Shown: one piece after another, positions 1-64,000 of the stretch
How positions within the stretch are numbered: the first letter of the stretch is position 1
Layout: the number at the start of each line of letters is the position of its first letter
Source of the DNA: an uncultured Acidobacteriota bacterium
GTDB taxonomy: Bacteria > Acidobacteriota > Vicinamibacteria > Marinacidobacterales > DATDRI01
Length of the DNA stretch: 64,000 nucleotides
Direction: 5' to 3'
Assembly: GCA_963722765.1 (NCBI GenBank)
Contig: CAVROO010000025.1
Coordinates: 104,378-168,377, forward strand
Program-made: the position numbers and the translations under genes
The notes under the pieces: generated by a model
Seen by the model: only the letters and a program-made list of their open reading frames with translations
What the model was told of the DNA's origin: nothing
Database searches by the model: none

Positions 1-1646
1 GCGTTGGTCGCGTCCACTTTGCCGTCCACGGCCAGGGAGATTTTCGAGCCGACCTGCTTGACGGAAACGGTGGTGACCTCGTCTTCTCGGTAAAAGACGA
101 GATCGCCACGCCGCAGGAAATCGAGGACTTCGCCTTCACCCAGATAGGCGGCGTATTTGTACATACCACCCGACATCAGCTCCCGATCCCAATGGGGAAG
201 AACAAAAGGTGCTATGAAAGATGCCCCCAGAGCGGTGGCAGCTAAAGCGATGCGAACCGCTGTACGTGAGACGGCGGCCAGAACCAATGACCCCGCTATG
301 ACGTGTACGATGGCGGCGACATAGAGTGTCGCCTCCATTCCAATCCACGGCAGAAACAAAAACCCGGCGGTGAGGGAGCCGGAAACGGCGCCGACCGTGT
401 TCCACGCGTAAACGTGTCCGGTGGCCTTGCCGGTTTCGCGAACCGATTGGTAAAGGAGGCGTACAGCAAGAGGGAAGGCGGCGCCGAAAAGAAAGCTCGG
501 CACGATGAGCAACAGGAAAACCCAGAGGAGCTCAACCTGCAGCAACCAGGTCATTCGGTCGGCGTTGGCGCGGATCATCTGACCTACGGGAACCGGAAGC
601 CGTCCAATGATCTGAATGACGGCTATCGAAGCTAGGGCGGCGACCATTTGCACGACGGCGAGAAGGCTCGCCGGTCGGTGGCTGCGAGCCGCCCATCGCG
701 AGGAAACGGCACTGCCCAAGGCAATGCCGGCGATGACCGCCGAGACGACGAACGCAAAACCGTAGGTGGTCGGCCCGATGAGAAGAACCAGCGCCCGGGT
801 CCAGGCGACCTCGTCCATCAGAGCCGCCATTCCGGACAGGGCGATAACCGTTGAGACCACCCATGGCGCTACCGTCTCGAGGGTTGTTTCTTTTTCCTTG
901 GTCTTGCGTTTGGCTTTTTGGGGCTTGGGTGTGTTGACCTCGGCTTGCTTCTCGACGTTTTCTCCTCGAGTCGTTGCGAGCACGATCGCTGCTGCGGCCA
1001 GATTCAGCAGGATTGCAAGTCCCGTGGAATAACGTACACCGAGAAGGTAGAGAAGAAAGACTCCCGTGGCCAGACTTCCGAGCATGGCCCCCAGTGTGTT
1101 GGCGGCGTAGAGACGTCCCGCGGCTCGGCCTGATTGTTTGGCGCCGTCGTTTGCGTCCGGCGGTTTGGTGGACGAAGGTCCCAGGAACGTTGTCATCACG
1201 GGAAGAGTCGCTCCCATGAGTGTTGTCGGGATCAAAAGCAGCAAAGCACACGAACCGAATCGAAACAGACCCACCAGCGCGGCCGATGAGGTGCCGGCTC
1301 GGTAAAGCTCGGCCAGCAGGGGAGTCAATAGCTGCAGCAGAAAGGGAAAAGCGAGGCCAAAGACGGCAATCCCGGTCTCGATGAGCGCGTAAAGACGCGG
1401 CAGCTTTTGACGCGGGAGCTGGTCCACGTATCGCGCCGCCACGGCACTGCCCAAGCCAAGGCCGGCCATGAAGGTGGCCAGGACGGTCGCCATGGCAAAG
1501 ACCGTGCTGCCCATAACCAGGGTGAGCTGACGAACCCAGAGGATCTGATAGATGAGTCCGGCGGCGCCGGACAGGAATAGTGCCGTGAAAAAAAAGAACC
1601 AGGTACGGGAAGAAGCGGTCTTTGCTTCTTGAGCCTCTCGAGTCAC
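1..1646 (-). CDS. fused MFS-type membrane domain / spermidine synthase-like protein, 5' part (3' end lies beyond window start)
   Basis: Own translation of an unlisted minus-strand frame: GTG at 1646 preceded by in-frame TAA; ..FFFFTALFLSGAAGLIYQILWVRQLTLVMGSTVFAMATVLATFMAGLGLGS.. (multi-TM) then ..GGMYKYAAYLGEGEVLDFLRRGDLVFYREDEVTTVSVKQ..AVDGKVDATN, the pattern of SpeE-like fusion proteins. Listed ORF 532..1785 is an Arg-rich shadow frame. Confidence 0.75.
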   Translation of the reverse strand, partial: MTREAQEAKTASSRTWFFFFTALFLSGAAGLIYQILWVRQLTLVMGSTVFAMATVLATFMAGLGLGSAVAARYVDQLPRQKLPRLYALIETGIAVFGLAFPFLLQLLTPLLAELYRAGTSSAALVGLFRFGSCALLLLIPTTLMGATLPVMTTFLGPSSTKPPDANDGAKQSGRAAGRLYAANTLGAMLGSLATGVFLLYLLGVRYSTGLAILLNLAAAAIVLATTRGENVEKQAEVNTPKPQKAKRKTKEKETTLETVAPWVVSTVIALSGMAALMDEVAWTRALVLLIGPTTYGFAFVVSAVIAGIALGSAVSSRWAARSHRPASLLAVVQMVAALASIAVIQIIGRLPVPVGQMIRANADRMTWLLQVELLWVFLLLIVPSFLFGAAFPLAVRLLYQSVRETGKATGHVYAWNTVGAVSGSLTAGFLFLPWIGMEATLYVAAIVHVIAGSLVLAAVSRTAVRIALAATALGASFIAPFVLPHWDRELMSGGMYKYAAYLGEGEVLDFLRRGDLVFYREDEVTTVSVKQVGSKISLAVDGKVDATN

Positions 1647-1663
1647 GAGCGGAGTTTATCAAG

Positions 1664-1729
1664 AAAGAATACAGAATACAGTAGTCAGAAGGAATAGGGA
1701 CGACGACTACGTCGTCGGCTTCAGGATTG
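1664..1729 (+). repeat. short tandem CAGAA/AGAAT array + GC hairpin (family copy 1)
   Basis: gaatacagaatacagtagtcagaagg followed by hairpin gacgacg-acta-cgtcgtc and tail ggcttcaggattga; same layout as 17799..17879 and 33921..34019. Confidence 0.6.
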
Positions 1730-1856
1730 AGAAAAGACAGGATGAACCTTTGTTGGAGTTGCATAGGTCGGTAGAGCAAGGTCAAATAGTGTTGCTCTCA
1801 GGTCCAGCATTCACGCGTATGCAAGAAAGTTTATATGTAGAACGGAGGTCGGACTG

Positions 1857-4513
1857 ATGTATCGACGCATAGCGATCGGATTGATACCGCTTCTTCTTGG
1901 ATCCGTTGCCGCCGTGGCGGAGGTGCCAAAGCCCGCCGATGTCTTCGGTTTCGAGCCGGGAGCCGACTACAAGATCGCCGACTACAAACAAATACTGGAT
2001 TATTACCAGCGTCTGGACAAAGAAAGTGATCGGGTTCGGTTGAAGGAGATCGGCCAGTCCGTCGAGGGGCGTCCCTTGCTCTTGCTCTTCATTTCGAGCG
2101 AAGAGAACATCGCCCGTCTCGATCACTATCGCTCGGTCAGCGAGAAACTGGCCCGGGCCCGCGTCGATGAAACGGCGGCTCGCCAACTCGCTGCGGAAGG
2201 CAAAGCCATCATTTGGGTCAACGGTGGGCTTCACGCTACGGAAAGAGCGCCAGGCCAGACTATGCCCCTTCTCGCCTACCACGTGGCCACCGAAGAGTCT
2301 CCGGAGATGAAGAAGGTTCGGGAGAATGTGATCTTGCTGCTCATGCCCATGATGAATCCAGACGGTTTGGATCTGGTCGCCGATTGGTATCGCAAGAATC
2401 TTGGAACTCCCTATGAGACCACGAGTCCGCCCCAGTCTCTATCACCACTACGTGGGGCACGACAACAACCGCGACTGGTTCATGAATAACATGCCGGAAA
2501 CGGAAGCGGTCTCGGAGATTCTCTATAACAGGTGGTATCCCCAGATCGTGCTCAACCACCACCAAACCTCACCGCCCTGGGCACGCATCTACCTCCCGCC
2601 TTTTTCCGATCCGGTCAACCCACGCATCCACCCCGGTGTGACCACCGGCGTCAACATCGTAGGAAGCGCTATGGCCAACCGCTTCGCCATGGAGAAGAAG
2701 CCGGGTGTCATCTCCGGCATCGTCTTCAGTATGTGGTGGAACGGCGGCATGCGGACCGTGCCTTACTATCATAACCAGGTGGGGATTCTAACCGAGACCG
2801 GCCATGCCACCCCGACGCCTCGATATTACGATCCCGAAGAACTACCCGAGAATCTCATCCCTTACGGCGGCCGTATTCGGGGCGGAATGATCTCGACGAA
2901 AGGCACCAACATCAACTACCCCTATCCCTGGAAAGGTGGAGAGTCTCATTTCCGCGATGCCGTCGACTACATCTATACGGCTTCCATGGCGGTGTTGGAT
3001 ATCGGATCGAATCTGCGTGAGGAGTGGCTCTTCAATATGTATCAAATGGGCCGGGACGCCATCGATGAAGGCAAATCCGGCTCTTTCGCGTACGTCATTC
3101 CCATGGAGCAGTGGGACCGAGGCGAAGCTTACAATCTGGTGGGTGTTCTTCGTCGGGGGGGGGTCGAGGTCGAGCGTTCCACGGCGGACTTCACAGCGGG
3201 GGGACAATCCTATGCGAAGGGATCCTTTGTGATCCGCTGCGACCAGGCGTTTCGCCCCTACCTCGTCGATCTGATGGAGACGCAGGACTATCCCGATCGA
3301 CGACGGACTCCGGACGGGCCGCCTGACCCGCCTTACGATCTCGCCGGTTGGACCTTGCCGATGCAGATGGGTGTTCGGGTGGACCTTATCGAGGAGTCCT
3401 TCGAGTTTCACACCGAAGAAGTGACCGGTCTCGTGGTGGGAGATGCCGGCGAGGTCACCGGGGATGCCGGCTACGGCTACGTGCTTTCCCATCGTCCCAA
3501 CTACGCCACCTGGGCCGTCAACCTACTTCTTGGCAAGGGAGAGCATCTTTACCGGACGGAAGAGGGATTTCAGGCCGGTGGTCGCCACTACGACGCCGGC
3601 GCCATCCTCATCGAGTCGAAGGGCCGCGATACGGTTAATGGCGTGAAATCGATGGCCGACCTCGGTCTGGATTTCGCGGGGATCTCGAGCAAACCCTCGA
3701 CGGAGCTCGTTCCCCTGAGGGAGGCGCGGATCGGCCTTTACAAGTCTTGGATGTCCAACATGGACGAAGGTTGGACCCGGTGGTTGCTCGAAAGCTACGA
3801 CTTCGCCGTCGAGACGCTTCACGACGAAGACATCCGGGCGGGAGACCTATCGCGTTTCGATGCCGTTCTGCTCCCCGATCAATCGCCGGATGACATTATG
3901 AATGGCCACCCGCCGGGAACCATGCCCGATGAGTATGTGGGCGGGTTGGGTCTAGAGGGCGCCCTCGCTTTAAAGCAATTTGTGGATCAAGGCGGAACGC
4001 TTGTGGCTCTCGACCACGCGAGCGACTTCGTGATCGATCAGTTTGGTTTGCCGGTTCGTAACGTGGTCTCGGACGTCTCACCGCGGGAGTTTTTCATCCC
4101 CGGATCGTTGATCCGAACGAAAGTGGATATAACTCATCCGCTCGCATACGGCATGCAGGAGGAAGTGGCGGTGTCGTTTCAGAGGAGCCGGGCTTTCGAG
4201 ATCGTCACCCTGAGCCGCATGGGCGAGGGCGGCAAAGAGGAAACCAAGGCGCCTCCGGCTCCGCCGGTGGACATCATAGCGAGCTATGCCGAAGAAGAGA
4301 TCCTGATGAGTGGGTGGGCCCTCGGCGAAGAGAAATACATTGCGGGAAAAGCAGCCGTCGTCAAAGTCGACGTCGGTTCGGGCGAGGTCATTCTGTTTGC
4401 TTTTCGGCCTCAGTTCCGAGGGCAGCCACGGGGGACTTACAAGCTCGTTGTTCAATGCTCTGCAGGGTGCGGCTGCCGGTGTGAAACCACCATCCACAGA
4501 CGCAAACCAATAA
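1857..4513 (+). pseudogene. M14 family zinc carboxypeptidase, interrupted by two frame changes as assembled
   Basis: ORFs 1857..2489, 2401..4518 and 4310..4513 are consecutive pieces of one protein: signal peptide, HxxE zinc motif in GGLHATERAPGQ, ..LYHHYVGHDNNRDW.., C-terminus ..PRGTYKL / LFNALQGAAAG. Frame changes at ~2430 (inside ccgcccca) and ~4447. Confidence 0.8.
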
Positions 4514-4514
4514 T

Positions 4515-5437
4515 CTAGCGGGTCACGACGAGATATCCGGCGCGGGATCTGATCTCGGAAGCCTTGTGTCCTTTTACCTTCACTTCGATCTTGTGCCAGC
4601 CTTCCGGCGACACATCTCGCGGTTGGTAGGTTAGGAGGAACCGCGTCTCCATTTCCGATAGAATCCGGAGATAGATGTCTTTCAGCTCGTCGGCGGAGCG
4701 CGCGAACCAGGTTCGACCTCCCGTCGATTCAGCTGAGCCTTTCGAGGAATCGGTTCCCGTCCTGGGAGGCGTTCGAGATCAGGCGGTTGCCGCGGTAAAT
4801 CCCGCCGGCGGTAACTACGCTGACGGTGTAGATGATGGTATCCGAGGCTTTCGCCGCGTCCATCAAATCCGATTCACGAATCCAGCTCGCGTTGTCGTTG
4901 CCGTCCGTGAAGAGCAGCAACAACGGTCTTCCCGTACCGGACTCCAAGAGCTTCAATCCGGCGAACAACGCATCGTTGAGCGCGGTGATATCCTCCTTCA
5001 ATTCTCTGATTCAGGACTCTTTGAAGCGTCGTGAAATCGTTGTCGAGGGCCTTTCTCAAGTCCATTCGATGCGTGAACATCAACAGACCGGCTTCATCTT
5101 CCTTTTTTAGACCTTCGACGAAAGCATGAGCGGCTCCGCGAAGGTGCTTCAGCTTCGGACCGCGTACACTGCCGCTGACGTCCAAAACGAGCAGCGTGCT
5201 CATGGGAACGGCTTCGATATCCACCAGCTCGTGCTCTTGAGCGACTCCGTTGTCGAAGACGACGAAATCCTCGCTCTCGAGCGTGGTGAAGGGTTTGCCG
5301 TCGCGTGTGACGAAGATATCCACATAGACGTTACGCACTTCGAGCTCGAATCGATAGAGCTCCTGACCGAAAACCGGATGAGGCAGAAACATGGAGAGCG
5401 AGAGCAGCCCGACCGAGATGAAGTCATGGCTCCTCAC
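4515..5437 (-). pseudogene. VWA domain protein (acidobacterial VWFA-related type), two frame changes as assembled
   Basis: ORFs 4874..5437 and 4729..5001 plus an unlisted 3' frame (AESTGGRTWFARSADELKDIYLRILSEMETRFLLTYQP..GYLVVTR*) join into one protein with MIDAS DxSxS (VLDVSGSV), GGDITALNDAL and LLLFTDGNDN. Frame changes ~4993 and ~4735. Confidence 0.7.
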
Positions 5438-6495
5438 AGCCGGGTTTCCTCCCTCAACTCCGCGAGCAGGGTTTCATAGCGGTCCGCGTTGCCGAGAAGA
5501 TAGCGCCACCAGAGATCATGCTTTCCCGATGTGGCCGGAGATGTCGGTGGTTCGCTCTCCGGCATTAAGTAGTCACGGATGATCCGGCGGGAACCTTGGG
5601 CGTCCCCGGCTTTGTGTAAGGCCATGGCGAGAGCCATGACGGAAGTTTGGCAGGTTGGATCCAGTGCTCGAGCTCGTCGAAAGGTCTGGATCGCTTCGGC
5701 GAGCTCGCCTCGCCCGAGATGAACCTCGCCCAGGCTCAAAAGCCCGGCGAGTCGTACCGGCGGGTCCGGCGCTCCTTCGAGGCCGCGAGTGAGATAGTCG
5801 AAAGCCTCTTCCGCCTGTCCGGTCAGCGCCAGGACCCGGCCGAGACGGATCAGAGCTTCGGCATGATCCGGCTCCGTTTCCAACGCGATTCGATATTGAG
5901 TCTCGGCGATTCCGAAGGCGCTCGCGTCGCGCTCCATCCACCCGGACGCCTCGCTGAGCATTCCGAAGGCGGTGTGAAGCTCGACGTCGTTGGGAAACGA
6001 CTTTCTCGCGGCGTGAATAGCGGTCGTATCTCCGGAGCCGAACGATTGCATATGGAAGTAACCCAGCATGAGGAGCCAGCGCCGCTCGAAGTCTTCGCGG
6101 TCCGGCGGGTCGAGCTCGCGGATCCAAGTCCGCGCGTGATTCAAATGGAAGTCGGAATCATCGAATTTGAGGAGGACGATCTCGGTATGGAGCAATGCGG
6201 CTGCTTTGATTTGCCCCGAGTCGAGGCGCTCCTTTCGGGATTCGTGTACGGCTTCACGGATTTGTTCTTTGTCCCAACGAGACAAAGAGCGGGAGGCATC
6301 ACGGCAGTCACCTTGACGGTAGCGATGGATGAGATGAGTATAGTCTTCGAGTGTGACTTCGTCGGGTTCATCTTGGTGACCGGCAACGTTTTCGACAGAG
6401 CAAAATAAGCTCATGGAAAGCAAGCAAACGGCTATTGGAAGTTTTGGGAGACGAGGCTGTACGTTAAAGAGCTTTCCTCTCAATATGCCGACCAT
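5434..6495 (-). CDS. TPR repeat protein, secreted/membrane anchored
   Basis: 353-aa ORF with N-terminal hydrophobic segment and TPR-like stretches (AEALIRLGRVLALTGQAEEAFDYLTRGL.., LGEVHLGRGELAEAIQTFRRARALDP); ATGA overlap with the downstream VWA gene start suggests one operon. Confidence 0.7.
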   Translation of the reverse strand: MVGILRGKLFNVQPRLPKLPIAVCLLSMSLFCSVENVAGHQDEPDEVTLEDYTHLIHRYRQGDCRDASRSLSRWDKEQIREAVHESRKERLDSGQIKAAALLHTEIVLLKFDDSDFHLNHARTWIRELDPPDREDFERRWLLMLGYFHMQSFGSGDTTAIHAARKSFPNDVELHTAFGMLSEASGWMERDASAFGIAETQYRIALETEPDHAEALIRLGRVLALTGQAEEAFDYLTRGLEGAPDPPVRLAGLLSLGEVHLGRGELAEAIQTFRRARALDPTCQTSVMALAMALHKAGDAQGSRRIIRDYLMPESEPPTSPATSGKHDLWWRYLLGNADRYETLLAELREETRL

Positions 6496-6587
6496 GATAT
6501 TCGAACTTTGTGACCGAATAAACGTCGGCGCAGTCGTTCGTGTTTGCGCGGTTTGAGCTGTGAGGGATTCCGTGAATATAGAATCTA

Positions 6588-6858
6588 GCCCTAATACGAC
6601 AATAAACTCAGGGTAAATTGCAGGAAAAACGGGGACAGGTCCCTTTTTGGCAAAGACAACGGTCCACCAAAAACGGACCTGTCCCTGTTTTTCCAGTAAT
6701 TTGCGTAGATTTCGTGAGCTCGGATTAGTCCCTTACTAGTGAAATTGAATGCAAAAAGTAAACAATTTTCCGGGAGCTGACCGCTGATTGCTGACGGCTG
6801 AAACCTCGCGGCAAGCCGCGACGCCCCTTTTTTGGTTGCGGCTCTGCCGCGTCAGGGC
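6588..6858 (+). mobile_element. MITE-like composite repeat, copy A (long-hairpin module + GCTGANN heptamer/hairpin module), TA-flanked
   Basis: Near-identical to 17879..18313 over two blocks (6588..6730 and 6738..6858). Ends cTA-gccctaatacg ... cgcgtcagggc-TAg form terminal inverted repeats. No ORF of its own. Confidence 0.65.
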
Positions 6859-7911
6859 TAGTTCGAGGCGGCGACGGTTTGCTCGAGAGCACGAGCCGTC
6901 GTTTCGCCTGCGAACCGGGCGCCGGCGACGAGAGACTCTTTCATCAACTCGGCGAGGCGTCGTCCGAGTTGGGTCTCCCAGTAGGAGAGATATCCCCAAA
7001 GCTCGTCGGCGTCCAGCAGGCGATAGGCGAAGAGCAGGTTTGTATGGTTCTCATCTTTCAACCGCTTCTCGACCTGGTCGCGGAGAACTGCGGTTCCATC
7101 GTTCCCTTGTGTATCGGTTAGACTCCGATAGCGGTCTCCCAAGACCTCGGTCATTGTGAGGTGCATTTCCACGTCTGTGGCAGTGGTGGCCACGAGATCG
7201 TCGAGTCTTCCGACCAGTGTGAGGCGGCTCTCCGGCAAAGGTCTTCTTTCGATTTTTTTTACGAACCGTGAGCGTTCGTCAACATCGGCTCGAGCTGCTT
7301 TTTCCATCTCGATCATCCGGCGGGCCAAAGGACATTCGAGCCAAGCGAGCCAGGAGTCGAGTTGTTTGTCGGACGATCCCTCGGCAAAGGTTCTTGCTAC
7401 GATATCGATGACCTCACCGCTGTCGAAACCTTGTCTCAGTGCTCCTAGAAGAAAATGACTTTGTTGAGGCAAGTCCCCTTCCAATTCAACCACCTGCGTT
7501 TCGAGGCGCCGGCGAAACTGTTGGAGCGTTGAATCGGTTCCGTAGAGCTCGAGGATTCGTTTTGTTTTCCCGAGCCGGTCATTGATGGATTCGCCGGTCG
7601 CAGGCGGAGATTGTCCGGTGTGCGACGGGAGCCGTAGAAGGGAGCTTTGGGGGCGGTGTCGGCGCCACGGGAGCGGCCGATTTTTCGGCCGAAGCGACGA
7701 CTTTCGGGGCACCCTCTATTGCTGCGACGTCGATGTAGGAAAGAGGCACGGAACGAAGCTTGCCGTCCAGGGTTGTGAAAACGACGACGTTGCCACGAAT
7801 CTCGTAACTCTCGACCTCCATGCGGGTGCCGTCAACAAAGATGAGGTCTTCCTCGGCCTGGGCGACCGTCGTAAAGAGTGCCACGGCGAAAGCTAAGCTG
7901 AGCAATCGCAT
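6858..7911 (-). CDS. secreted DUF2059-like protein (one frame change in a Pro/Ala linker as assembled)
   Basis: ORF 7579..7923 (ATG 7911 after GGAGGG; signal peptide MRLLSLAFAVALFTTVAQA) and ORF 6858..7712 overlap in different frames. The 5' 30 codons of the second are Arg-rich junk, so they most simply join within 7580..7712. C-terminal half has two DUF2059-like units (..LLFAYRLLDADELWGYLSYWETQLGRRL..). Confidence 0.55.
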
Positions 7912-8010
7912 TGTACCCTCCAAATAGGGAGGTGAACCGGTTTTTGGATGTAGTAGAAACTTCTAGTTTCAGTATAAACCGTTGTTGCTGAATAGGAAAG
8001 TGGGGACAAA

Positions 8011-8039
8011 AATCCCCGGGGCGCCGTGCCCCGGGGATT
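8011..8039 (-). terminator. intrinsic terminator downstream of the TonB receptor gene
   Basis: Perfect 12-bp stem aatccccggggc/gccccggggatt with 5-nt loop, 18 nt after the stop at 8057. On the minus strand it is followed by TTTTTG. Confidence 0.7.
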
Positions 8040-8056
8040 CGAAAGCAGTCTTCTCT

Positions 8057-10968
8057 TTATCCGCTAGCTAGAACGTCCAGCGGATGCCGAACCGTATCAC
8101 TCGCGGATCGAGTAGCGCGATGATCTTCCTTGTAGCGGCTGCCCGAAGTGTTCCGGGCATTGGTGACCACTCCGTTGTTGAAAAGGTTGAAGATGTCCAG
8201 CATGCCCGTCACACGAGCCCAGCGGGGATTGATGACGAACTCCTTCTCGAGGCGGACGTCGAAGATGCCCACATTGGGCGACCGGTTGGTGTTCGTTTCA
8301 TAGGCCGCGGTCTTGGTGGTTCCGGCGATTGGGAGGCGTGGGTTGATCTCCGCGTATAGTTGTAGCCGCTCTGGAACTTGTAGGAGGCGCTCACACCGAT
8401 CTCGTAGGGGAAGATGTAGCGTCCCACCATCTTGAAGTTGTACCAACCCGTATCCTCGGGTGAGAAACGGCGCGTGTTGGGGTCCCAGTTGTAGTCCTGT
8501 GCACTCCGCAAAACAAACCTACTGCCGGTGGAGCTATCGGGCTCGCGGATGTCATTGGCCATGGTATACATGAACGAGGACAGGAACATCCAGTTGTCCC
8601 TGAAACGCCGGTTGATGGCGACCTCGACCGTGTTGTAGGTCGCTTCATGTACTTGGTATCCGTATTTACTCGGGTTGGCGGCGGTCCGGTCCTGATCCAC
8701 ACCGGGGTCCCGATCGAAAGTGGATGATCTCCTGATCGTCTCCCGTTCCCTGGATGTTGTCGTCGCCGAAGTCGTTGAATTTGTAGGGATTCGTATAGGT
8801 GGTTAAGCGGTTGAGATCGACTGTCGTCCCAACCCCTCCGAGATCGCTTGTAAACGTAGGAGCCGCGGACCGACAGGCACTCCGCTATTTCGTGCTCCAT
8901 ATGGATGGAGAACTCTTTGCCGTAAGGAGTACACCAAGCCCGGTCGACCGGGTACAAACCGGCGCCACCCAGCGGGCGGAGAAATCGGTCGAGCTCCGGG
9001 GAGGAAGCTGAGGTTCCCGTCCGCTCCCGGATCGAGGAGCAGTTGCCATTCAAGTCGTTCCAGACGTAGCGTTCTGCGGCTTGCCCCACAGGGTTCTCCT
9101 GCGCTTGCGGGAGGACGCTGGGATTGTCATAGAAACGGCCATAGAAGGCTTTGAGCACCGTTTTGCCCTCCCCGGTGACGTCCTAGGCGATCCCGAGTCG
9201 TGGACCGACATTGTTCCAGGTGACGACGGTTTTGGCCTGCACCGTAACCGGTGGGAAGAAGTCTCCTCGGTTGGGTGTAGAAGTCTGTTCCGGCCAGCCC
9301 ATCATATAGCGGTCGAACCGAAGGCCCCAGGTTCATGGTTAGGTGGTTTTATCGTCCAGCAATCCTGACGCATAGAAGGCAAGAATGTTGGTTTCGTTGA
9401 CAACGCCGATCGGTGTGTTGTAGACATCCACCTCGGTCCGCCTCCGTTTTCGGTGTAGTAGAAGAGGTTACCGGCTGAAGCCGTTCAAGACCCGTCTTCC
9501 TTGACGATCTCGGTGCCGAACTTGAAGTTGTGCGTGCCTTTCCAGTCGTCCCTGTAGTAGGAGACGTTGCCGAAGAACTGGGGCTTGTTCCGGGTTTTGG
9601 TCTTGATAGTAGGACGTGCGCCCGTGTGCTGGCGGTGGCGTTGACAGGTAACCGGCCTCGATGGTCCCTCGGTGCTCTGCGAGCGGGTCTGCTGGGGATA
9701 GAGCGGGAACTGGTTCAGCCAGCCCCGTACTGGACGTCCAGGAACGTCCGGTCGTTGATGAACGCTGGTCCACTCGAGCTTCCACGGGACGTTCACCGAC
9801 GCTTGATACCAGGAGCGTCGCGAAGGGCAGGCGGTAGGAAAGGTTCCGTGCCGCCTGGAGCTTGGTCCGCTGGTTGTAAAAGCCGATGATCTGATTCTTC
9901 GAGTTGATGGCAAGGTGCCCTTGAAGGTGTAGTTGATGAGCTGCGTCTGCGCCGGGTCTGGCGCGCCGATGCGCGTACTTGAACTGGTTGTTCTTCCGGT
10001 AGCCCCCATAGAACCAGGCATGGCCGGGAACAACGGTCCGCCTACGCCCACGTTGAAATCGGTCTGCTCGGTGATGGGGTTCCCGGCTCGAGGCCGCCTC
10101 GGTGACGGGGCCTTGAAATCGCCCGGTCGTTCGTTCCGCCGGCCGTCCGGAACTCATCGGGGGAACGTTGTCGCCGATGGTACTGTCGTCCTGGTAATCG
10201 AAGTAGACGTCGCCGTGGAACTCGTCTCCGCCCGATTTCACCGTGAGGTTGAAAAAGGCTCCCGATGCCGTGGGTCTCGGCCATGTTGCCGGAGCCGCCG
10301 AACTCGAACTCCTCGAAGCTCCCGTAGTCGAAGTAGCCCGGCGTTGGCATTGGTGCCCTCGGTCACGTTGATGCCCTCGAGAAGGGTCCGGTTCTGATCA
10401 TTGAATCCGTAGGTCTGGAAGCCGGTCTGGGTGCCGGTATGGGATCCGCCCACGTCGTATCCCGTCATCTGGAATCCGGGGGCCTGAGCCATGGAGGCCC
10501 AGATGTCACGGGCGTTAGGGATGTCTTCCAGCAGCTCTTCGCTGAAGTTGGTTCCGGTGGTGGTGGACTTCACATCGACGACGGGGGACTCACCGGTGAT
10601 GGTGATGGTTTCCTCGACCCCTGCGATGTCGAGCTCGGCGTTGACGGTGAGGGTCATATTCAAGTTGACACGGAGCTCTTCCCGAATGAGGGTTTGAAAG
10701 CCGGGTAGCTCGAACGGTCACGGTGTAAATTCCCGGCGGGAGGTTGGGGATCCGGTAATTGCGCCTGGGCGCACCGCGACGGACTACTTGACGGTTGGAT
10801 GAGTGCCGGGCTCGTGGCGGTAACGGTGACACCGGGCAGAACCGCTCCAGTGTTGTCCCTTACCACACCATCGATGGTACCGCGTTGTTCCTGCGATTCG
10901 GCCGGAACGCAGACAAGAGACAGGATGACCGCGGTTAGGCAAGCCATACCTATACTGAATCGCGTCAT
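8057..10968 (-). pseudogene. TonB-dependent receptor (CarboxypepD_reg + plug + barrel), heavily frame-disrupted
   Basis: Eight overlapping minus-strand ORFs (10660..10986 down to 8057..8446) each carry part of a receptor: signal peptide + GTIDGVVRDNTGAVLPGVTVTATSP, YRIPNLPPGIYTVTV, ITGESPVVDVKSTTTG, GFQTYGFNDQNRTLLEGINVTEG, C-terminal barrel strands. ATG 10968 follows AAGGAG. 9159..9467 has no long ORF. Confidence 0.8.
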
Positions 10969-11324
10969 ATGAGCTCTCCTTTTCAAATTGTAAAATATTG
11001 TTTTGGAACAATGAATTTGGCCCCGGCAACTACGTGCCGCTTTGCACCTAGCAAAACCTATACCATAGTGAGGAGCGTGGAAAATAAAACAAATATATTT
11101 TAGATGTGGTTGAATTACTTCGACTTATTGATTCGACCCATGGGACAGACCTTGGTCTAAGAGGACTTCTGCAGGAGATAAGTGGCCTTCGAATCCAAAG
11201 CTTTGGATCTCGAATCCGACGGCATGGATTTTCCCAATTATGTTGGCCAGGCCGTGTCTGGCGATCCGTAAGCCAGAAGACGTTAGAATGGAAGTCGCTT
11301 GGTTGTCTTGACAATGGTGTGTTG

Positions 11325-13962
11325 ATGGGTCGTAAAAAGAACAAACGGAAAAAGCCATCGAGCAAAGCGGTTGAGACGACGAGAGAGAAAGAGACGAGCG
11401 CCGATGCGACCTCGACGTTCTCGGCCCGGAGACCGAAGGATTTGAGCAACAAGGCTCTGTGGATTTCAATCGTCCTCGCCCTTATAACGCTCGTCGTCTA
11501 TTTGCCTGTTCTCGGCAACGATTTCGTCAACTACGATGATGACCACTACATCGTCAACAACCACAACGTCCGTTACGGTGTTTCGTGGGACGGTGTCGTC
11601 TACGCTTTTACCTCGTCTCACGGCGCCAATTGGTTTCCTCTCACCTGGCTTTCATGGATGCTCGATTACGAAATCTACGGCATGGAGCCGAGAGGTTTCC
11701 ATCTGACGAACCTCCTCATCCATGTGGCGAGTGTCGTCCTTTTGTTTCTCGTCTTCTGTTCGCATGACCCGCGACGCGGGACCGAGCGCTTTCGTGGCGG
11801 CCGTGTTTGCTCTCCATCCCACTCATGTCGAGTCGGTGGCCTGGGCGGCCGAGAGGAAAGACGTCCTGAGCGCGTTTTTCTGGATTCTCACCCTGTGGGC
11901 CTACGCACACTATGTGGAGCGGCCCACCGCCGGTCGCTACGTTCTCGTGCCACTTTTCCTTGCTCTCGGCCTCATGGCCAAACCGATGTTGGTGACCCTG
12001 CCCTTTGCACTCTTGCTCTTGGACCTCTGGCCTCTGGGGCGCCTGCGTTTCGACCGATCTCGAGTCCTGCGCCTGGTGCTCGAGAAAGTCCCGTTATTCT
12101 TGCTGGTTGCGGCCTCGAGCGCCGTCACCTTTTACGTTCAGAGGGCGGCGGGAGCGGTCCAGTCCGCAGCGACTTATTCACTGGGCACGAGAGTCTGGAA
12201 CGGCCTATTGTCGTACGTGAGCTACATCTATAAAGCATTTTGGCCGGCGGGTCTTGCGGTTTACTACCCTCACCCGGGGGATTCCGTGTCGGTGGGGTGG
12301 GCGCTCGCGGCAGGGGCTGTCTTGGTTCTCGTCACTGCGGTGGTGATGCTCGCGGTTCGTCGTCGCCCGTATCTGGCGGTCGGATGGTTCTGGTACCTCG
12401 GTACCTTGGTCCCCGTGATCGGTTTGGTCCAAGTGGGACAACAGGCCATGGCCGATCGCTACACGTACATTCCCTATATCGGCCTTTCGATCATGCTGGC
12501 TTGGGCCGTCAGGGAAATGGTGGATCGGTTTCGGATCCCGAGCTTCGTGCCCGCGGGAGTGTCGGTTGCGCTTCTTCTGGGTTTGTCGGTCACGGCGGCG
12601 GCTCAAGTGCGGGTTTGGCGGTCGAGCGAAACTCTGTTCGAGCATGCTCTGAGCGTGACCCGAGACAACCCTCTGGCGAATATCAACCTGGGTATCGCCT
12701 ATTTGAATGATGAGAGACTCGAGGAAGCAGAGCGCCACCTGAAAGAAGCGATTCGCATCAACCCTGGAGCGGCCGAAGCACACTCGGCCCTCGGTGCTCT
12801 TTACGCGAAACAGCAAAGGCCCGATGAGGCGCTCGCATCGTATCGCACGGCGCTTCGGCTCGACCCGTCATCGAGCGGAACCCACGACGCGCTTGGTAGG
12901 ATGTTGCTCGAGAGCGGCGATGTTGACCAAGCCGCACTCCAGCTTCGCGAGGCCGTCAACCTCGAGCCCGAAAATGTGCACGCCTTGACGAATCTCGGTG
13001 TGGCGCTCATCCGTCAGGGCCGGTTTCCCGATGCTATCGAAATGCTGGAACAAGCCGCTTTGCTCGACCCGGAGCATGCGGAAGCGCACAACAACTGGGG
13101 TATCGCGCTTGCCAACCTGGGCCGGCACGACGAAGCGGTGGGGCACTACCGGCGTGCCATCGCCGCCCGGCCGGAGTATCTGGAGGCTCACTACAGTTGG
13201 GGTATGACGGAAAACGGTCGGGGCCGTTTCGAGGAAGCCGCCGCCCATTTCGAACGGGCCGCGGCCTTGGCTTCGGAAGATGCCGAGCTTCGGTACCGTC
13301 TCGGAATTGCCTTGGCCAACTCCGGCAAAGCGGGTGAGGCGGCCGAGCAATTTCGCCGGTCCCTCGATCTCGAGCCGGGCCGAAGCGAGACCCACTTCAG
13401 CTTGGGCTTGGCCATGACCCAACTAGGTCAATGGGACGAAGCGGAGGCACAGTTCGGCGATGCACTCGAGCTGGAGCCGGATTACGCCGAGGCACACTAC
13501 AGTCTGGGGATCGTTCTGGCCAACCGTGGCGATTCTCGTGAGGCGGTCGAACGATACCGTCGTGCCTTGGAGATTGAGCCAGGCTATGCGGCGGCCCACA
13601 ACAGCTGGGGAGTGGTTCTGGCCGGTCAGGGACGGATCGGGGAGGCGCTTACCCACTTCGAAAAGGCAGTGGAGCTCGAGCCGGGATTGGCCGATGCTCA
13701 TGTGAATTGCGGCCGGGCGCTCGCTCAATCGGGGCGGCTAACGGAAGCGGAAAGGCACTTTCGCACCGCCGTCGATCTCGACCCTTCGAACGCCGACGGT
13801 TACAACAACTTGGGCGTCTTCCTACTGCAACGAGAAAAGGTTGAGGAGGCTGTGGAGAGCTTTCGCCGGGCTCTTCGTGCCCAACCCAATCATCCGCAAG
13901 CGGGGAGCAACCTCGAGCGCGCCCTCGAGGTTCTTGCTGCCCGACAAAGCTCCGCCCGGTGA
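11325..13962 (+). CDS. membrane PMT_2/DUF1736-like N-domain fused to a long TPR array (one frame change ~11757)
   Basis: ORFs 11106..12233 and 11722..13962 join at ..VVLLFLVF / RMTRDAGPSAFVAAVFALHPTHVESVAWAAERKDVLS... N-terminal multi-TM region with YLPVLGNDFVNYDDD. C-terminal ~450 aa are canonical TPRs (AEAHxxLG.. repeated). Confidence 0.7.
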
Positions 13963-13965
13963 ACC

Positions 13966-15334
13966 ATGAAAAAAACCGCCGCTGGAAGAAAAACTTGGCG
14001 CCGCCGATCCCTTATCTGTGGGGCGAGTCTTCTCGTTTCGAGTCTTCTGTTTCAGGGCTGCCAATCCCGTCGTGATCGGCCCAATATCGTGCTGATCACT
14101 TTGGACACGACGCGGGCCGACCGTATGGGCTGGCATGGCTATCATCGTCCTACCACTCCGGTGCTGGACGGTTTAGCCGAGGAGTCGGTGGTCTATACCC
14201 ATGCCATCGCCACTTCGAGCTGGACCCTGCCGGCCCACGCATCGCTCTTTACCGGCAAGTTCACGGCGAGTCACGGTGCCCGGTACGATTCGGAAGGACC
14301 GCTACGTCTAACGGATGGTATCGGCGGGCCCGAAAACTGGAGTGAGTATCGCGCCCGCGGTCTGAGCCCGAGCGAGACCACCCTTGCCGAAATCTTGAAG
14401 GAAGCCGGCTATGTTACGGGAGCCGTCGTTGGCGGTCCATGGTTGAAGAAGGTCTTCGGGTTCGACAAAGGTTTTGACCATTATGACGACGCGCAGATCC
14501 ACACCGTCAACGGGCGGCTCGCCAGCGAAGTGACTTCTGCGGCCCTGCAGTGGATCGAGAAGGAGGCGGACCACGAGCTCTTTTTGTTTTTAAATTATTT
14601 CGATCCCCATATTCCCTATTCCGCTCCCGAGCCTTTCACGTATCAGTTTTTTTCCGGCGGCGAAGCCTCTTTGGACGAAGAGCTCTCGGTCGAGGAGATG
14701 AGCAATCTCTATGATGCCGAGATCCTCTACATGGACCATCACATCGGGCGACTCCTGGAGGGTCTCAAACGTCTGGGAATCTACGAGCACACCCTTTTCA
14801 TCGTCACTGCTGACCACGGAGAGCTCCTGGGTGAGCATGACAAAAGGGGCCATGGAACGAGCTTGTACCAGGAGGAAATCCACATTCCGCTCTTTATCAG
14901 ATATCCCTATGGCGAGGTTCCACCGGAACGAAGAGATGACCCTATCCAGCTCGTGGACATCCTTCCCTTGGTGCTGGAACAATTGGATCTACCTGTGTCT
15001 GAAGGAGTACAAGGAGGGGTCGGTGACCATCCCATTGTGTCCGAAGTCTATCCTCTACCTTTCATGGGTGGGGGTGGGGACTGGCGGGTGCTCTTCGACG
15101 GAAGACTCAAGTTTTGTTGGAACAGTTTGGGAAATCACCTGCTCTTCGATCTCGAGGCCGACGTCCGAGAAGAGCGCAGTCTTGCCGCCGAGCAAACGGA
15201 GACAACGAGTACCATGAGAATCTCTGCTCGAGGCGTATCTCGCCTCGTTGCCGAAACCGCCGGGGGCCGGCCCGCCGGTGGAGCTCGGTGAAGAAACGAT
15301 CAAGGCCCTTCGGAATCTCGGATACGTCAAGTGA
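13966..15334 (+). CDS. sulfatase-fold (alkaline phosphatase superfamily) enzyme, paralog 1 (frame change ~15218)
   Basis: NIVLITLDTTRADRMGWHGY, SSWTLPAHASLFTGKFTASHG, TADHGELLGEHD. After ~15218 the true C-terminus continues in another frame (ESLLEAYLASLPKPPGAGPPVELGEETIKALRNLGYVK*), matching the tails of the paralogs. Confidence 0.75.
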
Positions 15335-16677
15335 AATTGATTTTGCGAACGCCGACCCCCATCCTGCTTCTTGTCCTTCTGGGGCTTTCCTGCCGGTCAA
15401 CCGAGCGGTCCGATACACCGCGTATCGTGATTCTCGTTTCCGTCGATACGCTGCGCGCCGATCACTTGGGCTTGTACGGATACGACCGACCGACCTCTCC
15501 GACCATCGACGCTCTCGCGGAGGGGGGCGTCATCTTCGAAGACGTCACGAGCCCCTCGCCCTGGACGTTGCCTGCACACGGCTCGATGCTCACCGGTCTT
15601 TATCCAAGCCGGCACGGGCTCAAATCGCATGAGCAATACTTGCCTTCTCGGTTGCCTACACTTGGTTCCATTCTTTCGTCGAACGGTTGGGCCACGGCCG
15701 CGGTGGTCAACTCGCACAACCTCGGCCCGAACTTCGGACTCGACCGAGGCTTTCAGCAATATCGATATGTAGAGGAAACGGCGGATCGAATCGAGCCGAC
15801 CACGCCCGTCACGGAGCAGGCCATGGCGTGGTTGGGGGAGTCTCGACCCCAACCGTTTTTCCTCTTTATCCACTACTATGATGTCCACACGGACTACCGT
15901 TCTCTTCCCGAATACGAAAAGACTTTTGCCGAGCCTTACGAAGGGATTGCCGATGGAACGACGGCACAGCTCGCCGCTTTTCGTGGAGGAAAAATCACTT
16001 TGGACGAGAACGACGCCCGGCACCTCATCAATCTCTATGATGCCGGCATCCGGCAGATGGATGACGAGCTCGGTCGTCTATTGACCTTCCTCGAAAAAGA
16101 AGGATTGTGGAAGGAAACGCTGCTTGTTTTGACCTCGGACCACGGCGAGGAGTTCGGCGAGCACGGAGATTACCTTCATGGTCGCTCCCAGTTCCAGGAA
16201 GTGGTGCGGGTTCCGCTGCTGTTCGCGGGCCCGTCGGTGACCGGTCCGCGGAAGATTCAAACGCCGGTATCGCTGGTCGATTTGGTCCCGACCCTTTTGG
16301 ACCTCGTTGGGATCGAAATTCCCGGCGGGCTCGACGGAGTGAGCCTGCTGTCGTCGATTGAGGAAGGTGAGTCTATCGGGGAGCGTTTCCTTTTCGGCGA
16401 AGCCGATCACAACAACGTGGAGCACGATATGACGCGGGCTGTGCGCCGTCGCGACCTCAAGCTCCATTACAATCGCGTGACTCGAGCTCATCAGCTTTTT
16501 GACCTCGGGGAAGATCCGCAGGAGCACAGAGATGTTTCCGGCGAACGCGACGGTGTGGCCCAAGAAATGCTCGCGGAGCTCCGCAGGTTCATGGAGGTGG
16601 AAGGCGCGAAGGCACCTCGTCGTGTGCTTTCACCGGAGGAGATCGAAAAGCTCCGGAGCCTGGGGTACATCCAGTGA
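15331..16677 (+). CDS. sulfatase-fold (alkaline phosphatase superfamily) enzyme, paralog 2
   Basis: 448-aa ORF, GTGA overlap with paralog 1. Signal peptide, VSVDTLRADHLGLYGY, SPWTLPAHGSMLTGLYPSRHG, TSDHGEEFGEHG, tail EEIEKLRSLGYIQ*. Confidence 0.85.
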   Translation: MKLILRTPTPILLLVLLGLSCRSTERSDTPRIVILVSVDTLRADHLGLYGYDRPTSPTIDALAEGGVIFEDVTSPSPWTLPAHGSMLTGLYPSRHGLKSHEQYLPSRLPTLGSILSSNGWATAAVVNSHNLGPNFGLDRGFQQYRYVEETADRIEPTTPVTEQAMAWLGESRPQPFFLFIHYYDVHTDYRSLPEYEKTFAEPYEGIADGTTAQLAAFRGGKITLDENDARHLINLYDAGIRQMDDELGRLLTFLEKEGLWKETLLVLTSDHGEEFGEHGDYLHGRSQFQEVVRVPLLFAGPSVTGPRKIQTPVSLVDLVPTLLDLVGIEIPGGLDGVSLLSSIEEGESIGERFLFGEADHNNVEHDMTRAVRRRDLKLHYNRVTRAHQLFDLGEDPQEHRDVSGERDGVAQEMLAELRRFMEVEGAKAPRRVLSPEEIEKLRSLGYIQ

Positions 16678-16827
16678 CCGAGCCCGTGCCCTGCCCGAGC
16701 CCGGAAGCAGCAAGAAGATAACTAGTCCACTGATACAGGACACTAGCCGCGCCGTGGCATTAGAATTGTTTCGCTAATCCTTGTATAAATCGCTTTCTTG
16801 AGACCACGAATGGAGTGAGGTGATTTT

Positions 16828-17790
16828 ATGGCTGTGAGTTTGACCGGTAGAAGCTTTTTGTCCTTGACCGATTTTTCTCGAGACGAGCTGCGATATCTTC
16901 TCGATCTCTCGAAAGACTTCCAATCGTTGCGCCGAGCCGGGGTCTACCCGGAACGACTTCGGCACAAGAACATCGCCCTTATCTTCGAAAAAGCCTCCAC
17001 CCGCACCCGTTGCGCTTTTACGGCGGCTGCCGTTGAAGAAGGCGCTCATGCCGAGTTTCTCGGCAAGAACGACATCCAGATGGGAAAAAAGGAATCCTTG
17101 GCGGATACGGCCCGCGTTCTGGGTCGTATGTTCGACGGGATCCAATACCGTGGATTCGAGCAACGAGTCGTAGAGGAACTGGCAAAGTGGGCCGGTGTGC
17201 CCGTTTGGAACGGTTTGACCGACGAATGGCATCCCACCCAGGCTCTGGCGGATTTCATGACCATCGAAGAAAGCTTCGGAGACATTCGTGGGAAGAAGCT
17301 TGTTTACGTGGGAGACGGTCGCAACAACGTGGCCAACACGCTTCTGGTCGGTGCCGCCATCATGGGTTTGAATTGCACGGTCGCGGCGCCCGGCTCGCTT
17401 CATCCCACGCCTGAGCTCATGGATACCGCGACCCGCTATGCCGGAATTTCCGGAGCGGTGATTGAGGTCGAGACCGATGCCAAGAAGGCGGTTCGAGACG
17501 CCGACGCTATTTACACCGATGTCTGGGTCTCCATGGGAGAAGAGGACAAGCCGGGCATCAAGGAACGGGTCGAGGCTTTGCGTCCCTATCAGGTCAATGG
17601 GGAGTTGATGGAGGCCACGGGGAGGCCGGATACGATTTTCTTGCACTGTCTGCCGGCGTACCACACCGATGGAGTTCACGACTTGGAAGTGACGGAAGAA
17701 GTCTTCGAGTCACCCAATTCGAAAGTCTTCGACCAAGCGGAGAACCGGCTCCATACCATCAAGGCGGTCATGGTGGCGACGCTCACGTAG
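16828..17790 (+). CDS. argF: ornithine carbamoyltransferase
   Basis: 320-aa ORF with the OTC/ATC signatures [12 protein letters not shown] (STRTR), [11 protein letters not shown] (HPxQ) and FLHCLPA (HCLP). Confidence 0.9.
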
Positions 17791-17798
17791 GTCCGGGT

Positions 17799-17879
17799 AG
17801 AGAATTCAGAAGTCAGAACTCAGAATTCAGAAGGAAACGGAGGGACGGCTCGATGATTCGCCGTCCGCATCCGGATTTA
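17799..17879 (+). repeat. short tandem AGAAnTC array + hairpin + CCGGATTTA tail (family copy 2)
   Basis: agaattc agaagtc agaactc agaattc agaagg, then hairpin ggacggc-tcgatgattc-gccgtcc and gcatccggattta. Starts 9 nt after the argF stop. Confidence 0.7.
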
Positions 17880-18313
17880 ACCCTAATCCGACAATAAGCT
17901 CAAGGTAAATTGCAGGAAAAACGGGGACAGGTCCCCTATTGGCAAAGAGAGCGGTCCACCAAAAACGGACCAGTCCCTATTTTTCCAGTAATTTGCGTAG
18001 ATTTCGTGAACTCGGATTAGGGTTCGCCCTGAAGCGAACACGAGCCAACAAAGCCATTGCGTAAAGACACATTAGAACGGCTTCATTTATGAGTGAATCA
18101 CAGACTCTCTTCCCAAGAATAGCGGCCACTATCATGGCGTTTGTTGCGTCTGACAAAGCTGATTCGCTTATTTATTGTCGCTTCAGTCCCTGATGAGTGA
18201 AATTGAATGCAAAAAGTAAACAATTTCCGGGAGCTGACCGCTGATTGCTGATGGCTGATAGCTCGCGGCGAGCCGCGACACCCTTTTGGTTGCGGCTATG
18301 CCGCGTTAGGGTT
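17879..18313 (+). mobile_element. MITE-like composite repeat, copy B (with extra ~165-nt internal segment), TA-flanked
   Basis: tTA-accctaatccgacaat ... gccgcgttagggt-TAa. 13-bp perfect inverted repeat AACCCTAATCCGA/TCGGATTAGGGTT bounds the first 144-nt hairpin module (17879..18022). 18195..18313 matches 6738..6858. Confidence 0.7.
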
Positions 18314-18366
18314 AATCATTGCCAGGGAGAACCTGGCTGCCTACTGAGGGAGCGGGAGGCGGGACA

Positions 18367-19251
18367 ATGACTTGGATAGGCTTCGTCTTTTATGCTCTTG
18401 CTTTAACCGCGAGCGTTCAGGTGGATGTTCGATCCGAGGCGCACGGGCGGGTGCGCGCCATGATGGAAGCAGGTGACGGCCGGGTCGTTTTCTCCGATCT
18501 CTATAACGACCCGGAAATCTCCGATCCGGTCAAGGAATACCTCGGTCGGCTCTACGATATCTACTTCGCGATTCCCGACCATTTGCAGTCTGAGCTCCGC
18601 ACCACGGGTGAAATCCCGTCTCTCGAGGCCGTTGCGGACAACTTCGGAATTCGACGTGAGGACGTCGATCTCTTGCTCGACATCATGACCTCGGAGCCTC
18701 GCATGCCGATGCTCCTTGCGCGCCACGAGGAGACGGAAGAGATCGAAGTGCTGGATCTCAGAGAGATCGACGACTTCATCAAGGAAAAGGGATCTCGGGT
18801 CAAGGTGAGTGGATGGATCGGCACGCCGGTCCCGTCTTTCGAGCTGCCCACGCTCGATGGCTCCACCGTGCGGGATTCGGACCTGAAGGGAACGAACGCC
18901 ATCCTGTTCATCGGGTTGACACGATGTCCGGTCTGCCGGCGCATCACACCGAACATGGTCGAGCTCCAAAAAAAATACAGCGACCGGGGATTGGTCGTGC
19001 TGGGACTCAGTGCCGACGAAGTACTCGATGTCGGCGTTGCTGATGAGGAACGGGAGGAGTTTATGCGGGAGCGCGGGGTTACCTATCGGGTCGCGATGCT
19101 CGATGTGAAAACTCGCGCCGCTCTTGGCAACGGAAACATCTTTCCCATGCTCTTTTTTGTCGGGACTGATGGAACGATTGAACGGCTGGTTCTGAACTAT
19201 CAGAAGCTCGAAGAACTGGAAAAGATGACAGAGGAGTTGCTAACAAAATAA
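18367..19251 (+). CDS. TlpA-like periplasmic thiol-disulfide oxidoreductase with N-terminal extra domain
   Basis: ATG 18367 after GGGAGGCGGGA. Signal anchor MTWIGFVFYALALTASV. C-terminal thioredoxin fold with PSFELPTLDGSTVRDSDLKGTNAILFIGLTRCPVCRR (CxxC). Confidence 0.75.
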   Translation: MTWIGFVFYALALTASVQVDVRSEAHGRVRAMMEAGDGRVVFSDLYNDPEISDPVKEYLGRLYDIYFAIPDHLQSELRTTGEIPSLEAVADNFGIRREDVDLLLDIMTSEPRMPMLLARHEETEEIEVLDLREIDDFIKEKGSRVKVSGWIGTPVPSFELPTLDGSTVRDSDLKGTNAILFIGLTRCPVCRRITPNMVELQKKYSDRGLVVLGLSADEVLDVGVADEEREEFMRERGVTYRVAMLDVKTRAALGNGNIFPMLFFVGTDGTIERLVLNYQKLEELEKMTEELLTK

Positions 19252-19254
19252 CCC

Positions 19255-19314
19255 GGCAACGGGGCCTCTGTGCCCGAGAAATCCCCGGCACAGCCGCTGG
19301 CCGGCCCCGTTGCC
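19255..19314. repeat. nested GC-rich hairpin (REP/terminator-like) after the TlpA-like gene
   Basis: Outer 12-bp stem ggcaacggggcc/ggccccgttgcc enclosing inner stem ctgtgcc/ggcacag. No T-run. Inner loop shares aaatccccgg with the 8011..8039 hairpin. Confidence 0.5.
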
Positions 19315-19548
19315 AGGCCGTTCATTCCACCCGCCGAATCATCAAAATATACTAGTAACCTGGGGTAATTATATCACTGTTGCGACGAAAGTACCAAATA
19401 AATATCTAGTCTGGCCGATTTAAACCATTCTCCCTACGCGGGCCGATTGCAATAGAATAGGAGGCCGACTCGCGAGGGGCGAGTCAACTTCCCCCATACT
19501 GAATCTTGGGGAATATAAAGCGGACTTAAATACAAAAGGAAATCATTG

Positions 19549-22218
19549 ATGGCCACTGAACCGATTATGCCGTCCGACCTCGAGTCCCTCGAGACGCAAG
19601 AATGGCTCTACTCCCTGGAGTGGGTACTGCAACACGGTGGACCCGAGCGGGTCGTACGGCTGCTGGAGCAGCTCGATACCTACGCGCACCAATCGGGCGT
19701 GCAGGTTCCTTTTACGGCAAACACACCCTATATCAATTCGATCCCGTGGGAAGCGCAGCCGGTTTATCCGGGGAGCCGCGACATCGAGCGACGCGTCAAA
19801 AGTATCGTGCGCTGGAACGCTATGGCGATGGTGGTGCGGGCCAATCGTGAACTGGAGGGCATTGGGGGGCACATCTCCACCTACGCCTCGGCGGCAACGT
19901 TGTACGAGGTTGCCTTCAACCATTTCTTCCGAGCTCAAAACGAAGAGCAGGACGGTGACATCGTTTTCTTTCAAGGCCACGCCGCTCCCGGTATTTATGC
20001 TCGGGCCTTTCTTGAAGGACGCTTGAGCACCCAGCAGCTCGAGGACTTCCGCCGGGAGCTCAGCCCAAGCGGCGGACTGTCGTCTTACCCGCACCCTTGG
20101 CTCATGCCGCATTTCTGGCAGTTCCCGACGGTCTCGATGGGATTGGGACCCATCGTGGCTATTTATCAAGCCCGCTTCAACCGCTATCTGGAAGATCGGG
20201 GCTTGAAAAAGACGAGCGGGCGTAAGATCTGGGCGTTTCTCGGAGACGGAGAAACGGACGAGCCGGAATCGTTGGGGGCCATCACGCTCGCGGCCCGGGC
20301 TCGTCTGGACAACTTGATCTTCGTCATCAACTGCAACCTTCAACGACTCGACGGACCCGTACGCGGCAACGGGAAGATCATGCAGGAACTGGAAGCTGCG
20401 TTTCGCGGGGCGGGGTGGAACGTCATCAAAGTCATCTGGGGTGCCGATTGGGATCCTCTCCTGGCCAAGGATCACGATGGCCTGCTCGTCAAACGCATGA
20501 ACGAGGTCGTCGACGGCGAGTACCAGAAGTACTTCGTTGAATCGGGTGACTACATCCGCCGGCATTTTTTCGGTGCCGATCCCAAGCTGCTCGACATGGT
20601 CAAGCACATGTCCGATGAGCAGCTTCGCAAGATGCGGTGGGGCGGGCATGACCCGGAGAAGGTCTATGCGGCGTTCAAGGCCGCCATGGAGCACAAAGGG
20701 GCTCCCACCGTCATTCTCGCCAAGACGGTCAAAGGTTACGGACTCGGAGAGGCGGGTGAAGGCAAAAACATTACCCATCAACAGAAGAAGCTCAATGAAG
20801 ACGAGCTCAAGCACTTCCGAGCCCGCTTTGGCATCCCCATCTCCGATGACGAGCTCGCTGCTGCACCGTTTTATCGGCCCGCGGATGACAGCCCGGAGAT
20901 CCAGTATCTGCAAGAGAGACGGAAGGAGCTGGGCGGTTACGTCCCGGCGCGGAGTGTCAAATGCGATCCCTTGCCGGGACCGGACGAGTCTCACTTCGAA
21001 GAGTTTTACGAGGGCTCCGACCGGGATGCCTCGACCACCATGGTCGCCGTCCGGCTTCTGTCCAAGCTATTGCGGGACGAGAACATTGGAAAGCACATTG
21101 TTCCCATCGTGCCCGACGAGGCGCGGACCTTCGGTATGGAAGCGCTATTTCGACAGGTAGGTATTTACTCCCATGTCGGCCAGCTCTACGAGCCGGTGGA
21201 TCGGGACACGCTCCTTTACTACAAAGAAGCTCGGGACGGACAGATTCTCGAAGAAGGCATTACGGAGGCCGGCTCCCTTGCCTCATTCACTGCGGCGGGA
21301 ACCGCGCACGCGATCCACGGCATCCACATGATTCCTTTCTTCATCTTCTATTCGATGTTCGGGCTCCAGCGGGTGGGGGATCTCATCTGGGCGGCGGCCG
21401 ACAGTCGGACCAGGGGCTTCCTCATCGGTGCGACGTCGGGTCGTACAACACTTGCGGGGGAAGGTCTCCAGCACCAGGACGGCAACAGCCACATGCTCGC
21501 CTATCCGGTACCCAATCTCGTGACCTACGATCCCGCCTACGCGTACGAGCTCGCGGTGATCATCCGTGACGGTATCCGCCGTATGTACGAGCGCGGCGAG
21601 AGTATCTTTTACTACGTCACCGTCATGAACGAGAACTATGCCATGCCGGCGATGCCCAAAGGAGCCGAAGAGGGGATCCTCAAGGGTATTTACAGGCTCA
21701 GTGCCGCCGCAGACAAAAAAGCAAAGCTCAAGGCGCAGCTTTTGGGTAGTGGTGCAATTTTGAACGAGGCCGTCCAGGCACAGACTCTTCTCGAAAAATA
21801 CGGTGTGGCCGCCGACGTGTGGAGTGTCACGAGCTACAAAGAGCTCTACATGGACGGGCAGGCGGTGGAGCGTCGGAACATGCTGCACCCAACCAGCAAG
21901 CCCAAGGTTCCCTATCTGGCCGAGCAACTCGGTAAGGCCGCCGGGCCTATCATCGCGGCTTCCGACTACATCAAAGCCTTGCCGGAGTCGGTGAGTCGGT
22001 GGTGCCCGAGGCCGCTGGTTGCGCTGGGAACGGATGGATTCGGGCGGAGTGAAGGCCGTCGCCAGCTGCGGGATTTTTTCGAAGTCGATTCGCGGTTCAT
22101 TGCTTTGGCTGCGCTCAACGCCTTGGCTCGCGAGGGCAAGATCAAGCCACAAACGGTGGCGAAAGCGATAAAGGACCTCGAGATCGATCCCGAGAAAGCG
22201 GATCCGGCGAAAGCCTGA
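19549..22218 (+). CDS. aceE: pyruvate dehydrogenase E1 component (homodimeric type)
   Basis: ~889-aa ORF, ATG 19549 after AAGGAA. ..VRWNAMAMVVRANRE..GGHISTYASAATLYEVAFNHFFR.., GDGETDEPESLGAI, typical AceE length and motifs. Followed by E2 and E3. Confidence 0.95.
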   Translation: MATEPIMPSDLESLETQEWLYSLEWVLQHGGPERVVRLLEQLDTYAHQSGVQVPFTANTPYINSIPWEAQPVYPGSRDIERRVKSIVRWNAMAMVVRANRELEGIGGHISTYASAATLYEVAFNHFFRAQNEEQDGDIVFFQGHAAPGIYARAFLEGRLSTQQLEDFRRELSPSGGLSSYPHPWLMPHFWQFPTVSMGLGPIVAIYQARFNRYLEDRGLKKTSGRKIWAFLGDGETDEPESLGAITLAARARLDNLIFVINCNLQRLDGPVRGNGKIMQELEAAFRGAGWNVIKVIWGADWDPLLAKDHDGLLVKRMNEVVDGEYQKYFVESGDYIRRHFFGADPKLLDMVKHMSDEQLRKMRWGGHDPEKVYAAFKAAMEHKGAPTVILAKTVKGYGLGEAGEGKNITHQQKKLNEDELKHFRARFGIPISDDELAAAPFYRPADDSPEIQYLQERRKELGGYVPARSVKCDPLPGPDESHFEEFYEGSDRDASTTMVAVRLLSKLLRDENIGKHIVPIVPDEARTFGMEALFRQVGIYSHVGQLYEPVDRDTLLYYKEARDGQILEEGITEAGSLASFTAAGTAHAIHGIHMIPFFIFYSMFGLQRVGDLIWAAADSRTRGFLIGATSGRTTLAGEGLQHQDGNSHMLAYPVPNLVTYDPAYAYELAVIIRDGIRRMYERGESIFYYVTVMNENYAMPAMPKGAEEGILKGIYRLSAAADKKAKLKAQLLGSGAILNEAVQAQTLLEKYGVAADVWSVTSYKELYMDGQAVERRNMLHPTSKPKVPYLAEQLGKAAGPIIAASDYIKALPESVSRWCPRPLVALGTDGFGRSEGRRQLRDFFEVDSRFIALAALNALAREGKIKPQTVAKAIKDLEIDPEKADPAKA

Positions 22219-22231
22219 GGAGGGGAAGTTG

Positions 22232-23606
22232 ATGAGCAAAGAATTCAAGTTGCCGGAGCTCGGGGAAGGTGTCGAAGAGGGAGACATCTTGAGAGTCATG
22301 GTCAAGGCGGGAGACTCGGTCGACGCGGATCAAGCCGTTGTCGAGCTCGAGACCGACAAGGCGACGGTGGAGGTTCCCATCTCCTTTGGTGGGGTGGTTG
22401 AAAAGGTTCTCGTCCAAGAAGGCGACAAGGTTCAGGTCGGCCAGGTCATTCTGGTACTGGGCGAAGCCGCTGGTGCTTCGGCGAAAGCGCCGGTGCCGGT
22501 CGAAGCGGATACAAAAGGGGTCGAGTCTGAGGAAGAGGCCGAACCTGAGGAAGAGGCTGAGCCGGCGGCTCCCGGACCATCTCTCAAAGTTGTCGCTCGA
22601 TCCGAGCCTGCCGCTCCTTCCAGCCCACCACGGATTGCAGGTACGGGAGCGACTCCGGTCCTCGCACCCTCGAAAGTCGATTCGCGGCAGGTGGTGCCGG
22701 CCGCGCCCTCCGTGCGGCGCATCGCTCGCGAGCTCGGTGTCGACATCACGCGCGTCGCGGGGTCCGGCCCGGGTGGGCGAATCTTGATGGCAGATGTCAA
22801 GGAGCACGCCCGTCAGGTCGTATCGGCGGTGGAGGGTAAGGGTGCTCCCGCACCCGTCGCGGCCTTTCGGGTCGGGCAGGCGCCGCTTCCGGACTTCGAG
22901 AAATGGGGTCCGATTGAACGTCAGGCCATGAGCAATGTCCGTCGGAAGACCGCCGAGCACTTGAGTCAAGGCTGGACGGCTCCCCACGTGACCAACCACG
23001 ACCGTGCCGACATCACCGAGCTCGAAAAGCTGCGCAAGCACTACGGGAAAAAAGTGGAGTCTGCCGGCGGTAAGTTGACCATGACCGCCATCGCTCTCAA
23101 GATTGTCGCCTCGGCACTCAAGGTGTTTCCGCAGTTCAATGCCTCCATCGACATGGAGAGGCGGGAAGTCGTTCTCAAGAAGTTCATCCACATCGGAGTG
23201 GCGGTGGATACGGAGCGCGGACTGCTGGTTCCCGTCATTCGGGACGTTGGTCAAAAGAACATCGTTGAGCTCTCGGTCGAGCTGTCTCAGGCGGCCGAAC
23301 GGGCCCGCGATCGCAAGCTCGGCTTGGACGACATGCAGGGGGGATCCTTCACGATCACGAACTTGGGCGGCATCGGTGGGACGTCTTTTACTCCTATCGT
23401 CAACTGGCCCGAAGTTGCGATACTCGGACATCTCCCGTGGGCATAGGTCGCCCGTTTGGTTGGATGGACAGTTCGTGCCGCGCTTTATGCTTCCCCTGTC
23501 TCTCTCCTACGACCACCGTCTCATCGACGGCGCCGATGCGGCGCGGTTCCTTCGATGGTTGGCGGAAGCTTTCGAGAATCCGTTCTTGTTGTCCCTGGAA
23601 GGATGA
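22232..23606 (+). CDS. aceF: dihydrolipoamide acetyltransferase E2 (frame change ~23420 as assembled)
   Basis: Lipoyl domain ([12 protein letters not shown]), Ala/Pro linkers, E3-binding domain ([17 protein letters not shown]), catalytic domain. ORF 22229..23446 stops at ..AILGHLPWA* while frame of ORF 23103..23606 continues [41 protein letters not shown] (DHRxxDG active site). Confidence 0.85.
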
Positions 23607-25036
23607 AAATGGACGATCAAGAGAAGAACCAAGTTGCCGTTGTAGGCGGAGGTCCCGGCGGGTATGCCGCTGCCTTTTTAGCTGCCGATCTGGGAATGGG
23701 CGTCACGCTGATCGACGATGCTCCCAATCCGGGGGGAGTGTGTCTTTATCGAGGCTGCATCCCCTCCAAGGCTTTGCTCCACGTGGCCAAAGTCATCGAG
23801 GAGTCCCAGCAAGCGGCGGCCTGGGGTGTCGAGTTCTCGAAGCCGAAGATTCACCTCGGGAAGCTCCGTTCTTGGAAAGAAACTGTCGTCGCAAAGCTCA
23901 CCGGGGGGCTGGGACAGCTCTCCCGGCAGAGAAAGATTCGCTATATTCAAGGTCGCGCCGGTTTCGAAAACTCCCAGACGCTCCGTATCGAGACGACCTC
24001 GGGAGAGATAGAGACCCACGCGTTTGAGAACGTGATCCTCGCCACCGGCTCGCGACCGGCGGCGGTTCCCGGGCTCGATCTGGATAGCCCGCGTGTCGTG
24101 ACCTCGACCGGTGCGCTCGAGCTTGCCGACATTCCCAAGAACATGCTCGTCATCGGCGGCGGCTATATTGGCCTCGAGCTGGGCACGGTCTATGCGGCAT
24201 TAGGCACGCGAATTACAGTGGTGGAAATGATGCCGGGTCTTCTTCCCGGCGCCGACCGCGATCTCATCTCGGTTCTCGCTCGACGGCTGGACGGTGAGCT
24301 TCACTCCATTATGCTCAACACCCGGGTCACGGCGATGAAAGAGGTTGACAAGGGTATCGAAGTCCGATTCGAAGGCAAAGGAGTTGAGGAAAAAGCGCAG
24401 GTTTTCGAAAAGGTCCTCGTCGCCGTCGGCAGAAAACCGAACTCGAACGTGCCCGGGTTGGACAAGACCAAAGTCGTAGTGGGCGAACGGGGATTCATCC
24501 AGGTGAACGAGCAACTGCGCACCGATGATCCCGCTATTTTTGCCATCGGTGATTTGGTGGGCGAGCCCATGCTTGCCCACAAAGCGTCTCACGAGGGTCG
24601 GGTGGCAGCCGAGGTGATTGCCGGGCACAAAGTGGCTTTCGAACCGCGGGCGATACCCGCCGTCGTCTTCACCGACCCCGAGATCGCCTGGTGCGGTCTC
24701 ACCGAGACCGAGGCGAAGCAGAAGAAGCTCCCCGTCACGGTGTCGCGTTTCCCTTGGGGCGCCTCGGGCCGAGCGATCACGCTTGGCCGGGCCGATGGGC
24801 TCACCAAGCTTCTCATCGATCCTGATTCCGAGCGCATTCTGGGCGCGGGAATCGTTGGACCCGGCGCCGGAGAGCTCATCGCGGAGATGGTTTTGGCAAT
24901 CGAGATGGCGGCGGTGGCCTCGGACGTCAAGCTGACCATCCATCCTCACCCGACGCTTTCCGAGACGATGATGGAATCAGCAGAGGTTTTCTTTGGCCAA
25001 GCGACGCACGTTTACCGGCCGATAAAGAAAAAGTAA
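23603..25036 (+). CDS. lpdA: dihydrolipoyl dehydrogenase E3
   Basis: ATG 23603 overlaps E2 stop (ATGA). [15 protein letters not shown] motif, redox-active [14 protein letters not shown]-terminal HPHPTLSE dimerisation motif. Confidence 0.95.
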
Positions 25037-25055
25037 GACCTCAAGAGGTAACGCA

Positions 25056-25099
25056 AAGGCGTCCGCCTTCATTGACACTCCGGCGAGACCTCGCCGGAG
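25056..25099 (+). terminator. two tandem hairpins downstream of lpdA (weak terminator candidate)
   Basis: aaggc-gtcc-gcctt (25056..25069) and ctccggcgag-ac-ctcgccggag (25078..25099). No clear T-run, so function uncertain. Confidence 0.35.
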
Positions 25100-25313
25100 C
25101 CCAAAGGGCGAAAGCGGGCCAATATACAAAGCGTAAGGGAACGCGGAAGAAAAGAAAAACTCAAAGACGAGGAGACCCAAAGGCGCAAAGTGCGACGGAA
25201 AGGGAAGAATCAACGCAGAGTGCGCAGAGACGCAGAGGCCACTCTTCTTGCTTTCCCAGCTCCTCGCGTGCTAATTTCAGACACCTATCGGCTATTCGTC
25301 TCGGAGGTTTCCA

Positions 25314-26506
25314 TTGGCGAGCTCGTTTCGAGTCGGAAGTTGGGTGGTCCACCCCCGGCTGGGCATCGTCTCGCGCTCTGGCGATGAAGCCAGCTCCTCC
25401 ATCGAAGAGATTCATCTCGAGCCCCGCGCCATGCAAGTGTTGGTCTACCTTGCCGAGCGTGCCGGGGAAGTCATTACAAAAGACGAAGTTTTCCACGAAA
25501 TCTGGGAAGAGGCCTTCGTCACCGATGAAGCCTTGACCAACTGCATCTCCAATCTTTGAAAAGCTCTCGACGACGACGCCAAGAATCCAAAGTACATTCA
25601 GACGATTCCCAAGAAGGGCTATCGACTGATTGCATCCGTCTTCTTCGCGGCGGGTCCCCGACGCAGCGAGCTGCGTAAAAACGATTATAAGATCAAGCTT
25701 CTTGCTGCCTTCACGGTCGTCGCTATTATCTCCATGATCGGGACCTATCTGTTGATGCGGTCGGGGAAGGAAGGCGATGAAGGGCCGGCTGTGCCGATGA
25801 GAGGCACGTTCGCTCAACTCACAACGGAAGTTGGTTGGGAGTTTTTCCCTTCCTTATCGCCTGACGGAAAGTTACTTGTTTACGCGGGCCGGGCCGCCGG
25901 CAACTGGGACATATACCTGCTCAGGGTCGGAGGTGAGAGAGCAATGAATCTCACAGAGGACGACTCGGCCGATGACACTCAGCCGGCTTTTTCTCCTGAT
26001 GGTGAGCGGATCGCCTTTCGTTCCGACCGCGAAGGCGGGGGTATCTTCCTGATGGGTGCGACGGGTGAGTCTGTAAGACGTCTGACGGACTTTGGCTACA
26101 ACCCAGCCTGGTCGCCTAACGGCAGAGAAATTGTATGCGCGACAGAAGGTATCGAGGATGACCCCTATTCCCGATTCACAACGAGTCAGCTCTGGGTGAT
26201 GAATACGGTCACCGGCGAGAAAAGGTCTGTCGTCACGGAGATGGATGCGGTGCAGCCCCACTGGTCCCCTAATGGTCACCGGATTGCCTTCTGGGGGGCG
26301 GATGGGCAAACAAAACAAAGGGACATCTGGACCCTACCGGCGGGCGGTGGCGAAGCAATCCCGGTCACTAACGACGCGAGGTCTTCTCAGTAGACTCAGG
26401 CGGACTTAACTTTCGTCTTTCCAAGGACAATCGAACCATTTTTTTCGTACATTGGAAGCAAGAAGCCGACATCTGGATGCTCATGCTAAACGAGGACCCC
26501 GAATAG
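25314..26506 (+). pseudogene. winged-helix (OmpR/CadC-type) DNA-binding domain + TM + TolB-like beta-propeller protein; in-frame TGA and one frame change
   Basis: wHTH: IHLEPRAMQVLVYLAERAGEVITKDEVFHEIW..ALTNCISNL*KALDDDAKNPKYIQTIPKKGYRL (TGA 25557..25559 where Arg is expected). TM segment, then repeats FSPDGKLLVY, FSPDGERIAF, WSPNGREIV, WSPNGHRIAF. After ~26380 the protein continues in another frame to ..SKDNRTIFFVHWKQEADIWMLMLNEDPE* (26506). Confidence 0.7.
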
Positions 26507-26567
26507 CCTTCCTTTACAATTCGTCGTTGGTTTTCAGGTCCGCTTGAATAGATATATTATTTAGATA

Positions 26568-26590
26568 CTTGATATTGATATCATATCAAG
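26568..26590 (+). promoter_or_regulatory. palindromic operator candidate upstream of the RHH antitoxin gene
   Basis: CTTGATAT-TGATATCA-TATCAAG, nested palindrome in an AT-rich stretch ~45 nt upstream of ATG 26635. RHH antitoxins typically autoregulate through such sites. Confidence 0.55.
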
Positions 26591-26634
26591 ATATCATGTT
26601 GCATTGGTTGGATACAACAGGAAGGAGCCAAAAA

Positions 26635-26871
26635 ATGGGTGCTGTTTCACTCAAGCTGCCCGACGAATTACTCGAGGCCAGTGGTCGTTGCGCTGCAGCC
26701 CTTCAAATACCGCGAGCCGAGTACATAAGACGCGCCATCGAAATAATGAACAAGGAGACGCAAAAGCATTTAAGAGCCCAGAGGTTGGCTGAGTCTTCCC
26801 GAAAAGTGCGCGAGGAAAGCATGAAGGTCAATGCCGAGTTCGCGGCCATCGAGCGAGATCCCGATGTTTAG
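26635..26871 (+). CDS. ribbon-helix-helix (CopG-like) antitoxin
   Basis: ATG 26635 after GGAAGGAG. MGAVSLKLPDELLEASGRCAAALQIPRAEYIRRAIEIM.. fits beta-strand + two helices of RHH. 8-nt overlap with the MazF-like gene. Confidence 0.75.
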   Translation: MGAVSLKLPDELLEASGRCAAALQIPRAEYIRRAIEIMNKETQKHLRAQRLAESSRKVREESMKVNAEFAAIERDPDV

Positions 26872-27208
26872 GAGGGGTGAGATTTGGCTGGCCGATCTCG
26901 ATCCGCCACGTGGCACTGAGCCCGGCAAAACCCGTCCTGTACTTATCATTCAATCTCAAACCCTCTTGGATGTCCAGCATCCATCGACGTTGATCGTCCC
27001 CTTGACTACGAACCTCGTGGAAGACGCCGAGCCGCTCCGTATACGTGTACCTGCTTTTGGACGTCTTCGTCATAAGTCGGACCTGCTAATCGACCAACTT
27101 CGCGCGATCGACAACAGGCAAATGGTCAAGGGACCTCTTGCTCATCTGGGACGTGATCTCATGGCGCGGGTTCGCGAAGCCCTCATGGAAACCCTCGATT
27201 TCATTTGA
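26864..27208 (+). CDS. mazF: MazF/PemK family type II toxin (endoribonuclease)
   Basis: MFRRGEIWLADLDPPRGTEPGKTRPVLIIQSQ..LIVPLTTNL..IDQLRAIDNRQM: canonical PemK/MazF N-terminal motif and length (114 aa). Confidence 0.85.
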   Translation: MFRRGEIWLADLDPPRGTEPGKTRPVLIIQSQTLLDVQHPSTLIVPLTTNLVEDAEPLRIRVPAFGRLRHKSDLLIDQLRAIDNRQMVKGPLAHLGRDLMARVREALMETLDFI

Positions 27209-27272
27209 GTTGAGCGGGAGCCTGCGGTATGAAACAGCGCGGGTGCGCGGCGGTGCAGAAGGGCAATTGGAA

Positions 27273-27292
27273 GTGCCGGAATCATCCGGCAC
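27273..27292. terminator. hairpin between convergent mazF and EBP genes
   Basis: gtgccgga-atca-tccggcac, 8-bp stem, followed on plus strand by acgatttaatctt. Sits between two converging stop codons. Confidence 0.45.
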
Positions 27293-27327
27293 ACGATTTA
27301 ATCTTATATCTCTGCGGCTCTGCGTTC

Positions 27328-28743
27328 CTAATTCTTCGAGGCCGCGGCACTCGAGCTCGAATTGTTCTGCTGGGCCTGCTTTCGGAAAGTTTCCGGTTGG
27401 ATTCCGTACTTTTTCATCACGTCGTAGAAATCCTTCCGGTCCTTCTTGGCAAGCCGTGCCGCCTGCGAGATGTTGCCCTGGCAGATGCGGAGCACCTGCG
27501 AAATGTACTCCTTCTCGAACTCCCGCTTCGCCTCCTTGAAGGACTGGAACTTGTTCGATGAAACGGGCACGTGGAAAAACAGGTCCTCGGCGGTGATGAC
27601 GTTGTTACGCGTCAGCACCATGGCTTGCTTGACTTTGTTTTTGAGCTCGCGGACGTTGCCCGGCCACTGATAGGTCATCATTTTTTGGATGGCCGCCGGT
27701 GAGAAACCCTCTACCTTCTTTCCCAGCTCCTTGTTGAAATCGTTGAGAAAGTGGTTGATAAGGAGCGGAATATCCTCCTTGCGCTCCCGCAGGGGAGGAA
27801 TGTGGATAGGGATAACGTTCAAGCGGTAGAAGAGATCCTCGCGGAACGATTTTTCGGCAATGGCCTGGATCAAATCCTTGTTCGTGGCGGCGATGACGCG
27901 CACATCCACTTTGATGGGTTTGGTGGAGCCGATGCGCTTGAACTCGCCGTCCTGGAGCACCCTTAGAAACTTGACCTGAAGCGGCAAGGGCAACTCGCCG
28001 ATCTCGTCCAGGAACAAGGTTCCACAGTGGGCTTCTTCGAAAAGTCCTTTCTGATCGGTCCGAGCGTCCGTATAAGCTCCCTTGACGTGTCCGAAGAGCT
28101 CGTTCTCGATGAGGTTCTCCGGGATAGCACCGCAATTCTCAACGATAAAGGGCTTGTCGGCTCGCTTGCCTGTGTAATGGATGGCCCTCGCGACGAGCTC
28201 TTTCCCGGTGCCCGATTCACCATAGATGATGACCGGTACATCGTTCTGAGCCACGATGGAGATTTGCGTCAGGAGCTCTTCGATTTTCGGGCAAGATCCG
28301 ACGATGAAGTCGGATTTGCGCCGGGTCATAATCCTCGAACGGACCTGCTTTACCTCGGTGGTGGTGCGGTGCTTGTCGAGGGCCCGTTTGACGCGGCCCA
28401 TGAGCTCTTCGACGTCGAAGGGCTTAGTGACGTAGTGGAATACGCCCTCCTGCATGAGCTGGACCGCATCATTCACCTCACCGTATGCGGTCATGACGAT
28501 GACGGGAATCTCGGGATTGAACTTGGCTACGGCCCGTGCCAGCTCGTCGCCCCGAAGTCGAGGCATCTTCAGATCCGTGATGACGAGATTGAAGACCTCC
28601 TGGCGAATCAGGTTGATCCCCTCTTCACCATTGGCGGCGGTCACGACACTGTAGCCTTCTCGCTCGAGACGGTGTCGCAGCATTCGGAGCATGCTGGCGT
28701 CGTCATCCACAATTAGCACTTGTGGCCCTGAGGGCTCCTTCAT
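27328..28743 (-). CDS. sigma-54-dependent response regulator (NtrC-family EBP: REC + AAA+ + Fis-type HTH)
   Basis: Likely start MKEPSGPQVLIVDDD (28743). REC with D in VITDLKMP, Walker A GESGTGKE, Walker B TLFLDEIGE, sigma-54 contact loop present as GAYTDA, WPGNVREL, C-terminal HTH GNISQAARLAKKDRKDFYDVMKKYGI. Confidence 0.9.
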   Translation of the reverse strand: MKEPSGPQVLIVDDDASMLRMLRHRLEREGYSVVTAANGEEGINLIRQEVFNLVITDLKMPRLRGDELARAVAKFNPEIPVIVMTAYGEVNDAVQLMQEGVFHYVTKPFDVEELMGRVKRALDKHRTTTEVKQVRSRIMTRRKSDFIVGSCPKIEELLTQISIVAQNDVPVIIYGESGTGKELVARAIHYTGKRADKPFIVENCGAIPENLIENELFGHVKGAYTDARTDQKGLFEEAHCGTLFLDEIGELPLPLQVKFLRVLQDGEFKRIGSTKPIKVDVRVIAATNKDLIQAIAEKSFREDLFYRLNVIPIHIPPLRERKEDIPLLINHFLNDFNKELGKKVEGFSPAAIQKMMTYQWPGNVRELKNKVKQAMVLTRNNVITAEDLFFHVPVSSNKFQSFKEAKREFEKEYISQVLRICQGNISQAARLAKKDRKDFYDVMKKYGIQPETFRKQAQQNNSSSSAAASKN

Positions 28744-28824
28744 TGCTACGGCTCCGTCGTTTTCTTTTTGGGTGTAGGGAAAATTATACACCGTTTTTTC
28801 TCCAATGGAAAGAAGGGTTTCGAC

Positions 28825-29976
28825 TCATGCTCGTCCCCTTGCCCCAATCCCGGTCCGCCAAAGTGAACGGTTCCACCGTGCGAGGGCGTGCCGACGCACC
28901 AGGTAGAGGCCTCGACGAAGGACGGAATTGCGATTAACTGCGCTTATGCCTCGTGGTTGGAGTGTTTCCGATATCAACTGATACGCATCCTTGAGGCTCG
29001 GCGTCCATGCAATACGGTTCCAAGGGGATCCGTTCACCGAATCCTCCGAGGCAGATATCAGCGACGAGATCTTCAGGTTCTTCACCCAACGTCGCAAACG
29101 ACCGGGGACCCGGGACTCGAGAGCTTCAAGAGCGCTTTGTACCTTGGCGTTGGGGAGGACCCGATGGCTGATGCCGAGTCCCGCAAAAACCAAAGGAGTG
29201 AGCCTTGGTTTCGAGGCCTGATCGAGGAAACGGTCCCAATCGAGCGCGGGAAGTTGTGCCAACAGATAGACGTCACAAGCATTGATGCCAGGTTGGCGAA
29301 GTCCGTGCTGGAAGCTTCCATGTAGACAAAGGTGGAGCAGGTGGTCCTCCGGCGAGAGCGTTCTCGCCGGTGGGGCGCCATGTCCGGTGCTCCGCGATCG
29401 CGTGAACATCGCCCCGGGATCGAGACCGAGATACCAGGGACAGCTGGTCAAGCTCGTGTGAATCTCGAGATGAGTTCCACTCTTCGAGTGTCGGAGTGAG
29501 ATGGCATGATCCGTAGTTTGGTAGAGCGTGTAGTCGAGTTTCTCCGCCAGCTTTATCGCTGCAGAGGTGTCTCGCTCGTGAATGAGGACATCCAGATCGG
29601 CCATCGGACGAAGCCCGGAACCTCCATAGAGCCAACCGACGAAAGCCGCGCCCTTTAGAAGAAGAACTGGAATGTTGGACCGATGGGCTGCCTCAATGAG
29701 CGATTCACAGTGATCGAGCAGAACGACGTTTCGCGCCAGATTCGTGTAATAGTCCGAATAGAGAGAGGACCAAACGCGTGTCGGCGGTAGCGATTCCAGT
29801 TTGGCACGCCGCGCCGACTCGTAAACGAGACCCGAGAAACGATGTTTCCGAGCGGTTCTCAATATGAAGTCCCAGTCGGCCGTTTCGAATTGGCTTCCAT
29901 CAAACCGTGGTCGGCACTTTTCGGTCAAGCCCGCTTCCACGAGCGAAAGGAGGGCCCGAATCGATGCTTCAGACAC
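28825..29976 (-). CDS. uncharacterised nucleotidyltransferase family protein (NTP_transf_5-like)
   Basis: 383-aa ORF. VLLLKGAAFVGWLYGGSGLRPMADLDVLIHERD..AIKLAEKLDY.. then HLEIH..HLLHLCLH matches the pattern I recall for PF14907 proteins. 8-nt overlap with the upstream peptidase gene. Confidence 0.65.
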   Translation of the reverse strand: MSEASIRALLSLVEAGLTEKCRPRFDGSQFETADWDFILRTARKHRFSGLVYESARRAKLESLPPTRVWSSLYSDYYTNLARNVVLLDHCESLIEAAHRSNIPVLLLKGAAFVGWLYGGSGLRPMADLDVLIHERDTSAAIKLAEKLDYTLYQTTDHAISLRHSKSGTHLEIHTSLTSCPWYLGLDPGAMFTRSRSTGHGAPPARTLSPEDHLLHLCLHGSFQHGLRQPGINACDVYLLAQLPALDWDRFLDQASKPRLTPLVFAGLGISHRVLPNAKVQSALEALESRVPGRLRRWVKNLKISSLISASEDSVNGSPWNRIAWTPSLKDAYQLISETLQPRGISAVNRNSVLRRGLYLVRRHALARWNRSLWRTGIGARGRA

Positions 29977-30430
29977 GGGATGCTCCTTGTGAGGCGGCTT
30001 GCCCCAGCCAATGTCGCATGGTCGATTTCATTCTCACCAGTCGAGGGTAGAGATTGCTCATACGCAGGCCGAGCCAACGGGAAAAACCAGTGTCTGTGAG
30101 AATCGGGACCGGTCCTTCGACTCGAACCACCCTGCCCAATATTTGGTCTGGTCTCCGTGGGCCGTCGAAAGTGGCGCACGAATCCCCTTTTGCGAGGATG
30201 GTTTCGGCGGATTGGGAAAGGACGCGGTGCGTGGTGAGTTTACCGTCATCCCCGCGGAAGAGCGCGATCTCTCCGACGCGCAGCGGTTCATCGACGGGAG
30301 CGACGTGCAAGAAACGCCCGCTTACCAAAAGCGGTTTCATGCTCCAGCCGGCGACCTGAATACGCACGGTTTTCCCGGAATTCAGTAACGCGGCCACGAG
30401 CTCGGACTTATCGCTATTGTTTAACACCAT
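29969..30430 (-). CDS. S26B (SipW/Sec11-like) signal-peptidase-family protein
   Basis: RIQVAGWSMKPLL (GxSMxP Ser motif), LTTHRVL (His motif), ILAKGDSCATFDGP (KGDxxxxxD). I place the start at ATG 30430 because a consensus sigma-54 promoter lies inside the longer TTG-initiated ORF (to 30505). Confidence 0.65.
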   Translation of the reverse strand: MVLNNSDKSELVAALLNSGKTVRIQVAGWSMKPLLVSGRFLHVAPVDEPLRVGEIALFRGDDGKLTTHRVLSQSAETILAKGDSCATFDGPRRPDQILGRVVRVEGPVPILTDTGFSRWLGLRMSNLYPRLVRMKSTMRHWLGQAASQGASRV

Positions 30431-30461
30431 TATAGAGATCCGCAGGGACAATTCCCCACTC

Positions 30462-30477
30462 TGCAAACGGCGTGCCA
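30462..30477 (-). promoter_or_regulatory. sigma-54 promoter P1 (perfect -24/-12 consensus)
   Basis: Minus strand reads TGGCACGCCGTTTGCA = TGGCACG-N4-TTGCA. GC element ~33 nt upstream of ATG 30430. Confidence 0.8.
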
Positions 30478-30498
30478 GGCGCCGAAGATCGGGGCGTC

Positions 30499-30511
30499 TA
30501 AACAATTGATA
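30499..30511 (-). promoter_or_regulatory. IHF-like site upstream of P1
   Basis: Minus strand TATCAATTGTTTA fits WATCAANNNNTTR, 22 nt upstream of the -24 element. Confidence 0.5.
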
Positions 30512-30640
30512 AATAAGGTCTTATATTCCAATGAGGGAATTCGGCAATAGGTTTGGCCCTACGTATGGGTGGAAACCCACGCGGGATGGAGCCCTAGTAT
30601 CAAATAAAAAGCCTGTCACAGGATAGCCAGACGTTGGTTG

Positions 30641-30677
30641 AAATGCCAACTTGTAAATCTTTGTATAATTGGCATTT
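30641..30677. promoter_or_regulatory. 9-bp perfect inverted repeat, candidate upstream activator site for P1
   Basis: AAATGCCAA-N19-TTGGCATTT, 165-200 nt upstream of P1. Half-sites resemble the GTGCCA-N5-TGGCAC palindrome at 50371..50387. Confidence 0.4.
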
Positions 30678-30934
30678 ATGGGTGCGATTCGTTGAAGGCG
30701 ATAGCGGCGATGGGGAGTGGCCCTGGGGGGATTTCCCAATATTCCGTCGGGAATCCCCCTCGTCTGTCGAATCTAGTGTCCTGTATCAGTAGATCGTGGC
30801 CTAAAGCTCGAGGTCATTTTGTGTCCTGGCAAGGCGTGCCGACGAAGACATATCCCGATATTTCGAGGAGGCACAACGAAGCTGGGCGCGCAAAAGGGGC
30901 CGAGATTTAGGTGACGAATTACTGACACAGGGCA

Positions 30935-31999
30935 CTAGGGCTGGGTTTGTACCACTACGAAATACGAATAGCCCGACGGCGGGCCTTCGAAGCCCAAGGT
31001 ACTGATTGCAGTGACCCTCCAGAAGTACGTGCCCGGCGGGAGATCCAGGACTCTAACCGTCGGCTCGCCGCGGACCTCGCGCTCCACGACGAGATCGAAA
31101 AAGCTCTCATCCCGAGCGATCTCTAAGCGATAACCCTGCATGTCCCCGACGGCGCTCCATTCGAAATTCTGATCGAAGGGCTCACCCCGAAAGACCTGTT
31201 CGGGCTGCGGAGCGACTAGGTTCGCGGGGGCGGATGGAAGTGATTGCGGTTCTCCGAGCGGCTCCCCGGCCCGGGAAAGCAGACCTGAGCTCGCGGGGAC
31301 CGAAATTGATTCTGTTCCTGCGTTGAGCTCTACGTTGCCGTCAAGCACTTCGAGACGGCTGACGTCTCCTGATTCCACTTTAAGCCGAAAGTCCGTTCCA
31401 CGAATAATGGTGCTGGCGGTGGGGGTCTTGACTTCGAACCGTCCACCGGTCTTTTTTTTGATACTCGACCAGATCGTCCCCTCCAAGAGCTCGAGCTGCA
31501 CCCGAACCCCGGAATCTTTGGCATCCAGTGTGGTGAGCCGAGCTCGGCCGTTGCTTCGGATCAGAACGAAACTTTTGTCTTCGAACAAGATACGGCCGCC
31601 GGATCTCCGCCAGGTCCGGATCACATCTCCTTCACGGAGAAGAAGGTTCTTGACCACGGGGATGAAGCGATGATCGAAGGATCTCCGTATTTCGGTTTCG
31701 CCGTAGAATCCCGCGATTTTGGCGAGAAACTCGTCGCTCGCAAACATGTCTCGGGTCAGCTCTAGGTGTAATCCCGAGCGCAGCAAATTGAATCGGGAAA
31801 TGTCTTCCCACTGACCCGTGATTTCCGTGTAGGTCTGAAAAACATTCTCGGGACTGGAATCAGAGTCCGTCAGAATGAGCACATACGACTCGGGAGCGGC
31901 TGAGCGATCGTTACGGGTACCCTGGGCCGAGACTCCGCTCGATAACAAGAGGCCCATTAGCGTAACCCAAACCGGACTGTGTCGCGTCAACACCGGCAA
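30935..31999 (-). CDS. secreted FecR-domain protein with C-terminal Fn3/Ig-like module
   Basis: Signal peptide (..LLLSSGVSAQG). FecR core GGRFEVKTPTASTIIRGTDFRLKVESGDVSRLEVLDGNVELN. C-terminal FEWSAVGDMQGYRLEIARDESF..PPGTYFWRVTAIS. Start TTG 31999 or GTG 31993 after AAGGAGG. Confidence 0.75.
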   Translation of the reverse strand: MPVLTRHSPVWVTLMGLLLSSGVSAQGTRNDRSAAPESYVLILTDSDSSPENVFQTYTEITGQWEDISRFNLLRSGLHLELTRDMFASDEFLAKIAGFYGETEIRRSFDHRFIPVVKNLLLREGDVIRTWRRSGGRILFEDKSFVLIRSNGRARLTTLDAKDSGVRVQLELLEGTIWSSIKKKTGGRFEVKTPTASTIIRGTDFRLKVESGDVSRLEVLDGNVELNAGTESISVPASSGLLSRAGEPLGEPQSLPSAPANLVAPQPEQVFRGEPFDQNFEWSAVGDMQGYRLEIARDESFFDLVVEREVRGEPTVRVLDLPPGTYFWRVTAISTLGFEGPPSGYSYFVVVQTQP

Positions 32000-32147
32000 A
32001 CCTCCTTAGTTAAAGCAAGGTAATAATGGCTGAACCTGGGGCTACCGCTGGAGCTGTGAGGATCAACTGGACCATTCGCATTAACCACAAGCGCAGTAGC
32101 AGGAGCACGAGCGTGAACATTCGCCCCAGGCTTCTAGTGTTGGATGG

Positions 32148-32163
32148 AGCAAATCCTTTGCCA
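32148..32163 (-). promoter_or_regulatory. sigma-54 promoter P2 (upstream of FecR-like gene)
   Basis: Minus strand TGGCAAAGGATTTGCT. GG-N10-GC spacing correct, TTGCT -12 element. ~140-150 nt upstream of the start codon. Confidence 0.6.
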
Positions 32164-32424
32164 CTTCTCAAAAAAAAAGCTATTTACTTGGAAGTCTTTA
32201 TTTCATAGGTGTTTGGATGTGACACTTCCAGGCACCGATGCGAGAAAAGCGATGGGATTCCCCCTCAGTTCGAGCACAATTCACCACGTGGAAAAATAGC
32301 CCCATGTGTTGTAAGTGTTTTATTATCTGTGTTTTATAAGGAGAAATGGTGCCGCTGGTTACGTCCGGGTGGCTCCGGTGTCCGGCGGTGTTTTGGTTAT
32401 TCTTTATAGCCTTAAGTCTTTTAT

Positions 32425-32437
32425 TATCAATAATTTA
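32425..32437 (+). promoter_or_regulatory. IHF-like site upstream of P3
   Basis: TATCAATAATTTA fits WATCAANNNNTTR, 25 nt upstream of the -24 element, in an AT-rich stretch. Confidence 0.5.
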
Positions 32438-32462
32438 AATTTCATATTGTTCTTCGCCGGCA

Positions 32463-32478
32463 TGGCATGAGGGTTGCT
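32463..32478 (+). promoter_or_regulatory. sigma-54 promoter P3 (upstream of 32525..33919)
   Basis: TGGCATGAGGGTTGCT. One mismatch to TGGCACG-N4-TTGCW, correct spacing. Predicted TSS ~36 nt before ATG 32525, which has a GAGGT Shine-Dalgarno. Confidence 0.7.
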
Positions 32479-32524
32479 TTAAATGCAAACAGACGACGGA
32501 TGTATTTCGCCATGAGGTTAACGT

Positions 32525-33919
32525 ATGTCTAGAAGACAAGATCGCAATCGCCGGGCGAGTGTTCTGATTCTGGTCGTAGTGGGTGTTATTGCGGCCATGG
32601 GCTACGGTATCGCTCAAAGCGCTGTGGTCACGCAAGCAGAGTGGGCTGTGTACATGGTACGGGCCCTCAACCTGGATTGGAACCTGCCTCCTAATCCGAA
32701 GAGCAATCACTATATCGAGCGGCTGAACTGGCGATCGGGAATCGAGTTCGCTGCGACTTCATTGGAGTCCGGCTCGAGTCCGACGGTTCGTGTTGACGCG
32801 CAGATCGACCAGGGCTTCATAGAGGCCCAGGGGCCGGCAGCCGAGGCGATGTATCGCGTCTCCACCATTCGTCCCGGTGAGTACGGCTTCCGACTGAAGC
32901 TGGCAAACGGCGGCGCCGTGGTCAAAGTGGGCAGCGCGGTCTTCGAAGCGTACCAGCCCGAGAATGATTTTCGCTGGGTGGATTTAGATCGAGTCAGTCT
33001 CGATCCCGGAGATCATACCTTGAGCCTCCTGCTCAATGAGGGGACGCGGACTCAAACGATTGGGGTGACACCGCCTTGTCTGATTTCTATTGAGCCGAAT
33101 ACCGGCTGGCAGCCGCTCGTTCCATTGACCTTCTCGGACTTGGCTGTGACGGTTGCGCAGGCACTCGACCTCGAGATAGGGCTCCCCGAGTTGGGACAGG
33201 AGACCACGATTAAAGGTGAGGAGTTCACCCGCCTCCTCGAGGTTCCGTTAGAGGAAACTGCCGAGGATGGAAGTCCCGATCCGTTCTGGCTCTCGAGCGG
33301 CAATATGTTGCTCACTGCCGAGACCCGATTCGAAATTTCGGAGCCCGGTCTCTACACCATCGAAGCACGGTATTTCAGTCCCAAGGAAATACGTTGGATC
33401 GTTGACGGTTGTTTGCGGGTTATTACTTGTCCTGTCAGCGCCCAAGGCGGAGTGAAGTGGACGTCGGTGGTTGCGATTCAACTCGAGGCCGGCTCACACG
33501 ATCTGACGATCACCATGCCGCCGAACGCCTCGCTGGACCGATTGAACATCAAGCAAAGAGACGGGTCCATTGAGGAGTATCTTGGTGTGGCGTCAGATGA
33601 AGGATTCAAGCTCGGGGACGCCGACGAGCCAGTGAGCCGTCGTCGCGCCATTGCGGCGGCCGTTCGTTTGAGAAGTCTTTTCGACCGATGGAAGACATCC
33701 CGATGCAACGATTCACTCATCGCACTCGATGAGTTGAGCGCTCTCATCATGGCGGCAGGAAGCGGGGATGGCGGTGGTCAAGAAGGACCTGGAGTAGTAA
33801 ATCAGGGTGCGATCCCAGGAGTGGTGGTTCGAACGCCGGTGGATGATTCAAGCAATCCCATTCTCCCGTCGCCGGGTGGCGATCCGGACGTGAGCAGCCC
33901 GACGCGGCCGGGACAATAA
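32525..33919 (+). CDS. secreted protein with two tandem [SLH-like helix + beta-sandwich] units and Pro/Gly-rich tail; function unknown
   Basis: 464-aa ORF. Signal anchor ASVLILVVVGVIAAMGYGIAQS. VTQAEWAVYMVRALNLD and LTFSDLAVTVAQALDLE resemble SLH-type helices, each followed by a beta-rich block (RVSTIRPGEYGFRLKL.. / FEISEPGLYTIEARYF..). Confidence 0.6.
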   Translation: MSRRQDRNRRASVLILVVVGVIAAMGYGIAQSAVVTQAEWAVYMVRALNLDWNLPPNPKSNHYIERLNWRSGIEFAATSLESGSSPTVRVDAQIDQGFIEAQGPAAEAMYRVSTIRPGEYGFRLKLANGGAVVKVGSAVFEAYQPENDFRWVDLDRVSLDPGDHTLSLLLNEGTRTQTIGVTPPCLISIEPNTGWQPLVPLTFSDLAVTVAQALDLEIGLPELGQETTIKGEEFTRLLEVPLEETAEDGSPDPFWLSSGNMLLTAETRFEISEPGLYTIEARYFSPKEIRWIVDGCLRVITCPVSAQGGVKWTSVVAIQLEAGSHDLTITMPPNASLDRLNIKQRDGSIEEYLGVASDEGFKLGDADEPVSRRRAIAAAVRLRSLFDRWKTSRCNDSLIALDELSALIMAAGSGDGGGQEGPGVVNQGAIPGVVVRTPVDDSSNPILPSPGGDPDVSSPTRPGQ

Positions 33920-33920
33920 G

Positions 33921-34019
33921 AAGAATACAGAATACAGAATAGAATACAGAATACAGAAGACAGAATTCAGAAGGGTACCGGAAGACGGCTCGATGACTCG
34001 CCGTCGTCTTCCGGATTTA
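33921..34019 (+). repeat. short tandem ACAGAAT array + hairpin + CCGGATTTA tail (family copy 3)
   Basis: aagaatacagaatacagaatagaatacagaatacagaagacagaattcagaaggg, hairpin ggaagacggc-tcgatgactc-gccgtcgtcttcc, ggattta. Starts 2 nt after the stop at 33919. Confidence 0.75.
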
Positions 34020-34221
34020 CTAGTCGCCCGCGGAATCCCTACAACTTTAAAACTGTAGGCCAGGCTGCGCCTGGCGGGAAATAGCTCTAACCAACTTTAA
34101 GAAAGCTTCCGGGCTCGAGCCCCTGCTCAAACCTTTGGCGATGACGAGCAGAAGTTGCCTGGTGTGCAATTGGCGGCGAGAGAATTGATGACCGAGGCTC
34201 GAAGAGCCGAGCTCCTCGACT

Positions 34222-34253
34222 GAGTTCTTGAGTTCTCGGGTTCTTGAGTTCTC
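34222..34253 (-). repeat. short tandem AGAACTC/AAGAACC array (family copy 4, sense with wzc)
   Basis: Plus strand gagttcttgagttctcgggttcttgagttctc. On the minus strand it begins ~12 nt after the Wzc stop. ~24 nt nearly identical to 62726..62759. Confidence 0.65.
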
Positions 34254-34265
34254 TAGTTTGGTCTT

Positions 34266-36354
34266 CTAGCTCGCGGCGGGTCTCGTGATGCGAGTCACCT
34301 TGGCTTCCGGGTCGTTCTTCTGCTGGTAGTAGCCGTAGTACCGGTGGTACGAGTCCTGCTTGGGATCGACACCGTTTAAAACGACACCGGCGAGTCGCGC
34401 CTCCGTTCGGAGAAGCGAGTTCAAACAGCGACGGGCCAGCTTACGGTTGACCATGTTGTAGCGAACGATGAGGAGCACCGTATCGACCAATTTGGACAGA
34501 AGGAGAGAGTCGGTCACCGAAGCGATAGGTGGTGTATCGACAATGATCCAGGTGTAGTGCTCACGGCACTCCTCGAGGAATTTTTTGACGGACGGGCTTC
34601 CGATGAGGGCCGGCGGATTGGGCGGTAGTTTCCCGGACGCCACGGCTTCGAGGTTGTCGAAGCGGGTTCGCTGAACAATGATGTCCAGCTTGAGCTCTCG
34701 ACCGCAATAGTCGGCCAGTCCCGGCTCACGATAGAGCCGCAATTCGCGGTGGACACAACCACGTCGGAGATCGAAATCGACCAATAAAGTAGGCTCGCCC
34801 GATTCAGCGAGAGCTTTCGCCATGTTAATGGCGGTGGTGGACTTACCTTCCTGAGGAATCGAACTAGTGACTAGGATGATGTTGCCTTGGTCACGTTGGC
34901 GATTGAAAAGGAGGCTGGTCCGAAGAGTCCGATAAGACTCGGTGATGATGCTGGCGTTGGACGCGTCGTGACGAGGCACCACTGCCAAGCAAGGTGCTCG
35001 GAGATGGGTCTCGATGTCCTCTTGCTCCTTGAGTGTGTTGTCTAAGTAGTCTCTTCCCAGCACCAATCCGCAGCCACAGGCCATCCCCAGAACGAGAGCG
35101 AGAATCATGTTCTTGGTAGGCTGGGGACTTACGGGAGACGTGGGAACGGTGGCCGCTTGTACGAAGGACACGTTGTTATTCCAGAGACTCGATGCGATGT
35201 CCGTTTCCTTGATCTTCTGGAGGATGGCTTCGTAGAGACTCTTGTTGGAAACCGCTTCGCCCCGCAGCATATCGAGTTGCACTGCCTTGCGGCTCTCCTC
35301 GATAGATTGTTGTTTTTGGTTGTTGACCGTTGCTCTCAGTTCTCTTTCTCGACGAAGCACCTGATTGTAGTCGGCCTCCAACCCTTCGACAATCTTCGCC
35401 GCCCGGGCAGCGATGGCGTCTTCGAACTGCTCAATTTGAGTCCGGCGCTTTTTTATCTCGGGGTGTCCCTCTTTGTACTTGTTCTTGAGCTGCATGAGCT
35501 CGACCTGGATGTCGGCCCTTTGCTTGGCGAGGTCTTTCACCAAAGAATCCCGACTAACTTGCGGAACGTTCTCCAAGGAGGCGCCCTTTTTTGTCAATGT
35601 GCGGATTCTGAGTCAACGTGGAGTCGAGCTCGATGCGGCGAGTTTTGGCGTCCGTGTAGGCTTCGTTCAATTTCTCGAGAGTACCCGTGGCAATGCTCCG
35701 GCTGCCTTCTGGGATGTAGATGTTTTCCCCCTCGCTGTACTCGTGGAGCTTTTCTTCCGATTGCCGAACCGCATCTTGCACGTCTCCCAGACGTTCTTGC
35801 AGCCAGCTGTAGATGTCACGCGTGGTTTGTACCTTGGCTTCGATGTTTTGATCCACGTAGACTTCGGCCAGTGTATTGGCCCAATGAGCGGCTCGCTTGG
35901 GATCCGTGTGGCTGACGCTGATTTGGGCGAGGCGGGTGTCGGGCACGGGTACGACCTCGACATGAGACACGAAGATGGCCGCCGGATCCTTTGCGCCTTT
36001 AAAAGGAGGTTCCTTGGTCAAGCTCAATTTTTCGATGACTTGCTTACCTAGAGCTTTGCTACGGATGATCCAATACTGACTTTTGTAGTAATTCTGGTAG
36101 TCGAACCAGTTGAACGCTGTGGCAGGATAAGGATTGGAGAGGGCGTTCAGGTTTTGCCCCGGCGGCTCGATCTGTACGACCGACCGAGCCTTATAGATGG
36201 GCGTCTGCATGGAAGTGGCAAGGTAACCCAGCGCGAGAGCAACCACCGTTACGGCAATGATGATGGTCTTGCCATTCCACAGAACGTTGAGCCCGTACCG
36301 GAGGTCAAATCCTTCTCCGAGGCCCGGCATCAGTTGGGTGGATTCTTCGTTCAC
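34266..36354 (-). CDS. wzc: polysaccharide co-polymerase / BY-kinase (Wzc-like), frame change ~35590 as assembled
   Basis: ORF 35554..36354 = Wzz-type N-domain with TM. ORF 34266..35597 = coiled coil, second TM, kinase domain with Walker A SSIPQEGKSTTA, LLVDFDLRR, Walker B IIVDTPP and C-terminal Tyr cluster YHRYYGYYQQ. Junction lies in an A/T homopolymer (cccttttttg). Confidence 0.85.
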
Positions 36355-36448
36355 GGTTCAAAAACTCCGTCCAATAATCTTTGCCGAGAGTCGGCCGAGG
36401 ACTTTCGTACCAAGCCGGATGCTCTCCGGTTGTCGAGCGCCCTTTTCA

Positions 36449-37360
36449 CTAAAAGATGCGTTTACCGACCTTCACCATGTCCCCTGCGACGAGGGGAACG
36501 TCGGGTTTTTTTCCGTTTTCGATGTCCGAAAGATCAACCCTGATCTTTTCGGGCTTACCGGCGCCGTTTTTCCTGAGGATCTCCACCTTGCCCTTGCTGC
36601 CGAATTTGCCCAGGCCTCCTGAGAGGGAGACCATTTTGAGAACGGTCAGCCCAGAGGTTAGGGGATAAGAGCCGGGATTTTTCACTTCCCCGGAGATAAA
36701 GACGAAGGCTTGAGTGGCGACGGTGACCAGATCGCCGCTGGCCAAGTGCATGGACAGAGTGGATTTCTGCTCCGTGGGAGACATATCGCGGGAGAGCCAT
36801 ACCCGGCGGGTCGAATCACCGTTCTCGAAAGCTCCGTCGAGGCGGCTGATGATGACCTCTCCGCTGGCGTGTGGCGTGAATCCGCCCGCTTCGGTAAGAA
36901 GTTCGAGAAGAGTCGTGGTTCCATCGAGATAGTATTTTCCGGGACGAACGGCTTCGCCGACGAGGTTCACCCATTGAGACTGAAACTCTTTGACTTTAAC
37001 CGTCACTTGGGGATTGACGAGGAAATCTTTTTCCAGAAGATCCACGAGCAGATTTTGAACTTCCTCGACGGTCAACCCGGAGACCGCGATTTCTCCGATC
37101 AGAGGAAACGAAAGCTCCCCGTCGTGCTGAATCGTGAAAAGCCGGGAGAGGTTGGGCTCGTCATAGACGGCCACGTCGAGGACGTCTCCCGCGCCGACGC
37201 GGTAGGCTTGCGGAGCGCCACCAATCTCTCGGTCTTCCTGGACCTCTTCTTGATTGGTGACGCCTTCAGCTTCCTGATACCGTTCGGCATTCGCCGTTCC
37301 GAGGCAAGCCACGCCCAGCACGATACCGACAATCCCCGATACAGTCCACTTACTCCTCAT
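36449..37360 (-). CDS. wza: polysaccharide export protein (Wza/Poly_export + SLBB)
   Basis: Signal peptide. YRVGAGDVLDVAVYDEPNLSRLFTIQHDGELSFPLIGEIAVSGLTVEEVQNLL (Poly_export motif). SLBB-like FVFISGEVKNPGSYPL. Confidence 0.85.
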   Translation of the reverse strand: MRSKWTVSGIVGIVLGVACLGTANAERYQEAEGVTNQEEVQEDREIGGAPQAYRVGAGDVLDVAVYDEPNLSRLFTIQHDGELSFPLIGEIAVSGLTVEEVQNLLVDLLEKDFLVNPQVTVKVKEFQSQWVNLVGEAVRPGKYYLDGTTTLLELLTEAGGFTPHASGEVIISRLDGAFENGDSTRRVWLSRDMSPTEQKSTLSMHLASGDLVTVATQAFVFISGEVKNPGSYPLTSGLTVLKMVSLSGGLGKFGSKGKVEILRKNGAGKPEKIRVDLSDIENGKKPDVPLVAGDMVKVGKRIF

Positions 37361-37369
37361 CTTCGTTCC

Positions 37370-39273
37370 TTACTGCGACACGAACCCCCATCCGAAGATA
37401 AACTGCAGCACGTTATTGCGATAAGTGTAATTTTCCAGATTGGAATCACGCCGCTCGTGAAGAAAGTCCGCCTGAAGGAAGGTCTGGCGTGTGAAGTAGT
37501 ACACAATCCCAATAGAGCCGTTTTTGATATTGTCGGCTCTCGGAACGCCTAGGTCCAAGGCCGGCAATGGGTAGTCGTTTCCGATGAAAGCGCCTCGGGC
37601 CGTCAGGCGCAGCTCTCGCCAAATCGGGGTCACGAATCGCACGTTTGCATAGTTGGAAGTGTAATAACCGTTGGACTCGAAATAGGAGGGATTGTTGGTC
37701 CGTCCAACACGACCGGACAAAGCAGCTTGTTCCCCGAGACGGTACACAAGTTCGGCGTCGGCCACGAGACCTTTGAAGTAGAGGACGTCCGGCGAGACTC
37801 CATACTCCTGACTCGAATACCCCGCGCGCATGGTGCCGGTCATCATAGGGGTAATCTCGCCACGGATTCCGGCCAAAAACGCATCGGCTTTCAACGTCGC
37901 CTCCGGCCTCGCGATCGGTTCGGGTCGGACCAGACGTTGAAATTCACCAAAGACCGTCGTCAGGGGACTCAAGTAGTATAGGAGGTCGATTCCGGCAGTT
38001 TTGTCGGTGTAGTTGTAAAATCCGATCGGCTCGTCGATGAACTCGACCACGTTATAGGCACCGAAAAATTCGATCCCGAGTCTCTCGCTGAAATCCATCT
38101 GGAGTGCACCTCTGGTGATATTGCGATAGAAAGGCTCGGTGTTGAAGGCCAGCTCCCGGCCGGGATCGTACTCCGTGCTTTCCGTGTTCCCGCGAACAAA
38201 ATGGTTCTCGAGCTTGGCAACCATCATCGGCGTTATATTCAACTCGGACTGGATATCGAAAAAGTGGGAAAAGCGGTCGTCGAGCTCGAACTTCTGGTAA
38301 TTTTTGAAGCGTAGCTCGTAGATCAGCCTGAGCACGTTCTCCGAGTAGAGGAGATCGAAAGCGTTTCTAGCCCGAACCAAGATTGCCGAGTCTTCGAACT
38401 CCGCATCGTTCGATAAGAGCAGGTTGGTGCCGCGAATCCAGCTCCCGTAGACCATCGGCCGATAGAGGAAGCGACCCAGACGTATTCCATCGGGAATGGC
38501 CTCGGAGCTTTCTCCTAAACCTACTGGAGCGTAGAAAACCGATCGTTCCTGTCCCGCGGAGGGAGTCGGGAACAGGCTGAAAAACTCTTTGTTCTCTGAA
38601 TCGAGCACGGGTAAGATCGGCGTTTCGTCGATGCCGGCCGGTTCGGGAGGAGCTTGTTCGAGTGCAATCAGCGGCGGGGCTTCAATGGGGTCGGGGCGGG
38701 AGTGATCCCGTCCGAATCCTGTTCGTAGAGCTCAACCGGAGTTTCTTCAACCGCTGAATCGGGAGCCGGCATCGTCGTTGAGGCCGGTTCGGTAACTTCC
38801 ACCGGCGAGGGCATGGGCACCGGTTTAGTCTCCACGGGCCGGGCATCCGCCATGGCCAGTGCGGATTTATTGGAGATCGTTACCCAGAGACGTGTCGGAC
38901 TATCCATCCCTACGACCGAGCTCGCATCGAGATTCAGCTCCATCGAGATACGTGCGTAGACTTGCTTGCCGAGCATCATGGGCCAGACCTCGAACCGCCT
39001 GCTGAAGGGGGTGTCGAGGTCGTACTTCGAGTTGACGGGAGGCAGGGCAGGGACATCGATGGTCAGCTTGTAGGTCTCGTGGTTTGTTTTACGCGTGATC
39101 TTGTACTGTGAAATGTCACCGTTGGCTACGATGTGAATCTTGAAGTGGTCTCCCTCCGCCTTCGAATACATGTTGACCAGCCTGAGTGCCGGGGGCTTTT
39201 CTGCTCGGGCGGTGCCTCTCATCGCAATCATTCCGAGCATGAGGAACAAGCTCGTTTTCCAAATGGCTTTCAT
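37370..39273 (-). CDS. AMIN-domain + outer-membrane beta-barrel protein (probably one gene split by a frame change ~38670-38760)
   Basis: ORF 38668..39273 has signal peptide and an AMIN-like fold pattern (LRLVNMYSKAEGDHFKIHIVANGDISQYKI..YKLTIDVPAL), then a Pro-rich linker. ORF 37370..38608 is a barrel (alternating strands, terminal ..VLQFIFGWGFVSQ) with no signal peptide of its own, and its frame stays open upstream into the linker. Confidence 0.6.
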
Positions 39274-40421
39274 ATGCCCTCCGCCGCCTTGCTTGACTTG
39301 CGAGTCGTGGCTTCAGCCGCCGCCTGCTCCGTTTCGATGGCGGTTCCAAATCTGATCCCCCACAAAACGAGAGTTGCGAGAAGGGCCGAGTCCACCAAAA
39401 TCCAAAGACTACGAGCCGGGGAAGCGTCTGCGAGGTGCAGCGCGCCCAAACCTAGCCCGAAGGTCACCATCAAAAGGAACACAACCGCCTGAGGCTCACT
39501 GAGCCCGCACCGAACCAAACGGTGCGAAAGGTGGCAACGGTCGCCCACGTGAATGGGCCGCCCTTCCCGCAGGCGAATGAAAATCACCGACGAGGTGTCC
39601 AGCAGCGGAACCGCGAGGACGAGGGGAGGCATCAGCACGGGAAACAAACTCGACGATGCCGGGCTCACGTAATTTTCCAAAATGGTGAGAGACGAGATTG
39701 TGAAGCCGAGAAAGAGGGCTCCGCAATCTCCCATGAAAAGCGATGCGGGATGTAGGTTGAATCTGAGGAAACCGACCAGGCTTCCAATGAGTGCTGTCAA
39801 GACGAGACAAATGAAAATCTCGCCCAGTTCGGCGGCGTTGATGAGAAAGATCGCAGCGCTGGCGGTCGCGACACCGGCCGCGAGACCATCCATGTTGTCG
39901 AGCAGGTTGAATGAATTCGATATGCCCAAGATCCAGAGGAAACTTACGACTGAGTTGCACCAGACGTTTCCAAGAAAGTCCACCCGGATGCCGCAGGCAA
40001 CGGCCATGCCGGCGGCCACGCACTGCCCGGCGAACTTCCAATGAGTCGGGAAGCGATCCCCGAATAGATCGTCGACCAGTCCCACGGCGAAGACGAGCGT
40101 TCCGCCGGCCAGCAAGCCCAAAAGGGGAGTTTTGACCCTCCAGGCCTCGGCCAAGGCCGTCATGACGGGTGGGAAGAGTTCCCGCAAGCTCTCCATCGAC
40201 GCGAGCCAGGGAGCAACGACGAATCCCACCCCTACCGTGCCTGTGAAGGCGACGAAGATGGCGATACCGCCAAGACGGGGAACCGGCTCGGAATGCGTTT
40301 TTCTCCCTCCTGGATGGTCTAGAAGTCCACGAGCGAGACACAAGTTCCGCACCCGAGGCACGATCAGCGACACGACCGCCATCGGAACCAGCAGGGCGAG
40401 GAAGTAAACCCATATCGTCAT
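39270..40421 (-). CDS. polyprenyl-phosphate HexNAc-1-phosphate transferase (WecA/MraY family initiating enzyme)
   Basis: 383-aa, ~10 TM. HPGGRKTHSEPVPRLGGIAIF, VGLVDDL, SNSFNLLDNMDGLAAG motifs of the MraY/WecA family. ATGA overlap with the next gene. Confidence 0.85.
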   Translation of the reverse strand: MTIWVYFLALLVPMAVVSLIVPRVRNLCLARGLLDHPGGRKTHSEPVPRLGGIAIFVAFTGTVGVGFVVAPWLASMESLRELFPPVMTALAEAWRVKTPLLGLLAGGTLVFAVGLVDDLFGDRFPTHWKFAGQCVAAGMAVACGIRVDFLGNVWCNSVVSFLWILGISNSFNLLDNMDGLAAGVATASAAIFLINAAELGEIFICLVLTALIGSLVGFLRFNLHPASLFMGDCGALFLGFTISSLTILENYVSPASSSLFPVLMPPLVLAVPLLDTSSVIFIRLREGRPIHVGDRCHLSHRLVRCGLSEPQAVVFLLMVTFGLGLGALHLADASPARSLWILVDSALLATLVLWGIRFGTAIETEQAAAEATTRKSSKAAEGI

Positions 40422-40844
40422 CGCTCTAGTTTGGCCTCCCGTTTTCGGAGCGATTGTGTGGGATTCCCTATTGTCTGTCGGTAGTTCCCCACAGGTGTTC
40501 CTGCCGCTGACTCGCTAAGCATCAACCTCGGGTGGTTTTCTAAAAACTCCTTGTAATCAGTCACTTGCGGTGTGTTTTCCGTCCGAGTTGCCTGTGAAAG
40601 AAAACTCAGCGAAACGCTCTGCCCATGGCAGCATTTCTGGGGTATTCCTCCGTGGGCATTTCCACCCGCAGTCACCGCCGAGTATGAAAATTCCATAGCA
40701 TCGACACTCGATGCGTATTTGTCGGCTTTCCCGTCAGAGTCCTTTTTGGCTTTAACAGTCAATGGTTTAGAGTCTCCATCGATTTCGAATCGCCTTCCAG
40801 GCCATGGAAGGACCTCGACTCGATTCTCAACAAACCCAGTGTTT

Positions 40845-40860
40845 AGCAGGATTCGTTCCA
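40845..40860 (-). promoter_or_regulatory. sigma-54 promoter P4 (candidate) ahead of a ~410-nt leader and the wecA-like operon
   Basis: Minus strand TGGAACGAATCCTGCT. GG-N10-GC spacing correct, two mismatches. Closely resembles P7 (TGGAACGTCAATTGCT). Confidence 0.45.
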
Positions 40861-40873
40861 GTCCTTTAAGTTT

Positions 40874-42136
40874 TTATTTTGTAATGGTTTGCCGGCGCGA
40901 GAGTGTGGGATCGCCCCCGTTTTTAGAGACGATCAGTCGGGTGTAGAGGTTGTCCAGGTCCGAGAGAAGACGCTGGGCTCGAAATTGTTTCAAAACTTGG
41001 CACCTTGCTTTTTGAGCCAGCCCCAGGGACCGCTCCCGTTGCTCCAAGACATCGAACATTGCGTCCGACAGGCGTTTGGGGTCGGTTGCTGGGACGAGCT
41101 TACCGAGAAGCCCGCCACGGAGGAGGTCCGGGGTCCCTCCTACGCTCGTGGCAACGACGGGGACACCAGATGACATGGCCTCTATCAGAGCAACCGGAGT
41201 GCCCTCGTTGATAGAGCAGTTGACGGCCAAATCGATGTCGGCGTATATGCGTTCGAGATCTCGGCGGAAACCGAGAAATCGCACATTGGAGCTGATGCCG
41301 AGTCTGTACGCTTCCAGCTCGAGGTTTTGACGCTCGGGTCCGTCGCCGACTACGAGCAGGATGGCGTCGGGCTGAGAGTTGTTGAGGTTCACCATGGCTC
41401 GAAAAAGCGTAGGCAAGTCTTTGATGGGCGCTAAGCGTCCCACGCAACCGATGAGAGGTACGTCCCGAGAGACGCCGAGCTCGTGGCGTAGATTGCCACG
41501 GTACTCGTCGAGATGCTGGTATCGATCCAGCTCCAAACCGAGGTAAATGACCTCGATTTTCCGTCGGGGAGCCACTTGACGTCGTTCCAGCTCTTCGGCG
41601 ACTCTGGGGCTGACACTCACCACCATGTCGGTCCACCCCGCGAGTGACGTTTCAATGAGCTGGAAAACGTGCGAGCTCAATGTGTCGAAATAACCCTGGA
41701 ATACCGAGCCGTGAAAGGTGTGAACCACGACGGGCACTTTGGCCATTCGTGCCGCGATTCGTCCCAGGGCACCCGCTTTGGCTGTGTGGGTGTGAACGAT
41801 GTCCGGCCGCCCGCGCTTCATGAGCCGGTAGAGCCTTACCAGAGTGATTAGGTCCAGTATAGGGCTGATCCGCCGAACGAAGCTCGGGATCACGCGAAAG
41901 CTGACGCCTTTAGCATGCGCAAGGTCGAAGAAATTCCCTTCGCGTTGCCCTTCTCTGCCCACGACCAAATGCGACTCGTAGCGGCGGCTGTCCAATCCGG
42001 CGGTGGCCAAAATGACGTGTATGGCGGGACCTCCGATGTTGAGCCGTGAGAACAAGCGAAGCACACGGATTTTTCGCGCCGGCCCGACCTCGGGCTCCGG
42101 CGTTCGACCGAATGTGGCTTCAACGACCGTGCTCAT
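40874..42136 (-). CDS. glycosyltransferase family 4 (GT-B)
   Basis: 420-aa ORF. ..IGGPAIHV.., HTHTAKAG, C-terminal E-x7-E region INEGTPVALIEAMSSGVPVVATSVGG. Confidence 0.85.
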   Translation of the reverse strand: MSTVVEATFGRTPEPEVGPARKIRVLRLFSRLNIGGPAIHVILATAGLDSRRYESHLVVGREGQREGNFFDLAHAKGVSFRVIPSFVRRISPILDLITLVRLYRLMKRGRPDIVHTHTAKAGALGRIAARMAKVPVVVHTFHGSVFQGYFDTLSSHVFQLIETSLAGWTDMVVSVSPRVAEELERRQVAPRRKIEVIYLGLELDRYQHLDEYRGNLRHELGVSRDVPLIGCVGRLAPIKDLPTLFRAMVNLNNSQPDAILLVVGDGPERQNLELEAYRLGISSNVRFLGFRRDLERIYADIDLAVNCSINEGTPVALIEAMSSGVPVVATSVGGTPDLLRGGLLGKLVPATDPKRLSDAMFDVLEQRERSLGLAQKARCQVLKQFRAQRLLSDLDNLYTRLIVSKNGGDPTLSRRQTITK

Positions 42137-42169
42137 GCTCTGCCAACGTGCAACTGGTGTGCCATGTTC

Positions 42170-42787
42170 TCAGATCCACCGTCTAAGGAAGTAGTAAGCC
42201 AACTTCCCGTACTCCCTAAACACGATTCGGACATCCCGACGACTTGTCCACCAGCCATTCGGGCTCCAGAAGCTCGGGTTCGCGGGGCTGTTGATCAGTT
42301 TGATTTTGTCACCAAGAAATCGCCGGGCGACGAGGAACGCCCGCCGCTGATGATAGGGCGACGTCACTAGAGTCAAAGAACGAACGCCCAGTTGCTCAAA
42401 AATCGGCCGCGCGTACAAGATGGACTCCCAGGTGCTCGTGGACTTACCCTCGATAACCATTTTTTCTCTCGGCACACCGAGTCCTTGTGCGTGAGCGAGC
42501 AGACTTTTTGCGTCGTCCCCGGGGCCTGCCTCCCCACCGCAGAGAATCAGAAGGTCCGTCATTCCGTCGAGGTACAGGCGAGAGGCGTGTGCGGTACGTT
42601 CAAAATGGGGATCCCCTCCAAAAACCATGGCCGCATCTGTACGGAGGGGTGTATCGCGAACAACGAGAGCTTCAGCTGGGAGATCCCGCCAAATGACCAG
42701 ACATGGCACGACTACGACCGCGGCAATGACGGATAAGACACGCTTGCTCCGTCTACGAGACCTTCCTAGTATGAGTTTCCGACTCAT
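42170..42787 (-). CDS. DUF218 (YdcF/ElyC-like) protein
   Basis: Start ATG 42787 (MSRKLILGRS.., TM anchor). AAMVFGGDPHFERTAHASRLYLDG..LILCGGE.. and LTLVTSPYHQRRA are DUF218 hallmarks. The rest of listed ORF 42170..43180 is out-of-frame overlap with the GT gene. Confidence 0.75.
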   Translation of the reverse strand: MSRKLILGRSRRRSKRVLSVIAAVVVVPCLVIWRDLPAEALVVRDTPLRTDAAMVFGGDPHFERTAHASRLYLDGMTDLLILCGGEAGPGDDAKSLLAHAQGLGVPREKMVIEGKSTSTWESILYARPIFEQLGVRSLTLVTSPYHQRRAFLVARRFLGDKIKLINSPANPSFWSPNGWWTSRRDVRIVFREYGKLAYYFLRRWI

Positions 42788-43874
42788 CCAGCACGCCCTC
42801 CGAGACCGCGCGCGTGAAGACGTCATAGACCTTCGGCGTTGCCACGCGGGTTGAATATTCCTCCTCGACGGTTTTCCTTGCTTCGCGTCCGAAGCGTTGG
42901 CGAAGCGCTCGATTTGCAAGCAGTTGACCGAGTTTCTCAATCCAATCATCCTCGGTAACGGCGTGGAATCCGCTGATGCCATGCTTAACGATCTCGCGGT
43001 TCGCACCGACCGGTGACACCACAGGAGGGATTCCCAGGGCCATATACTGCAGCGCCTTGAGACCGCACTTTCCTCGAGACCAAGGATCATCGGGAAGTGG
43101 CATGATGCCCACGTCCAAATCAGCGAGATCTCGTACTTCGGTTTCCGACCGCCATGGACGAAACTCGACGTCCACTCCACGAACGATGGGCGCCTCCGTA
43201 CCTACGACGACCAAACGAAAGTGTTGCTTTTTTGCCAGTCGCTGCAACGCGGGAAAAACCAACTCGAGGTATTGATACGAGCTGTAACTGCCTGTCCAAC
43301 CGACTACCGGAACACCATCGGGTCGAGGTTGCCGGAGCTCAGGCCTATAGGCATTTGTGTCAATGGTGGTGGGGATGACTGTAACATCAGAGTTGTGCTG
43401 AAGGGCATAGTCTCTTAGATAGTCATTCCCAACAATGACATGACGGGCTCGTCGGCAGATGCTTTCGGTTTTTCCAAAGCATTTGAGGTAGCTCAAGTAG
43501 CTGTTGGAAGGGCTCTTGTACGGCACAAAAATAGCGTCGTCGAAGTCGTAGACGACCGGAATCCCCTGCCAGGCTATCAGAGATTCGAGGAGTGCAGGGC
43601 CGAGCAACGCCGCTTCGCGAAATAGATAAATCAAATCGAAATGGTGGGCTCTAAAGACCGAGCTCGCCTGCCTCAAACAAGCCGCAATCATGTACGATGC
43701 TTTGGTCAGCAAATGCCTCGGCCGGTAAATCACTTTTGTCAACGCAGGAAAGCTGAAAGGTGAGTAGACCAGCTCTATCCCGTAACCACGGAGTAAGGGT
43801 TCCCACTGTTCGATGCGGTACCTCTGGCCGGGATTGACATCATGCTCGCTGGGGACGAGAGCCAAGATTTTCAT
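42753..43874 (-). CDS. glycosyltransferase (GT-B, family 4-like)
   Basis: 373-aa ORF. ..VVGWTGSYSSYQYL.., FRLVVVG, ..GKCGLKALQYMALGIPPVVSPVGANREIV. Confidence 0.8.
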   Translation of the reverse strand: MKILALVPSEHDVNPGQRYRIEQWEPLLRGYGIELVYSPFSFPALTKVIYRPRHLLTKASYMIAACLRQASSVFRAHHFDLIYLFREAALLGPALLESLIAWQGIPVVYDFDDAIFVPYKSPSNSYLSYLKCFGKTESICRRARHVIVGNDYLRDYALQHNSDVTVIPTTIDTNAYRPELRQPRPDGVPVVGWTGSYSSYQYLELVFPALQRLAKKQHFRLVVVGTEAPIVRGVDVEFRPWRSETEVRDLADLDVGIMPLPDDPWSRGKCGLKALQYMALGIPPVVSPVGANREIVKHGISGFHAVTEDDWIEKLGQLLANRALRQRFGREARKTVEEEYSTRVATPKVYDVFTRAVSEGVLDESETHTRKVS

Positions 43875-43880
43875 GGAAGA

Positions 43881-45746
43881 CTATTGGCTCCTCAACCAGA
43901 TTTCGAGTGTGAGCAGACAAAACAACTGCTGGCCGAGGTCACGGTATCCGGCCATGTGTTGATCGAGGAGACTCGAGACGGTGTCCGGTTTAACGAGCTC
44001 GAAGAGCCGTGATTTCGGGTTGCCCAACAGGTCCATGACATATGACTTCATAGGGTTTTTGAACCACACACCCAGAGGAACGCCAAAACCCATCTTGCCG
44101 CGTTTCATGATGGATTGCGGCAGCAGGTCCTTGAATGCTTCTCGCAGTATGTATTTCGTTTCGATGCCCCGTAGTTTGAATCGATCGGGTAGTCGGCAGG
44201 CAAACTCGATGAGCTTTGTGTCGAGAAAAGGAGATCGAGCTTCCAGCCCATGAGCCATCGTCGTTCGATCCATCTTGACGAGAAGATCTTCCGGAAGATA
44301 AGTACAAAAATTGAGATGGAGGAGTTGGGCCAGAGGCGTGCCGGATGATGCTTCGTCGAGAAAGATTCGGAAATGGTCACTAATGACCTGCTCATCGTCG
44401 TCCGACCTCTCTCCCATGAGTAGGTCGCTCGTCGCTTCTGGAAAGAAACTGCACCATGCCTGAATCTTTTCATTGAGCGGGAGCTCTGCCGCTTCCAGGA
44501 ATCGTTTGACCCGCCTCAGAGGATGAGACCAGCTCGACGGTTCTGGAACCAGATGAGCTAGCGACGTACCAAAACGACGTAGAAATTGAGGGAATCTCTC
44601 GGTGATGGCCGCCGCCGCAAGCCTAGAGTATCCTGCGAAGAGCTCGTCACCTCCGTCTCCGTTCAATACGACCGTTACTTGCTGGCGTGCCAAACGCGAA
44701 ACGATATAGGTCGGGATGGCGGATGAGTCACCGAAGGGGCCGTCGTGTTGATGAACGAGCACCTCGAGAAGCTCGGGGTTCGGTGGTTGGACGCGAAAAG
44801 TCGTATGCTCTGTTCCAAAATTCTTCGCCACAGTCTCAGCATATTGGGTCTCGTCATATTCGGGATGGCCGTCGAATCCGATGCTGAACGTCCGAACCGG
44901 TCGCGTCATGTGCCGGCTCATGAGCCCCACCACAATCGTGGAATCGAGCCCGCCGCTCAGAAATGCTCCGAGTGGAACGTCCGACACCAGTCGTTGGGAC
45001 ACTGCCCGATTCATGAGCTCTTTGAGGTCTTGGACTGCCTCGTCCATGCGTCGGACACCGTTGGCTAGGTAGGGTGGGCTCCAGTAGCGCTGCGACTCGA
45101 CCGTCCCGCTCGAGCTCACGCTCATGAGAGTCGCCGGCGGGAGCTTATGGACATCCCGATACGGGGTTTTCGGACCGGGGAAGTAACCGTAGGTTAGATA
45201 TAGGGGCAGAGCCTCCAGATTAGGCTCAGGTCTGATCTCAGGATGCGCTCGTAGGGCTTTGATCTCAGATGCGAAGGCAAAGCGTCGCCCGTCGTGGAAG
45301 TAAAACAGCGGCTTTTTTCCGGTTCGGTCGCGAGCGAGAATCAACTCTTCTTTGCGACCATCCCATAGGGCCAACGCAAACATTCCGTCGAGTTTGGGAA
45401 TGGCGGCCTTGCCCAGGCTCTCGTAGAGCTTCAAGACCACTTCCGTGTCGCTGCGTGTCTCGAAACGAAAGCCTTCAGTGACAAGCTCCCGTCGAAGCTC
45501 GCGGAAGTTATAAATCTCGCCGTTGAAGACCAGAGCGACAGAGCGATCATTGTTCCACATGGGTTGGTCGGCTCGGTGCGAGAGGTCGATAACTCGCAAA
45601 CGGCTGTGTCCCAAACCGACCCGTGCCGCCGAGTCTACACCGGTGCCATCGGGTCCTCGATGAGAGATGGCTTGCACCATCTTCCAGATAGCGTCCTCGT
45701 CCGAAGAGCGGTCGCTCAGTTCGAGTGTTCCCGCGATGCCACACAT
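43881..45746 (-). CDS. asnB: asparagine synthase (glutamine-hydrolysing) family amidotransferase
   Basis: 621 aa. N-terminal MCGIAG nucleophile, RGPDG, and PP-loop FLSGGLDSTIVV. Confidence 0.9.
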   Translation of the reverse strand: MCGIAGTLELSDRSSDEDAIWKMVQAISHRGPDGTGVDSAARVGLGHSRLRVIDLSHRADQPMWNNDRSVALVFNGEIYNFRELRRELVTEGFRFETRSDTEVVLKLYESLGKAAIPKLDGMFALALWDGRKEELILARDRTGKKPLFYFHDGRRFAFASEIKALRAHPEIRPEPNLEALPLYLTYGYFPGPKTPYRDVHKLPPATLMSVSSSGTVESQRYWSPPYLANGVRRMDEAVQDLKELMNRAVSQRLVSDVPLGAFLSGGLDSTIVVGLMSRHMTRPVRTFSIGFDGHPEYDETQYAETVAKNFGTEHTTFRVQPPNPELLEVLVHQHDGPFGDSSAIPTYIVSRLARQQVTVVLNGDGGDELFAGYSRLAAAAITERFPQFLRRFGTSLAHLVPEPSSWSHPLRRVKRFLEAAELPLNEKIQAWCSFFPEATSDLLMGERSDDDEQVISDHFRIFLDEASSGTPLAQLLHLNFCTYLPEDLLVKMDRTTMAHGLEARSPFLDTKLIEFACRLPDRFKLRGIETKYILREAFKDLLPQSIMKRGKMGFGVPLGVWFKNPMKSYVMDLLGNPKSRLFELVKPDTVSSLLDQHMAGYRDLGQQLFCLLTLEIWLRSQ

Positions 45747-47023
45747 CGTTCTAATGATCCTCCCGCCGTTTTTCCATCTGAATGCTTTCCGCCCGTGAGT
45801 TTTTGTCCTTTTAGCAAATTCGCATATACAGATAGATACCGGGAACCTGCTATCCCGAGGCCGAGTCTTTTCTCCGCAACGTTCCGGCAGCTCCGACGCA
45901 TTTCTTCGGAGGGTGGTAGCATCCGAGCCGCCTCCGCAGCTTTGTTTTGGATTTCGTCATCGGAAAAGTCTTGTAGCAGTAGAGCGACATTCTTTTGGTC
46001 GAGAGTCTCCTCCACGTCGCCCACTCCTGTATTCGTAACGACCGGTACTCCGGCAGCTAAAAACTCCCCGAGTTTTGTGAAACTGGATGCCTGAGCAGCA
46101 TAGGTAGGTCGTAGGAAGAAGATGCCGAGTTGGAAGAGACGAAGCCAGGTTGGTATTTCATCGGGTGTCGCGCTGGTGACCACCAAATCGGTCGGCTCAA
46201 TGCCCTGTTCTTTGGCGAGCCGATACACTTCCGCTGGCTCTTGGCGCGTAATAAAAACGAACCTTAGCTCCTTTTTGAATTTCTTTAGGGCCGCATAGAA
46301 GCGAAAGATATCTTTGACGAGATAGCGATTGTTCACAGCTCCAATGTTGCCTACGACCACCTTTCCTACCAATCCGAAGCGCTCAACGAGCTCGATACCG
46401 TTACCCTCAGGAAGAAAACGACGAAGGTCTACACAGCATGGTATGACTTCGATCTGGTCTGAACCGGCCGTGAGTCTCGAATCTTCCAGCATGATTTTCC
46501 GGGCGCGATTCGTAAGAACGACGATTTGGTCGGCGTTGCGGACAAAAATGGATTCCAACCACTTAGCTGAACGAAACAAGATACCGCCGGGTGAAAAGAT
46601 ACCCAGTTCCACGCGTTCTTCGGGCCAGAAACCACGCATGTCGAAAAGAAACTTGGCTCCAACGAAAAACTTCACCGGCAAGGACATGCAAGCTGGGACG
46701 TAGCTTCGGGCGTGGACGAGTCGAACCCGGCCGGCGCGAGCTATTCTCAGTGCTTTCCAAGAACCGACCAAGATGTCAAAAACGGTGGATCCCACTTTTG
46801 GCCGGTTGTGATAAGGCAGGCGTGTCCAGCGGATGTCGGCTGAGGCCAGTTCCTTTTCGACTTGGTTGATCTGGTCCCCGTTGGCCAAATCGGTGGTTTT
46901 TTCAAACGAAAGAACTTCGATCGAGACGCTGCGTTTTGCGATTTCAACCAGATAGGGGACTATCTGCGACCGGCCCAAGGGTTCCATCAACCCGTCATAG
47001 GAAATGTAGAGCGCATTTGCCAT
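45716..47023 (-). CDS. glycosyltransferase (GT-B)
   Basis: Start MANALYISYDGLMEPLGRSQIVPYL (ATG 47023). ..LVHARSY.., ..SFTKLGEFLAAGVPVVTNTGVGD. Confidence 0.8.
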   Translation of the reverse strand: MANALYISYDGLMEPLGRSQIVPYLVEIAKRSVSIEVLSFEKTTDLANGDQINQVEKELASADIRWTRLPYHNRPKVGSTVFDILVGSWKALRIARAGRVRLVHARSYVPACMSLPVKFFVGAKFLFDMRGFWPEERVELGIFSPGGILFRSAKWLESIFVRNADQIVVLTNRARKIMLEDSRLTAGSDQIEVIPCCVDLRRFLPEGNGIELVERFGLVGKVVVGNIGAVNNRYLVKDIFRFYAALKKFKKELRFVFITRQEPAEVYRLAKEQGIEPTDLVVTSATPDEIPTWLRLFQLGIFFLRPTYAAQASSFTKLGEFLAAGVPVVTNTGVGDVEETLDQKNVALLLQDFSDDEIQNKAAEAARMLPPSEEMRRSCRNVAEKRLGLGIAGSRYLSVYANLLKGQKLTGGKHSDGKTAGGSLERCVASREHSN

Positions 47024-47039
47024 TGGACCGACATGTCGC

Positions 47040-47804
47040 CTAAATGGCTTTTTTCCGACACAGGAAATTGGGAACGTCCATCTGACGGTCCGCACCTATG
47101 TCGTCTGGGAGATCGTTCCGCGTTTTACGTCGTAGGAGACGAAGGTTGTTTTCACTCAAAGGCTTCAAGATACAGGCTGGATTCCCGCCGATCAGGCGTC
47201 CTCCCTCGGGTGTCGCGTTGATAACGACGGAGCCGAGAGCGACTATGCAATACGAGGGAATTCGGGTACCTGGGGCCATTCGAACGTCCGATCCCATGTA
47301 GACGAAGTCTCCAATAGAGATGGGGCGGGTCCATTGACGGCTGTGGGTCCAGATCGAAGAATGCCGACCCCCGATAATGCTACGGCAACCTACGGTGACC
47401 TCGTCGGTGAAATCGATCCAGTGTCCCGTCGTAACGACGCTCCCAGCTCCCAACTTGAATTCCGGTAGGATCGATGTCTCCACATCGGGTTCCAGGATGG
47501 AGTTTATGACGTTCGTCCTTATGATCTCGGAGTATCGTCCGAGGTGAATGAGGTCGCCACCTCGAAAAAGATTGGCGTGTCCGATACGAACGTGGTCGTC
47601 GACGATCAAATTTTTCGTTTTGTAGAAGACGTTCAAATGTCCTATTCGTGTGTCGTTTGCGATGCGACACTTTTCGACGAGGATTATCGACCATCCAATA
47701 CGAACATCACGACCGATCTCGTACCCGCAAATCAGGCGGTAGAAAGGATTTTTGACCCACCAAGGGCAAACGGCCAAAAGAAGATGAAGTAGAAAGCTAA
47801 GCAT
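47040..47804 (-). CDS. left-handed beta-helix (hexapeptide repeat) acyl/acetyltransferase
   Basis: 254-aa ORF with repeated [LIV]G-x4 hexapeptides (IGRDVRIGWSIIL.., RIGHLNVF.., VRIGHANLF.., IGDFVYMGSDVRMAPGTRI). Confidence 0.75.
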   Translation of the reverse strand: MLSFLLHLLLAVCPWWVKNPFYRLICGYEIGRDVRIGWSIILVEKCRIANDTRIGHLNVFYKTKNLIVDDHVRIGHANLFRGGDLIHLGRYSEIIRTNVINSILEPDVETSILPEFKLGAGSVVTTGHWIDFTDEVTVGCRSIIGGRHSSIWTHSRQWTRPISIGDFVYMGSDVRMAPGTRIPSYCIVALGSVVINATPEGGRLIGGNPACILKPLSENNLRLLRRKTRNDLPDDIGADRQMDVPNFLCRKKAI

Positions 47805-47820
47805 GGTTATTCACCAGACA

Positions 47821-47836
47821 AGCAACCGACGTGCCA
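47821..47836 (-). promoter_or_regulatory. sigma-54 promoter P5 (perfect consensus)
   Basis: Minus strand TGGCACGTCGGTTGCT = TGGCACG-N4-TTGCT, in the 91-nt gap between the polymerase-like and acetyltransferase genes. Confidence 0.75.
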
Positions 47837-47895
47837 ATGTCTAGGCGCCGGGCGGCAAGCGAGGTCTTGTGTGTATCGAGAATCACTGGAATCGC

Positions 47896-49170
47896 TTATA
47901 CCGCTAAGCCCTTTCGTTCCAGGCTGAGTATGTTCTCCCTATCCGGCTGCTCCTTTGACCTCGTTTTTTTCATTCCGTCCGCAACAAACAGGAAGAAGAA
48001 CATCATGATCTGGGTCCGTTGACGATACGCCGCCCCAGCATTGCTCTGAAAGACGCCGTAGGCCAAGGTCAGGCTCGTTGTGAAGATCAAAATGGGCATT
48101 GTCTTCGACAAGCGGTATCTCACGGCTGAGAAAAGTCCCCGGATTAGTGCTGGGACCATTAGATACCATACGAGAACGTCGGGAATCGCCAGAAGCTGCC
48201 GAATACTTCGCGCGGCCCACGGGAAAGGGCTGAAGAGCAGATAGACCACGCCGGTGGGGAGTACTTGTAGGGCACCGGCGGGTGTTGAAACATCGGCATT
48301 GGCGAGGTAGCCGCTTCTATGGTCAGCGAGATCCGACCGCGAGACTTGCAGCTGCGAAAGGCTAAAGTAACGTTGCTGTTGAAGGGCCTCTTTGCCAAGA
48401 GGAGTGAATAGGAGTAGGACTACAATGCCCGCTATTAAGGTGAGATGCGTTAGTAGTCCCATAATGTGTTGACGAAACTGGCCAAACACAAAGCCTAGAA
48501 GGCTTGCCGCCACAACAGCGTAGAAGATATAGAATCGAAGAAAGAGCAACCCGATTGCACTGCCAAGATATAAAAACAAGGAATAGTTGGTAAACGTCTT
48601 TCTTAGTTGCAGGGTCGCGAGCAAATGTACCGCGATACAAAGCATAACCGAGGGATCTTTGTACAGACCAGAAGACCAAAAAATCATCTGAGGAAAAAAA
48701 GCTGTGAAAATCATGGCACGAACAGCAACTTCTTTGTTGTAGATTATGAGCCCCATTTCGAGGACGCAGATTGCGGTCAGTGAGCCAATAATGCCGTTGA
48801 TGAACTGCACAAGAAGTACGTTTCGTCCGAACAGGTAGTAGATGCTAGCGACGAAGTAAATGAATCCTTTGTTGGTTTTGCCCTCCATGGTCGTGGTCCA
48901 CGATTCAAGACTTAGGTTCTGAGACCAGCCCTCCGCGATCGCAGCACCTATGCTGTCGTAGGTTTGCGAGTCGCCCCAAAACATCCGGCTGAAGCCTGGA
49001 TCGCCATGATTCATCCAAAGGTACACCGCGAGAATGTATCGAAGCGAGACCGTGCCCACATAGGCAAAGGCCACGGGTCGGTAGAGTTCGGGATCGTGTC
49101 GTTTCTGCAATACGATCAAAATGATCGCGTTAATGATGGTTGCTACTAAAACGGCAACAGCTATTTCCAC
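47896..49170 (-). CDS. polytopic membrane protein, polysaccharide polymerase-like (Wzy/GT-C-like)
   Basis: 424-aa ORF with ~10-12 hydrophobic segments and a large loop (..LSQLQVSRSDLADHRSGYLANADVSTPAGALQ..). Lower GC than neighbours. Family assignment by context only. Confidence 0.5.
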   Translation of the reverse strand: MEIAVAVLVATIINAIILIVLQKRHDPELYRPVAFAYVGTVSLRYILAVYLWMNHGDPGFSRMFWGDSQTYDSIGAAIAEGWSQNLSLESWTTTMEGKTNKGFIYFVASIYYLFGRNVLLVQFINGIIGSLTAICVLEMGLIIYNKEVAVRAMIFTAFFPQMIFWSSGLYKDPSVMLCIAVHLLATLQLRKTFTNYSLFLYLGSAIGLLFLRFYIFYAVVAASLLGFVFGQFRQHIMGLLTHLTLIAGIVVLLLFTPLGKEALQQQRYFSLSQLQVSRSDLADHRSGYLANADVSTPAGALQVLPTGVVYLLFSPFPWAARSIRQLLAIPDVLVWYLMVPALIRGLFSAVRYRLSKTMPILIFTTSLTLAYGVFQSNAGAAYRQRTQIMMFFFLFVADGMKKTRSKEQPDRENILSLERKGLAV

Positions 49171-49271
49171 GGTGTTGCACCTACGACAAGCGTTCGGTCA
49201 ACGCACTTTTTGTTGATCGCTCCATTCGAGCGTTTCCTAATCAGGTCGCACTTCGAGACTTAGGTATACGT

Positions 49272-49287
49272 TGCAAGAGACGTACCA
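49272..49287 (-). promoter_or_regulatory. sigma-54 promoter P6
   Basis: Minus strand TGGTACGTCTCTTGCA. One mismatch (C4 to T), correct spacing, TTGCA -12. ~90-nt leader to ATG 49170. Confidence 0.6.
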
Positions 49288-49541
49288 CGAGCGGGACTAC
49301 GTTTCGGTCAAGAACTTTTGATACGACATGGACAACTTTGTGGGAATTTCCCTACGCTCGTCAATAAGCAGCGTGTGACATCTCGTTTTGTGACCATATA
49401 ATTGTTCAGTTTCTTGAGCTCTTGTGGGCTCGGCAGCGGCTCGAGACGCGTTGGCAGTGGGAAATTGGGACTCGAGGCTAGGACCGTGGTTTCAAATGCT
49501 TTTGAGTCAGGCGCGGCTCGAGATATGCGGATTTGTTTCGA

Positions 49542-50273
49542 CTATCCGGCTACAAAACTAACCAGATCTCCCCAGTGGACGTCGGGCACGGGAACATACG
49601 GAGAAAAGAAACGTCCGTGTCTCGAGTACAAGCCGTAGACATGGACAAAGGGACTTTGAAAGATGGGGTCCGGTGAAGGGGCCCGGGAGTCGCCCCAGAG
49701 GATATTTCGAGCCCCGAGGATCTGGATCGTAGACACGGAAATCGGATCGAGATTGTGGTCGATGGACAACCACAACCGGTTCGAATCCACGAGCAGCCAT
49801 CCCTTGGACGTACTAACCTCGCTCAAAGCATGCGAAGGAATCCCCGGCACGGCCAGGACCAGCCAAGGTACTCGTAGCCCATCCGCACTATAAACGGATA
49901 CATGTCGAACCTGGAAACCGTTGGAAATGAGTATCTTCTCAATCACCCAGCTTCGGTCGAAACACAAACCGTGTCGCGCTAGGTAGAGGTCCCTGGGCTC
50001 TCTGCTGCTCCCGTAGGGAATTTTCTTGTTCGTAGGGGCTGCGGCGAGAACCGAGCTCTGCACTTCGGCAACAAATTCGATTTGCTCCATATATGAAAGG
50101 CGCTCGAAGGTCTCGCGTTGTGGTTTTCGCTCTGTGATTAGTTCTATATAGTGGCGATCCTCCTCCGTGATACGTCGCTCAACCGCACTCATGAGGTAAA
50201 GGGTCAAACCACCGCTTGGCAAGAAGACCAACAGCATGGAGAGCATTGCGAAACGTCGGCGTCGCTTCTTCAT
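49542..50273 (-). CDS. membrane-anchored transglutaminase-like (BTLCP-like) cysteine peptidase-fold protein
   Basis: Start moved to MKKRRRRFAMLSMLLVF (ATG 50273) because P7 abuts the longer ORF. Candidate Cys-His-Asp: HGLCFDRSWVIEKIL..GF.VRHV, ..PSHALSEVSTSKGWLLVDSN. Confidence 0.5.
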   Translation of the reverse strand: MKKRRRRFAMLSMLLVFLPSGGLTLYLMSAVERRITEEDRHYIELITERKPQRETFERLSYMEQIEFVAEVQSSVLAAAPTNKKIPYGSSREPRDLYLARHGLCFDRSWVIEKILISNGFQVRHVSVYSADGLRVPWLVLAVPGIPSHALSEVSTSKGWLLVDSNRLWLSIDHNLDPISVSTIQILGARNILWGDSRAPSPDPIFQSPFVHVYGLYSRHGRFFSPYVPVPDVHWGDLVSFVAG

Positions 50274-50312
50274 ATTCAGGACTCGCCTTGATCCTTCTGT
50301 GTCTTGATCCAA

Positions 50313-50328
50313 AGCAATTGACGTTCCA
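50313..50328 (-). promoter_or_regulatory. sigma-54 promoter P7
   Basis: Minus strand TGGAACGTCAATTGCT. One mismatch, correct spacing. ~29-nt leader to ATG 50273. Confidence 0.6.
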
Positions 50329-50370
50329 AAACGTCACAATACACGGGATCTATTCTGCTTCCGACAGGCT

Positions 50371-50387
50371 GTGCCATTTATTGGCAC
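50371..50387. promoter_or_regulatory. palindrome GTGCCA-N5-TGGCAC between divergent P7 and P8 (candidate EBP site)
   Basis: gtgccatttattggcac. 6-bp perfect arms. ~45 nt upstream of P7 and ~90 nt upstream of P8. Confidence 0.45.
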
Positions 50388-50473
50388 TCTTGATGTGGGC
50401 AAGTACCTACATAGAAAACAAACGACTGTAGGCAAAAGCCTGCGGAGTAACGATATCGGCCGGATATCGAGGG

Positions 50474-50489
50474 TGGCACCGCTTGTGCA
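50474..50489 (+). promoter_or_regulatory. sigma-54 promoter P8 (plus-strand EPS operon)
   Basis: TGGCACCGCTTGTGCA. TGGCAC -24 element, GG-N10-GC spacing correct, GTGCA at -12. ~23 nt upstream of ATG 50512. Confidence 0.6.
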
Positions 50490-50511
50490 AGTGGGAAAGT
50501 TAGGGTGTTGT

Positions 50512-51525
50512 ATGCAAAAAGGAATAGCCCCGGCCTCTCGCCGATATACGGTTATTGTTCCAGCGCGCAATGAAGAGTCCACGATTGAAGCGTTGTTGGA
50601 TGCTCTGGCGGTCCAGACTGTTCCTCCGGATGAAGTCATCGTTGTAGACACCGGATCGAAAGACGGCACCCGAAAGCGAGCGTTGCTGCAACGAGATCGA
50701 TTTGCCGACCTTCTCGTGGTCGAGGATGAGGGAGCTTTTCCCGGGAAGGCAAGAAATTGTGGGGCTTTATCGGCGCGAAACGAGTGGCTCGTTTTTTTGG
50801 ATTGTGGCTTGAGAATCGAGTCGGACTGCATTGAAAAGCTGTTCCAAGTTGCTCTCGAGAAGGCCGGAGCCTCGGTTTATGGACATGTTGTGCCCGAGAC
50901 GCCGACTTTGTTCACGGAAAGCGCGGCTATTGCATACCTGCCGCCGGTCATTCAAGGAGGTTGGTTCAAGCCTCGTCGCACGGTTCAGATTCTGCTGATG
51001 CGCAAATCATTGTTCGAGTCGTCCGGGGGCTTTCCGGAGGAGCTTCGTTCTGCGGAAGACCTTGTTTTTCTCCGGCACCTCGATCGACTTGGATGGAACG
51101 TCGAGTTTGCTGGCCAAGCCGTTGGGAATTGGCAACTGGCTCCGGATTTCTCGTCAACTTTTCGCCGTTTTCGTACTTACTCACGTTCCAACCTGCAGGC
51201 GGGCCTCGGTCGGGATTGGCAGTTGCGGATCGGTATCTACTACAGCCTGGTTCTGCTGATGTCGTTGGTGCTTTGGGGCACAACGGGGCATCTTCTTCTT
51301 ACCTTGATCCCACCCGCGTTTTTTATCGGCCTTCGTACCGTCAAATCCCAATGGAGACACCGGAAAGATTTACCGGCCGGGATGTTTCGGCACTTGTGGC
51401 GATTTTTTTACGTCTACGCCATTCTCGTCACCCTTGATGTCGCGACGTTCTTCGGTTCGTGGGATTTCATGAGAACGAGGGATCGAACCGGCAATGCCGT
51501 TGATCGCACGCCGAATGAAGCATGA
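50512..51525 (+). CDS. glycosyltransferase family 2 with C-terminal TM segments
   Basis: YTVIVPARNEESTIEALLDAL, VIVVDTGSKDGT, FLDCG.. (DxD-like), SAEDLVFL. C-terminal hydrophobic helices. Confidence 0.85.
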   Translation: MQKGIAPASRRYTVIVPARNEESTIEALLDALAVQTVPPDEVIVVDTGSKDGTRKRALLQRDRFADLLVVEDEGAFPGKARNCGALSARNEWLVFLDCGLRIESDCIEKLFQVALEKAGASVYGHVVPETPTLFTESAAIAYLPPVIQGGWFKPRRTVQILLMRKSLFESSGGFPEELRSAEDLVFLRHLDRLGWNVEFAGQAVGNWQLAPDFSSTFRRFRTYSRSNLQAGLGRDWQLRIGIYYSLVLLMSLVLWGTTGHLLLTLIPPAFFIGLRTVKSQWRHRKDLPAGMFRHLWRFFYVYAILVTLDVATFFGSWDFMRTRDRTGNAVDRTPNEA

Positions 51526-53093
51526 GTATCCATTTTAATAATCGAGTCCAAGGTCACCCGACTCCGACAATGACGACGCGAGTCGCCCGGGGCAGCATAT
51601 GGAGTTTTGGTGGACAGGCCTCGACTATGCTTGCCTCTCTGGTTGCGACGCCTTTCGTAATCCGTTTGCTCGGATCCGAAGCCTATGGAGTATGGGTGTT
51701 GATCAATACAGCAGTCGGCTGCCTAAGTTTTGCTGATCTCGGGATGGGGGTAGCTTCGACTCGATTCGCCTCGGAACGACATGCACTGGATGATGTGGAT
51801 GGTGAAATAGCGGTGATTTGGACGGCTCTCGGCATCGTTTTGATTCCGGCCCTGTTGATAGCACTCGTGCTGGCGTTGTTTTCCGAGGAATTGACCATGC
51901 AGGTGCTGCGAGTCCCGGAGTCGTTGCAGAGCGAAGCACGGATCGCGTTTACCGTTGCGGGGTTGGTTTTCCTTTTCAGAGCGGTTGCCGGAGTTTTGAA
52001 CACACCCCAGCTCGTGAATCTCAGGTTGGACCTGTATACGTACGTTGGTTCTGGAGCCAATCTGATCCAGATCCTCGCAATACCCATAGTGTTGGCCCTG
52101 GGAGGGGGACTGGTTGCGGCCGTTACGGTCATGGTCCTGGTGAGTTTGATCACCATCGTGCTTCATGCGCGCCTGGCCTCTCGACTTCTACCCGGGTCGT
52201 TGCGTCCTAGGTTTCGCTCGGCTCTCTTGAAGCCGCTGCTCCGTTTCGGCGCAGCGATGCTCTTCATCACGTTGGTGGGAGTCATGCTTTTTCATACTGA
52301 AAAAATACTGATAGCTAGACTCACGTCGATGAAAGAGCTTGCGTATTATGCGGTCGCTTTCACATTGGCTCGAATGTTGGCCGTCGTCCCCGGTGCGGTC
52401 TCACAGAGCCTTTTACCGGCTCTCAGTGGTCTTCAAGCCGGGGAGGACCGAGATGCGCTGGCAAACCTATATTCAAGAGTTGTCCGGGGTCTCACTCTGT
52501 GGAGCTTGCCCGCGGTAGCGTTGATATGGCTTCTGTCTCATCCGGTTCTATTGTTGTGGGCGGGACCGGAGTTCGCCCTCGAAAGTCGGCTACCGCTTCG
52601 ATTGCTCCTAGTGGGCACGCTCTTCGATGGAATATCGTACGCTCCCCGCTGCCTGCTGGAGGCGCTCGGAAAACCCAATCTCGTGGCCCGTCTTCAGGCC
52701 GTAGAGCTCGTCCCGTATCTTGCTGCGGCCTTCTTTCTCATCACACGGTACGGAGCGGTCGGCGCCGCCTGCGTCTGGAGCCTTCGAGCCGTCATAGAGG
52801 CTTTATGGGTCTTTAGAGAAGCGAAACGTGTCCCAGGGATTTCCCGGGTTCCGCGTGAGACGAAATCTGGACTTGTTCTAGCTGCGGCAATCGTTGTTGC
52901 CCCGGTCGTGATATCGGAGATTCTTTTTGTACCAACGGATGTGCTCGTCGTTATTGCGATGGGAACCTGCGCGCTCTACAGCGTCATTGTTTGGAAAAAG
53001 GCCATGACGGTTGAGGAGAAGACAGTCATCCTCGCTGCTGCTCGGGCTTCCATTCGGAGAGCCCCTCTCGGTGGTACAGGATTGAGTCTATGA
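51522..53093 (+). CDS. wzx: polysaccharide flippase (Wzx / MOP superfamily)
   Basis: 523 aa, ~12-14 TM. N-terminus ..GSIWSFGGQASTMLASLVATPFVIRLLGSEAYGVWVLINT..FADLGMGVASTRF typical of Wzx proteins. ATGA overlap with GT2. Confidence 0.8.
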   Translation: MSIHFNNRVQGHPTPTMTTRVARGSIWSFGGQASTMLASLVATPFVIRLLGSEAYGVWVLINTAVGCLSFADLGMGVASTRFASERHALDDVDGEIAVIWTALGIVLIPALLIALVLALFSEELTMQVLRVPESLQSEARIAFTVAGLVFLFRAVAGVLNTPQLVNLRLDLYTYVGSGANLIQILAIPIVLALGGGLVAAVTVMVLVSLITIVLHARLASRLLPGSLRPRFRSALLKPLLRFGAAMLFITLVGVMLFHTEKILIARLTSMKELAYYAVAFTLARMLAVVPGAVSQSLLPALSGLQAGEDRDALANLYSRVVRGLTLWSLPAVALIWLLSHPVLLLWAGPEFALESRLPLRLLLVGTLFDGISYAPRCLLEALGKPNLVARLQAVELVPYLAAAFFLITRYGAVGAACVWSLRAVIEALWVFREAKRVPGISRVPRETKSGLVLAAAIVVAPVVISEILFVPTDVLVVIAMGTCALYSVIVWKKAMTVEEKTVILAAARASIRRAPLGGTGLSL

Positions 53094-53833
53094 GACCGTT
53101 GTGCCTCAATATGAGCTCTCTCCTTCGGCGAGCTACGAGTGCAATCAAGTATTGGAGCGGTCTTCGTGTAGCGTCGCCCGAGCTCGAGTCGGGGGCGGAC
53201 GAGGGTGTTACGACTTTCTACAGTCGTCGCGTCACCGACTGTCGCTTCCTGTCCGATCCCGGGAACTATGAGCATCCGCGGGCGGATTGGATACTCGACA
53301 AAGTCAATGGGGGGCGGCTAATTGAAATCGGATGCGGAAACGGTGGGATGACACGACTGCTCGCATCTCGGTCAGATCAAGTGCTGGCGCTGGACATCTC
53401 GGCTGTATCTCTCAAAGAAGTCGAAGATCTGGAACTGACCAACGTCACAACCGTCCATGCCCTGGTAGAGCACTACGAGCCCGGACAGTTTTTCGACTGG
53501 ATCGTTCTGTCCGAGGTGCTGGAGCACCTGCGTCAGCCGCAAAAGGTTGTGAGGCGCTGTTTGTCGTGGCTCCTTCCTGGAGGAAGCCTCCTTGTTACGA
53601 CACCAAACGGTCATTGGGAATCTGACGAGCATCTGCAGGAGTTCAACATCGAGAGCTTTGCGAAGCTCATGGTGGGAAGTGGTGCGGAGATGGTGACCTT
53701 GGGTTTTCTTCGCGATCGGGATAACCGGCGGAGGTGGCTTGTGGCCGAATTGACGGCGCCGACCCACGAGGCGAGCGAGGACCAATTCCACCACCGGCTT
53801 GCCACAGCACGTAAGCGACGACAACGGGTTTGA
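53090..53833 (+). CDS. class I SAM-dependent methyltransferase
   Basis: Motif I LIEIGCGNGGMT, LALDIS, post-I/II ..IVLSEVLEHL.., LLPGGSLLVTTPN. Confidence 0.8.
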   Translation: MRPLCLNMSSLLRRATSAIKYWSGLRVASPELESGADEGVTTFYSRRVTDCRFLSDPGNYEHPRADWILDKVNGGRLIEIGCGNGGMTRLLASRSDQVLALDISAVSLKEVEDLELTNVTTVHALVEHYEPGQFFDWIVLSEVLEHLRQPQKVVRRCLSWLLPGGSLLVTTPNGHWESDEHLQEFNIESFAKLMVGSGAEMVTLGFLRDRDNRRRWLVAELTAPTHEASEDQFHHRLATARKRRQRV

Positions 53834-53834
53834 A

Positions 53835-54968
53835 GTGAGTCTTGTCAGCCGGATTTACAGAACTCAACACCTCGTTCGCCAATGGATGGCCGCGCGCTCT
53901 TATGTCCGGTCCAATGAGTCAGCTAGATCGCATTGCCCGTCGAGCGTGGGCGAACCCGAGCACGTCCTTCTGGTCATAGCAGGCCTTATCGGCGATACGG
54001 TAATGAGCACACCCGTCGTTGTGGAATTGCGGCGGCTTTATCCCGACGCACATGTGACAGTGCTGGGCCGATCTCGTAACGCCGAGCTCCTTTCTGCCTG
54101 TCCCTACGTCGATGCCTTCGAGACGATCGAGGTGGATCCTTTCGCGCTTTGGAAAAGGAAGGATCTCGAAAAGGTACGCCGCTGGCTTGTGGACGAGACC
54201 TTTGATTGGGGCATCATTGTACTCGGAGATCAGTTCGCTCGGCTCCTAGCGGATGCAAACATACCGATCCGGGTGGGCGTTGCGGGTACTCCTCTCGAGC
54301 CATGCTTGACCCATAGTTACGACATCGGGAGTGCCCGCTCTTGGGGACCGCCGGAACGACTCCGCGCTCTAGCTTGCCTCGGACTTCCGGTTCGGAACGT
54401 CTCGCCTCAGCTATGGGTGTCCGATGATTCGCGCAGGCTCGCGGCGCGGAAGCTTGCCACGGTCGGACTTGACGCCGAGGAGCGCTACATTGTTGTTCAC
54501 CCTTACGGCAGCACCCGGCGACAATGGTGGCCGGTAGAGCGGATCGGAGCGCTGGTCGGAGCCTTTCGAGAGGAAACCGGGTTGAGAACCGTTCTTCTCG
54601 GGGGGGTGGAAACGGTCGGGCAGCCCTCTGGACCGTCGGGGTCGAGTTGTCTCGATGCGAGAGGAATTCTAACGCTCTCGGAACTGGCAGCAGTTCTCGA
54701 TCGAGCGGATCTAGTGATTAGTACAGATAGCGGTCCTTTTCACATTGCGGGTGCGCTCCAGCGTCCACTTGTGGGACTCTTTCGGTCGAGCCGACCCGAA
54801 CACGGCGTTCTGTATCCGACGTCAAGGGTGTTGCTCGGCCAGGATGATGAGTGCTGCGGAACCTGTCGATGGGATCACTGTGAACGGATTCCCTGTCAAC
54901 AAATGCAGTGGATCACTGTGACAGAAATTTTGGAATCCGCGGTTCGAAGTATAAGGACCCAGCAATGA
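53835..54968 (+). CDS. glycosyltransferase family 9 (heptosyltransferase-like)
   Basis: ..LLVIAGLIGDTVMSTPVVVELRRLYPDAHVTVLG.., ..LSELAAVLDRADLVISTDSGPFHIAGAL... Start uncertain (GTG 53835 directly after the MT stop, or ATG 53886). Confidence 0.75.
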   Translation: MSLVSRIYRTQHLVRQWMAARSYVRSNESARSHCPSSVGEPEHVLLVIAGLIGDTVMSTPVVVELRRLYPDAHVTVLGRSRNAELLSACPYVDAFETIEVDPFALWKRKDLEKVRRWLVDETFDWGIIVLGDQFARLLADANIPIRVGVAGTPLEPCLTHSYDIGSARSWGPPERLRALACLGLPVRNVSPQLWVSDDSRRLAARKLATVGLDAEERYIVVHPYGSTRRQWWPVERIGALVGAFREETGLRTVLLGGVETVGQPSGPSGSSCLDARGILTLSELAAVLDRADLVISTDSGPFHIAGALQRPLVGLFRSSRPEHGVLYPTSRVLLGQDDECCGTCRWDHCERIPCQQMQWITVTEILESAVRSIRTQQ

Positions 54969-54978
54969 GACCGAGACG

Positions 54979-56149
54979 ATGATCCGAGTCCTGCACTTTG
55001 CCAGTGTCATCAATGGTGGTGACTTCATCGATCACGCATTGACTCGTCTAGACCGCTCGCGATTCGAAGTCTCGGCCCTGACAGCACAGGCCGAGACTCG
55101 AGCGACCTCGAATCTCATCCAACGGAACTATCCGAACAAGGTTCTCGACTTCGCGTTCACAAAACGGAACTATCCACGGATGATGGTCGCTTTGTTACGT
55201 GAGATGCGAAGGACGAAACCGCAAATTGTTCATGCTCACCATTTCGACGAGATGCTCGTGGCGTCCCTGGCACGTCTGATCGTCCCGGTGGCGTGTCTGG
55301 TGCTCGGTCACCACTACTCGGATCATATTTATTGGCTCACGACAGGTTGGAAGCGCCGGGCGCTCCTTGGGATCGAGGCTTTCTGCAATCGATCGGCGGA
55401 TCAAATCATGGTCCCTTCTCACGAAGTCATGAGGCTTCTGGTAGACAAACAGGCGGTTCCGAAGGAAAAGGTCGTGGTCGTACCCTATGGCTTCGAGCTC
55501 GAGACCTTGACCCCCTCTTCATGGGAGGCTCCGGAACGAATTCGGGCAGAGTACGGTTTAAAAGGTAAGTATGTAGCACTAGTCTGCTGCCGGCTCAATT
55601 ACGAGAAAGGTCTGCAGTATCTCGTCCGGGCCCTGCCCCAAGTTCGAGATAAATGTCCGACTTTTCGACTCGTCATCGTTGGAAGAGGGCCTTACGAGTC
55701 GAACCTTGCGCGAGATGTGTGCTGACCTGGGTGTGAACGACGTCGTGACCTTCGTAGGTTGGCAGGCCCATCCCATGGATTGGATGTCGGCCTCCGATGT
55801 CGTAGTCCAGCCCTCTGTTTGCGAGTCTTTCTGTCAAGTACTGGTAGAAGCCCTGGCGATGAAAAAACCGGTCATCATGACTCCGGTAGGTGCAGCGCCT
55901 GAAGTGATTGGAGACAATGAACGGGGCCTGCTCGTGCCGATCGGGGATGTGGCCGCTTTGGCGCACGCGCTGGAAGAGCTTGCCCACGATCAAGCGCGAG
56001 GGTGTCGTCTAGGGGAACTGGGACGAGAGTACGTTAGGCGTCACTTGATGGCCGACCAAATGGCGCATCGCTACCAGGAGGTTTACGTCAACGCTTTGCG
56101 ACGCATCGGGATTGCGCGTCCTCGCGCTTGTTCCGTGCCGCGGGATTGA
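54979..56149 (+). CDS. glycosyltransferase family 4 (frame change ~55708 as assembled)
   Basis: ORFs 54979..55725 and 55679..56149 join at ..FRLVIVGRGPYES / LREMCADLGVNDVVTFVGW... C-terminal ..QPSVCESFCQVLVEALAMKKPVIMTPVGAAPEVI (E-x7-E). Confidence 0.8.
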
Positions 56150-56159
56150 GTAGGGGTCT

Positions 56160-57084
56160 GTGACGAGTTCGAAAATAGACTCGAGGTCGGATTCGGTTTC
56201 TACCGATTGCCCTCTTTGCGGGCACGACCAGTCCCGGTTCGGTTGGGCGGGCGCTCTGATTTATCGAGGCGTGGAATACGTTTTTCGGGAATGTCTCGCC
56301 TGTGGATCTCTATTCTGTGATCCCATGCCTGACGATACGGCAGTGAGAAGCATGTATGGAGCGACCTACTGTTCGAGTTTCAACGGCGAGAGCCAATCCG
56401 ATGATCCGAGGCAGACAAAAAAGCTGTTACAGATTCTGGACGAGATGAGTCCTGGAACTTTCATGGATTTCGGGTGTGGTGACGGTTGTCTTCTCGAAGA
56501 GGCCGCGGACCGGGGATGGGATTCCGTCGGGGTCGAAGTTGATGCCGGAGTTGCGGATCGCACGGCTCGGCGAACGGGCTTGAAAGTTCTTCATCTCGAC
56601 GACGAACAATCCGAGATACCCGATGCGGATGTCCTTCATCTCGGGGATGTGATCGAGCACTTGACCGATCTCAGAGACCAGTTTGCAGAAGATCCTTCGA
56701 CACCTCAAGCCGGGCGGTCTCCTCGTGGCGCAAGGACCTTTGGAAGCGAATACCAGTCTTTTTACATGGATTTTGCGCACGGGTAGATTCTTTCGAAAGG
56801 GCCGTCCCCGGGAGATGCCTCCCTATCACGTGATTTTAGCCACGGCAGAAGGCCAAAGGAGCTTGTTTCGGCGACACCGGTTCCGGGAAGTCAACTTTCA
56901 GGTCAGTGAAGTAGACTGGCCCGCGCCGAGCCGGCTTTCCTTCAGGACTCTGGCCTCTCCCCGCAAGGTAACTATTTTCGCCCTTCGTCGTGCCTCTACT
57001 TGGCTGTCGAAGCTTGATCTCGCCGATTGGGGGAACAGGTACTTCTTCGTCGGTCAGTGGCTTGGACCCAATAACCGAAACTAG
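56160..57084 (+). CDS. SAM-dependent methyltransferase with N-terminal Cys4 zinc-ribbon (frame change ~56685 as assembled)
   Basis: CPLCGHDQ..CLACGSLFC. Motif I FMDFGCGDGCLL. ORFs 56160..56786 and 56683..57084 join at ..HLGDVIEHLTDLRDQF / QKILRHLKPGGLLVAQGP. Confidence 0.75.
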
Positions 57085-57097
57085 TTGTTGGAGCGAC

Positions 57098-59225
57098 ATG
57101 TCGGCCAAAAAGGAAATGCCACAGGGTCAATGTAGCACCCTCAAAACGTGGGTGTTTCGTGGAATGACGGCCGGCAATGCGTTGGCGTCTGTCGAGATTG
57201 TCTTTGCCCTTTCGTCTGGATACGGCATGTCGGTGGCCTACATGGTTCTGGTCTTGGTTGCGAATACCGCCGCCGGTACGGTGTTCGGAGCTGCGATTGG
57301 ACTATTCATCCGGGAACGTCCGACCGGACAGAAGGAAAACTTCGCCTCAGCTTTCGTTCCGCTGGCCACCGGAGTCGTCTGCTTGTTCGTCCTGCCGAAG
57401 CTCGTCGAGTCAACACGATTTAGCAGTTCGCCGGTACGTTTTGGAATTGTGCTGCTCACTTTTCTGGCTTTGGCCGAAATAGTCGTTTATTCGCTTTTCC
57501 GGAAACACAGTCGGACGACTCGTGTGGAGTTGTCGGTCAGCCTATCGGTTTTCCTGGTCGTATTCTTTCTTGTGTCCAGCGAGTTCTTCACGCGATACTT
57601 CTTCGTATCCTATTTCAGTGTTGGCGGTATGCTCACCAACGGCGCTCTGGTGGTGGCTTTGTTGATCGGCACCTTCGTGCAAGACCGTCTGCTCGCCGGG
57701 AGAGGTGGACTCGATCTTGAAGCCGTCGCTTCCCCGTGCGTTGGTCGTCTTTGCGATGACCGCAGTCGGGGTTTTTGTCGTCTGGCTCGCCTGCCGCCCT
57801 GAACCCCTCATCATCGAAAAAGACGTGGTTTCGAAACCCGATGCCGGACACCCCTCCGTAATCATCATCAGTATCGATACATTGCGGGCCGACCATCTTT
57901 CCTGTTACGGGTATCGACGAAAGACGAGCCCACTCATTGATCGATTCGCGAAGGACAGCGTACTTTATGAGAATGCTCTGTCGCCTTCCACGTGGACGCT
58001 GCCCGGACACGCCTCGATTTTCACGGGAAACTTCCCTCTGCAACACGCTGCCCACTTCGTCGAGACTTGTGAGTCCTGCACGGGGGATCGCGCTATTTCC
58101 GTCGGCGTTGCTCCACCAGCTACCCCGCTACACCAGGACCACTTGACCTTAGCGGAGATACTGGAGGGAAATGGTTATCGAACCGCGGCTATCGTCTCCA
58201 ATTTCGCCTACTTTCATCCCGACTTTGGATTGAATCAGGGATTTCAATTCCACGACTATCGAGCTAGAAGACTGTTTGGCTATGAACCGATTCTCAATTC
58301 GTATCTGAAGTACGTTCCACATTTGCACAATCAAATTACGAAACCCTACCGGTCCGCAACGGAGATCAATGATGTGACTTTCCGGTGGCTCGAGAGCGGG
58401 AATCGTGAGCCTTTCTTCCTTTTCTTGAACTACATGGAGCCTCATCAGCCATATTCTCCTCCTTCTCCCCATTACACTGCTTTTACAGGAACAAAGGCTT
58501 TTATGGATCCAAGGTTGAAGCCGGGCGGCCAAATGCAGATGGACGAAGACGATCGTGATCACTTCATCGCTCTCTACGACGGGGAAATTGCCTATGTGGA
58601 TGCCGAAGTCGGTACCTTACTCACCCGATTGAAAAAAATGGGAATCTACGATGAGGCTTTGATAGTCGTTACTTCGGACCACGGCGAGTTTTTCGGTGAA
58701 CACGATTTGTGGGAACACACTTGTGGACCTTACGAGCCGGTACATCGCGTACCTTTGATCGTGAAGTATCCGAACAGCGAAAGCGTCGGGGTTGAACACT
58801 CCATGGTGCAAACTATCGATATCTTGCCGACTATTCTCGAGTACGCGGGTATTCCCGTGCCGGCGGGTATCCAAGGAACTTCTCTTCGAGGGCGCAAGCA
58901 CGCGATCATGACGGAACAGTACGTGAATACCTATCTAGCCCGACAGTTCGGCGGACATCTTGCGCTCGGATACAAGAGCTACTATGAAGCTCCGTGGAAG
59001 CTCGTCGTCTACTCAGACGGCGAAGTGCGTCTCTATGATCTCGACCGCGATCCACACGAGAATCGAGACCTATCCAATGAAGAGACGATTATCACAGCAA
59101 CTATGCAATCAAAATTGGCTGACTTGGTTTTGTCCTTGACTTCAACCGCCCCGGTGAAATCAAAGACCGGAGAGCTGGATGACGAAACCGTTCGGAGACT
59201 CAGGGCGCTGGGATATGTGCAATAG
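57098..59225 (+). CDS. membrane domain + sulfatase-fold enzyme, paralog 3 (either one frameshifted fusion or two overlapping genes)
   Basis: ORF frame from ATG 57098 encodes ~5 TM helices and ends in Arg/Cys-rich junk. ORF 57705..59225 (GTG) has a further TM then IIISIDTLRADHLSCYGY, STWTLPGHASIFTGNFPLQHA, TSDHGEFFGEHD, tail ETVRRLRALGYVQ*. 98-nt out-of-frame overlap suggests a frame change ~57700. Confidence 0.7.
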
Positions 59226-59243
59226 CGAAAGGGCTGGGATCGA

Positions 59244-60062
59244 ATGAGTATTCCTGGAAAATTCGTAAGAACTCTCAAAAAGGCCCTCCACCCTTTGAGG
59301 CGAAGATTGGGAAGATTCGTAGTTTTGCCCGATCAAGAAGTCCGAAGGGACGGAATCTTCTACAAGGCCGGCTGCCTCGTTGCGTCGGAAAAAATGGAGG
59401 GTGATTACCTGGAGTTCGGGGTCTACCGAGGTGAGTCGTTCATATCAGCGTTCAGATCCATTTCTTTGGCTTTTGAGCACATGTCTACACCGAACGAGTG
59501 GAACTTGCCTCGCGATTGCGTCGAGAGGCGGAAAGTTTGGGAGCGAATGCGATTCTTTGCATTTGATTCCTTTCAAGGACTGCCTCGGCTCGTCGGCCGA
59601 GACCGGCAGACCCGGGATTTCGTCGAAGGAAAGTACGAATGTTCGGCGGCGGAGTTCGAGAAAAACTTGAAAGTCGCCGGGGTTCCCGAGGAACGCGTAT
59701 CGATGGTGCCGGGTTTTTACGAGGAGACCTTGAATCCATCTACAATAGAGAGATTCGGTTTGAAAACTGCGGCTATTGTCAATATTGATTCCGATCTATA
59801 CGAGTCTGCCAGGTTGATACTCCGTTTCATCAAGCCTCTTTTGGTCAGTGGAACCGTCATAATATTCGACGATTGGTATTGTTACCGTGGTGACCCGGAG
59901 CTGGGCGAACGAAAGGCGTGTCGAGAGTGGCTAGATGCTCATCCTGAGTTGTGTTTGACCGAGTATCACAAGGAAGGGCCATGGCGTAATAGTTTCATCG
60001 TCAATCTTCAGGATGGCGGTCGAGTCAACGCTCCGTCAGATATTTCTGGATCACCTTCCTAG
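59244..60062 (+). CDS. TylF/MycF-like (macrocin O-methyltransferase family) methyltransferase
   Basis: EGDYLEFGVYRGESF and NIDSDLYESARLILRFIKPLLVSGTVIIFDDWYCY match the TylF-family core. Confidence 0.75.
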   Translation: MSIPGKFVRTLKKALHPLRRRLGRFVVLPDQEVRRDGIFYKAGCLVASEKMEGDYLEFGVYRGESFISAFRSISLAFEHMSTPNEWNLPRDCVERRKVWERMRFFAFDSFQGLPRLVGRDRQTRDFVEGKYECSAAEFEKNLKVAGVPEERVSMVPGFYEETLNPSTIERFGLKTAAIVNIDSDLYESARLILRFIKPLLVSGTVIIFDDWYCYRGDPELGERKACREWLDAHPELCLTEYHKEGPWRNSFIVNLQDGGRVNAPSDISGSPS

Positions 60063-62124
60063 CTTCGGCATCGTCTCCTGCTGCGCGGAGAAGTATATCG
60101 AGGTCATCGTTTCCGTAGGGGCCAATAACCCTAACCGCATCTTCCGCATCGATCCCGGGCAGGAGAGAGCGCCCGATTTGGAGCTGTTCCACCGCCTGTT
60201 TCACAAGTCCGCGGGAGGCTAGATAGAGAGCATGGTTCGCTCGCAGTCGACTCCATGTCGGCTCCAGCTCGAGAGCGTAAAGGAAAAGTGGGTCGGCGAG
60301 CCGGTCGTGGCGAAGGTTCCCTTCCGTCCAGGCAAGCTCGAACCAGTGACGTCCGCGGGCGGGAGCTAGACGGACCGCTTCCTCGAAAGAGGCGCGCGCC
60401 TGCTCGAATCGGAGGTCACGGTAACGGGCGGCGTCGGCGGAGCGGTACGCTTCCTCGTTATAGAGAAGACCACGCTTGAACGAAACCTCAGGATTGGAGG
60501 AAGCAAAGCGAGCGGCTTCGGTTAGGCGCCCTGCAACTCGTGCGAATTCCTCCGGCTCGGCGAGAATGGGGTCTATTTCCCACGTGATCTGCCGGGACTG
60601 GCCGATGGACACCGAACGCCATCCGATCCCTGCCGTGAGTGCCAAAACAGCAAACGCCCAATAGAAACGGTAACCCTTCACGAAGGACGGTGACGGTGCG
60701 GTTCGAGGGTGGGCGCTCGCTACGATTCCCAAGAGAGTCGCCAATAGCAGGCCGTTTGACGGGATTCGCGTGTTAAAATCGAAAATGCTGTGAACGAGCA
60801 GAGCGAAGCAAGCGGCCGTGATGCCCATTAGGATTCCGTAACTGCGGCCGATGTCCTTGCCTTCCAGTTTCTTTCGTGCTCGTCCCGCGACGGCTACAAC
60901 GAATCCCGCCAGCACGACGAGACCGGCGAGGCCCGTTTCGCAAGCATGTTCGACGAGATCGCTTTCCGCGTGCTCGGCCCGGGTTTCGTCGGTACCTGTT
61001 CTATAAGGAGGTATGGCTGCCCCGTAGGTACCAACGCCCGTGCCCAAGACAGGGGAGCGTGTGAAAAGGCGGAAGGAATCGGACCACAGCTTCAGCCGGA
61101 ACTGGATCGAGATATCCTCGTCGGGCCGGACCATGGTCCCCAGACGATTGAATACGATCTGAGGAGCGGCGAGGAATATGATGGTCGAGATTATCCCCGC
61201 CCATATTGCAAGCGCACCGGCACGGGCGCGCGCTTTGCTTTGAAGGACGACGAAGCCTAGCAACACCACTCCCGCTGCCGTAGCGATGAGACCACCCCGG
61301 GAGCGGGATAGCACCAACGCGATTCCCATGATTGTCGCGGACCCTCCAAAGAGAATTGCGGGCGTCGGCGTGCGACGTTCGATGTAGCCGATGGTTGCTC
61401 CCAGCGCGACCAGTGTGCACATCTCGACATATCCGGCGAAATGGTTGTGGTTGACGAAAGGGCCGAACGGTGTGGCGGAGGCAACGGGGAAACGCCCGTA
61501 GAGCGTGGTACCCCAGCGTGCCTGCTGATAGACGGCAAAGAAGGAAAGAGCGACGCCGACGGCGGTCACCGCATATACAAAAAGGCGGATCTCGCTACGA
61601 CGATTGAAAAGATGACCTGCGAGAAAAAAGGCCGCGGCTAGTGAAGCGAAACGGAGAAGCTCGGCTTCCGTCGAGAACGGCTCAATGGAGAGGGGTCGCC
61701 AAGCTTCACCCAAAATCTGTTTTGCTTCTTGGACCACGGGAACATGCACTGCGTGGGAGGCGGGTGCGACCATTTTTAGTAGACTGGTTGGCACGGGGAG
61801 AAGTTGGAGAAGACCTATTCCCAGCCCCAGGAGAATCCAGCGACTCGCCACCCACGCGGGTCGCGGGTTCTTTTTCGACAATAAAAGGTAGACCACCCAC
61901 ACTCCCAAAAGAATAAAGAGAGCGCCCGTCAGAAGCCCCATAGGCCGGTAGGTTGCGGATCCAAAGGGCCAGGGAGATGCAATGAGCAGCAAAAGAAAAA
62001 CGGACCTCAGACACCATGTTGTAACTCGACCGCCGGCGGACATGCTTTCGTGACGATCTTTCCGAACCGGGGCTTGGACTTCGAATACCCGGGAAGGTTC
62101 GGTCTCGGCCGTCCTCGAGCTCAA
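60025..62124 (-). CDS. O-antigen ligase/polymerase-family membrane domain fused to C-terminal TPR domain
   Basis: ~12 TM with ..PFVNHNHFAGYVEM.., ..LSRSRGGLIATAAGVVLL.. (Wzy_C-type loop). C-terminal ~200 aa TPR-like (..RFEQARASFEEAVRLAPARGRHWFELAW..). Start may be the internal ATG at 62043. Confidence 0.75.
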   Translation of the reverse strand: MSSRTAETEPSRVFEVQAPVRKDRHESMSAGGRVTTWCLRSVFLLLLIASPWPFGSATYRPMGLLTGALFILLGVWVVYLLLSKKNPRPAWVASRWILLGLGIGLLQLLPVPTSLLKMVAPASHAVHVPVVQEAKQILGEAWRPLSIEPFSTEAELLRFASLAAAFFLAGHLFNRRSEIRLFVYAVTAVGVALSFFAVYQQARWGTTLYGRFPVASATPFGPFVNHNHFAGYVEMCTLVALGATIGYIERRTPTPAILFGGSATIMGIALVLSRSRGGLIATAAGVVLLGFVVLQSKARARAGALAIWAGIISTIIFLAAPQIVFNRLGTMVRPDEDISIQFRLKLWSDSFRLFTRSPVLGTGVGTYGAAIPPYRTGTDETRAEHAESDLVEHACETGLAGLVVLAGFVVAVAGRARKKLEGKDIGRSYGILMGITAACFALLVHSIFDFNTRIPSNGLLLATLLGIVASAHPRTAPSPSFVKGYRFYWAFAVLALTAGIGWRSVSIGQSRQITWEIDPILAEPEEFARVAGRLTEAARFASSNPEVSFKRGLLYNEEAYRSADAARYRDLRFEQARASFEEAVRLAPARGRHWFELAWTEGNLRHDRLADPLFLYALELEPTWSRLRANHALYLASRGLVKQAVEQLQIGRSLLPGIDAEDAVRVIGPYGNDDLDILLRAAGDDAEARKVIQKYLTER

Positions 62125-62725
62125 GCTCTCTCCTTAGTAGTGAAATAGAGTATTCGGCTGCACTTACTGCCGGCGAACTTGCCGCTTTGGTATCTAGGTT
62201 TTCAGGGAACTTTAGGTAATCATAGCATACCGATCGATCTTTTTTGCTGTCGCCTTGCGGGAAGAAGTGACAGACCTGCAGGGAAAAGCCCCTCAGAAAA
62301 CCTTGGAAATAGGAGCATTTGATGGGATTCACCTACGAAGGCCGATTCGAAACAAGTGTTTGCCTCTTGGCTGAATGTGACTCGGCCTGGTGTATCTAGT
62401 TGAAAGAAAAATGGTTGTGAAGTTGCTTTTCGACGAGCGTCAATCCAACGGGAACTGGCAAAGGTTTTGCTATGTCCAATGGTTGTTAACGAAGAAGTTG
62501 AGCCCCAACGCTGAAGTTGAAGCGAAGGTTGTCAGATCGCCGCCCCCTAGGATTAGGCAGCTACTCTAGGATGGCGGGTTCAGGTAGCTGCTGAACCTGG
62601 GCGGCACCCTGCGAGGCGAGGTCGGAGTGGGTGTGAAGGTCGATTCCGGTGACGGTTCCGGGTTTCGGTTAGTCGCATCCAGGTTGGGGGCTCCGATCTC
62701 GCCCGCCCCCCCCAAACAACTCTTC

Positions 62726-62759
62726 AGAGTTCTCGGGTACTTGAGTTCTCGAGTTCTCT
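62726..62759 (-). repeat. short tandem AGAACTC array (family copy 5, sense with the DUF2090-like gene)
   Basis: Plus strand agagttctcgggtacttgagttctcgagttctct. On the minus strand it starts ~4 nt after the stop at 62764. Confidence 0.65.
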
Positions 62760-62763
62760 CTTT

Positions 62764-63687
62764 TTATTTCTGCGCCTTCTGCCAGATGTCAACACATTCT
62801 TTGTAGTTGCCGGCGATGGTCTCTATCGCCACGTCTTCTTCATTCCGATTCTCGAGAAAAAGCTTCAACGGTTCACTGAAATTAGTTCGGCCAACGGAAA
62901 ACCCGATGAAGCCGGGAACGGGAGCCGCTACCTCGAGCCACTGGTGCACTTTTTCCTTGTTCGAGCCCCTGCCTAGAATGACACAGCCCACATCTTTCCT
63001 ATCATCGCCTGCTCGGACCTGGGCCGCCACTGCTACCGCGTGTTCCCGCTCGTCGAGGCCTTCGATCTTCCAGACGTCGGGTTCGATGCCGAAGTCTTGT
63101 ATCGCTTTGATGGCTTCCACCATGCGACGCGGACGAATCTCGGTGTCGTAACGATCTCCGGCACTTTTTTCTTCGTCCGTTGTCGCCGGCACCAGCAGCT
63201 CGAACATGAAATATTGATCTTCGGTGGATCGTAGGTAGTCCGAGAGGAGCTTTAGCCGGGCCATTTGAGTGTGATTTTCCGCCGGATCGCCCTCGGGGTG
63301 GAACGGGACGAGCGCTTTGACCATATCGGGCGCAATGAATCGGATGTGATCGGCCCAGCGCCCGCCGTAGTCGAAATCGAAAGTACCGGTCCCGGCTTTT
63401 TCTACGGGTATTCCGGCGGGGATCCCCTTGGATTTTGCATCGGCGATGATGTGGGTGCCGAACTGCGCGTCCACCAAGATTCCCACCGACTCATGCGGTA
63501 CACCTAGGTCGATGGCTTTGAGCAAGCCGCGGTAGATAATCGTCTTGGCCTCGGATACGGGAAGATGTTGATCGTCCTCGGCGTCTATTCTCGGCGTCCC
63601 TTTGAAGCCGAAATAGGTTTTGGTGAAGCTCCCGCGATGATCGAATGGCTGGACGAAAAGCGGCCGGTCGTACCCAATCTTTTTCAT
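62764..63687 (-). CDS. DUF2090 / LacD-like class I aldolase-fold protein
   Basis: Start MKKIGYDRPLFVQPFDHRGSF (ATG 63687). The ..FDHRGSF.. N-terminal motif and ~300-aa TIM-barrel-like length fit the DUF2090 (IolC C-terminal domain-like) family as I recall it. Confidence 0.55.
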   Translation of the reverse strand: MKKIGYDRPLFVQPFDHRGSFTKTYFGFKGTPRIDAEDDQHLPVSEAKTIIYRGLLKAIDLGVPHESVGILVDAQFGTHIIADAKSKGIPAGIPVEKAGTGTFDFDYGGRWADHIRFIAPDMVKALVPFHPEGDPAENHTQMARLKLLSDYLRSTEDQYFMFELLVPATTDEEKSAGDRYDTEIRPRRMVEAIKAIQDFGIEPDVWKIEGLDEREHAVAVAAQVRAGDDRKDVGCVILGRGSNKEKVHQWLEVAAPVPGFIGFSVGRTNFSEPLKLFLENRNEEDVAIETIAGNYKECVDIWQKAQK

Positions 63688-63731
63688 TTCCCTCGGCGGT
63701 AGTTTATCGCGATTCGACGGGAATCGGAATC

Positions 63732-64000
63732 TCACTCGGTGTCGTTCAATATGTTTCTTGCGTGAGTGAAAGACTTGGACAATCGTTCGAAGCGTTTCGT
63801 CACCGTTTCGACGTTCGAATGGGCGAGCTCGAGGTGGCGATTCAGTTTGGACATCTCGGGCCCGATCTGCTCGAGCTCGATCGCCACTTCCTCGAGGCCG
63901 GCGAGAATGGCTCCGGCCCGCTCCGACGCGGCCAGGGTGCGAGAGCCCACGAGCACGGTTTGTAGGAAAGCATAGAAGCCAATAGGGCCGGTGGGGATGA
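63732..64000 (-). CDS. hypothetical protein, 3' part (5' end beyond window end)
   Basis: Frame is open from the window edge (..IPTGPIGFYAFLQTVLVGSRTLAASERAGAILAGLEEVAIELEQIGPEMSKLNRHLELAH..NILNDTE*). Helical/coiled-coil character, no family recognised. Confidence 0.4.
   Translation of the reverse strand, partial: IPTGPIGFYAFLQTVLVGSRTLAASERAGAILAGLEEVAIELEQIGPEMSKLNRHLELAHSNVETVTKRFERLSKSFTHARNILNDTE

Follow-up and report, generated by a model that had tools for sequence, protein, structure and literature searches.

An acidobacterial exopolysaccharide cluster with predicted sigma-54 promoters, a conserved enhancer-like motif and a conserved activator gene at its edge

Most of a ~33-kb exopolysaccharide (EPS) cluster of a soil acidobacterium (Vicinamibacteria) appears to be run from at least 10 predicted sigma-54 promoters, most of which appear to be paired with one conserved 16-bp enhancer-like motif, and the gene for a very conserved activator, an enhancer-binding protein (EBP), is located at the cluster edge. 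The cluster is a Wzx/Wzy-type EPS biosynthesis and export locus at ~28.7-62.8 kb of the window, the 64,000-nt stretch of DNA analysed here. The explanation in which nearly all transcription units of the locus begin at a sigma-54 (-24/-12) promoter and are switched on together by the EBP is given a probability of roughly 0.6. The evidence, all of it computational, supports the reading that such promoters head the units, with the locus-encoded EBP as the likely activator. Control of an EPS locus by sigma-54 and an EBP is of a known type and is seen here in an unstudied lineage. The comparison set comprised ~20 Vicinamibacteria genomes, and Pfam scans took in 58 open reading frames (ORFs) of the window.

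An initial annotation had listed eight -24/-12 matches, P1 to P8, and all eight 16-mers were verified with their coordinates and strands. TGG-N9-TGC occurs 48 times in the window, compared with 27.3 ± 5.5 in shuffles, and TGGCACG-N4-TTGCW with at most two mismatches occurs 19 times (7.55 ± 2.8 expected). A sigma-54 weight matrix, approximate and with weights set after the published consensus, gave nine sites of ≥15 bits versus 0.25 ± 0.47 in 60 dinucleotide shuffles of the window, a 36-fold excess. Sites were both enriched over shuffles and concentrated in noncoding DNA: eight of the nine at ≥15 bits are outside ORFs, in a fraction that makes up 11.2% of the window. Sites of ≥14 bits number 10 in 27-62.8 kb versus one in 1-27 kb; across 15 orthologous loci, the 150 kb flanking the EBP gene towards the EPS genes hold 41 such sites, and the 136 kb of the opposite flank hold 2. 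An extra candidate of 15.4 bits (11065->11050) lies outside the locus.

As had been claimed, the sites sit in gaps between genes, correctly oriented and near start codons, P4 excepted. From the end of the 16-mer to the start codon, distances are ~16-149 nt: 33 nt for P1 (ATG at 30430), 149 for P2, 47 for P3, ~16-17 for P5, 102 for P6, ~40 for P7 and 24 for P8; for P4, the nearest ORF, at 83 nt, is doubtful, and a WecA-like gene follows at 424 nt. Counterparts of P1-P6 occur at orthologous positions in many Vicinamibacteria genomes with the GG and GC elements kept. P1, P2 and P3 retain TGGCA and TTGC in 8 to 13 species each, while the P1 and P3 spacers differ between species and neighbouring proteins are just 36-67% identical. 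Counterparts of P4, P5, P6 and two further sites described below, P9 and P10, occupy matching positions in L003, L062, L084, L085, L086 and 15 metagenome contigs. That the matches are chance or compositional artefacts rather than promoters is extremely improbable: this explanation could draw on the approximate matrix, the 11.5 bits of P8 and a 14.9-bit match within a gene, but is contradicted by the enrichment, the almost wholly intergenic and correctly oriented placement, the locus-side density and conservation across species where the surrounding DNA has diverged. The 14.9-bit match (34345), which is within a coding region and wrongly oriented, accords with the ~1.4 matches expected by chance at ≥13 bits.

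P1 (TGGCACGCCGTTTGCA; 30462..30477, minus strand; 18.9 bits) is predicted to drive genes for a peptidase, a nucleotidyltransferase and the EBP, and 13 orthologous loci have a counterpart of 17.8-18.9 bits in the corresponding position, with variable spacers. A block 60-110 nt upstream of P1 is conserved across species and holds a proximal enhancer-like site (GTGGGTTTCCACCCAT; 30565..30580; 10.1 bits). Two enhancer-motif copies 21 nt apart (30725..30761; 16.9 and 15.8 bits), ~250-270 nt upstream of P1, also have counterparts in other species. P2 (TGGCAAAGGATTTGCT; 32148..32163, minus strand; 15.1 bits) heads the unit of a FecR-domain protein (30935..31999, minus strand; identified by Pfam and synteny), and TGGCARNNGAWTTGCT is conserved upstream of FecR homologues at eight loci. 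The divergent P3 (TGGCATGAGGGTTGCT; 32463..32478, plus strand; 18.1 bits) would drive a gene for an uncharacterised 464-aa membrane-anchored protein (32525-33919). P3 counterparts of 17.5-18.9 bits precede the homologue at 10 loci, and L081 carries one of 18.6 bits at a locus where the homologue was not detected. Between P2 and P3 lies an enhancer motif (32251..32266; 17.3 bits), 87 nt from P2 and 196 nt from P3; in an alignment of 10 species, each has it 65-100 nt upstream of P2.

This motif, GTRGGGWTTTCCCCYC, a 16-mer with the palindromic core GGGAAAWCCC, was found de novo in other genomes by a Gibbs sampler trained only on their P1-upstream and P2/P3 regions, with the window excluded. It occurs 50-270 nt upstream of P1, P2/P3, P6, P7/P8 and the small-RNA promoter P10, and copies are often paired, 20-45 nt apart. 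Each of the best matches in the window adjoins a sigma-54 site, and P6, P7/P8 and P10 are among these although their regions were outside the training set. In loci outside training, the motif is present at -300 to -20 for 29 of 41 sigma-54 sites, compared with 7.4% of random windows, a count of related sequences (many of them homologous small-RNA promoters) rather than of independent events. The palindromes earlier put forward as EBP sites (30641-30677 and 50371-50387) are not supported: nothing equivalent to the first was found upstream of P1 in other genomes, and GTRGGGWTTTCCCCYC is a better candidate enhancer than either.

P6 (TGGTACGTCTCTTGCA; 49272..49287, minus strand; 17.3 bits) heads the unit of a 424-aa polytopic membrane protein with weak PMT_2 similarity (47896..49170, minus strand). 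The best enhancer motif of the window (GTGGGAATTTCCCTAC; 49340..49355; 17.5 bits) is 52 nt upstream of P6, and motif copies also lie upstream of the P6 counterparts, which score 16.7 bits in L084 and 18.6 bits in L085 and precede the orthologous gene there. P7 (TGGAACGTCAATTGCT; 50313..50328, minus strand; 16.5 bits), with support from within the window only, precedes the gene for a membrane-anchored transglutaminase-like protein (49542..50273, minus strand), homologues of which carry PF01841. Two enhancer-like sites (50395..50443; 12.7 and 12.2 bits) separate P7 from the divergent P8 (TGGCACCGCTTGTGCA; 50474..50489, plus strand), a weak sigma-54-like site of 11.5 bits, likewise with within-window evidence, that precedes a GT2-flippase-methyltransferase-GT9-GT4 operon (50513 to ~60062).

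P10 (TGGCAAAGGTTTTGCT; 62456..62471, plus strand; 15.1 bits), absent from the first list, is the predicted promoter of a highly conserved small RNA of ~290 nt (62483..62770, plus strand) at the locus boundary. The predicted RNA has a conserved rod-like domain (62588-62724) followed by a 3' hairpin and U-run, and no family match was found in Rfam. The RNA core is preceded at every locus by a sigma-54 site of ≥12.8 bits, at a distance of 104-151 nt; in tandem arrays of the small RNA (L090 and L095), downstream copies lack a sigma-54 site of their own. The pair of enhancer-like sites upstream of P10 (62279..62336) scores 10.4 and 9.4 bits in the window and 13-17.5 bits in relatives. All eight strings first listed are present. 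P8 is weak, and the predicted regulon exceeds eight promoters, gaining P10 and a glycosyltransferase promoter, P9.

P9 (TGGCACACCAGTTGCA; 42149..42164, minus strand; 17.8 bits), also missing from that list, is 12 nt before the ATG of a GT4 glycosyltransferase gene (40874-42136); position and spacing are the same in L084, where the protein N-terminus is conserved. P5 (TGGCACGTCGGTTGCT; 47821..47836, minus strand; 18.6 bits), ~16-17 nt before an ATG, would drive a sugar-modification and glycosyltransferase operon (42170..47804, minus strand) that Pfam and NCBIfam assign to a hexapeptide acetyltransferase, GT4, AsnB-like amidotransferase, GT4 and DUF218. In L085 and L086, its counterparts are 18.6-bit sites 13-14 nt before GT4 genes. 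P4 (TGGAACGAATCCTGCT; 40845..40860, minus strand; 14.3 bits) is a sigma-54-like promoter with CTGC at -12. TGGAACGGATCCTGCT or a close variant occurs in L003, L062, L084, L085 and L086, ~420-445 nt upstream of WecA at those loci that include it; L010 has it ahead of the EBP gene. A leader of ~420 nt (40422..40844, minus strand) separates P4 from the WecA-like gene and places enhancer motifs downstream of the promoter (40652-40667 and 40456-40492). ORF 40418-40762 is probably not a gene, as a six-species alignment revealed conserved nucleotide blocks and no conserved frame in distant relatives. The export operon downstream of P4 (34266..40421, minus strand; identified by Pfam, NCBIfam and synteny) encodes a WecA-like initiating transferase, a lipoprotein, a BBP2_2/EpsL-like porin, a Wza-like exporter and a Wzc-like co-polymerase/tyrosine kinase split in two frames.

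In the window, the 300 nt preceding P5, P9 and P4 contain no enhancer motif of ≥11 bits. The locus could be sigma-54 dependent with several EBPs integrating different signals, P5, P9 and P4 using other activators, a possibility that also gains from the distinctive, conserved spacers of the P2/P10-type and P4-type promoters, which are unlike those of P1, P3, P5 and P6. However, the P5-like promoters of L085 and L086 do have the motif 51-161 nt upstream, and an enhancer can act from farther away or from the next unit along; several activators are accordingly considered quite unlikely, and a single EBP is preferred.

That EBP, encoded by the last gene of the P1 operon (27328..28743, minus strand), is an NtrC-type response regulator with REC, sigma-54 AAA+ and HTH_8 domains (PF00072, PF00158, PF25601 and PF02954) and a phospho-acceptor Asp, and its best solved relative is Aquifex aeolicus NtrC1 (4l4u). 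The L1 loop reads GAYTDA in 89 of 89 orthologues checked, i.e., two substitutions, F3->Y and G5->D, each found in known EBPs (TouR and FlgR) (PMC3162934). Upstream of the EBP gene, the operon (28825..30430, minus strand; Pfam) encodes an S24/S26-like peptidase (29969-30430) and an NTP_transf_5 nucleotidyltransferase (28825-29976), the latter adjoining the EBP in 14 orthologous loci. EBP orthologues are 86-95% identical, far above the conservation of their neighbours, and conservation of 87-95% could reflect a broader housekeeping role. Of 19 informative genomes, 17 have the gene next to a polysaccharide locus, and in the other two (L009 and L014) it is away from any EPS genes. An IS1595 transposase gene adjoins it in L001/L014.

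The Pfam scans agreed with the initial annotation that the window encodes a single EBP and no histidine kinase. The view of one regulatory system driving the EPS locus is likewise supported, by the orthologous positions of P1-P6, the conserved enhancer-like motif with which most of the sigma-54 sites co-localise, and the synteny of an EBP having the required domains. The description of the regulon as self-contained is not substantiated, since this response regulator has no linked kinase in the window or any orthologous locus, rpoN was not found among the 58 ORFs and lies outside the window, and the EBP has a sigma-70-like promoter of its own. This putative promoter (28760..28800, minus strand), which immediately precedes the EBP gene and reads TTCACT-17 nt-TATAAT in relatives, is nearly invariant in 12 of 13 orthologous loci, the slice of L017 being misregistered in that alignment, and is kept where the EBP is apart from the EPS locus; therefore, the EBP would not depend on P1 alone. 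It overlaps half of an enhancer motif (GTATAATTTTCCCTAC; 28774-28789).

A basal level of EBP would be supplied from the sigma-70-like promoter, and an unlinked histidine kinase would phosphorylate the protein. EBP oligomers may then bind the GTRGGGWTTTCCCCYC copies 50-270 nt upstream of promoters and remodel closed sigma-54 holoenzyme complexes through ATP hydrolysis, so that the sites would fire, the whole EPS locus would be switched on together and P1 would amplify the synthesis of the EBP itself. Alternatively, the sigma-54 promoters are real but the motif is bound by an unlinked EBP, a separate repressor or an architectural factor, the locus EBP regulating only its own operon or unrelated targets. 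The unusual conservation of the EBP and its unlinked position in L009 and L014 would fit, as would the motif copies that follow P4 or precede a sigma-70-like Wzy promoter, placements that are not classic enhancer geometry. Further EBPs are encoded in these genomes (L001 and L011 have one at a distance of 10 kb), and any could bind the motif. Nevertheless, the annotated genes of the conserved locus yielded no other DNA-binding protein, the promoter of the EBP gene itself is overlapped by a half-motif in every species, and motif and EBP are conserved across the same clade. Another binder is considered unlikely, and the locus EBP remains the favoured activator.

In a survey across phyla, sigma-54 and its EBPs were generally associated with genes for the biosynthesis of EPS, lipopolysaccharide and the envelope (Francke et al. 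2011, PMC3162934); its main text makes no mention of Acidobacteria, and the survey does not describe this EBP clade, its motif or the small RNA. PrsK/PrsR/PrsT of PEP-CTERM/exosortase loci also place an NtrC-type EBP near EPS genes, and the amidotransferase, stp2-like glycosyltransferase, EpsL-like porin and Wza/Wzc of the acidobacterial locus resemble XrtA-associated families. The Prs system was predicted computationally from an activator motif, a ~63-nt spacer and a -24/-12 motif, a signature reported only from Proteobacteria, where it precedes genes for PEP-CTERM proteins and not the biosynthesis operons (Haft et al. 2006, PMC1569441). The acidobacterial EBP scores 407 bits against a TIGR02915 cutoff of 502.6; motif 1 of the Prs system ends in TTTACA, unlike the motif described here, and neither PrsK, PrsT, an exosortase nor a PEP-CTERM protein was found in the window.

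The best NCBIfam match of the EBP is GlrR (GlrK/GlrR, QseE/QseF), which is also the JGI name for orthologues, but assignment as a GlrR equivalog was rejected (457 bits versus a cutoff of 763). In Enterobacteria, this EBP drives the sigma-54-dependent small RNA glmY, linked to amino-sugar/cell-envelope precursor supply (PMC3162934). The association of an EBP with such a small RNA is shared, whereas GlrK is absent from the acidobacterial locus and the RNA there is unrelated to GlmY (no Rfam match).

The syp locus of Vibrio fischeri, from another phylum, similarly encodes a response-regulator EBP, SypG, within a polysaccharide locus, has several sigma-54 operons each with an upstream activating sequence, and is controlled by partly unlinked kinases. 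It has four promoters, compared with approximately ten in the acidobacterial locus, which lacks a kinase such as SypF and whose EBP loop is GAYTDA; furthermore, GGGAAAWCCC bears no relation to the site of SypG, TTCTCANNNTGMDWN. SypG also activates the sigma-54-dependent small RNA qrr1 (PMC10162802), which parallels P10 and its small RNA.

All eight 16-mers that the initial annotation proposed as −24/−12 promoters (P1 to P8) are present at their positions and on their strands, with exactly 10 nt between the GG and GC elements of the consensus TGGCAC-N5-TTGCW, the arrangement that defines the class. The loose pattern TGG-N9-TGC occurs 48 times in the window versus 27.3 ± 5.5 in shuffles, and TGGCACG-N4-TTGCW with at most two mismatches occurs 19 times versus 7.55 ± 2.8. 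An approximate sigma-54 position weight matrix, based on the published consensus, returned nine sites of ≥15 bits versus 0.25 ± 0.47 in 60 dinucleotide-preserving shuffles, and eight of the nine are outside ORFs, in sequence that makes up 11.2% of the window. The stretch from 27 to 62.8 kb has 10 sites of ≥14 bits, compared with one in the first 27 kb. The reported promoter placement also holds: eight of the nine top sites are intergenic, and the promoters face a gene whose start codon is 12 to 150 nt away, except for P4 with its 424-nt leader.

The count of eight was too low, since two sites had been missed: P9, upstream of a GT4 gene (42164 to 42149, minus strand, TGGCACACCAGTTGCA, 17.8 bits), and P10, upstream of a predicted small RNA (sRNA) (62456 to 62471, plus strand, TGGCAAAGGTTTTGCT, 15.1 bits). 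The predicted promoters number ten or more, and P8 (GT2/flippase operon) is weak at 11.5 bits. Scores are 16.5 to 18.9 bits for P1 (peptidase/NTP_transf_5/enhancer-binding protein [EBP] operon), P3 (464-amino-acid protein), P5 (glycosyltransferase operon), P6 (424-amino-acid membrane protein), P7 (transglutaminase-like gene), and P9, 15.1 bits for P2 (FecR gene) and P10, and 14.3 bits for P4 (WecA/Wza/Wzc unit). A 14.9-bit match at 34345 lies within a gene on the wrong strand, in line with expected background. Outside the locus, a 15.4-bit site (11065 to 11050, minus strand) faces a fragmented receptor-like gene, has an enhancer-like motif (11222-11237, 11.7 bits) 156 nt upstream, and is a possible further regulon member.

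P1 to P6, P9, and P10 are conserved at orthologous positions in other Vicinamibacteria genomes and metagenome contigs. For P1, 13 loci have a positionally equivalent site of 17.8 to 18.9 bits, and P3 has counterparts of 17.5 to 18.9 bits ahead of the 464-amino-acid homologue in 10 loci; at both, the TGGCA and TTGC blocks are retained while the four spacer bases vary between species. P2 recurs as TGGCARNNGAWTTGCT ahead of the FecR homologue in eight loci. Three loci retrieved via the 424-amino-acid membrane protein (L084 to L086) contain counterparts of P4 (TGGAACGGATCCTGCT, ~420 to 445 nt ahead of WecA) and P5 (18.6-bit sites, with the GT4 start 13 to 14 nt on); P6 also has counterparts among them, as does P9, with an identical 12-nt gap to a conserved ATG. 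In a set of 15 orthologous loci, the exopolysaccharide (EPS) side of the EBP gene has 41 sites of ≥14 bits per 150 kb, and the opposite side has 2 per 136 kb.

Start codons with conserved N termini lie 12 to 16 nt past the sigma-54 16-mer at 42136-42164 and 47804-47836 (minus strand), and the spacing is equally short in L084 (16605-16635), L085 (9623-9652), and L086 (~5222-5253), so that the transcripts would be leaderless or almost so. The P4 leader (40422-40844, minus strand), which extends ~420 nt to the WecA-like gene, has conserved nucleotide blocks in six species, including two enhancer-like palindromes. The ORF at 40418-40762 is probably noncoding: a similar sequence (57% identity) is confined to the close relative L084, and distant relatives show no conserved frame.

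As reported, the window contains a single EBP gene (27328-28743, minus strand), with no second one detected by Pfam and NCBIfam scans of the 58 ORFs; it lies downstream of P1, after the S24-like peptidase and NTP_transf_5 genes. Its predicted product has receiver (PF00072, 1.8e−30), sigma-54 AAA+ (PF00158, 1.9e−70), and C-terminal HTH_8 (PF02954, 2.3e−06) domains, aligns end to end with Aquifex aeolicus NtrC1 (4l4u), and has the phospho-acceptor Asp, a domain makeup matching that of response-regulator (NtrC-like) EBPs. The L1 loop reads GAYTDA at the GAFTGA position, invariantly in 89 of 89 orthologues examined. Known EBPs include TouR with the F3-to-Y substitution and FlgR with G5 to D (Francke et al., PMC3162934), and because each of the two substitutions has such a precedent, it is plausible that the GAYTDA combination could make the sigma-54 contact of a GAFTGA loop. 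Orthologues form a tight group (84 to 95% identity) in Acidobacteriota named Vicinamibacteria or “Ca. Marinacidobacterales”, and the next relatives are <60% identical. The protein falls below the curated cutoffs of both PrsR (TIGR02915; 407.4 bits; cutoff, 502.6) and GlrR/QseF (NF011695; 457.5 bits; cutoff, 763), and the label “GlrR” used by JGI reflects a best hit.

Domain scans of the 58 ORFs agree with the earlier observation that the window has no histidine kinase, and none appears among the called genes of three related loci (L001 to L003). The same 58 ORFs include no rpoN; lacking both, the window cannot be called a self-contained regulon, as had been proposed. Directly upstream of the EBP ATG (28760-28800, minus strand) is a near-invariant sigma-70-like promoter (TTCACT, 17 nt, TATAAT) followed by a conserved 5′ untranslated region. 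This promoter is present in every species, even where the gene is not beside EPS genes, and its −10 region overlaps an enhancer half-motif. The conserved promoter with its overlapping half-motif suggests basal expression of the EBP and possible autoregulation, to which P1 would add positive feedback.

The palindrome at 30641-30677, previously put forward as an EBP binding site, has no counterpart in 13 orthologous P1-upstream regions, and another enhancer candidate was found. A Gibbs sampler, given only the P1-upstream and P2/P3 regions of other genomes (a hand-curated alignment was dropped), returned the 16-mer GTRGGGWTTTCCCCYC with the palindromic core GGGAAAWCCC. When the window was scanned with this matrix, the best matches adjoined sigma-54 sites: a pair 21 nt apart at 30725-30761, ~250 to 270 nt upstream of P1; one copy between P2 and P3, 87 nt from P2; GTGGGAATTTCCCTAC at 49340-49355, 52 nt upstream of P6; two copies each in the P7/P8 gap and upstream of P10; and two or three within the 420-nt leader downstream of P4. 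P1 has a further copy, weaker but conserved, at ~90 nt upstream. In the window no motif lies near P5 or P9, but the P5-like promoters of L085 and L086 do have one. In loci outside the training set, the motif occurs at −300 to −20 of 29 of 41 sigma-54 sites versus 7.4% of random windows, an association whose nominal P value overstates independence because many of the sites are homologous sRNA promoters. The short core GGGGAWTCCC alone was discarded (22 matches versus 13.8 expected, not significant); only the 16-mer matrix plus position is informative. A block 60 to 110 nt upstream of P1 (30530-30585, minus strand), TTCCACCCAnnnGTRGG...CCCATTGG...CCCAT, is conserved in 13 species; it has internal complementarity and a weak enhancer-like site and is followed in the window by an IHF-like TATCAATTGTTTA.

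P10 precedes a predicted sRNA of ~290 nt (62483-62770, plus strand) with a conserved domain at 62588-62724. After the site at 62456, a stretch of ~110 nt is 85 to 95% identical in species whose proteins are 50 to 70% identical, and a one-base deletion in one species excludes protein coding. The conserved domain, almost invariant across Vicinamibacteria, adopts a long rod fold with 99.2% of cells paired, and its substitutions (G-C to G-U plus a few double changes) are consistent only with the plus strand. The ~290-nt transcript has a 3′ hairpin and U-run and a fold better than 200 of 200 shuffles (z = −3.0). A covariance model finds the single window copy (62588-62724) and, in relatives, copies always adjoining a DUF2090 gene. 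A pattern scan of metagenome contigs added 15 sRNA loci. Every sRNA locus has a sigma-54 site of ≥12.8 bits 104 to 151 nt upstream of the RNA core; in the tandem arrays of L090 and L095, downstream copies lack their own site. Tandem copies are also seen in L012.

The sRNA matches no Rfam family. Rfam searches of the P4 leader and the long intergenic regions for riboswitches or other known RNAs returned nothing at gathering thresholds, and under permissive settings 30300-32600 and 62400-62800 yielded two matches, both subthreshold. A JUMPstart match at 62581-62604 (E = 1.7) was taken as chance. A sigma-54 site for the neighboring Wzy-like (Wzy_C) gene was also sought and not found in 11 species, with a conserved extended −10-like element in its place (62125-62455; TATGCTATGAT in the window and TGTGCTACCAT in L086, L088, L089, L092, L094, L096, and L101). 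This element is immediately downstream of the enhancer pair common to Wzy_C and the sRNA promoter.

Pfam and NCBIfam scans of the 58 ORFs place in the locus a WecA-like initiating transferase, several GT4, GT2, and GT9 transferases, an AsnB-like amidotransferase, an acetyltransferase, methyltransferases, a flippase, a Wzy_C protein, Wza, Wzc, and an EpsL-like porin. All components of a Wzx/Wzy-dependent pathway have domain matches in the window: phosphoglycosyl transferase (PF00953), Wzx (PF01943/PF13440), Wzy-like polymerase/ligase (PF04932), Wzc (PF02706, PF13807, and kinase), and Wza (PF02563). The recurrent gene order is EBP, NTP_transf_5, (peptidase), FecR protein/464-amino-acid protein, Wzc, Wza, porin, lipoprotein, and WecA, and these neighbors of the EBP are only 36 to 67% identical across species. 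EPS-type genes adjoin the EBP in 17 of 19 informative genomes. The EBP is located elsewhere in L009 and L014, and an IS1595 transposase lies beside it in L001 and L014. The distance from the EBP to the conserved DUF2090 gene is ~34 kb in the window (28743-62764) versus ~5.5 kb in L003 (4544-10049) and L062; the glycosyltransferase content thus behaves as a variable island between fixed regulatory ends, the EBP and the DUF2090/sRNA region. Vicinamibacteria are abundant in soil and sediment, and the relatives retrieved are known solely from metagenome-assembled genomes.

The closest architecture is that of the Vibrio fischeri syp locus, whose own response-regulator EBP, SypG, activates the sRNA gene qrr1 in addition to four sigma-54 operons, the latter via upstream sites (PMC10162802). 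The likeness, an EBP gene within a polysaccharide locus and several sigma-54 operons with upstream activating sites, is one of architecture alone; the SypG-type site is TTCTCANNNTGMDWN (PMC10162802), and the motif here is of the GGGAAAWCCC type. There is also a parallel with PrsK/PrsR, which was predicted computationally from an activator motif paired with a −24/−12 motif ahead of PEP-CTERM genes in Proteobacteria (PMC1569441), but that activator motif ends in TTTACA, in contrast to the GGGAAAWCCC-type motif. Several window proteins resemble families associated with XrtA/PEP-CTERM systems. This resemblance is retained, but membership is rejected: the EBP and all XrtA-type matches fall under curated cutoffs, and PrsK, PrsT, exosortase, and PEP-CTERM proteins are absent from the 58 ORFs scanned. 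Motif, clade, promoter number, and the missing linked kinase all set the window apart from both systems.

The proposal that sigma-54 promoters and the EBP of the locus drive EPS genes is supported in amended form (at least ten promoters, a weak P8, another enhancer, and no self-containment). From sequence, we infer a chain in which the sites would fire and the EBP would bind the motif. A broader reading, to which we give a probability of roughly 40%, is that the EBP, with its GAYTDA loop and an identity across species of 87 to 95% versus 36 to 67% for its neighbors, may act throughout the lineage as a master switch for the cell surface of Vicinamibacteria. This EBP would fire at least ten sigma-54 promoters, some giving leaderless mRNAs, through a previously undescribed 16-bp palindromic enhancer, and a new, near-invariant, rod-shaped sRNA would extend the regulon posttranscriptionally, as in SypG/Qrr1 and GlrR/GlmY. 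No publication on sigma-54 control of polysaccharide loci in Vicinamibacteria emerged from a literature search, and no description of gene regulation in this class was found. Because control of this kind is known from Vibrio, Burkholderia, Myxococcus, and PEP-CTERM Proteobacteria, the finding adds breadth and not a new mechanism. A conserved promoter and enhancer code with one candidate activator offers a concrete, testable model for switching on matrix polysaccharide production and a rule to predict the remaining regulon in metagenome-assembled genomes. The most original element may be the predicted sigma-54-driven sRNA, which is highly conserved and has no Rfam family.

The region separating the EBP from the pyruvate dehydrogenase genes contains an ORF of unknown function and genes for a PD40-repeat protein and a MazF-type toxin, the last preceded by a small ORF (25072-27208, plus strand); L003 has almost nothing there. 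The Wzc-like kinase gene (34266-36354, minus strand) is in two frames in the window and a single ORF in L004 and L085. A GT4 gene (54979-56149, plus strand) and a TonB-dependent-receptor-like gene (8057-10986, minus strand; at least five pieces) are also split across frames, and the three split genes are either long-read assembly errors or pseudogenes.

Follow-up and report, generated by a model that had tools for sequence, protein, structure and literature searches.

Clusters for linear polyphosphorylated peptides (LPPs) and paeninodin-type RiPPs are typically embedded in polysaccharide loci. The LPP protein LppS is a cytoplasmic RiPP leader peptidase that cleaves the leader in a cell-free system (Nat Commun 2026, PMC13381572). 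Cleavage requires a recognition protein, and LppS residues S29, H68 and D93 were validated by mutagenesis (PMC13381572). LppS partners are a PqqD-type recognition protein, an HprK-like kinase and the NTP_transf_5 protein LppN, encoded in clusters embedded in capsule loci. NTP_transf_5 was seen 140 times around 126 SpI-like peptidases, and on a link to capsule or biofilm the authors only speculate (PMC13381572). Deletion of LppN had no phenotype, and its transferase chemistry is therefore unproven; as a speculation, the authors suggest that LppN is active only with a partner whose gene lies outside the core cluster (PMC13381572).

PsmN, from the pseudomycoidin cluster, is needed for putting hexose on the phosphoserine of pseudomycoidin, and a role in glycosyl-donor synthesis could not be excluded by its authors (Chem Sci 2019, PMC6993621). 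In the literature on NTP_transf_5 (PF14907) and SynChlorMet we otherwise found almost nothing. A preliminary description of the DNA studied here had called NTP_transf_5 proteins devoid of an established function, which is only partly correct in view of PsmN.

Here, we analysed a 64-kb stretch of acidobacterial DNA (the window), in which genes for an LppS-like peptidase and an NTP_transf_5 protein are predicted to share an operon with a sigma-54 activator of a polysaccharide locus.

Organization of the locus

The following genes and sites are relevant.

27328..28791, minus strand: sigma-54 enhancer-binding response regulator with receiver, AAA+ and HTH_8 domains, from domain searches
28825..29976, minus strand: NTP_transf_5 nucleotidyltransferase-fold enzyme, PsmN/LppN-like, 383 aa, GTG start, from Pfam, motifs and fold
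29969..30430, minus strand: promoter-proximal gene, S26B-type serine peptidase of archaeal/ER-type signal-peptidase fold, LppS-like, 153 aa, predicted soluble, from motifs, profiles and AF2 model
30462..30477, minus strand: predicted sigma-54 (-24/-12) promoter TGGCACGCCGTTTGCA of the operon, an exact consensus match with its position kept in 13 of 13 orthologous loci
30528..30580, minus strand: conserved upstream block with a dyad, some 50-120 nt ahead of the promoter, from conserved columns of a 13-locus alignment
30566-30579, minus strand: dyad TGGGTGGAAACCCA, part of the conserved upstream block, single occurrence in the window
30935..31999, minus strand: FecR-domain protein with an N-terminal signal peptide, conserved neighbour, sigma-54-like promoter at 32148-32163 (minus strand)
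32525..33919, plus strand: 464-aa predicted secreted protein without family assignment, conserved neighbour, sigma-54-like promoter at 32463-32478 (plus strand)

The open reading frames and coordinates of the peptidase/transferase pair agree with the preliminary description. Its proposal of translational coupling is borne out as well, since the two genes overlap by 8 nt (peptidase stop codon at 29969-29971) and AAGGAG precedes the transferase GTG start at 29976. The activator open reading frame begins 33 nt past the transferase stop codon, and no terminator-like site was found on the minus strand at this junction. We predict that peptidase, nucleotidyltransferase and activator genes, in this order, form one sigma-54-dependent operon. 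The link of the pair to the activator, as put forward earlier, rests on the conservation of the trio and these coupling signals.

The promoter TGGCACGCCGTTTGCA falls within a longer, TTG-started peptidase open reading frame, 32 nt upstream of the ATG at 30430. Such a perfect sigma-54 promoter inside the longer frame and upstream of the ATG supports the ATG as start. The upstream block at 30528..30580 is probably a binding region for the activator or IHF. As a common binding site of the regulon, TGGGTGGAAACCCA was rejected because it is absent from the other sigma-54 promoters. With at most one mismatch allowed, the window contains 10 sigma-54 promoter matches where 1.4 ± 1.2 would be expected; a count of 10 did not occur in any of 100 shuffles, and all 10 matches lie in the polysaccharide locus. 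This supports a link of the pair to a sigma-54 polysaccharide regulon. The two secreted neighbours, which had been credited with sigma-54 promoters of their own, indeed have the sigma-54-like sites listed above.

A sigma-70-like match at 28783-28811 (TTTCCA-17-TATAAT), considered as an internal promoter for the activator, was rejected after comparison of 44 loci. Its TAT AAT are codons 2-3 of the activator, and throughout these loci the activator open reading frame comes with an ATG or GTG in frame, with GGAG as Shine-Dalgarno sequence and with indels that keep the frame. We therefore read 28783-28811 as a translation start region; it may serve as promoter and translation start both.

A PADLOC scan for defence systems gave zero matches. 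Two candidates for a lasso-type component were discarded: the AsnB homologue falls among the ordinary amidotransferases of XrtA type or asparagine synthases, and a 256-aa open reading frame at 49542-50312 has only a sub-threshold Transglut_core match and zero NCBIfam matches.

Conservation of the trio

Related loci were collected with the transferase alignment and the activator protein as queries. About 30 Acidobacteriota loci show the order peptidase, nucleotidyltransferase, activator, in every case next to Wzc/Poly_export genes. This is a synteny far above chance and the co-occurrence with activator and EPS loci that had been suggested for a gene-neighbourhood check. From this comparison, the predicted trio operon is fixed in exopolysaccharide loci of Vicinamibacteria-type Acidobacteriota. 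The FecR-domain and 464-aa neighbours are also conserved in synteny. The length of the overlap between peptidase and transferase genes is 1-13 nt across loci, and in sister clades the activator gene shares 8 nt with the transferase gene. The transferase C-terminal tail SLGEVRDV of these sister clades was considered as a docking motif and rejected; its conservation is explained by overlap with the activator Shine-Dalgarno sequence and start codon. Sequence divergence across loci is far quicker in the pair than in the activator, with 36-53% versus 86-92% identity.

The activator has the PrsR-type domain architecture of receiver, Sigma54_activat and HTH_8. It reaches 407.4 bits against the PrsR equivalog model TIGR02915, below the cut-off of 502.6.

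A soluble S26B-type peptidase

The small protein carries the motifs GWS30MKP, TH68RV and KGD83SCATFD89G, with Ser30, His68 and Asp83/Asp89 as predicted catalytic residues. Equivalent motifs are present in 27 of 27 distinct orthologues and hold across a 74-sequence family alignment. The family profile finds SEC11A/C as its best matches among solved structures (human SEC11A/C, E 6e-11, all three catalytic boxes aligned), and the S26B-type call of the preliminary description holds. Single-sequence HMM scores stayed just below the cut-off for PF00717 (22.1 versus 23.3) and below it for TIGR02228 (29.8 versus 51.85); the SipW model gave 16.7 versus 190. Aligned to LppS (E 6e-7, 24% identity), S30, H68, KGD and D89 are in register, with S30, H68 and D89 facing S29, H68 and D93 of LppS.

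Even with the long open reading frame included, the highest Kyte-Doolittle 19-residue mean is 0.94, and no TM-grade segment was found in the peptidase or in most of 149 family representatives. The earlier observation that a membrane anchor is absent after start correction thus stands. Having neither TM segment nor signal peptide, the peptidase would have its active site in the cytoplasm. In its AF2 model, a beta core lies between a helix at the N-terminus and a basic, amphipathic one at the C-terminus. The modelled fold also resembles LexA C-domains and UmuD'; the general base is His, as in S26B, not the Lys of S24.

The NTP_transf_5 transferase

Family assignment of the second protein is clear, as already called in the preliminary description. 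It matches PF14907 with 170.5 bits (cut-off 31.2, E 6.5e-50) over residues 32-274, corresponding to profile positions 2-248 of 249. It carries the conserved motifs LKGAA, D127-x-D129 and E171, and the catalytic residues are kept in 30 of 31 orthologues. Best Foldseek matches of the AF2 model (pLDDT 87.5) were ANT(2'')-Ia, LnuA and TM1012. Both motifs and fold are those of a Pol-beta-type nucleotidyltransferase. As modelled, the transferase has intact metal-binding carboxylates and a fold like that of sugar-hydroxyl nucleotidylyltransferases.

Partners in the wider family and their absence here

The soluble peptidase family comprises 15,526 clusters. In the fusion proteins P0202 and P0203 the peptidase is joined to NTP_transf_5 with a domain order equal to the gene order here, and other members are fused to GNAT domains. 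Seven family neighbourhoods were sampled outside the clade. Six have NTP_transf_5 within 10 kb, together with PqqD; radical SAM genes occur in five, an HprK-like gene in four and a short precursor-like open reading frame in five, and most neighbourhoods adjoin glycosyltransferase, Wzc or Bac_transf genes. NTP_transf_5 genes are placed in glycosyltransferase-rich loci. That NTP_transf_5 is an accessory of peptide-modification clusters, as the preliminary description stated, is supported.

A custom PqqD HMM, with positive controls at E 1e-24 to 1e-34, gave no match at E≤1 for a PqqD-type recognition protein in the six-frame translated 64-kb window or in 17 related loci, covered to 10 kb from the trio. 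An HMM for the HprK-like kinase had no match in the window or in these 17 loci either. No ABC (MsbA-like) exporter was present among the larger window open reading frames scanned with Pfam, and no small precursor open reading frame with a YxxP leader-like motif was found in the window.

Proposed role and alternatives

Taken as a whole, we consider it probable that the pair, a soluble LppS-like peptidase and an LppN/PsmN-like transferase in a sigma-54 operon, is related, in reduced form, to the core that peptidase and transferase make up in LPP and paeninodin-type RiPP clusters. The peptidase would cut an N-terminal segment off a cytoplasmic peptide or protein, and the transferase would put a nucleotide-derived or sugar-phosphate group on a hydroxyl or phosphate of the same substrate. 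Expression of the pair would be induced along with the polysaccharide genes by the co-expressed activator. From the cytoplasmic location of the peptidase it follows that Sec signal peptides are not cleaved; the substrate of the pair is not a Sec signal peptide. Counting against the proposed relationship are the absent PqqD, HprK-like, exporter and YxxP open reading frames, the need of LppS for its recognition protein, the lack of a phenotype on LppN deletion, the mere 24% identity to LppS and the sub-threshold peptidase HMM scores.

The transferase might instead act on the glycan side and modify the polysaccharide or a lipid- or nucleotide-linked sugar intermediate through transfer of a nucleotidylyl or sugar-phosphate group, with the small protein being a non-proteolytic or accessory partner. 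Its fold is nearest to the sugar-hydroxyl nucleotidylylating enzymes ANT(2'')-Ia and LnuA, and its relatives lie in glycosyltransferase-rich loci. In agreement with this, PsmN gives a hexose-phosphate decoration, for which its authors left glycosyl-donor synthesis open (PMC6993621), and the LPP authors' speculation on an LppN partner outside the core cluster points in the same direction (PMC13381572). However, the Ser/His/Asp residues of the small protein are invariant in all 27 orthologues, which argues for a working protease over an adaptor, and the genes that accompany the family as a whole (PqqD, radical SAM, HprK-like) belong to peptide modification. We regard a glycan-side role as rather unlikely.

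Ahead of its receiver domain, the activator has a conserved N-terminal extension, M/V-YNFP(H/Y)T...GAVxM. As the MYNFPHT extension is peculiar to this activator group, it raises the idea that the pair acts on the regulator, i.e., cleaves and/or modifies its leader-like extension (MYNFPHT...GAVx|M) for post-translational control of the regulon. All activators of at least 80% identity carry the extension, whereas 50 more distant activators have neither extension nor pair. It opens with a YxxP motif, as do lasso and LPP leaders, and among start-proximal YxxP motifs in the window only this one stands at the start of a gene-length or annotated open reading frame. Its Tyr lies about 15-16 residues from the conserved Met before the receiver domain, a spacing that resembles Tyr-to-cleavage-site in one LPP precursor (Supplementary Data 1, PMC13381572). 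The three genes are tightly coupled, and neither an alternative substrate nor a histidine kinase is encoded near the trio. On the other hand, the recognition protein to present a leader is absent, the residue at -1 varies (A, T, L or V), and at one locus (L042) the extension persists although the pair is gone. Perhaps the second Met is no more than an alternative start, and activator codons 2-5 are invariant at the nucleotide level, which suggests selection on translation initiation rather than on a peptide signal. Processing of the activator by the pair thus appears unlikely. It is decidedly unlikely that RiPP-maturation enzymes were domesticated as a regulatory device that makes activation of the EPS regulon dependent on processing of its own master regulator.

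The preliminary description had drawn a parallel to Bacillus tapA-sipW-tasA, with a SipW-like dedicated type I signal peptidase for the FecR-domain and 464-aa proteins. The S26B-type motifs, the SEC11A/C profile matches and weak NCBIfam matches to archaeal-type SPase I and SipW would fit, and both neighbours have signal-peptide-like N-termini, are syntenic and possess their own sigma-54 promoters. This secretory role is not borne out, however. Without an anchor in the peptidase or in most family representatives the active site would lie in the cytoplasm, the fusion partners of family members (GNAT, NTP_transf_5) are cytoplasmic enzymes, the characterised relative LppS is a cytoplasmic leader peptidase, and the SipW score of 16.7 is far under 190; we consider such a role very unlikely. 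Finally, a UmuD/LexA-like self-cleaving regulator, suggested by the fold, or a functionless decaying remnant, suggested by the lower identity of the pair relative to the activator, is highly improbable given the His-type S26B base in place of the S24 Lys, intact open reading frames and catalytic motifs maintained in about 30 loci, promoter conservation and gene coupling.

For the role of LPP- and paeninodin-type peptide machinery, above all of NTP_transf_5, the acidobacterial operon offers a minimal, genetically defined test setting. Only peptidase and transferase remain of the system, and both are linked to the master sigma-54 regulator of a polysaccharide locus. Questions opened are which group is transferred, what the peptidase targets without a recognition protein, and whether the pair serves matrix production or its regulation. 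If the regulator were the substrate, this would be a new mode of enhancer-binding protein control; if not, the presence of a recently described family in a new phylum would be an ordinary finding.

Comparison with known systems

The reduced RiPP-core relative proposed here is best compared with the LPP clusters of Paenibacillus alginolyticus. Like the window protein, LppS has about 150 aa, is soluble, and has an equivalent Ser/His/Asp set and an N-terminal helix. LPP clusters share the NTP_transf_5 pairing and are likewise embedded in and co-expressed with polysaccharide loci. In contrast, the window lacks the recognition protein LppB, the kinase LppK, the exporter LppD and the precursor LppA, its pair shares an operon with a sigma-54 activator, and it comes from a different phylum. 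The window peptidase also resembles SSN cluster 3, an uncharacterised Acidobacteriota/Chloroflexota group (37%; PMC13381572), more than it resembles LppS (24%).

PsmN, encoded in the lasso-peptide cluster for pseudomycoidin, is classed among the 'uncharacterised nucleotidyltransferases' (PMC6993621), as is the window transferase. Compared by description, both have the same remote structural templates, ANT(2'') 5cfs and 4xje, and the DxD pair D134/D136 of PsmN corresponds to D127/D129 here. PsmN acts on the kinase-phosphorylated C-terminal Ser of a lasso peptide, whereas kinase and lasso peptide are absent here; unlike the window transferase, it adjoins a B2 cysteine peptidase. With SipW, Sec11 and archaeal signal peptidase I (MEROPS S26B; TIGR02228) the window peptidase shares catalytic boxes and core beta-fold, but it has no transmembrane anchors and scores below the model cut-offs.

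Radical-SAM/PqqD/HprK-like ('SynChlorMet'-like, ScmC/ScmD) cassettes bring the same soluble peptidase family and NTP_transf_5 together in a single neighbourhood, which frequently adjoins Wzc, Bac_transf or glycosyltransferase genes. These experimentally uncharacterised cassettes code for a short precursor, rich in Cys and with Ser as last residue, for PqqD, for radical SAM maturases and for an HprK-like kinase, whereas the window has none of them. PrsR-type (PEP-CTERM box) regulators (TIGR02915) share their architecture with the window activator and come from the same kind of EPS locus, with XrtA-type amidotransferase-like AsnB, EpsL-like porin and Wzc. No exosortase was seen in the window when compared with PrsR-type loci, and the window activator differs from PrsR in its peculiar N-terminal extension and the upstream peptidase-transferase pair.

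The preliminary description had considered the combination undescribed. This is outdated, as SpI-like peptidases with NTP_transf_5 in capsular polysaccharide loci were described in 2026 (PMC13381572), and the peptidase/NTP_transf_5 pairing itself is already known. In the literature we found no description of the activator operon or of the absence of recognition protein, kinase and precursor. New in the acidobacterial locus is hence the reduced form of the pair, which lacks a recognition protein, kinase, exporter and precursor in its vicinity and lies in an operon with the activator.

Operon organization and sigma-54 promoters

The two-gene module of the preliminary description was confirmed in its reading frames, motifs and synteny. 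In the window, it is followed by an activator gene in the same operon.

Operon features (window coordinates)
29969-30430, minus strand: small peptidase ORF, 153 aa, first in the operon
28825-29976, minus strand: transferase ORF, 383 aa, second, after the peptidase ORF
27328-28791, minus strand: sigma-54 enhancer-binding response regulator (activator), 487 aa, third, after the transferase ORF
30462-30477, minus strand: sigma-54 promoter TGGCACGCCGTTTGCA, perfect consensus match

The promoter lies within a longer, TTG-started form of the peptidase ORF, 32 nt upstream of the ATG at 30430, and the corrected ATG start is therefore supported. The transferase starts at a GTG with AAGGAG ahead and overlaps the peptidase gene by 8 nt. 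Overall, the window is a large exopolysaccharide locus encoding Wzz/Wzc, Poly_export, a BBP2 porin, many glycosyltransferases, a flippase, a Wzy_C-type ligase and an XrtA-type amidotransferase homologue. It contains ten sigma-54 promoter matches with at most one mismatch versus 1.4 expected, all in the polysaccharide part. The operon promoter recurs at the same position in 13 of 13 loci compared. The proposed sigma-54 wiring is supported. These 13 loci also share a conserved block 50-120 nt upstream of the promoter. Inside it, at 30566-30579, we noted a perfect dyad, TGGGTGGAAACCCA, of which the window holds no second copy; it is thus not a site common to the other sigma-54 promoters.

Transferase and activator genes are separated by 33 nt in the window, and no terminator-like site was seen at this junction. 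Most sister clades have no gap; their transferase stop codon and activator start overlap by 8 nt (ATGTATAA), and all three genes are therefore translationally coupled there. The C-terminal transferase tail SLGEVRDV is conserved in these clades (L003-L019), and its codons coincide with the activator Shine-Dalgarno sequence and start codon in the overlap. In the window (28792-28830) and in the related locus L001 the transferase stop comes earlier, yet the same DNA element is retained.

Conservation of the block and other features of the window

The regions around transferase homologues (34-55% identity) all shared a common block of BBP2 porin, Poly_export, Wzc, a divergently oriented 464-aa protein, a FecR-domain protein, peptidase, NTP_transf_5 and activator; the three operon genes are syntenic beside Wzc/Poly_export throughout. 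The block-bearing species-representative genomes are all Acidobacteriota, named Vicinamibacteria or 'Candidatus Marinacidobacterales'. A metagenome scan with the activator yielded 21 further loci having both upstream genes; within 4 kb of activators at ≤59% identity, neither gene was found (0/50). Between loci, the activator is 86-92% identical, versus 36-48% for the peptidase and 36-53% for the transferase.

The Wzc tyrosine-kinase/co-polymerase gene (34266-36354, minus strand), which encodes a single protein of 698-717 aa in relatives, is broken up here between two ORFs that overlap but differ in frame. A T6/A6 run at about 35585 lies close to the break, which is due to a frameshift or to an assembly error. 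Two overlapping plus-strand ORFs (26569-27208), one for a ribbon-helix-helix antitoxin-like protein and one for a PemK/MazF-family toxin (Pfam E 5.9e-24 for the toxin), are convergent with the activator gene. A 256-aa ORF (49542-50312, minus strand) gave only a sub-threshold Transglutaminase-core match (E 0.005). As a sigma-54-like promoter (50313-50328) directly abuts this ORF, the assigned start codon is probably wrong. No Pfam family was found at E≤1e-3 for a 417-aa ORF (532-1785, minus strand) and a 705-aa ORF (2401-4518, plus strand).

The small peptidase and the transferase

Both family calls made earlier are supported, for the transferase by a Pfam NTP_transf_5 match of E 6.5e-50, and for the peptidase by S26B-type boxes, its single sequence scoring just under threshold with the Peptidase_S24 and archaeal-type signal peptidase I models. 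The motifs G-x-S-M-x-P, H-R-[VIL] and [KRQ]-G-D-[ASN]...D are (near-)invariant in orthologues and in a 74-member family alignment, and the complete catalytic string is kept in 27 of 27 distinct peptidase sequences. Against all solved structures, the 74-member profile matched human SEC11A and SEC11C best (E 6e-11), with Ser, His and Asp boxes aligned. The confident AlphaFold model (pLDDT 93.7) features an N-terminal helix, an S24/S26 beta core and a long basic C-terminal helix; Foldseek matches were LexA C-domains, SipA, SEC11A and SpsB. No hydrophobic segment was found in the peptidase, even in the long ORF, nor in most of 149 family representatives, and the analogy to a SipW-like secretory signal peptidase is hence not supported. 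In an exhaustive profile search, this soluble family comprised 15,526 clusters at E≤1e-3 and 2,665 at E≤1e-10, with members of 140-180 aa almost throughout. Members beyond this length are fused to a further domain, a GNAT acetyltransferase or, in P0202 and P0203, NTP_transf_5; these two NTP_transf_5 fusions have the domain order of the window genes.

The transferase alignment retains LKGAA, D127-x-D129 and E171, the Pol-beta nucleotidyltransferase signature, which is kept in 30 of 31 distinct orthologues. Fold neighbours of the transferase model (pLDDT 87.5) are the small-molecule O-nucleotidylyltransferases ANT(2'')-Ia (including 5cfs and 4xje), LnuA and TM1012. To our knowledge, PsmN is the sole NTP_transf_5 family member with a phenotype. 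The same structural templates, including ANT(2'') 5cfs and 4xje, were given for PsmN by Zyubko et al., who found that pseudomycoidin receives one or two hexoses on its phosphorylated C-terminal Ser only with PsmN present, and that a D134A/D136A mutant of PsmN is inactive (PMC6993621).

The activator N-terminal extension

Every activator of the orthogroup begins M/V-Y-N-F-P-H/Y-T (window 28743-28791, minus strand; orthologous positions in the compared loci L001-L060), followed by a variable linker of 8-11 residues ending (D/N)-G-A-V-x, a Met and the receiver domain. Each of these genes has an in-frame start codon with GGAG ahead of it, length changes stay in frame, and codons 2-5 (TAT AAT TTT CCC) are nucleotide-invariant in 44 loci. 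More distant activators are without this unique extension and alignable only from about residue 24. The extension opens with YxxP, a motif typical of leaders of lasso and linear polyphosphorylated peptides (LPPs); no other start-proximal YxxP motif in the window coincides with the beginning of an annotated gene. The activator itself might be the substrate of the pair, a reading to which we assign a low probability; locus L042 keeps the extension and has lost the pair, of which only some 3' transferase sequence is left.

Comparison with LPP-type clusters

We sampled seven peptidase-family neighbourhoods outside the Acidobacteriota block clade. NTP_transf_5 occurred within 10 kb in six, a PqqD-type recognition protein in all seven, radical SAM maturases and a short precursor-like ORF in five each, and an HprK-related (ScmC-like) protein in four. 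Three precursor-like ORFs, in radical-SAM/PqqD/HprK-like/NTP_transf_5/peptidase cassettes, share a YxKP leader motif and contain several Cys; their last residue is Ser, which HprK-like kinases phosphorylate in paeninodin-type peptides:

L026, 5923-6087
L027, 5925-6086
L030, 4695-4895

Several outside neighbourhoods adjoin Wzc, Bac_transf or glycosyltransferase genes. PqqD and B2 proteins accompany more distant NTP_transf_5 genes, whose loci are of lasso type or rich in glycosyltransferases. On unrelated metagenomic contigs (L026-L029, L008), peptidase/NTP_transf_5/PqqD cassettes are recurrently flanked by very large Peptidase_C25 (gingipain-like) proteins. An 'S24/S26 family peptidase' of a Bacillus mycoides plasmid (L021 8998-9537), encoded beside radical SAM and PqqD genes, shows Cys (GLCMSP) in place of the expected nucleophile Ser.

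The earlier view that the combination was undescribed has been overtaken by LPP clusters defined in Bacillota (Nat Commun 2026, PMC13381572). There, cell-free leader cleavage by the peptidase LppS occurred only with the recognition protein LppB present, S29A, H68A and D93A in LppS each abolished cleavage, and deletion of the NTP_transf_5 gene lppN had no visible effect; supplementary data count NTP_transf_5 140 times around 126 SpI-like peptidases and include uncharacterised Acidobacteriota and Chloroflexota homologues (PMC13381572). The window peptidase is 24% identical to LppS (E 6e-7, catalytic residues in register) and 37% identical to one acidobacterial homologue from those data. In contrast to LPP clusters, six-frame translations of the window and 17 related loci gave no match to custom HMMs for PqqD-type proteins and HprK-like kinases, with which positive controls scored strongly; Pfam scans of the larger ORFs in the window revealed no ABC exporter, and no leader-motif ORF was found in it. 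With these components missing, the pair is a pared-down LPP-type core that has been recruited to the operon of the activator; its function is inferred. What remains new is such a reduced pair without recognition protein, fixed in a sigma-54 activator operon of Acidobacteriota polysaccharide loci.

Follow-up and report, generated by a model that had tools for sequence, protein, structure and literature searches.

The operon studied here comprises three genes, which together with their upstream control elements all lie on the minus strand of the window, the 64-kb stretch of DNA analysed. The sequence-only reading had assigned them to an S24/S26-like peptidase, an NTP_transf_5 protein, and an NtrC-type response-regulator activator, and domain matches uphold these assignments. 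The genes and their upstream neighbours are as follows:

27328..28791, minus strand: gene of the NtrC-type response-regulator enhancer-binding protein (the "activator"), third in the operon, the listed ORF starting with GTG
28825..29976, minus strand: NTP_transf_5 nucleotidyltransferase gene (PF14907, E=6.5e-50)
29969..30430, minus strand: S24/S26-like (archaeal/ER-type signal-peptidase-like) peptidase gene, 153 aa, ATG at 30430
30935-31999, minus strand: gene of a FecR-domain secreted protein, upstream of the peptidase gene
32525-33919, plus strand: divergent 464-aa gene of the upstream neighbourhood, with no family assigned

The peptidase displays conserved GWSMKP, HRV, and KGD motifs, and its profile matches are weak, TIGR02228 (E=5e-7) and Peptidase_S24 (E=2e-4) both scoring under their curated cut-offs. 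Its stop codon and the nucleotidyltransferase gene overlap by 8 nt. Nothing informative was found in the literature on PF14907/NTP_transf_5. The activator is composed of a receiver domain (PF00072), a sigma-54 AAA+ domain (PF00158; Sigma54_activat, 236 bits), PF25601, and HTH_8 (PF02954), its best NCBIfam matches all falling under the equivalog cut-offs. Its L1 loop reads GAYTDA in place of GAFTGA, a sequence listed as a natural GAFTGA variant compatible with activation (DVU2275) (PMC4641369).

To the right of the operon extends a polysaccharide locus of roughly 28 kb, which harbors a Wza-like protein, a split Wzz/Wzc, an EpsL-like porin, several glycosyltransferases, a flippase, Wzy_C, and an XrtA-type amidotransferase-like AsnB. 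To its left are found a mazEF-like pair, pyruvate dehydrogenase genes, sulfatases, and TPR proteins. No rpoN, HU/IHF (ihfA/ihfB), or histidine kinase gene was seen within the 64-kb window, and rpoN, ihfA/ihfB, and the cognate kinase are assumed to be located somewhere in the genome. Further copies of a 166-nt inverted-repeat element were sought, and its 18-nt end alone recurs, once.

Only eight peptidase homologues are detectable in a large protein collection, 150-153 aa long except for one fragment and one 166-aa call (P0007). The DNA compared consists of the window and eight loci (L001-L008). Of these, L001 does not differ from the window, L002-L005 come from short contigs, and L006-L008, from metagenome contigs, show the complete gene order: divergent gene, fecR-like gene (missing upstream in L007), peptidase, nucleotidyltransferase, activator. 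The peptidase-nucleotidyltransferase adjacency is retained in L002-L008. This orthologue set is small, with six to eight lineages, some of them closely related and all metagenomic; the closest relative in the upstream footprint shares 48% peptidase identity, and the footprint set does not include three JGI contigs whose relatives are closer or syntenic (78%, 73%, and 41% identity). A further 24 species-genome relatives of the peptidase (L009-L032, 29-42% identity) were left out of footprinting because they are distant and have neither a nearby activator gene nor synteny. The activator is 85-92% identical in L006-L008, against 41-48% for the peptidase and 50-53% for the nucleotidyltransferase. 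Between the window and L006, 212 of the 466 third codon positions of the activator gene differ (about 45%), and DNA free of constraint is therefore expected to be scrambled at such distances. In the upstream alignment, the footprints show a mean pairwise column identity of 0.67-0.85, versus 0.33-0.50 for the intervening spacers. Positions below are given relative to the transcription start predicted at 30451, the C at 30463 being -12. The elements of the control region are:

30431..30461, minus strand: short 5' leader with the predicted start (~30451), a conserved GGGGnnTGTTCCC element, and the Shine-Dalgarno region
30477-30462, minus strand: sigma-54 promoter TGGCACGCCGTTTGCA, a 12/12 consensus match
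30511-30499 (-60..-48), minus strand: IHF-like core TATCAATTGTTTA, an exact match to WATCAANNNNTTR
30531-30512, minus strand: A/T-rich 5' tract of the IHF-like site, with ttattt directly before the core
30532..30552 (-101..-81), minus strand: Block C (CCyrTTGyyGnAyyCCCyCA), column identity 0.70
30560..30582 (-131..-109), minus strand: Block B (GTrGGyTT....CCCATACGT), column identity 0.76
30677-30669 / 30649-30641 (-226..-190), minus strand: inverted repeat AAATGCCAA-N19-TTGGCATTT, perfect over 9 bp, not conserved
30724..30760 (-309..-273), minus strand: Block A, two M sites GGGGGATTCCC / GGGAAATCCCCC, column identity 0.82 in six lineages

The promoter, the IHF-like site, and the inverted repeat had been described from the sequence alone, and all were found where they had been placed, on the minus strand. 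The sigma-54 promoter is real. Its doublets, the -24 GG (30476/30475) and the -12 GC (30464/30463), are exactly 10 nt apart. The exact motif TGGCACG-N4-TTGCW occurs twice in 64 kb, versus 0.02 occurrences expected, and with at most one mismatch six times, versus 1.06 expected in the 64-kb window; all six matches of at least 11/12 are intergenic and directed at a gene start. TGGCAyG-N4-TTGCA is invariant in L002-L008, hence in eight lineages with the window, 46-47 nt ahead of the ATG. The -24/-12 element (-26..-11) displays a mean pairwise column identity of 0.85. The perfect promoter that had been proposed is thus exact in consensus, beyond chance, and conserved.

Transcription should start at about 30451, as placed from the -12 GC, within a leader whose segment from -10 to +20 shows a mean column identity of 0.69 across seven lineages. 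The listed ORF is headed by TTG 30505, in frame with ATG 30430, which lies 31 nt downstream of the TGGCACGCCGTTTGCA motif. The alignment of the peptidase homologues begins at the Met at 30430, residue 26 of the listed ORF, and none of them matches the 25 residues before it; these 25 codons are therefore non-coding, and the start at ATG 30430 advanced in the sequence-only reading holds. In P0007, the 166-aa call, the assigned ATG overlaps the TGGCAC of its own promoter.

The IHF-like core is separated from the TGG of the sigma-54 motif by 21 nt. The consensus WATCAANNNNTTR has two matches in the window versus 1.14 expected, a count that is uninformative by itself. Both matches (30499-30511 and 32425-32437), however, are located 21 and 25 nt upstream of the -24 elements, on the same strand, of the two sigma-54 promoters with the best placement. 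We estimate the chance of such a placement at roughly 0.002 per site (seven promoters, each with a 30-nt band, over 128,000 strand positions), and it is therefore not a chance expectation. In seven lineages, the core starts at -57/-58, its CAA-N4-TTA is invariant, and its flank is T-rich on the 5' side. The first three core positions vary, with 0-2 mismatches among lineages, and the mean pairwise column identity of the core is 0.67. The IHF-like site predicted between the promoter and the upstream elements is thus exact in consensus and conserved in position, and IHF would bind at this core.

The third element of the sequence-only reading, the inverted repeat taken as the upstream enhancer, has not fared as well. 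It is present and perfect, and the comparison with related genomes that had been proposed along with it sustains the promoter and the IHF-like site and fails to sustain the repeat. In six lineages, the column identity of its arms (0.47) and of its spacer (0.45) is that of background, although the helix-turn-helix segment of the activator is identical, where readable, in the window, L006, and L007. No dyad exists at this position in L002 or L005-L008 in the upstream alignment. The sequence-only reading had itself named lack of conservation of the repeat as evidence against its proposal, and this is what is observed. Among dinucleotide shuffles of the 504-nt intergenic region, 6.1% yield a perfect inverted repeat that is 9 bp or longer and whose loop does not exceed 40 nt. 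Half-sites with at most one mismatch are not enriched in the window (13 versus 11.6 expected), and further copies of the repeat are found neither in the window nor upstream of its other sigma-54 promoters. That the AAATGCCAA-N19-TTGGCATTT repeat serves as the enhancer for the operon's own activator is therefore improbable. In its favor are its perfect 9-bp symmetry and its position at a permissible distance upstream of the IHF-like site; it could, moreover, be lineage-specific, the nearest footprinted relative having 48% peptidase identity. Against this, the repeat is not conserved in five other lineages, including L006-L008 with their 85-92% identical activators, the chance probability of such a repeat is ~0.06, and three blocks of the same region are better conserved. 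The lesson for method is that the most striking dyad in a single sequence need not be a constrained element: six to eight relatives indicated other blocks, with spacing exact to the base.

Block B, the dyad TGGGT-TTCC-ACCCA in the window, is unique there, and its start is fixed at -128/-129 in all seven of seven lineages. Such base-exact spacing is what a face-of-helix constraint on an activator site would produce, and Block B is the best candidate for the proximal enhancer. Block C was found with an nhmmer profile in every orthologous locus and nowhere else in the window; it is a candidate site for the activator or for another regulator. Block A consists of two palindromes of the type GGGGwwwTCCC (the "M site"), about 21 bp apart from center to center. 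From one lineage to another, it shifts by about 20 nt relative to the promoter. Since L007 keeps Block A despite having no fecR-like gene, the block is not simply the terminator of that gene. Block A is a candidate distal enhancer or operator; given its variable distance and a second copy that has no clear sigma-54 promoter beside it (see below), an operator for another factor fits equally. The three blocks have different sequences and differently spaced G3/C3 arms, and may be bound by more than one protein. The M-type palindromes and Block B are much better enhancer candidates than the inverted repeat. Two other assignments were tried and rejected: Block C with a TATAT stretch as a sigma-70 promoter has poor hexamers, the final T of the -10 being missing in most lineages, and Block B as half of an ECF-type -35/-10 pair has no conserved partner hexamer.

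Related elements are found farther upstream, before the FecR-domain gene and the divergent gene:

32163-32148, minus strand: additional sigma-54 promoter TGGCAAAGGATTTGCT, 10/12, intergenic, ahead of a leader/small ORF and the FecR-domain gene
32254..32264, no strand assigned: single M site GGGATTCCCCC, between the divergent sigma-54 promoters
32463-32478, plus strand: sigma-54 promoter TGGCATGAGGGTTGCT of the divergent gene, with an IHF consensus match at 32425-32437

The promoter TGGCAAAGGATTTGCT was newly found through the alignment of the region before the divergent gene and is conserved in L006 and L007. It is followed by a 115-nt leader with about 76% nucleotide identity. Within this leader, a 36-aa small ORF shows codon-position differences of 11/6/8, with no third-position excess, and RNA folding of the leader gives z=0.18, with one compensatory pair in three sequences. 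The IHF match of the divergent promoter is the window's one other exact IHF consensus besides that of the peptidase promoter, and the divergent promoter is also detected (E=0.005) with a profile made from the peptidase promoters over the stretch between IHF site and promoter. Relative to the 32163 promoter, the single M site begins at -126/-128 in the window, L006, and L007, a position equivalent to that of Block B at the peptidase promoter. In L006 and L007, some 140 nt separate it from the divergent promoter (-137..-147 in L006 by our own arithmetic). A site between two divergent promoters is the classic shared-enhancer arrangement. The Block A profile detects one more copy in the window, at 40460-40495 (E=0.0036), 40-75 nt ahead of the start of a priming glycosyltransferase gene at the head of the polysaccharide export operon; no clear sigma-54 promoter accompanies this copy. 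For another sigma-54 match, GGGAAATTCCC is located 81-91 nt upstream of the predicted start.

The activator gene follows the nucleotidyltransferase gene after a gap of 33 nt (GTG start) or 81 nt (next ATG). No terminator-like site is present in this spacer, terminator-like matches being no commoner in the region than in shuffles. A further feature lies here:

28811-28783, minus strand: sigma-70-like promoter TTTCCA-17-TATAAT, 10/12, overlapping the activator's listed GTG start

In four lineages (the window, L006, L007, and L008), the -10 hexamer does not vary and the distance between the hexamers is unchanged. The 27 nt after the GTG show zero synonymous changes, versus 45% third-position divergence across the gene, which suggests that this stretch is a promoter and that the activator starts at ATG 28743 (MKEPSG). 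The TATAAT stretch also belongs to a reading frame that is uninterrupted in all lineages and has GGAG before its GTG, and could instead be coding, with a Shine-Dalgarno-GTG activator start.

The sequence-only reading had also proposed a positive autoregulatory loop. The conserved gene order and the terminator-free spacer make positive autoregulation plausible. The proposal needs modifying, however: with the sigma-70-like promoter ahead of the activator gene, the loop would amplify a basal level instead of being the sole source of the activator. The circuit thus probably combines basal activator from its own promoter with amplification by sigma-54 read-through.

Taken together, these features can be assembled into a model in which the about 505-nt region upstream of the peptidase gene would be a sigma-54-dependent control region. 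RNA polymerase-sigma-54 would bind at 30477-30462, the transcript starting from near 30451 and translation at ATG 30430. An IHF/HU-type bending protein would bind the CAA-N4-TTA core and the A/T tract, at about -48..-80, and the resulting bend would bring the upstream-bound activator to the closed complex. The activator would dock on the conserved blocks and not on the AAATGCCAA repeat: on Block B, possibly with a contribution of Block C, while the paired palindromes of Block A, at about -290, could provide a distal site. The likeliest activator would be the orphan NtrC-type response regulator encoded by the third gene, phosphorylated by a kinase encoded outside the window. Activation would then raise activator synthesis (positive feedback) over the basal level supplied by the sigma-70-like promoter, and the same activator would probably also act on the sigma-54 promoters nearby and on the polysaccharide locus beside the operon. 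From the sequence and its conservation, we infer the pairing of blocks with protein, the co-transcription of the three genes, and the feedback loop. As a whole, this conserved-block sigma-54 control of the operon is fairly probable.

The sigma-54 promoter might also be activated by another enhancer-binding protein encoded elsewhere, the operon's own regulator acting on other promoters so that no loop would exist. The activator is linked to the conserved blocks by proximity alone, its gene has its own conserved sigma-70-like promoter, and it evolves far slower than its two upstream neighbours (85-92% versus 41-53% identity), suggesting a function that is not tied to them. Such an external activator is nonetheless rather unlikely, since the peptidase, nucleotidyltransferase, and activator genes keep their order among relatives, the gaps between them are short, the spacer contains no terminator, and enhancer-binding proteins are commonly found inside the sigma-54 operons that they control (PMC4641369). 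Chance occurrence of the sigma-54 match, with a conventional promoter driving the operon, is extremely unlikely. Promoter motifs are by themselves no proof of function and the rpoN of this genome is unseen, yet the motif statistics and conservation both oppose a fortuitous match, and a sigma-54 activator is encoded in the operon itself. No coding-strand sigma-70-like match is found near the start; the sole minus-strand one in this stretch (30649-30620) uses the non-conserved TTGGCA arm of the inverted repeat.

The conserved blocks could alternatively act in RNA, as 3' end, processing, or attenuation signals of a read-through transcript from the 32163 promoter. Block A is able to form an 11-bp hairpin and lies downstream of the FecR-domain gene, and in L007 the upstream promoter and leader run directly into it. 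However, comparison of 29900-32600 with Rfam yielded no hit at a permissive threshold, and no U-tract is present. Furthermore, each half of Block A is palindromic alone, its arms differ by indels between lineages with no co-variation, and the space between divergent promoters holds Block A-like and M sites too. The exact distance of Block B to the downstream promoter is likewise a constraint of DNA geometry. A role at the RNA level is very unlikely.

The enhancer-IHF-sigma-54 layout with the regulator in its own operon is a known textbook design, of which the conserved-block control proposed here is an ordinary new instance. In the E. coli glnALG operon, the sigma-54 promoter glnAp2 is activated by NtrC, and an internal sigma-70 promoter, glnLp, is present. 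As in glnALG, the activator gene comes last in an operon under a sigma-54 promoter that is its presumed target, and a weak internal sigma-70-type promoter before the regulator gives a basal supply on which positive feedback can act. The glnALG operon differs in that it includes the kinase gene ntrB, whereas no kinase gene is seen in the window; in that glnAp2 is independent of IHF, whereas the peptidase promoter has an IHF-like site; and in its NtrC sites, of the TGCACC-N5-GGTGCA type, which are unlike Blocks A-C. The operon genes here are instead those of a peptidase and a nucleotidyltransferase. The Pu promoter of Pseudomonas putida (XylR) and the Klebsiella nifH promoter (NifA) are UAS-IHF-sigma-54 promoters. 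They share with the present region an IHF site (an IHF-like one here) centered around -50 to -70, between the -24/-12 element and upstream activator sites (candidate ones here) near -100 to -200. In contrast, the activator here is a phosphorylation-controlled response regulator, and the candidate enhancer sequences are new. The biological surprise of such an architecture is small; some additional interest comes from the recurrence of the M palindrome, from a Block B spacing that is exact to the base, and from the conserved leader driven by sigma-54. What is gained is a corrected start for the peptidase gene and a promoter with good support, along with a concrete regulatory map, open to testing, of an uncharacterised operon beside a large polysaccharide locus of an uncultured bacterium.

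Two further systems deserve comparison. In the PrsK-PrsR-PrsT system of PEP-CTERM/exosortase loci, motif 1 (17 nt ending in TTTACA) is located 32-92 nt upstream of the sigma-54 motif (Haft et al. 2006, PMC1569441). As in that system, an NtrC-like response regulator is encoded near a large polysaccharide locus, and several single sigma-54 promoters are found in long intergenic regions (PMC1569441); some genes of the locus also weakly resemble XrtA-associated families (the amidotransferase with 569 bits and the EpsL-like porin). Identity of the activator with PrsR was rejected, TIGR02915 giving 407.4 bits versus a cut-off of 502.6. No PrsK, PrsT, exosortase, or PEP-CTERM gene was seen within the window, and a motif 1 ending in TTTACA is absent at 32-92 nt upstream of every sigma-54 match in the window; the sole TTTACA near the peptidase promoter is 171 nt away. 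In Desulfovibrio vulgaris, activators are found among their own sigma-54 target operons, e.g., DVU1418-1419 and DVU3382-3381 (Kazakov et al. 2015, PMC4641369), and regulons for polysaccharide and biofilm genes have been described (PMC4641369). The likeness proposed to these systems is that of an activator encoded in its own sigma-54 operon.

Six to seven sigma-54 promoter matches are present in and around the polysaccharide locus of the window, and the neighbourhood supports the existence of a sigma-54 regulon. It is conceivable, and stays a tentative proposal, that one orphan response-regulator activator, with its GAYTDA loop, drives a compact sigma-54 regulon via a previously undescribed GGGGwwwTCCC enhancer, a motif present as a pair ~290 nt before the peptidase operon, as one shared copy at the divergent promoters, and as a second pair ahead of the polysaccharide export operon. 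Such a regulon would couple polysaccharide export to a fast-evolving module of a cytoplasmic S26-like peptidase and an NTP_transf_5 protein, and also to the sigma-54-driven, nucleotide-conserved 115-nt leader or small RNA.

Ahead of the FecR-domain gene, which lies upstream of the peptidase operon, a third sigma-54 promoter is followed by a leader of ~115 nt conserved at the nucleotide level (window 32010-32163, minus strand). The FecR-domain gene is truncated in the related locus L006 (1878-2444), where the promoter and the leader are kept, and both are still there in a second relative, L007 (820-1640), which is devoid of the gene. Across loci L006-L008, the activator displays 85-92% identity, versus only 41-48% for the peptidase. 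The promoter, the ORF within its leader and three other sigma-54 matches of the window are as follows:

32163-32148, minus strand: third sigma-54 promoter, TGGCAAAGGATTTGCT, kept in L006 and L007
32120-32010, minus strand: small ORF of 36 residues, hydrophobic, inside the leader
47821-47836, minus strand: strong match, 17 nt ahead of the listed start codon of an acetyltransferase-like gene
42149-42164, minus strand: strong match, 13 nt ahead of the listed start codon of a glycosyltransferase gene
62456-62471, plus strand: TGGCAAAGGTTTTGCT, near-identical to the promoter at 32163, intergenic

The conserved stretch may act as a leader or as a small RNA, or it may encode a small protein. The 36-residue ORF exhibits no third-codon bias, and a long-range pairing between GCCUGGGGC and GCCCCAGG could mask its ribosome-binding site. 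For the matches at 47821-47836 and 42149-42164, either the listed start codons are placed too far upstream, or the transcripts carry almost no leader. No convincing ORF is found downstream of TGGCAAAGGTTTTGCT.

A palindromic motif, GGGG(n)wwwTCCC, is repeated near sigma-54 promoters and ahead of the polysaccharide export operon (window 30724-30760, 32254-32264, 40460-40495 and 49342-49352). The copy at 40460-40495 closely resembles the paired palindromes found upstream of the peptidase promoter in L008 (GGGGAAnTnCCGACAGACnATAGGGAATCCC).

Between the FecR-domain gene and the operon, an element that may be a miniature mobile element has been observed:

30773-30938: 166-nt element, with 38-nt terminal inverted repeats that are 82% complementary

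Its start coincides exactly with the FecR-domain gene's stop codon, and neither L002 nor L008 has it at the equivalent position. A solitary second copy of its 18-nt end, CTAGTGTCCTGTATCAGT, is found in another intergenic region (16729-16746).

The GTG listed as the start of the activator gene overlaps with a conserved sigma-70-like promoter (window 28743-28824), and the true start may be ATG 28743. The sigma-54-contacting loop of the protein (encoded at 28063-28080) reads GAYTDA instead of GAFTGA, a rare natural variant also described for DVU2275 (PMC4641369). Convergent with the end of this gene is a toxin gene:

26569-27208, plus strand: MazF/PemK-family toxin gene, overlapped by a small ORF that lies upstream

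A Wzz-like chain-length determinant and a GNVR/tyrosine-kinase part are encoded by two ORFs overlapping by 44 nt (34266-36354, minus strand). They match opposite ends of a single family model, and the pair represents a split gene or, alternatively, a frameshift.
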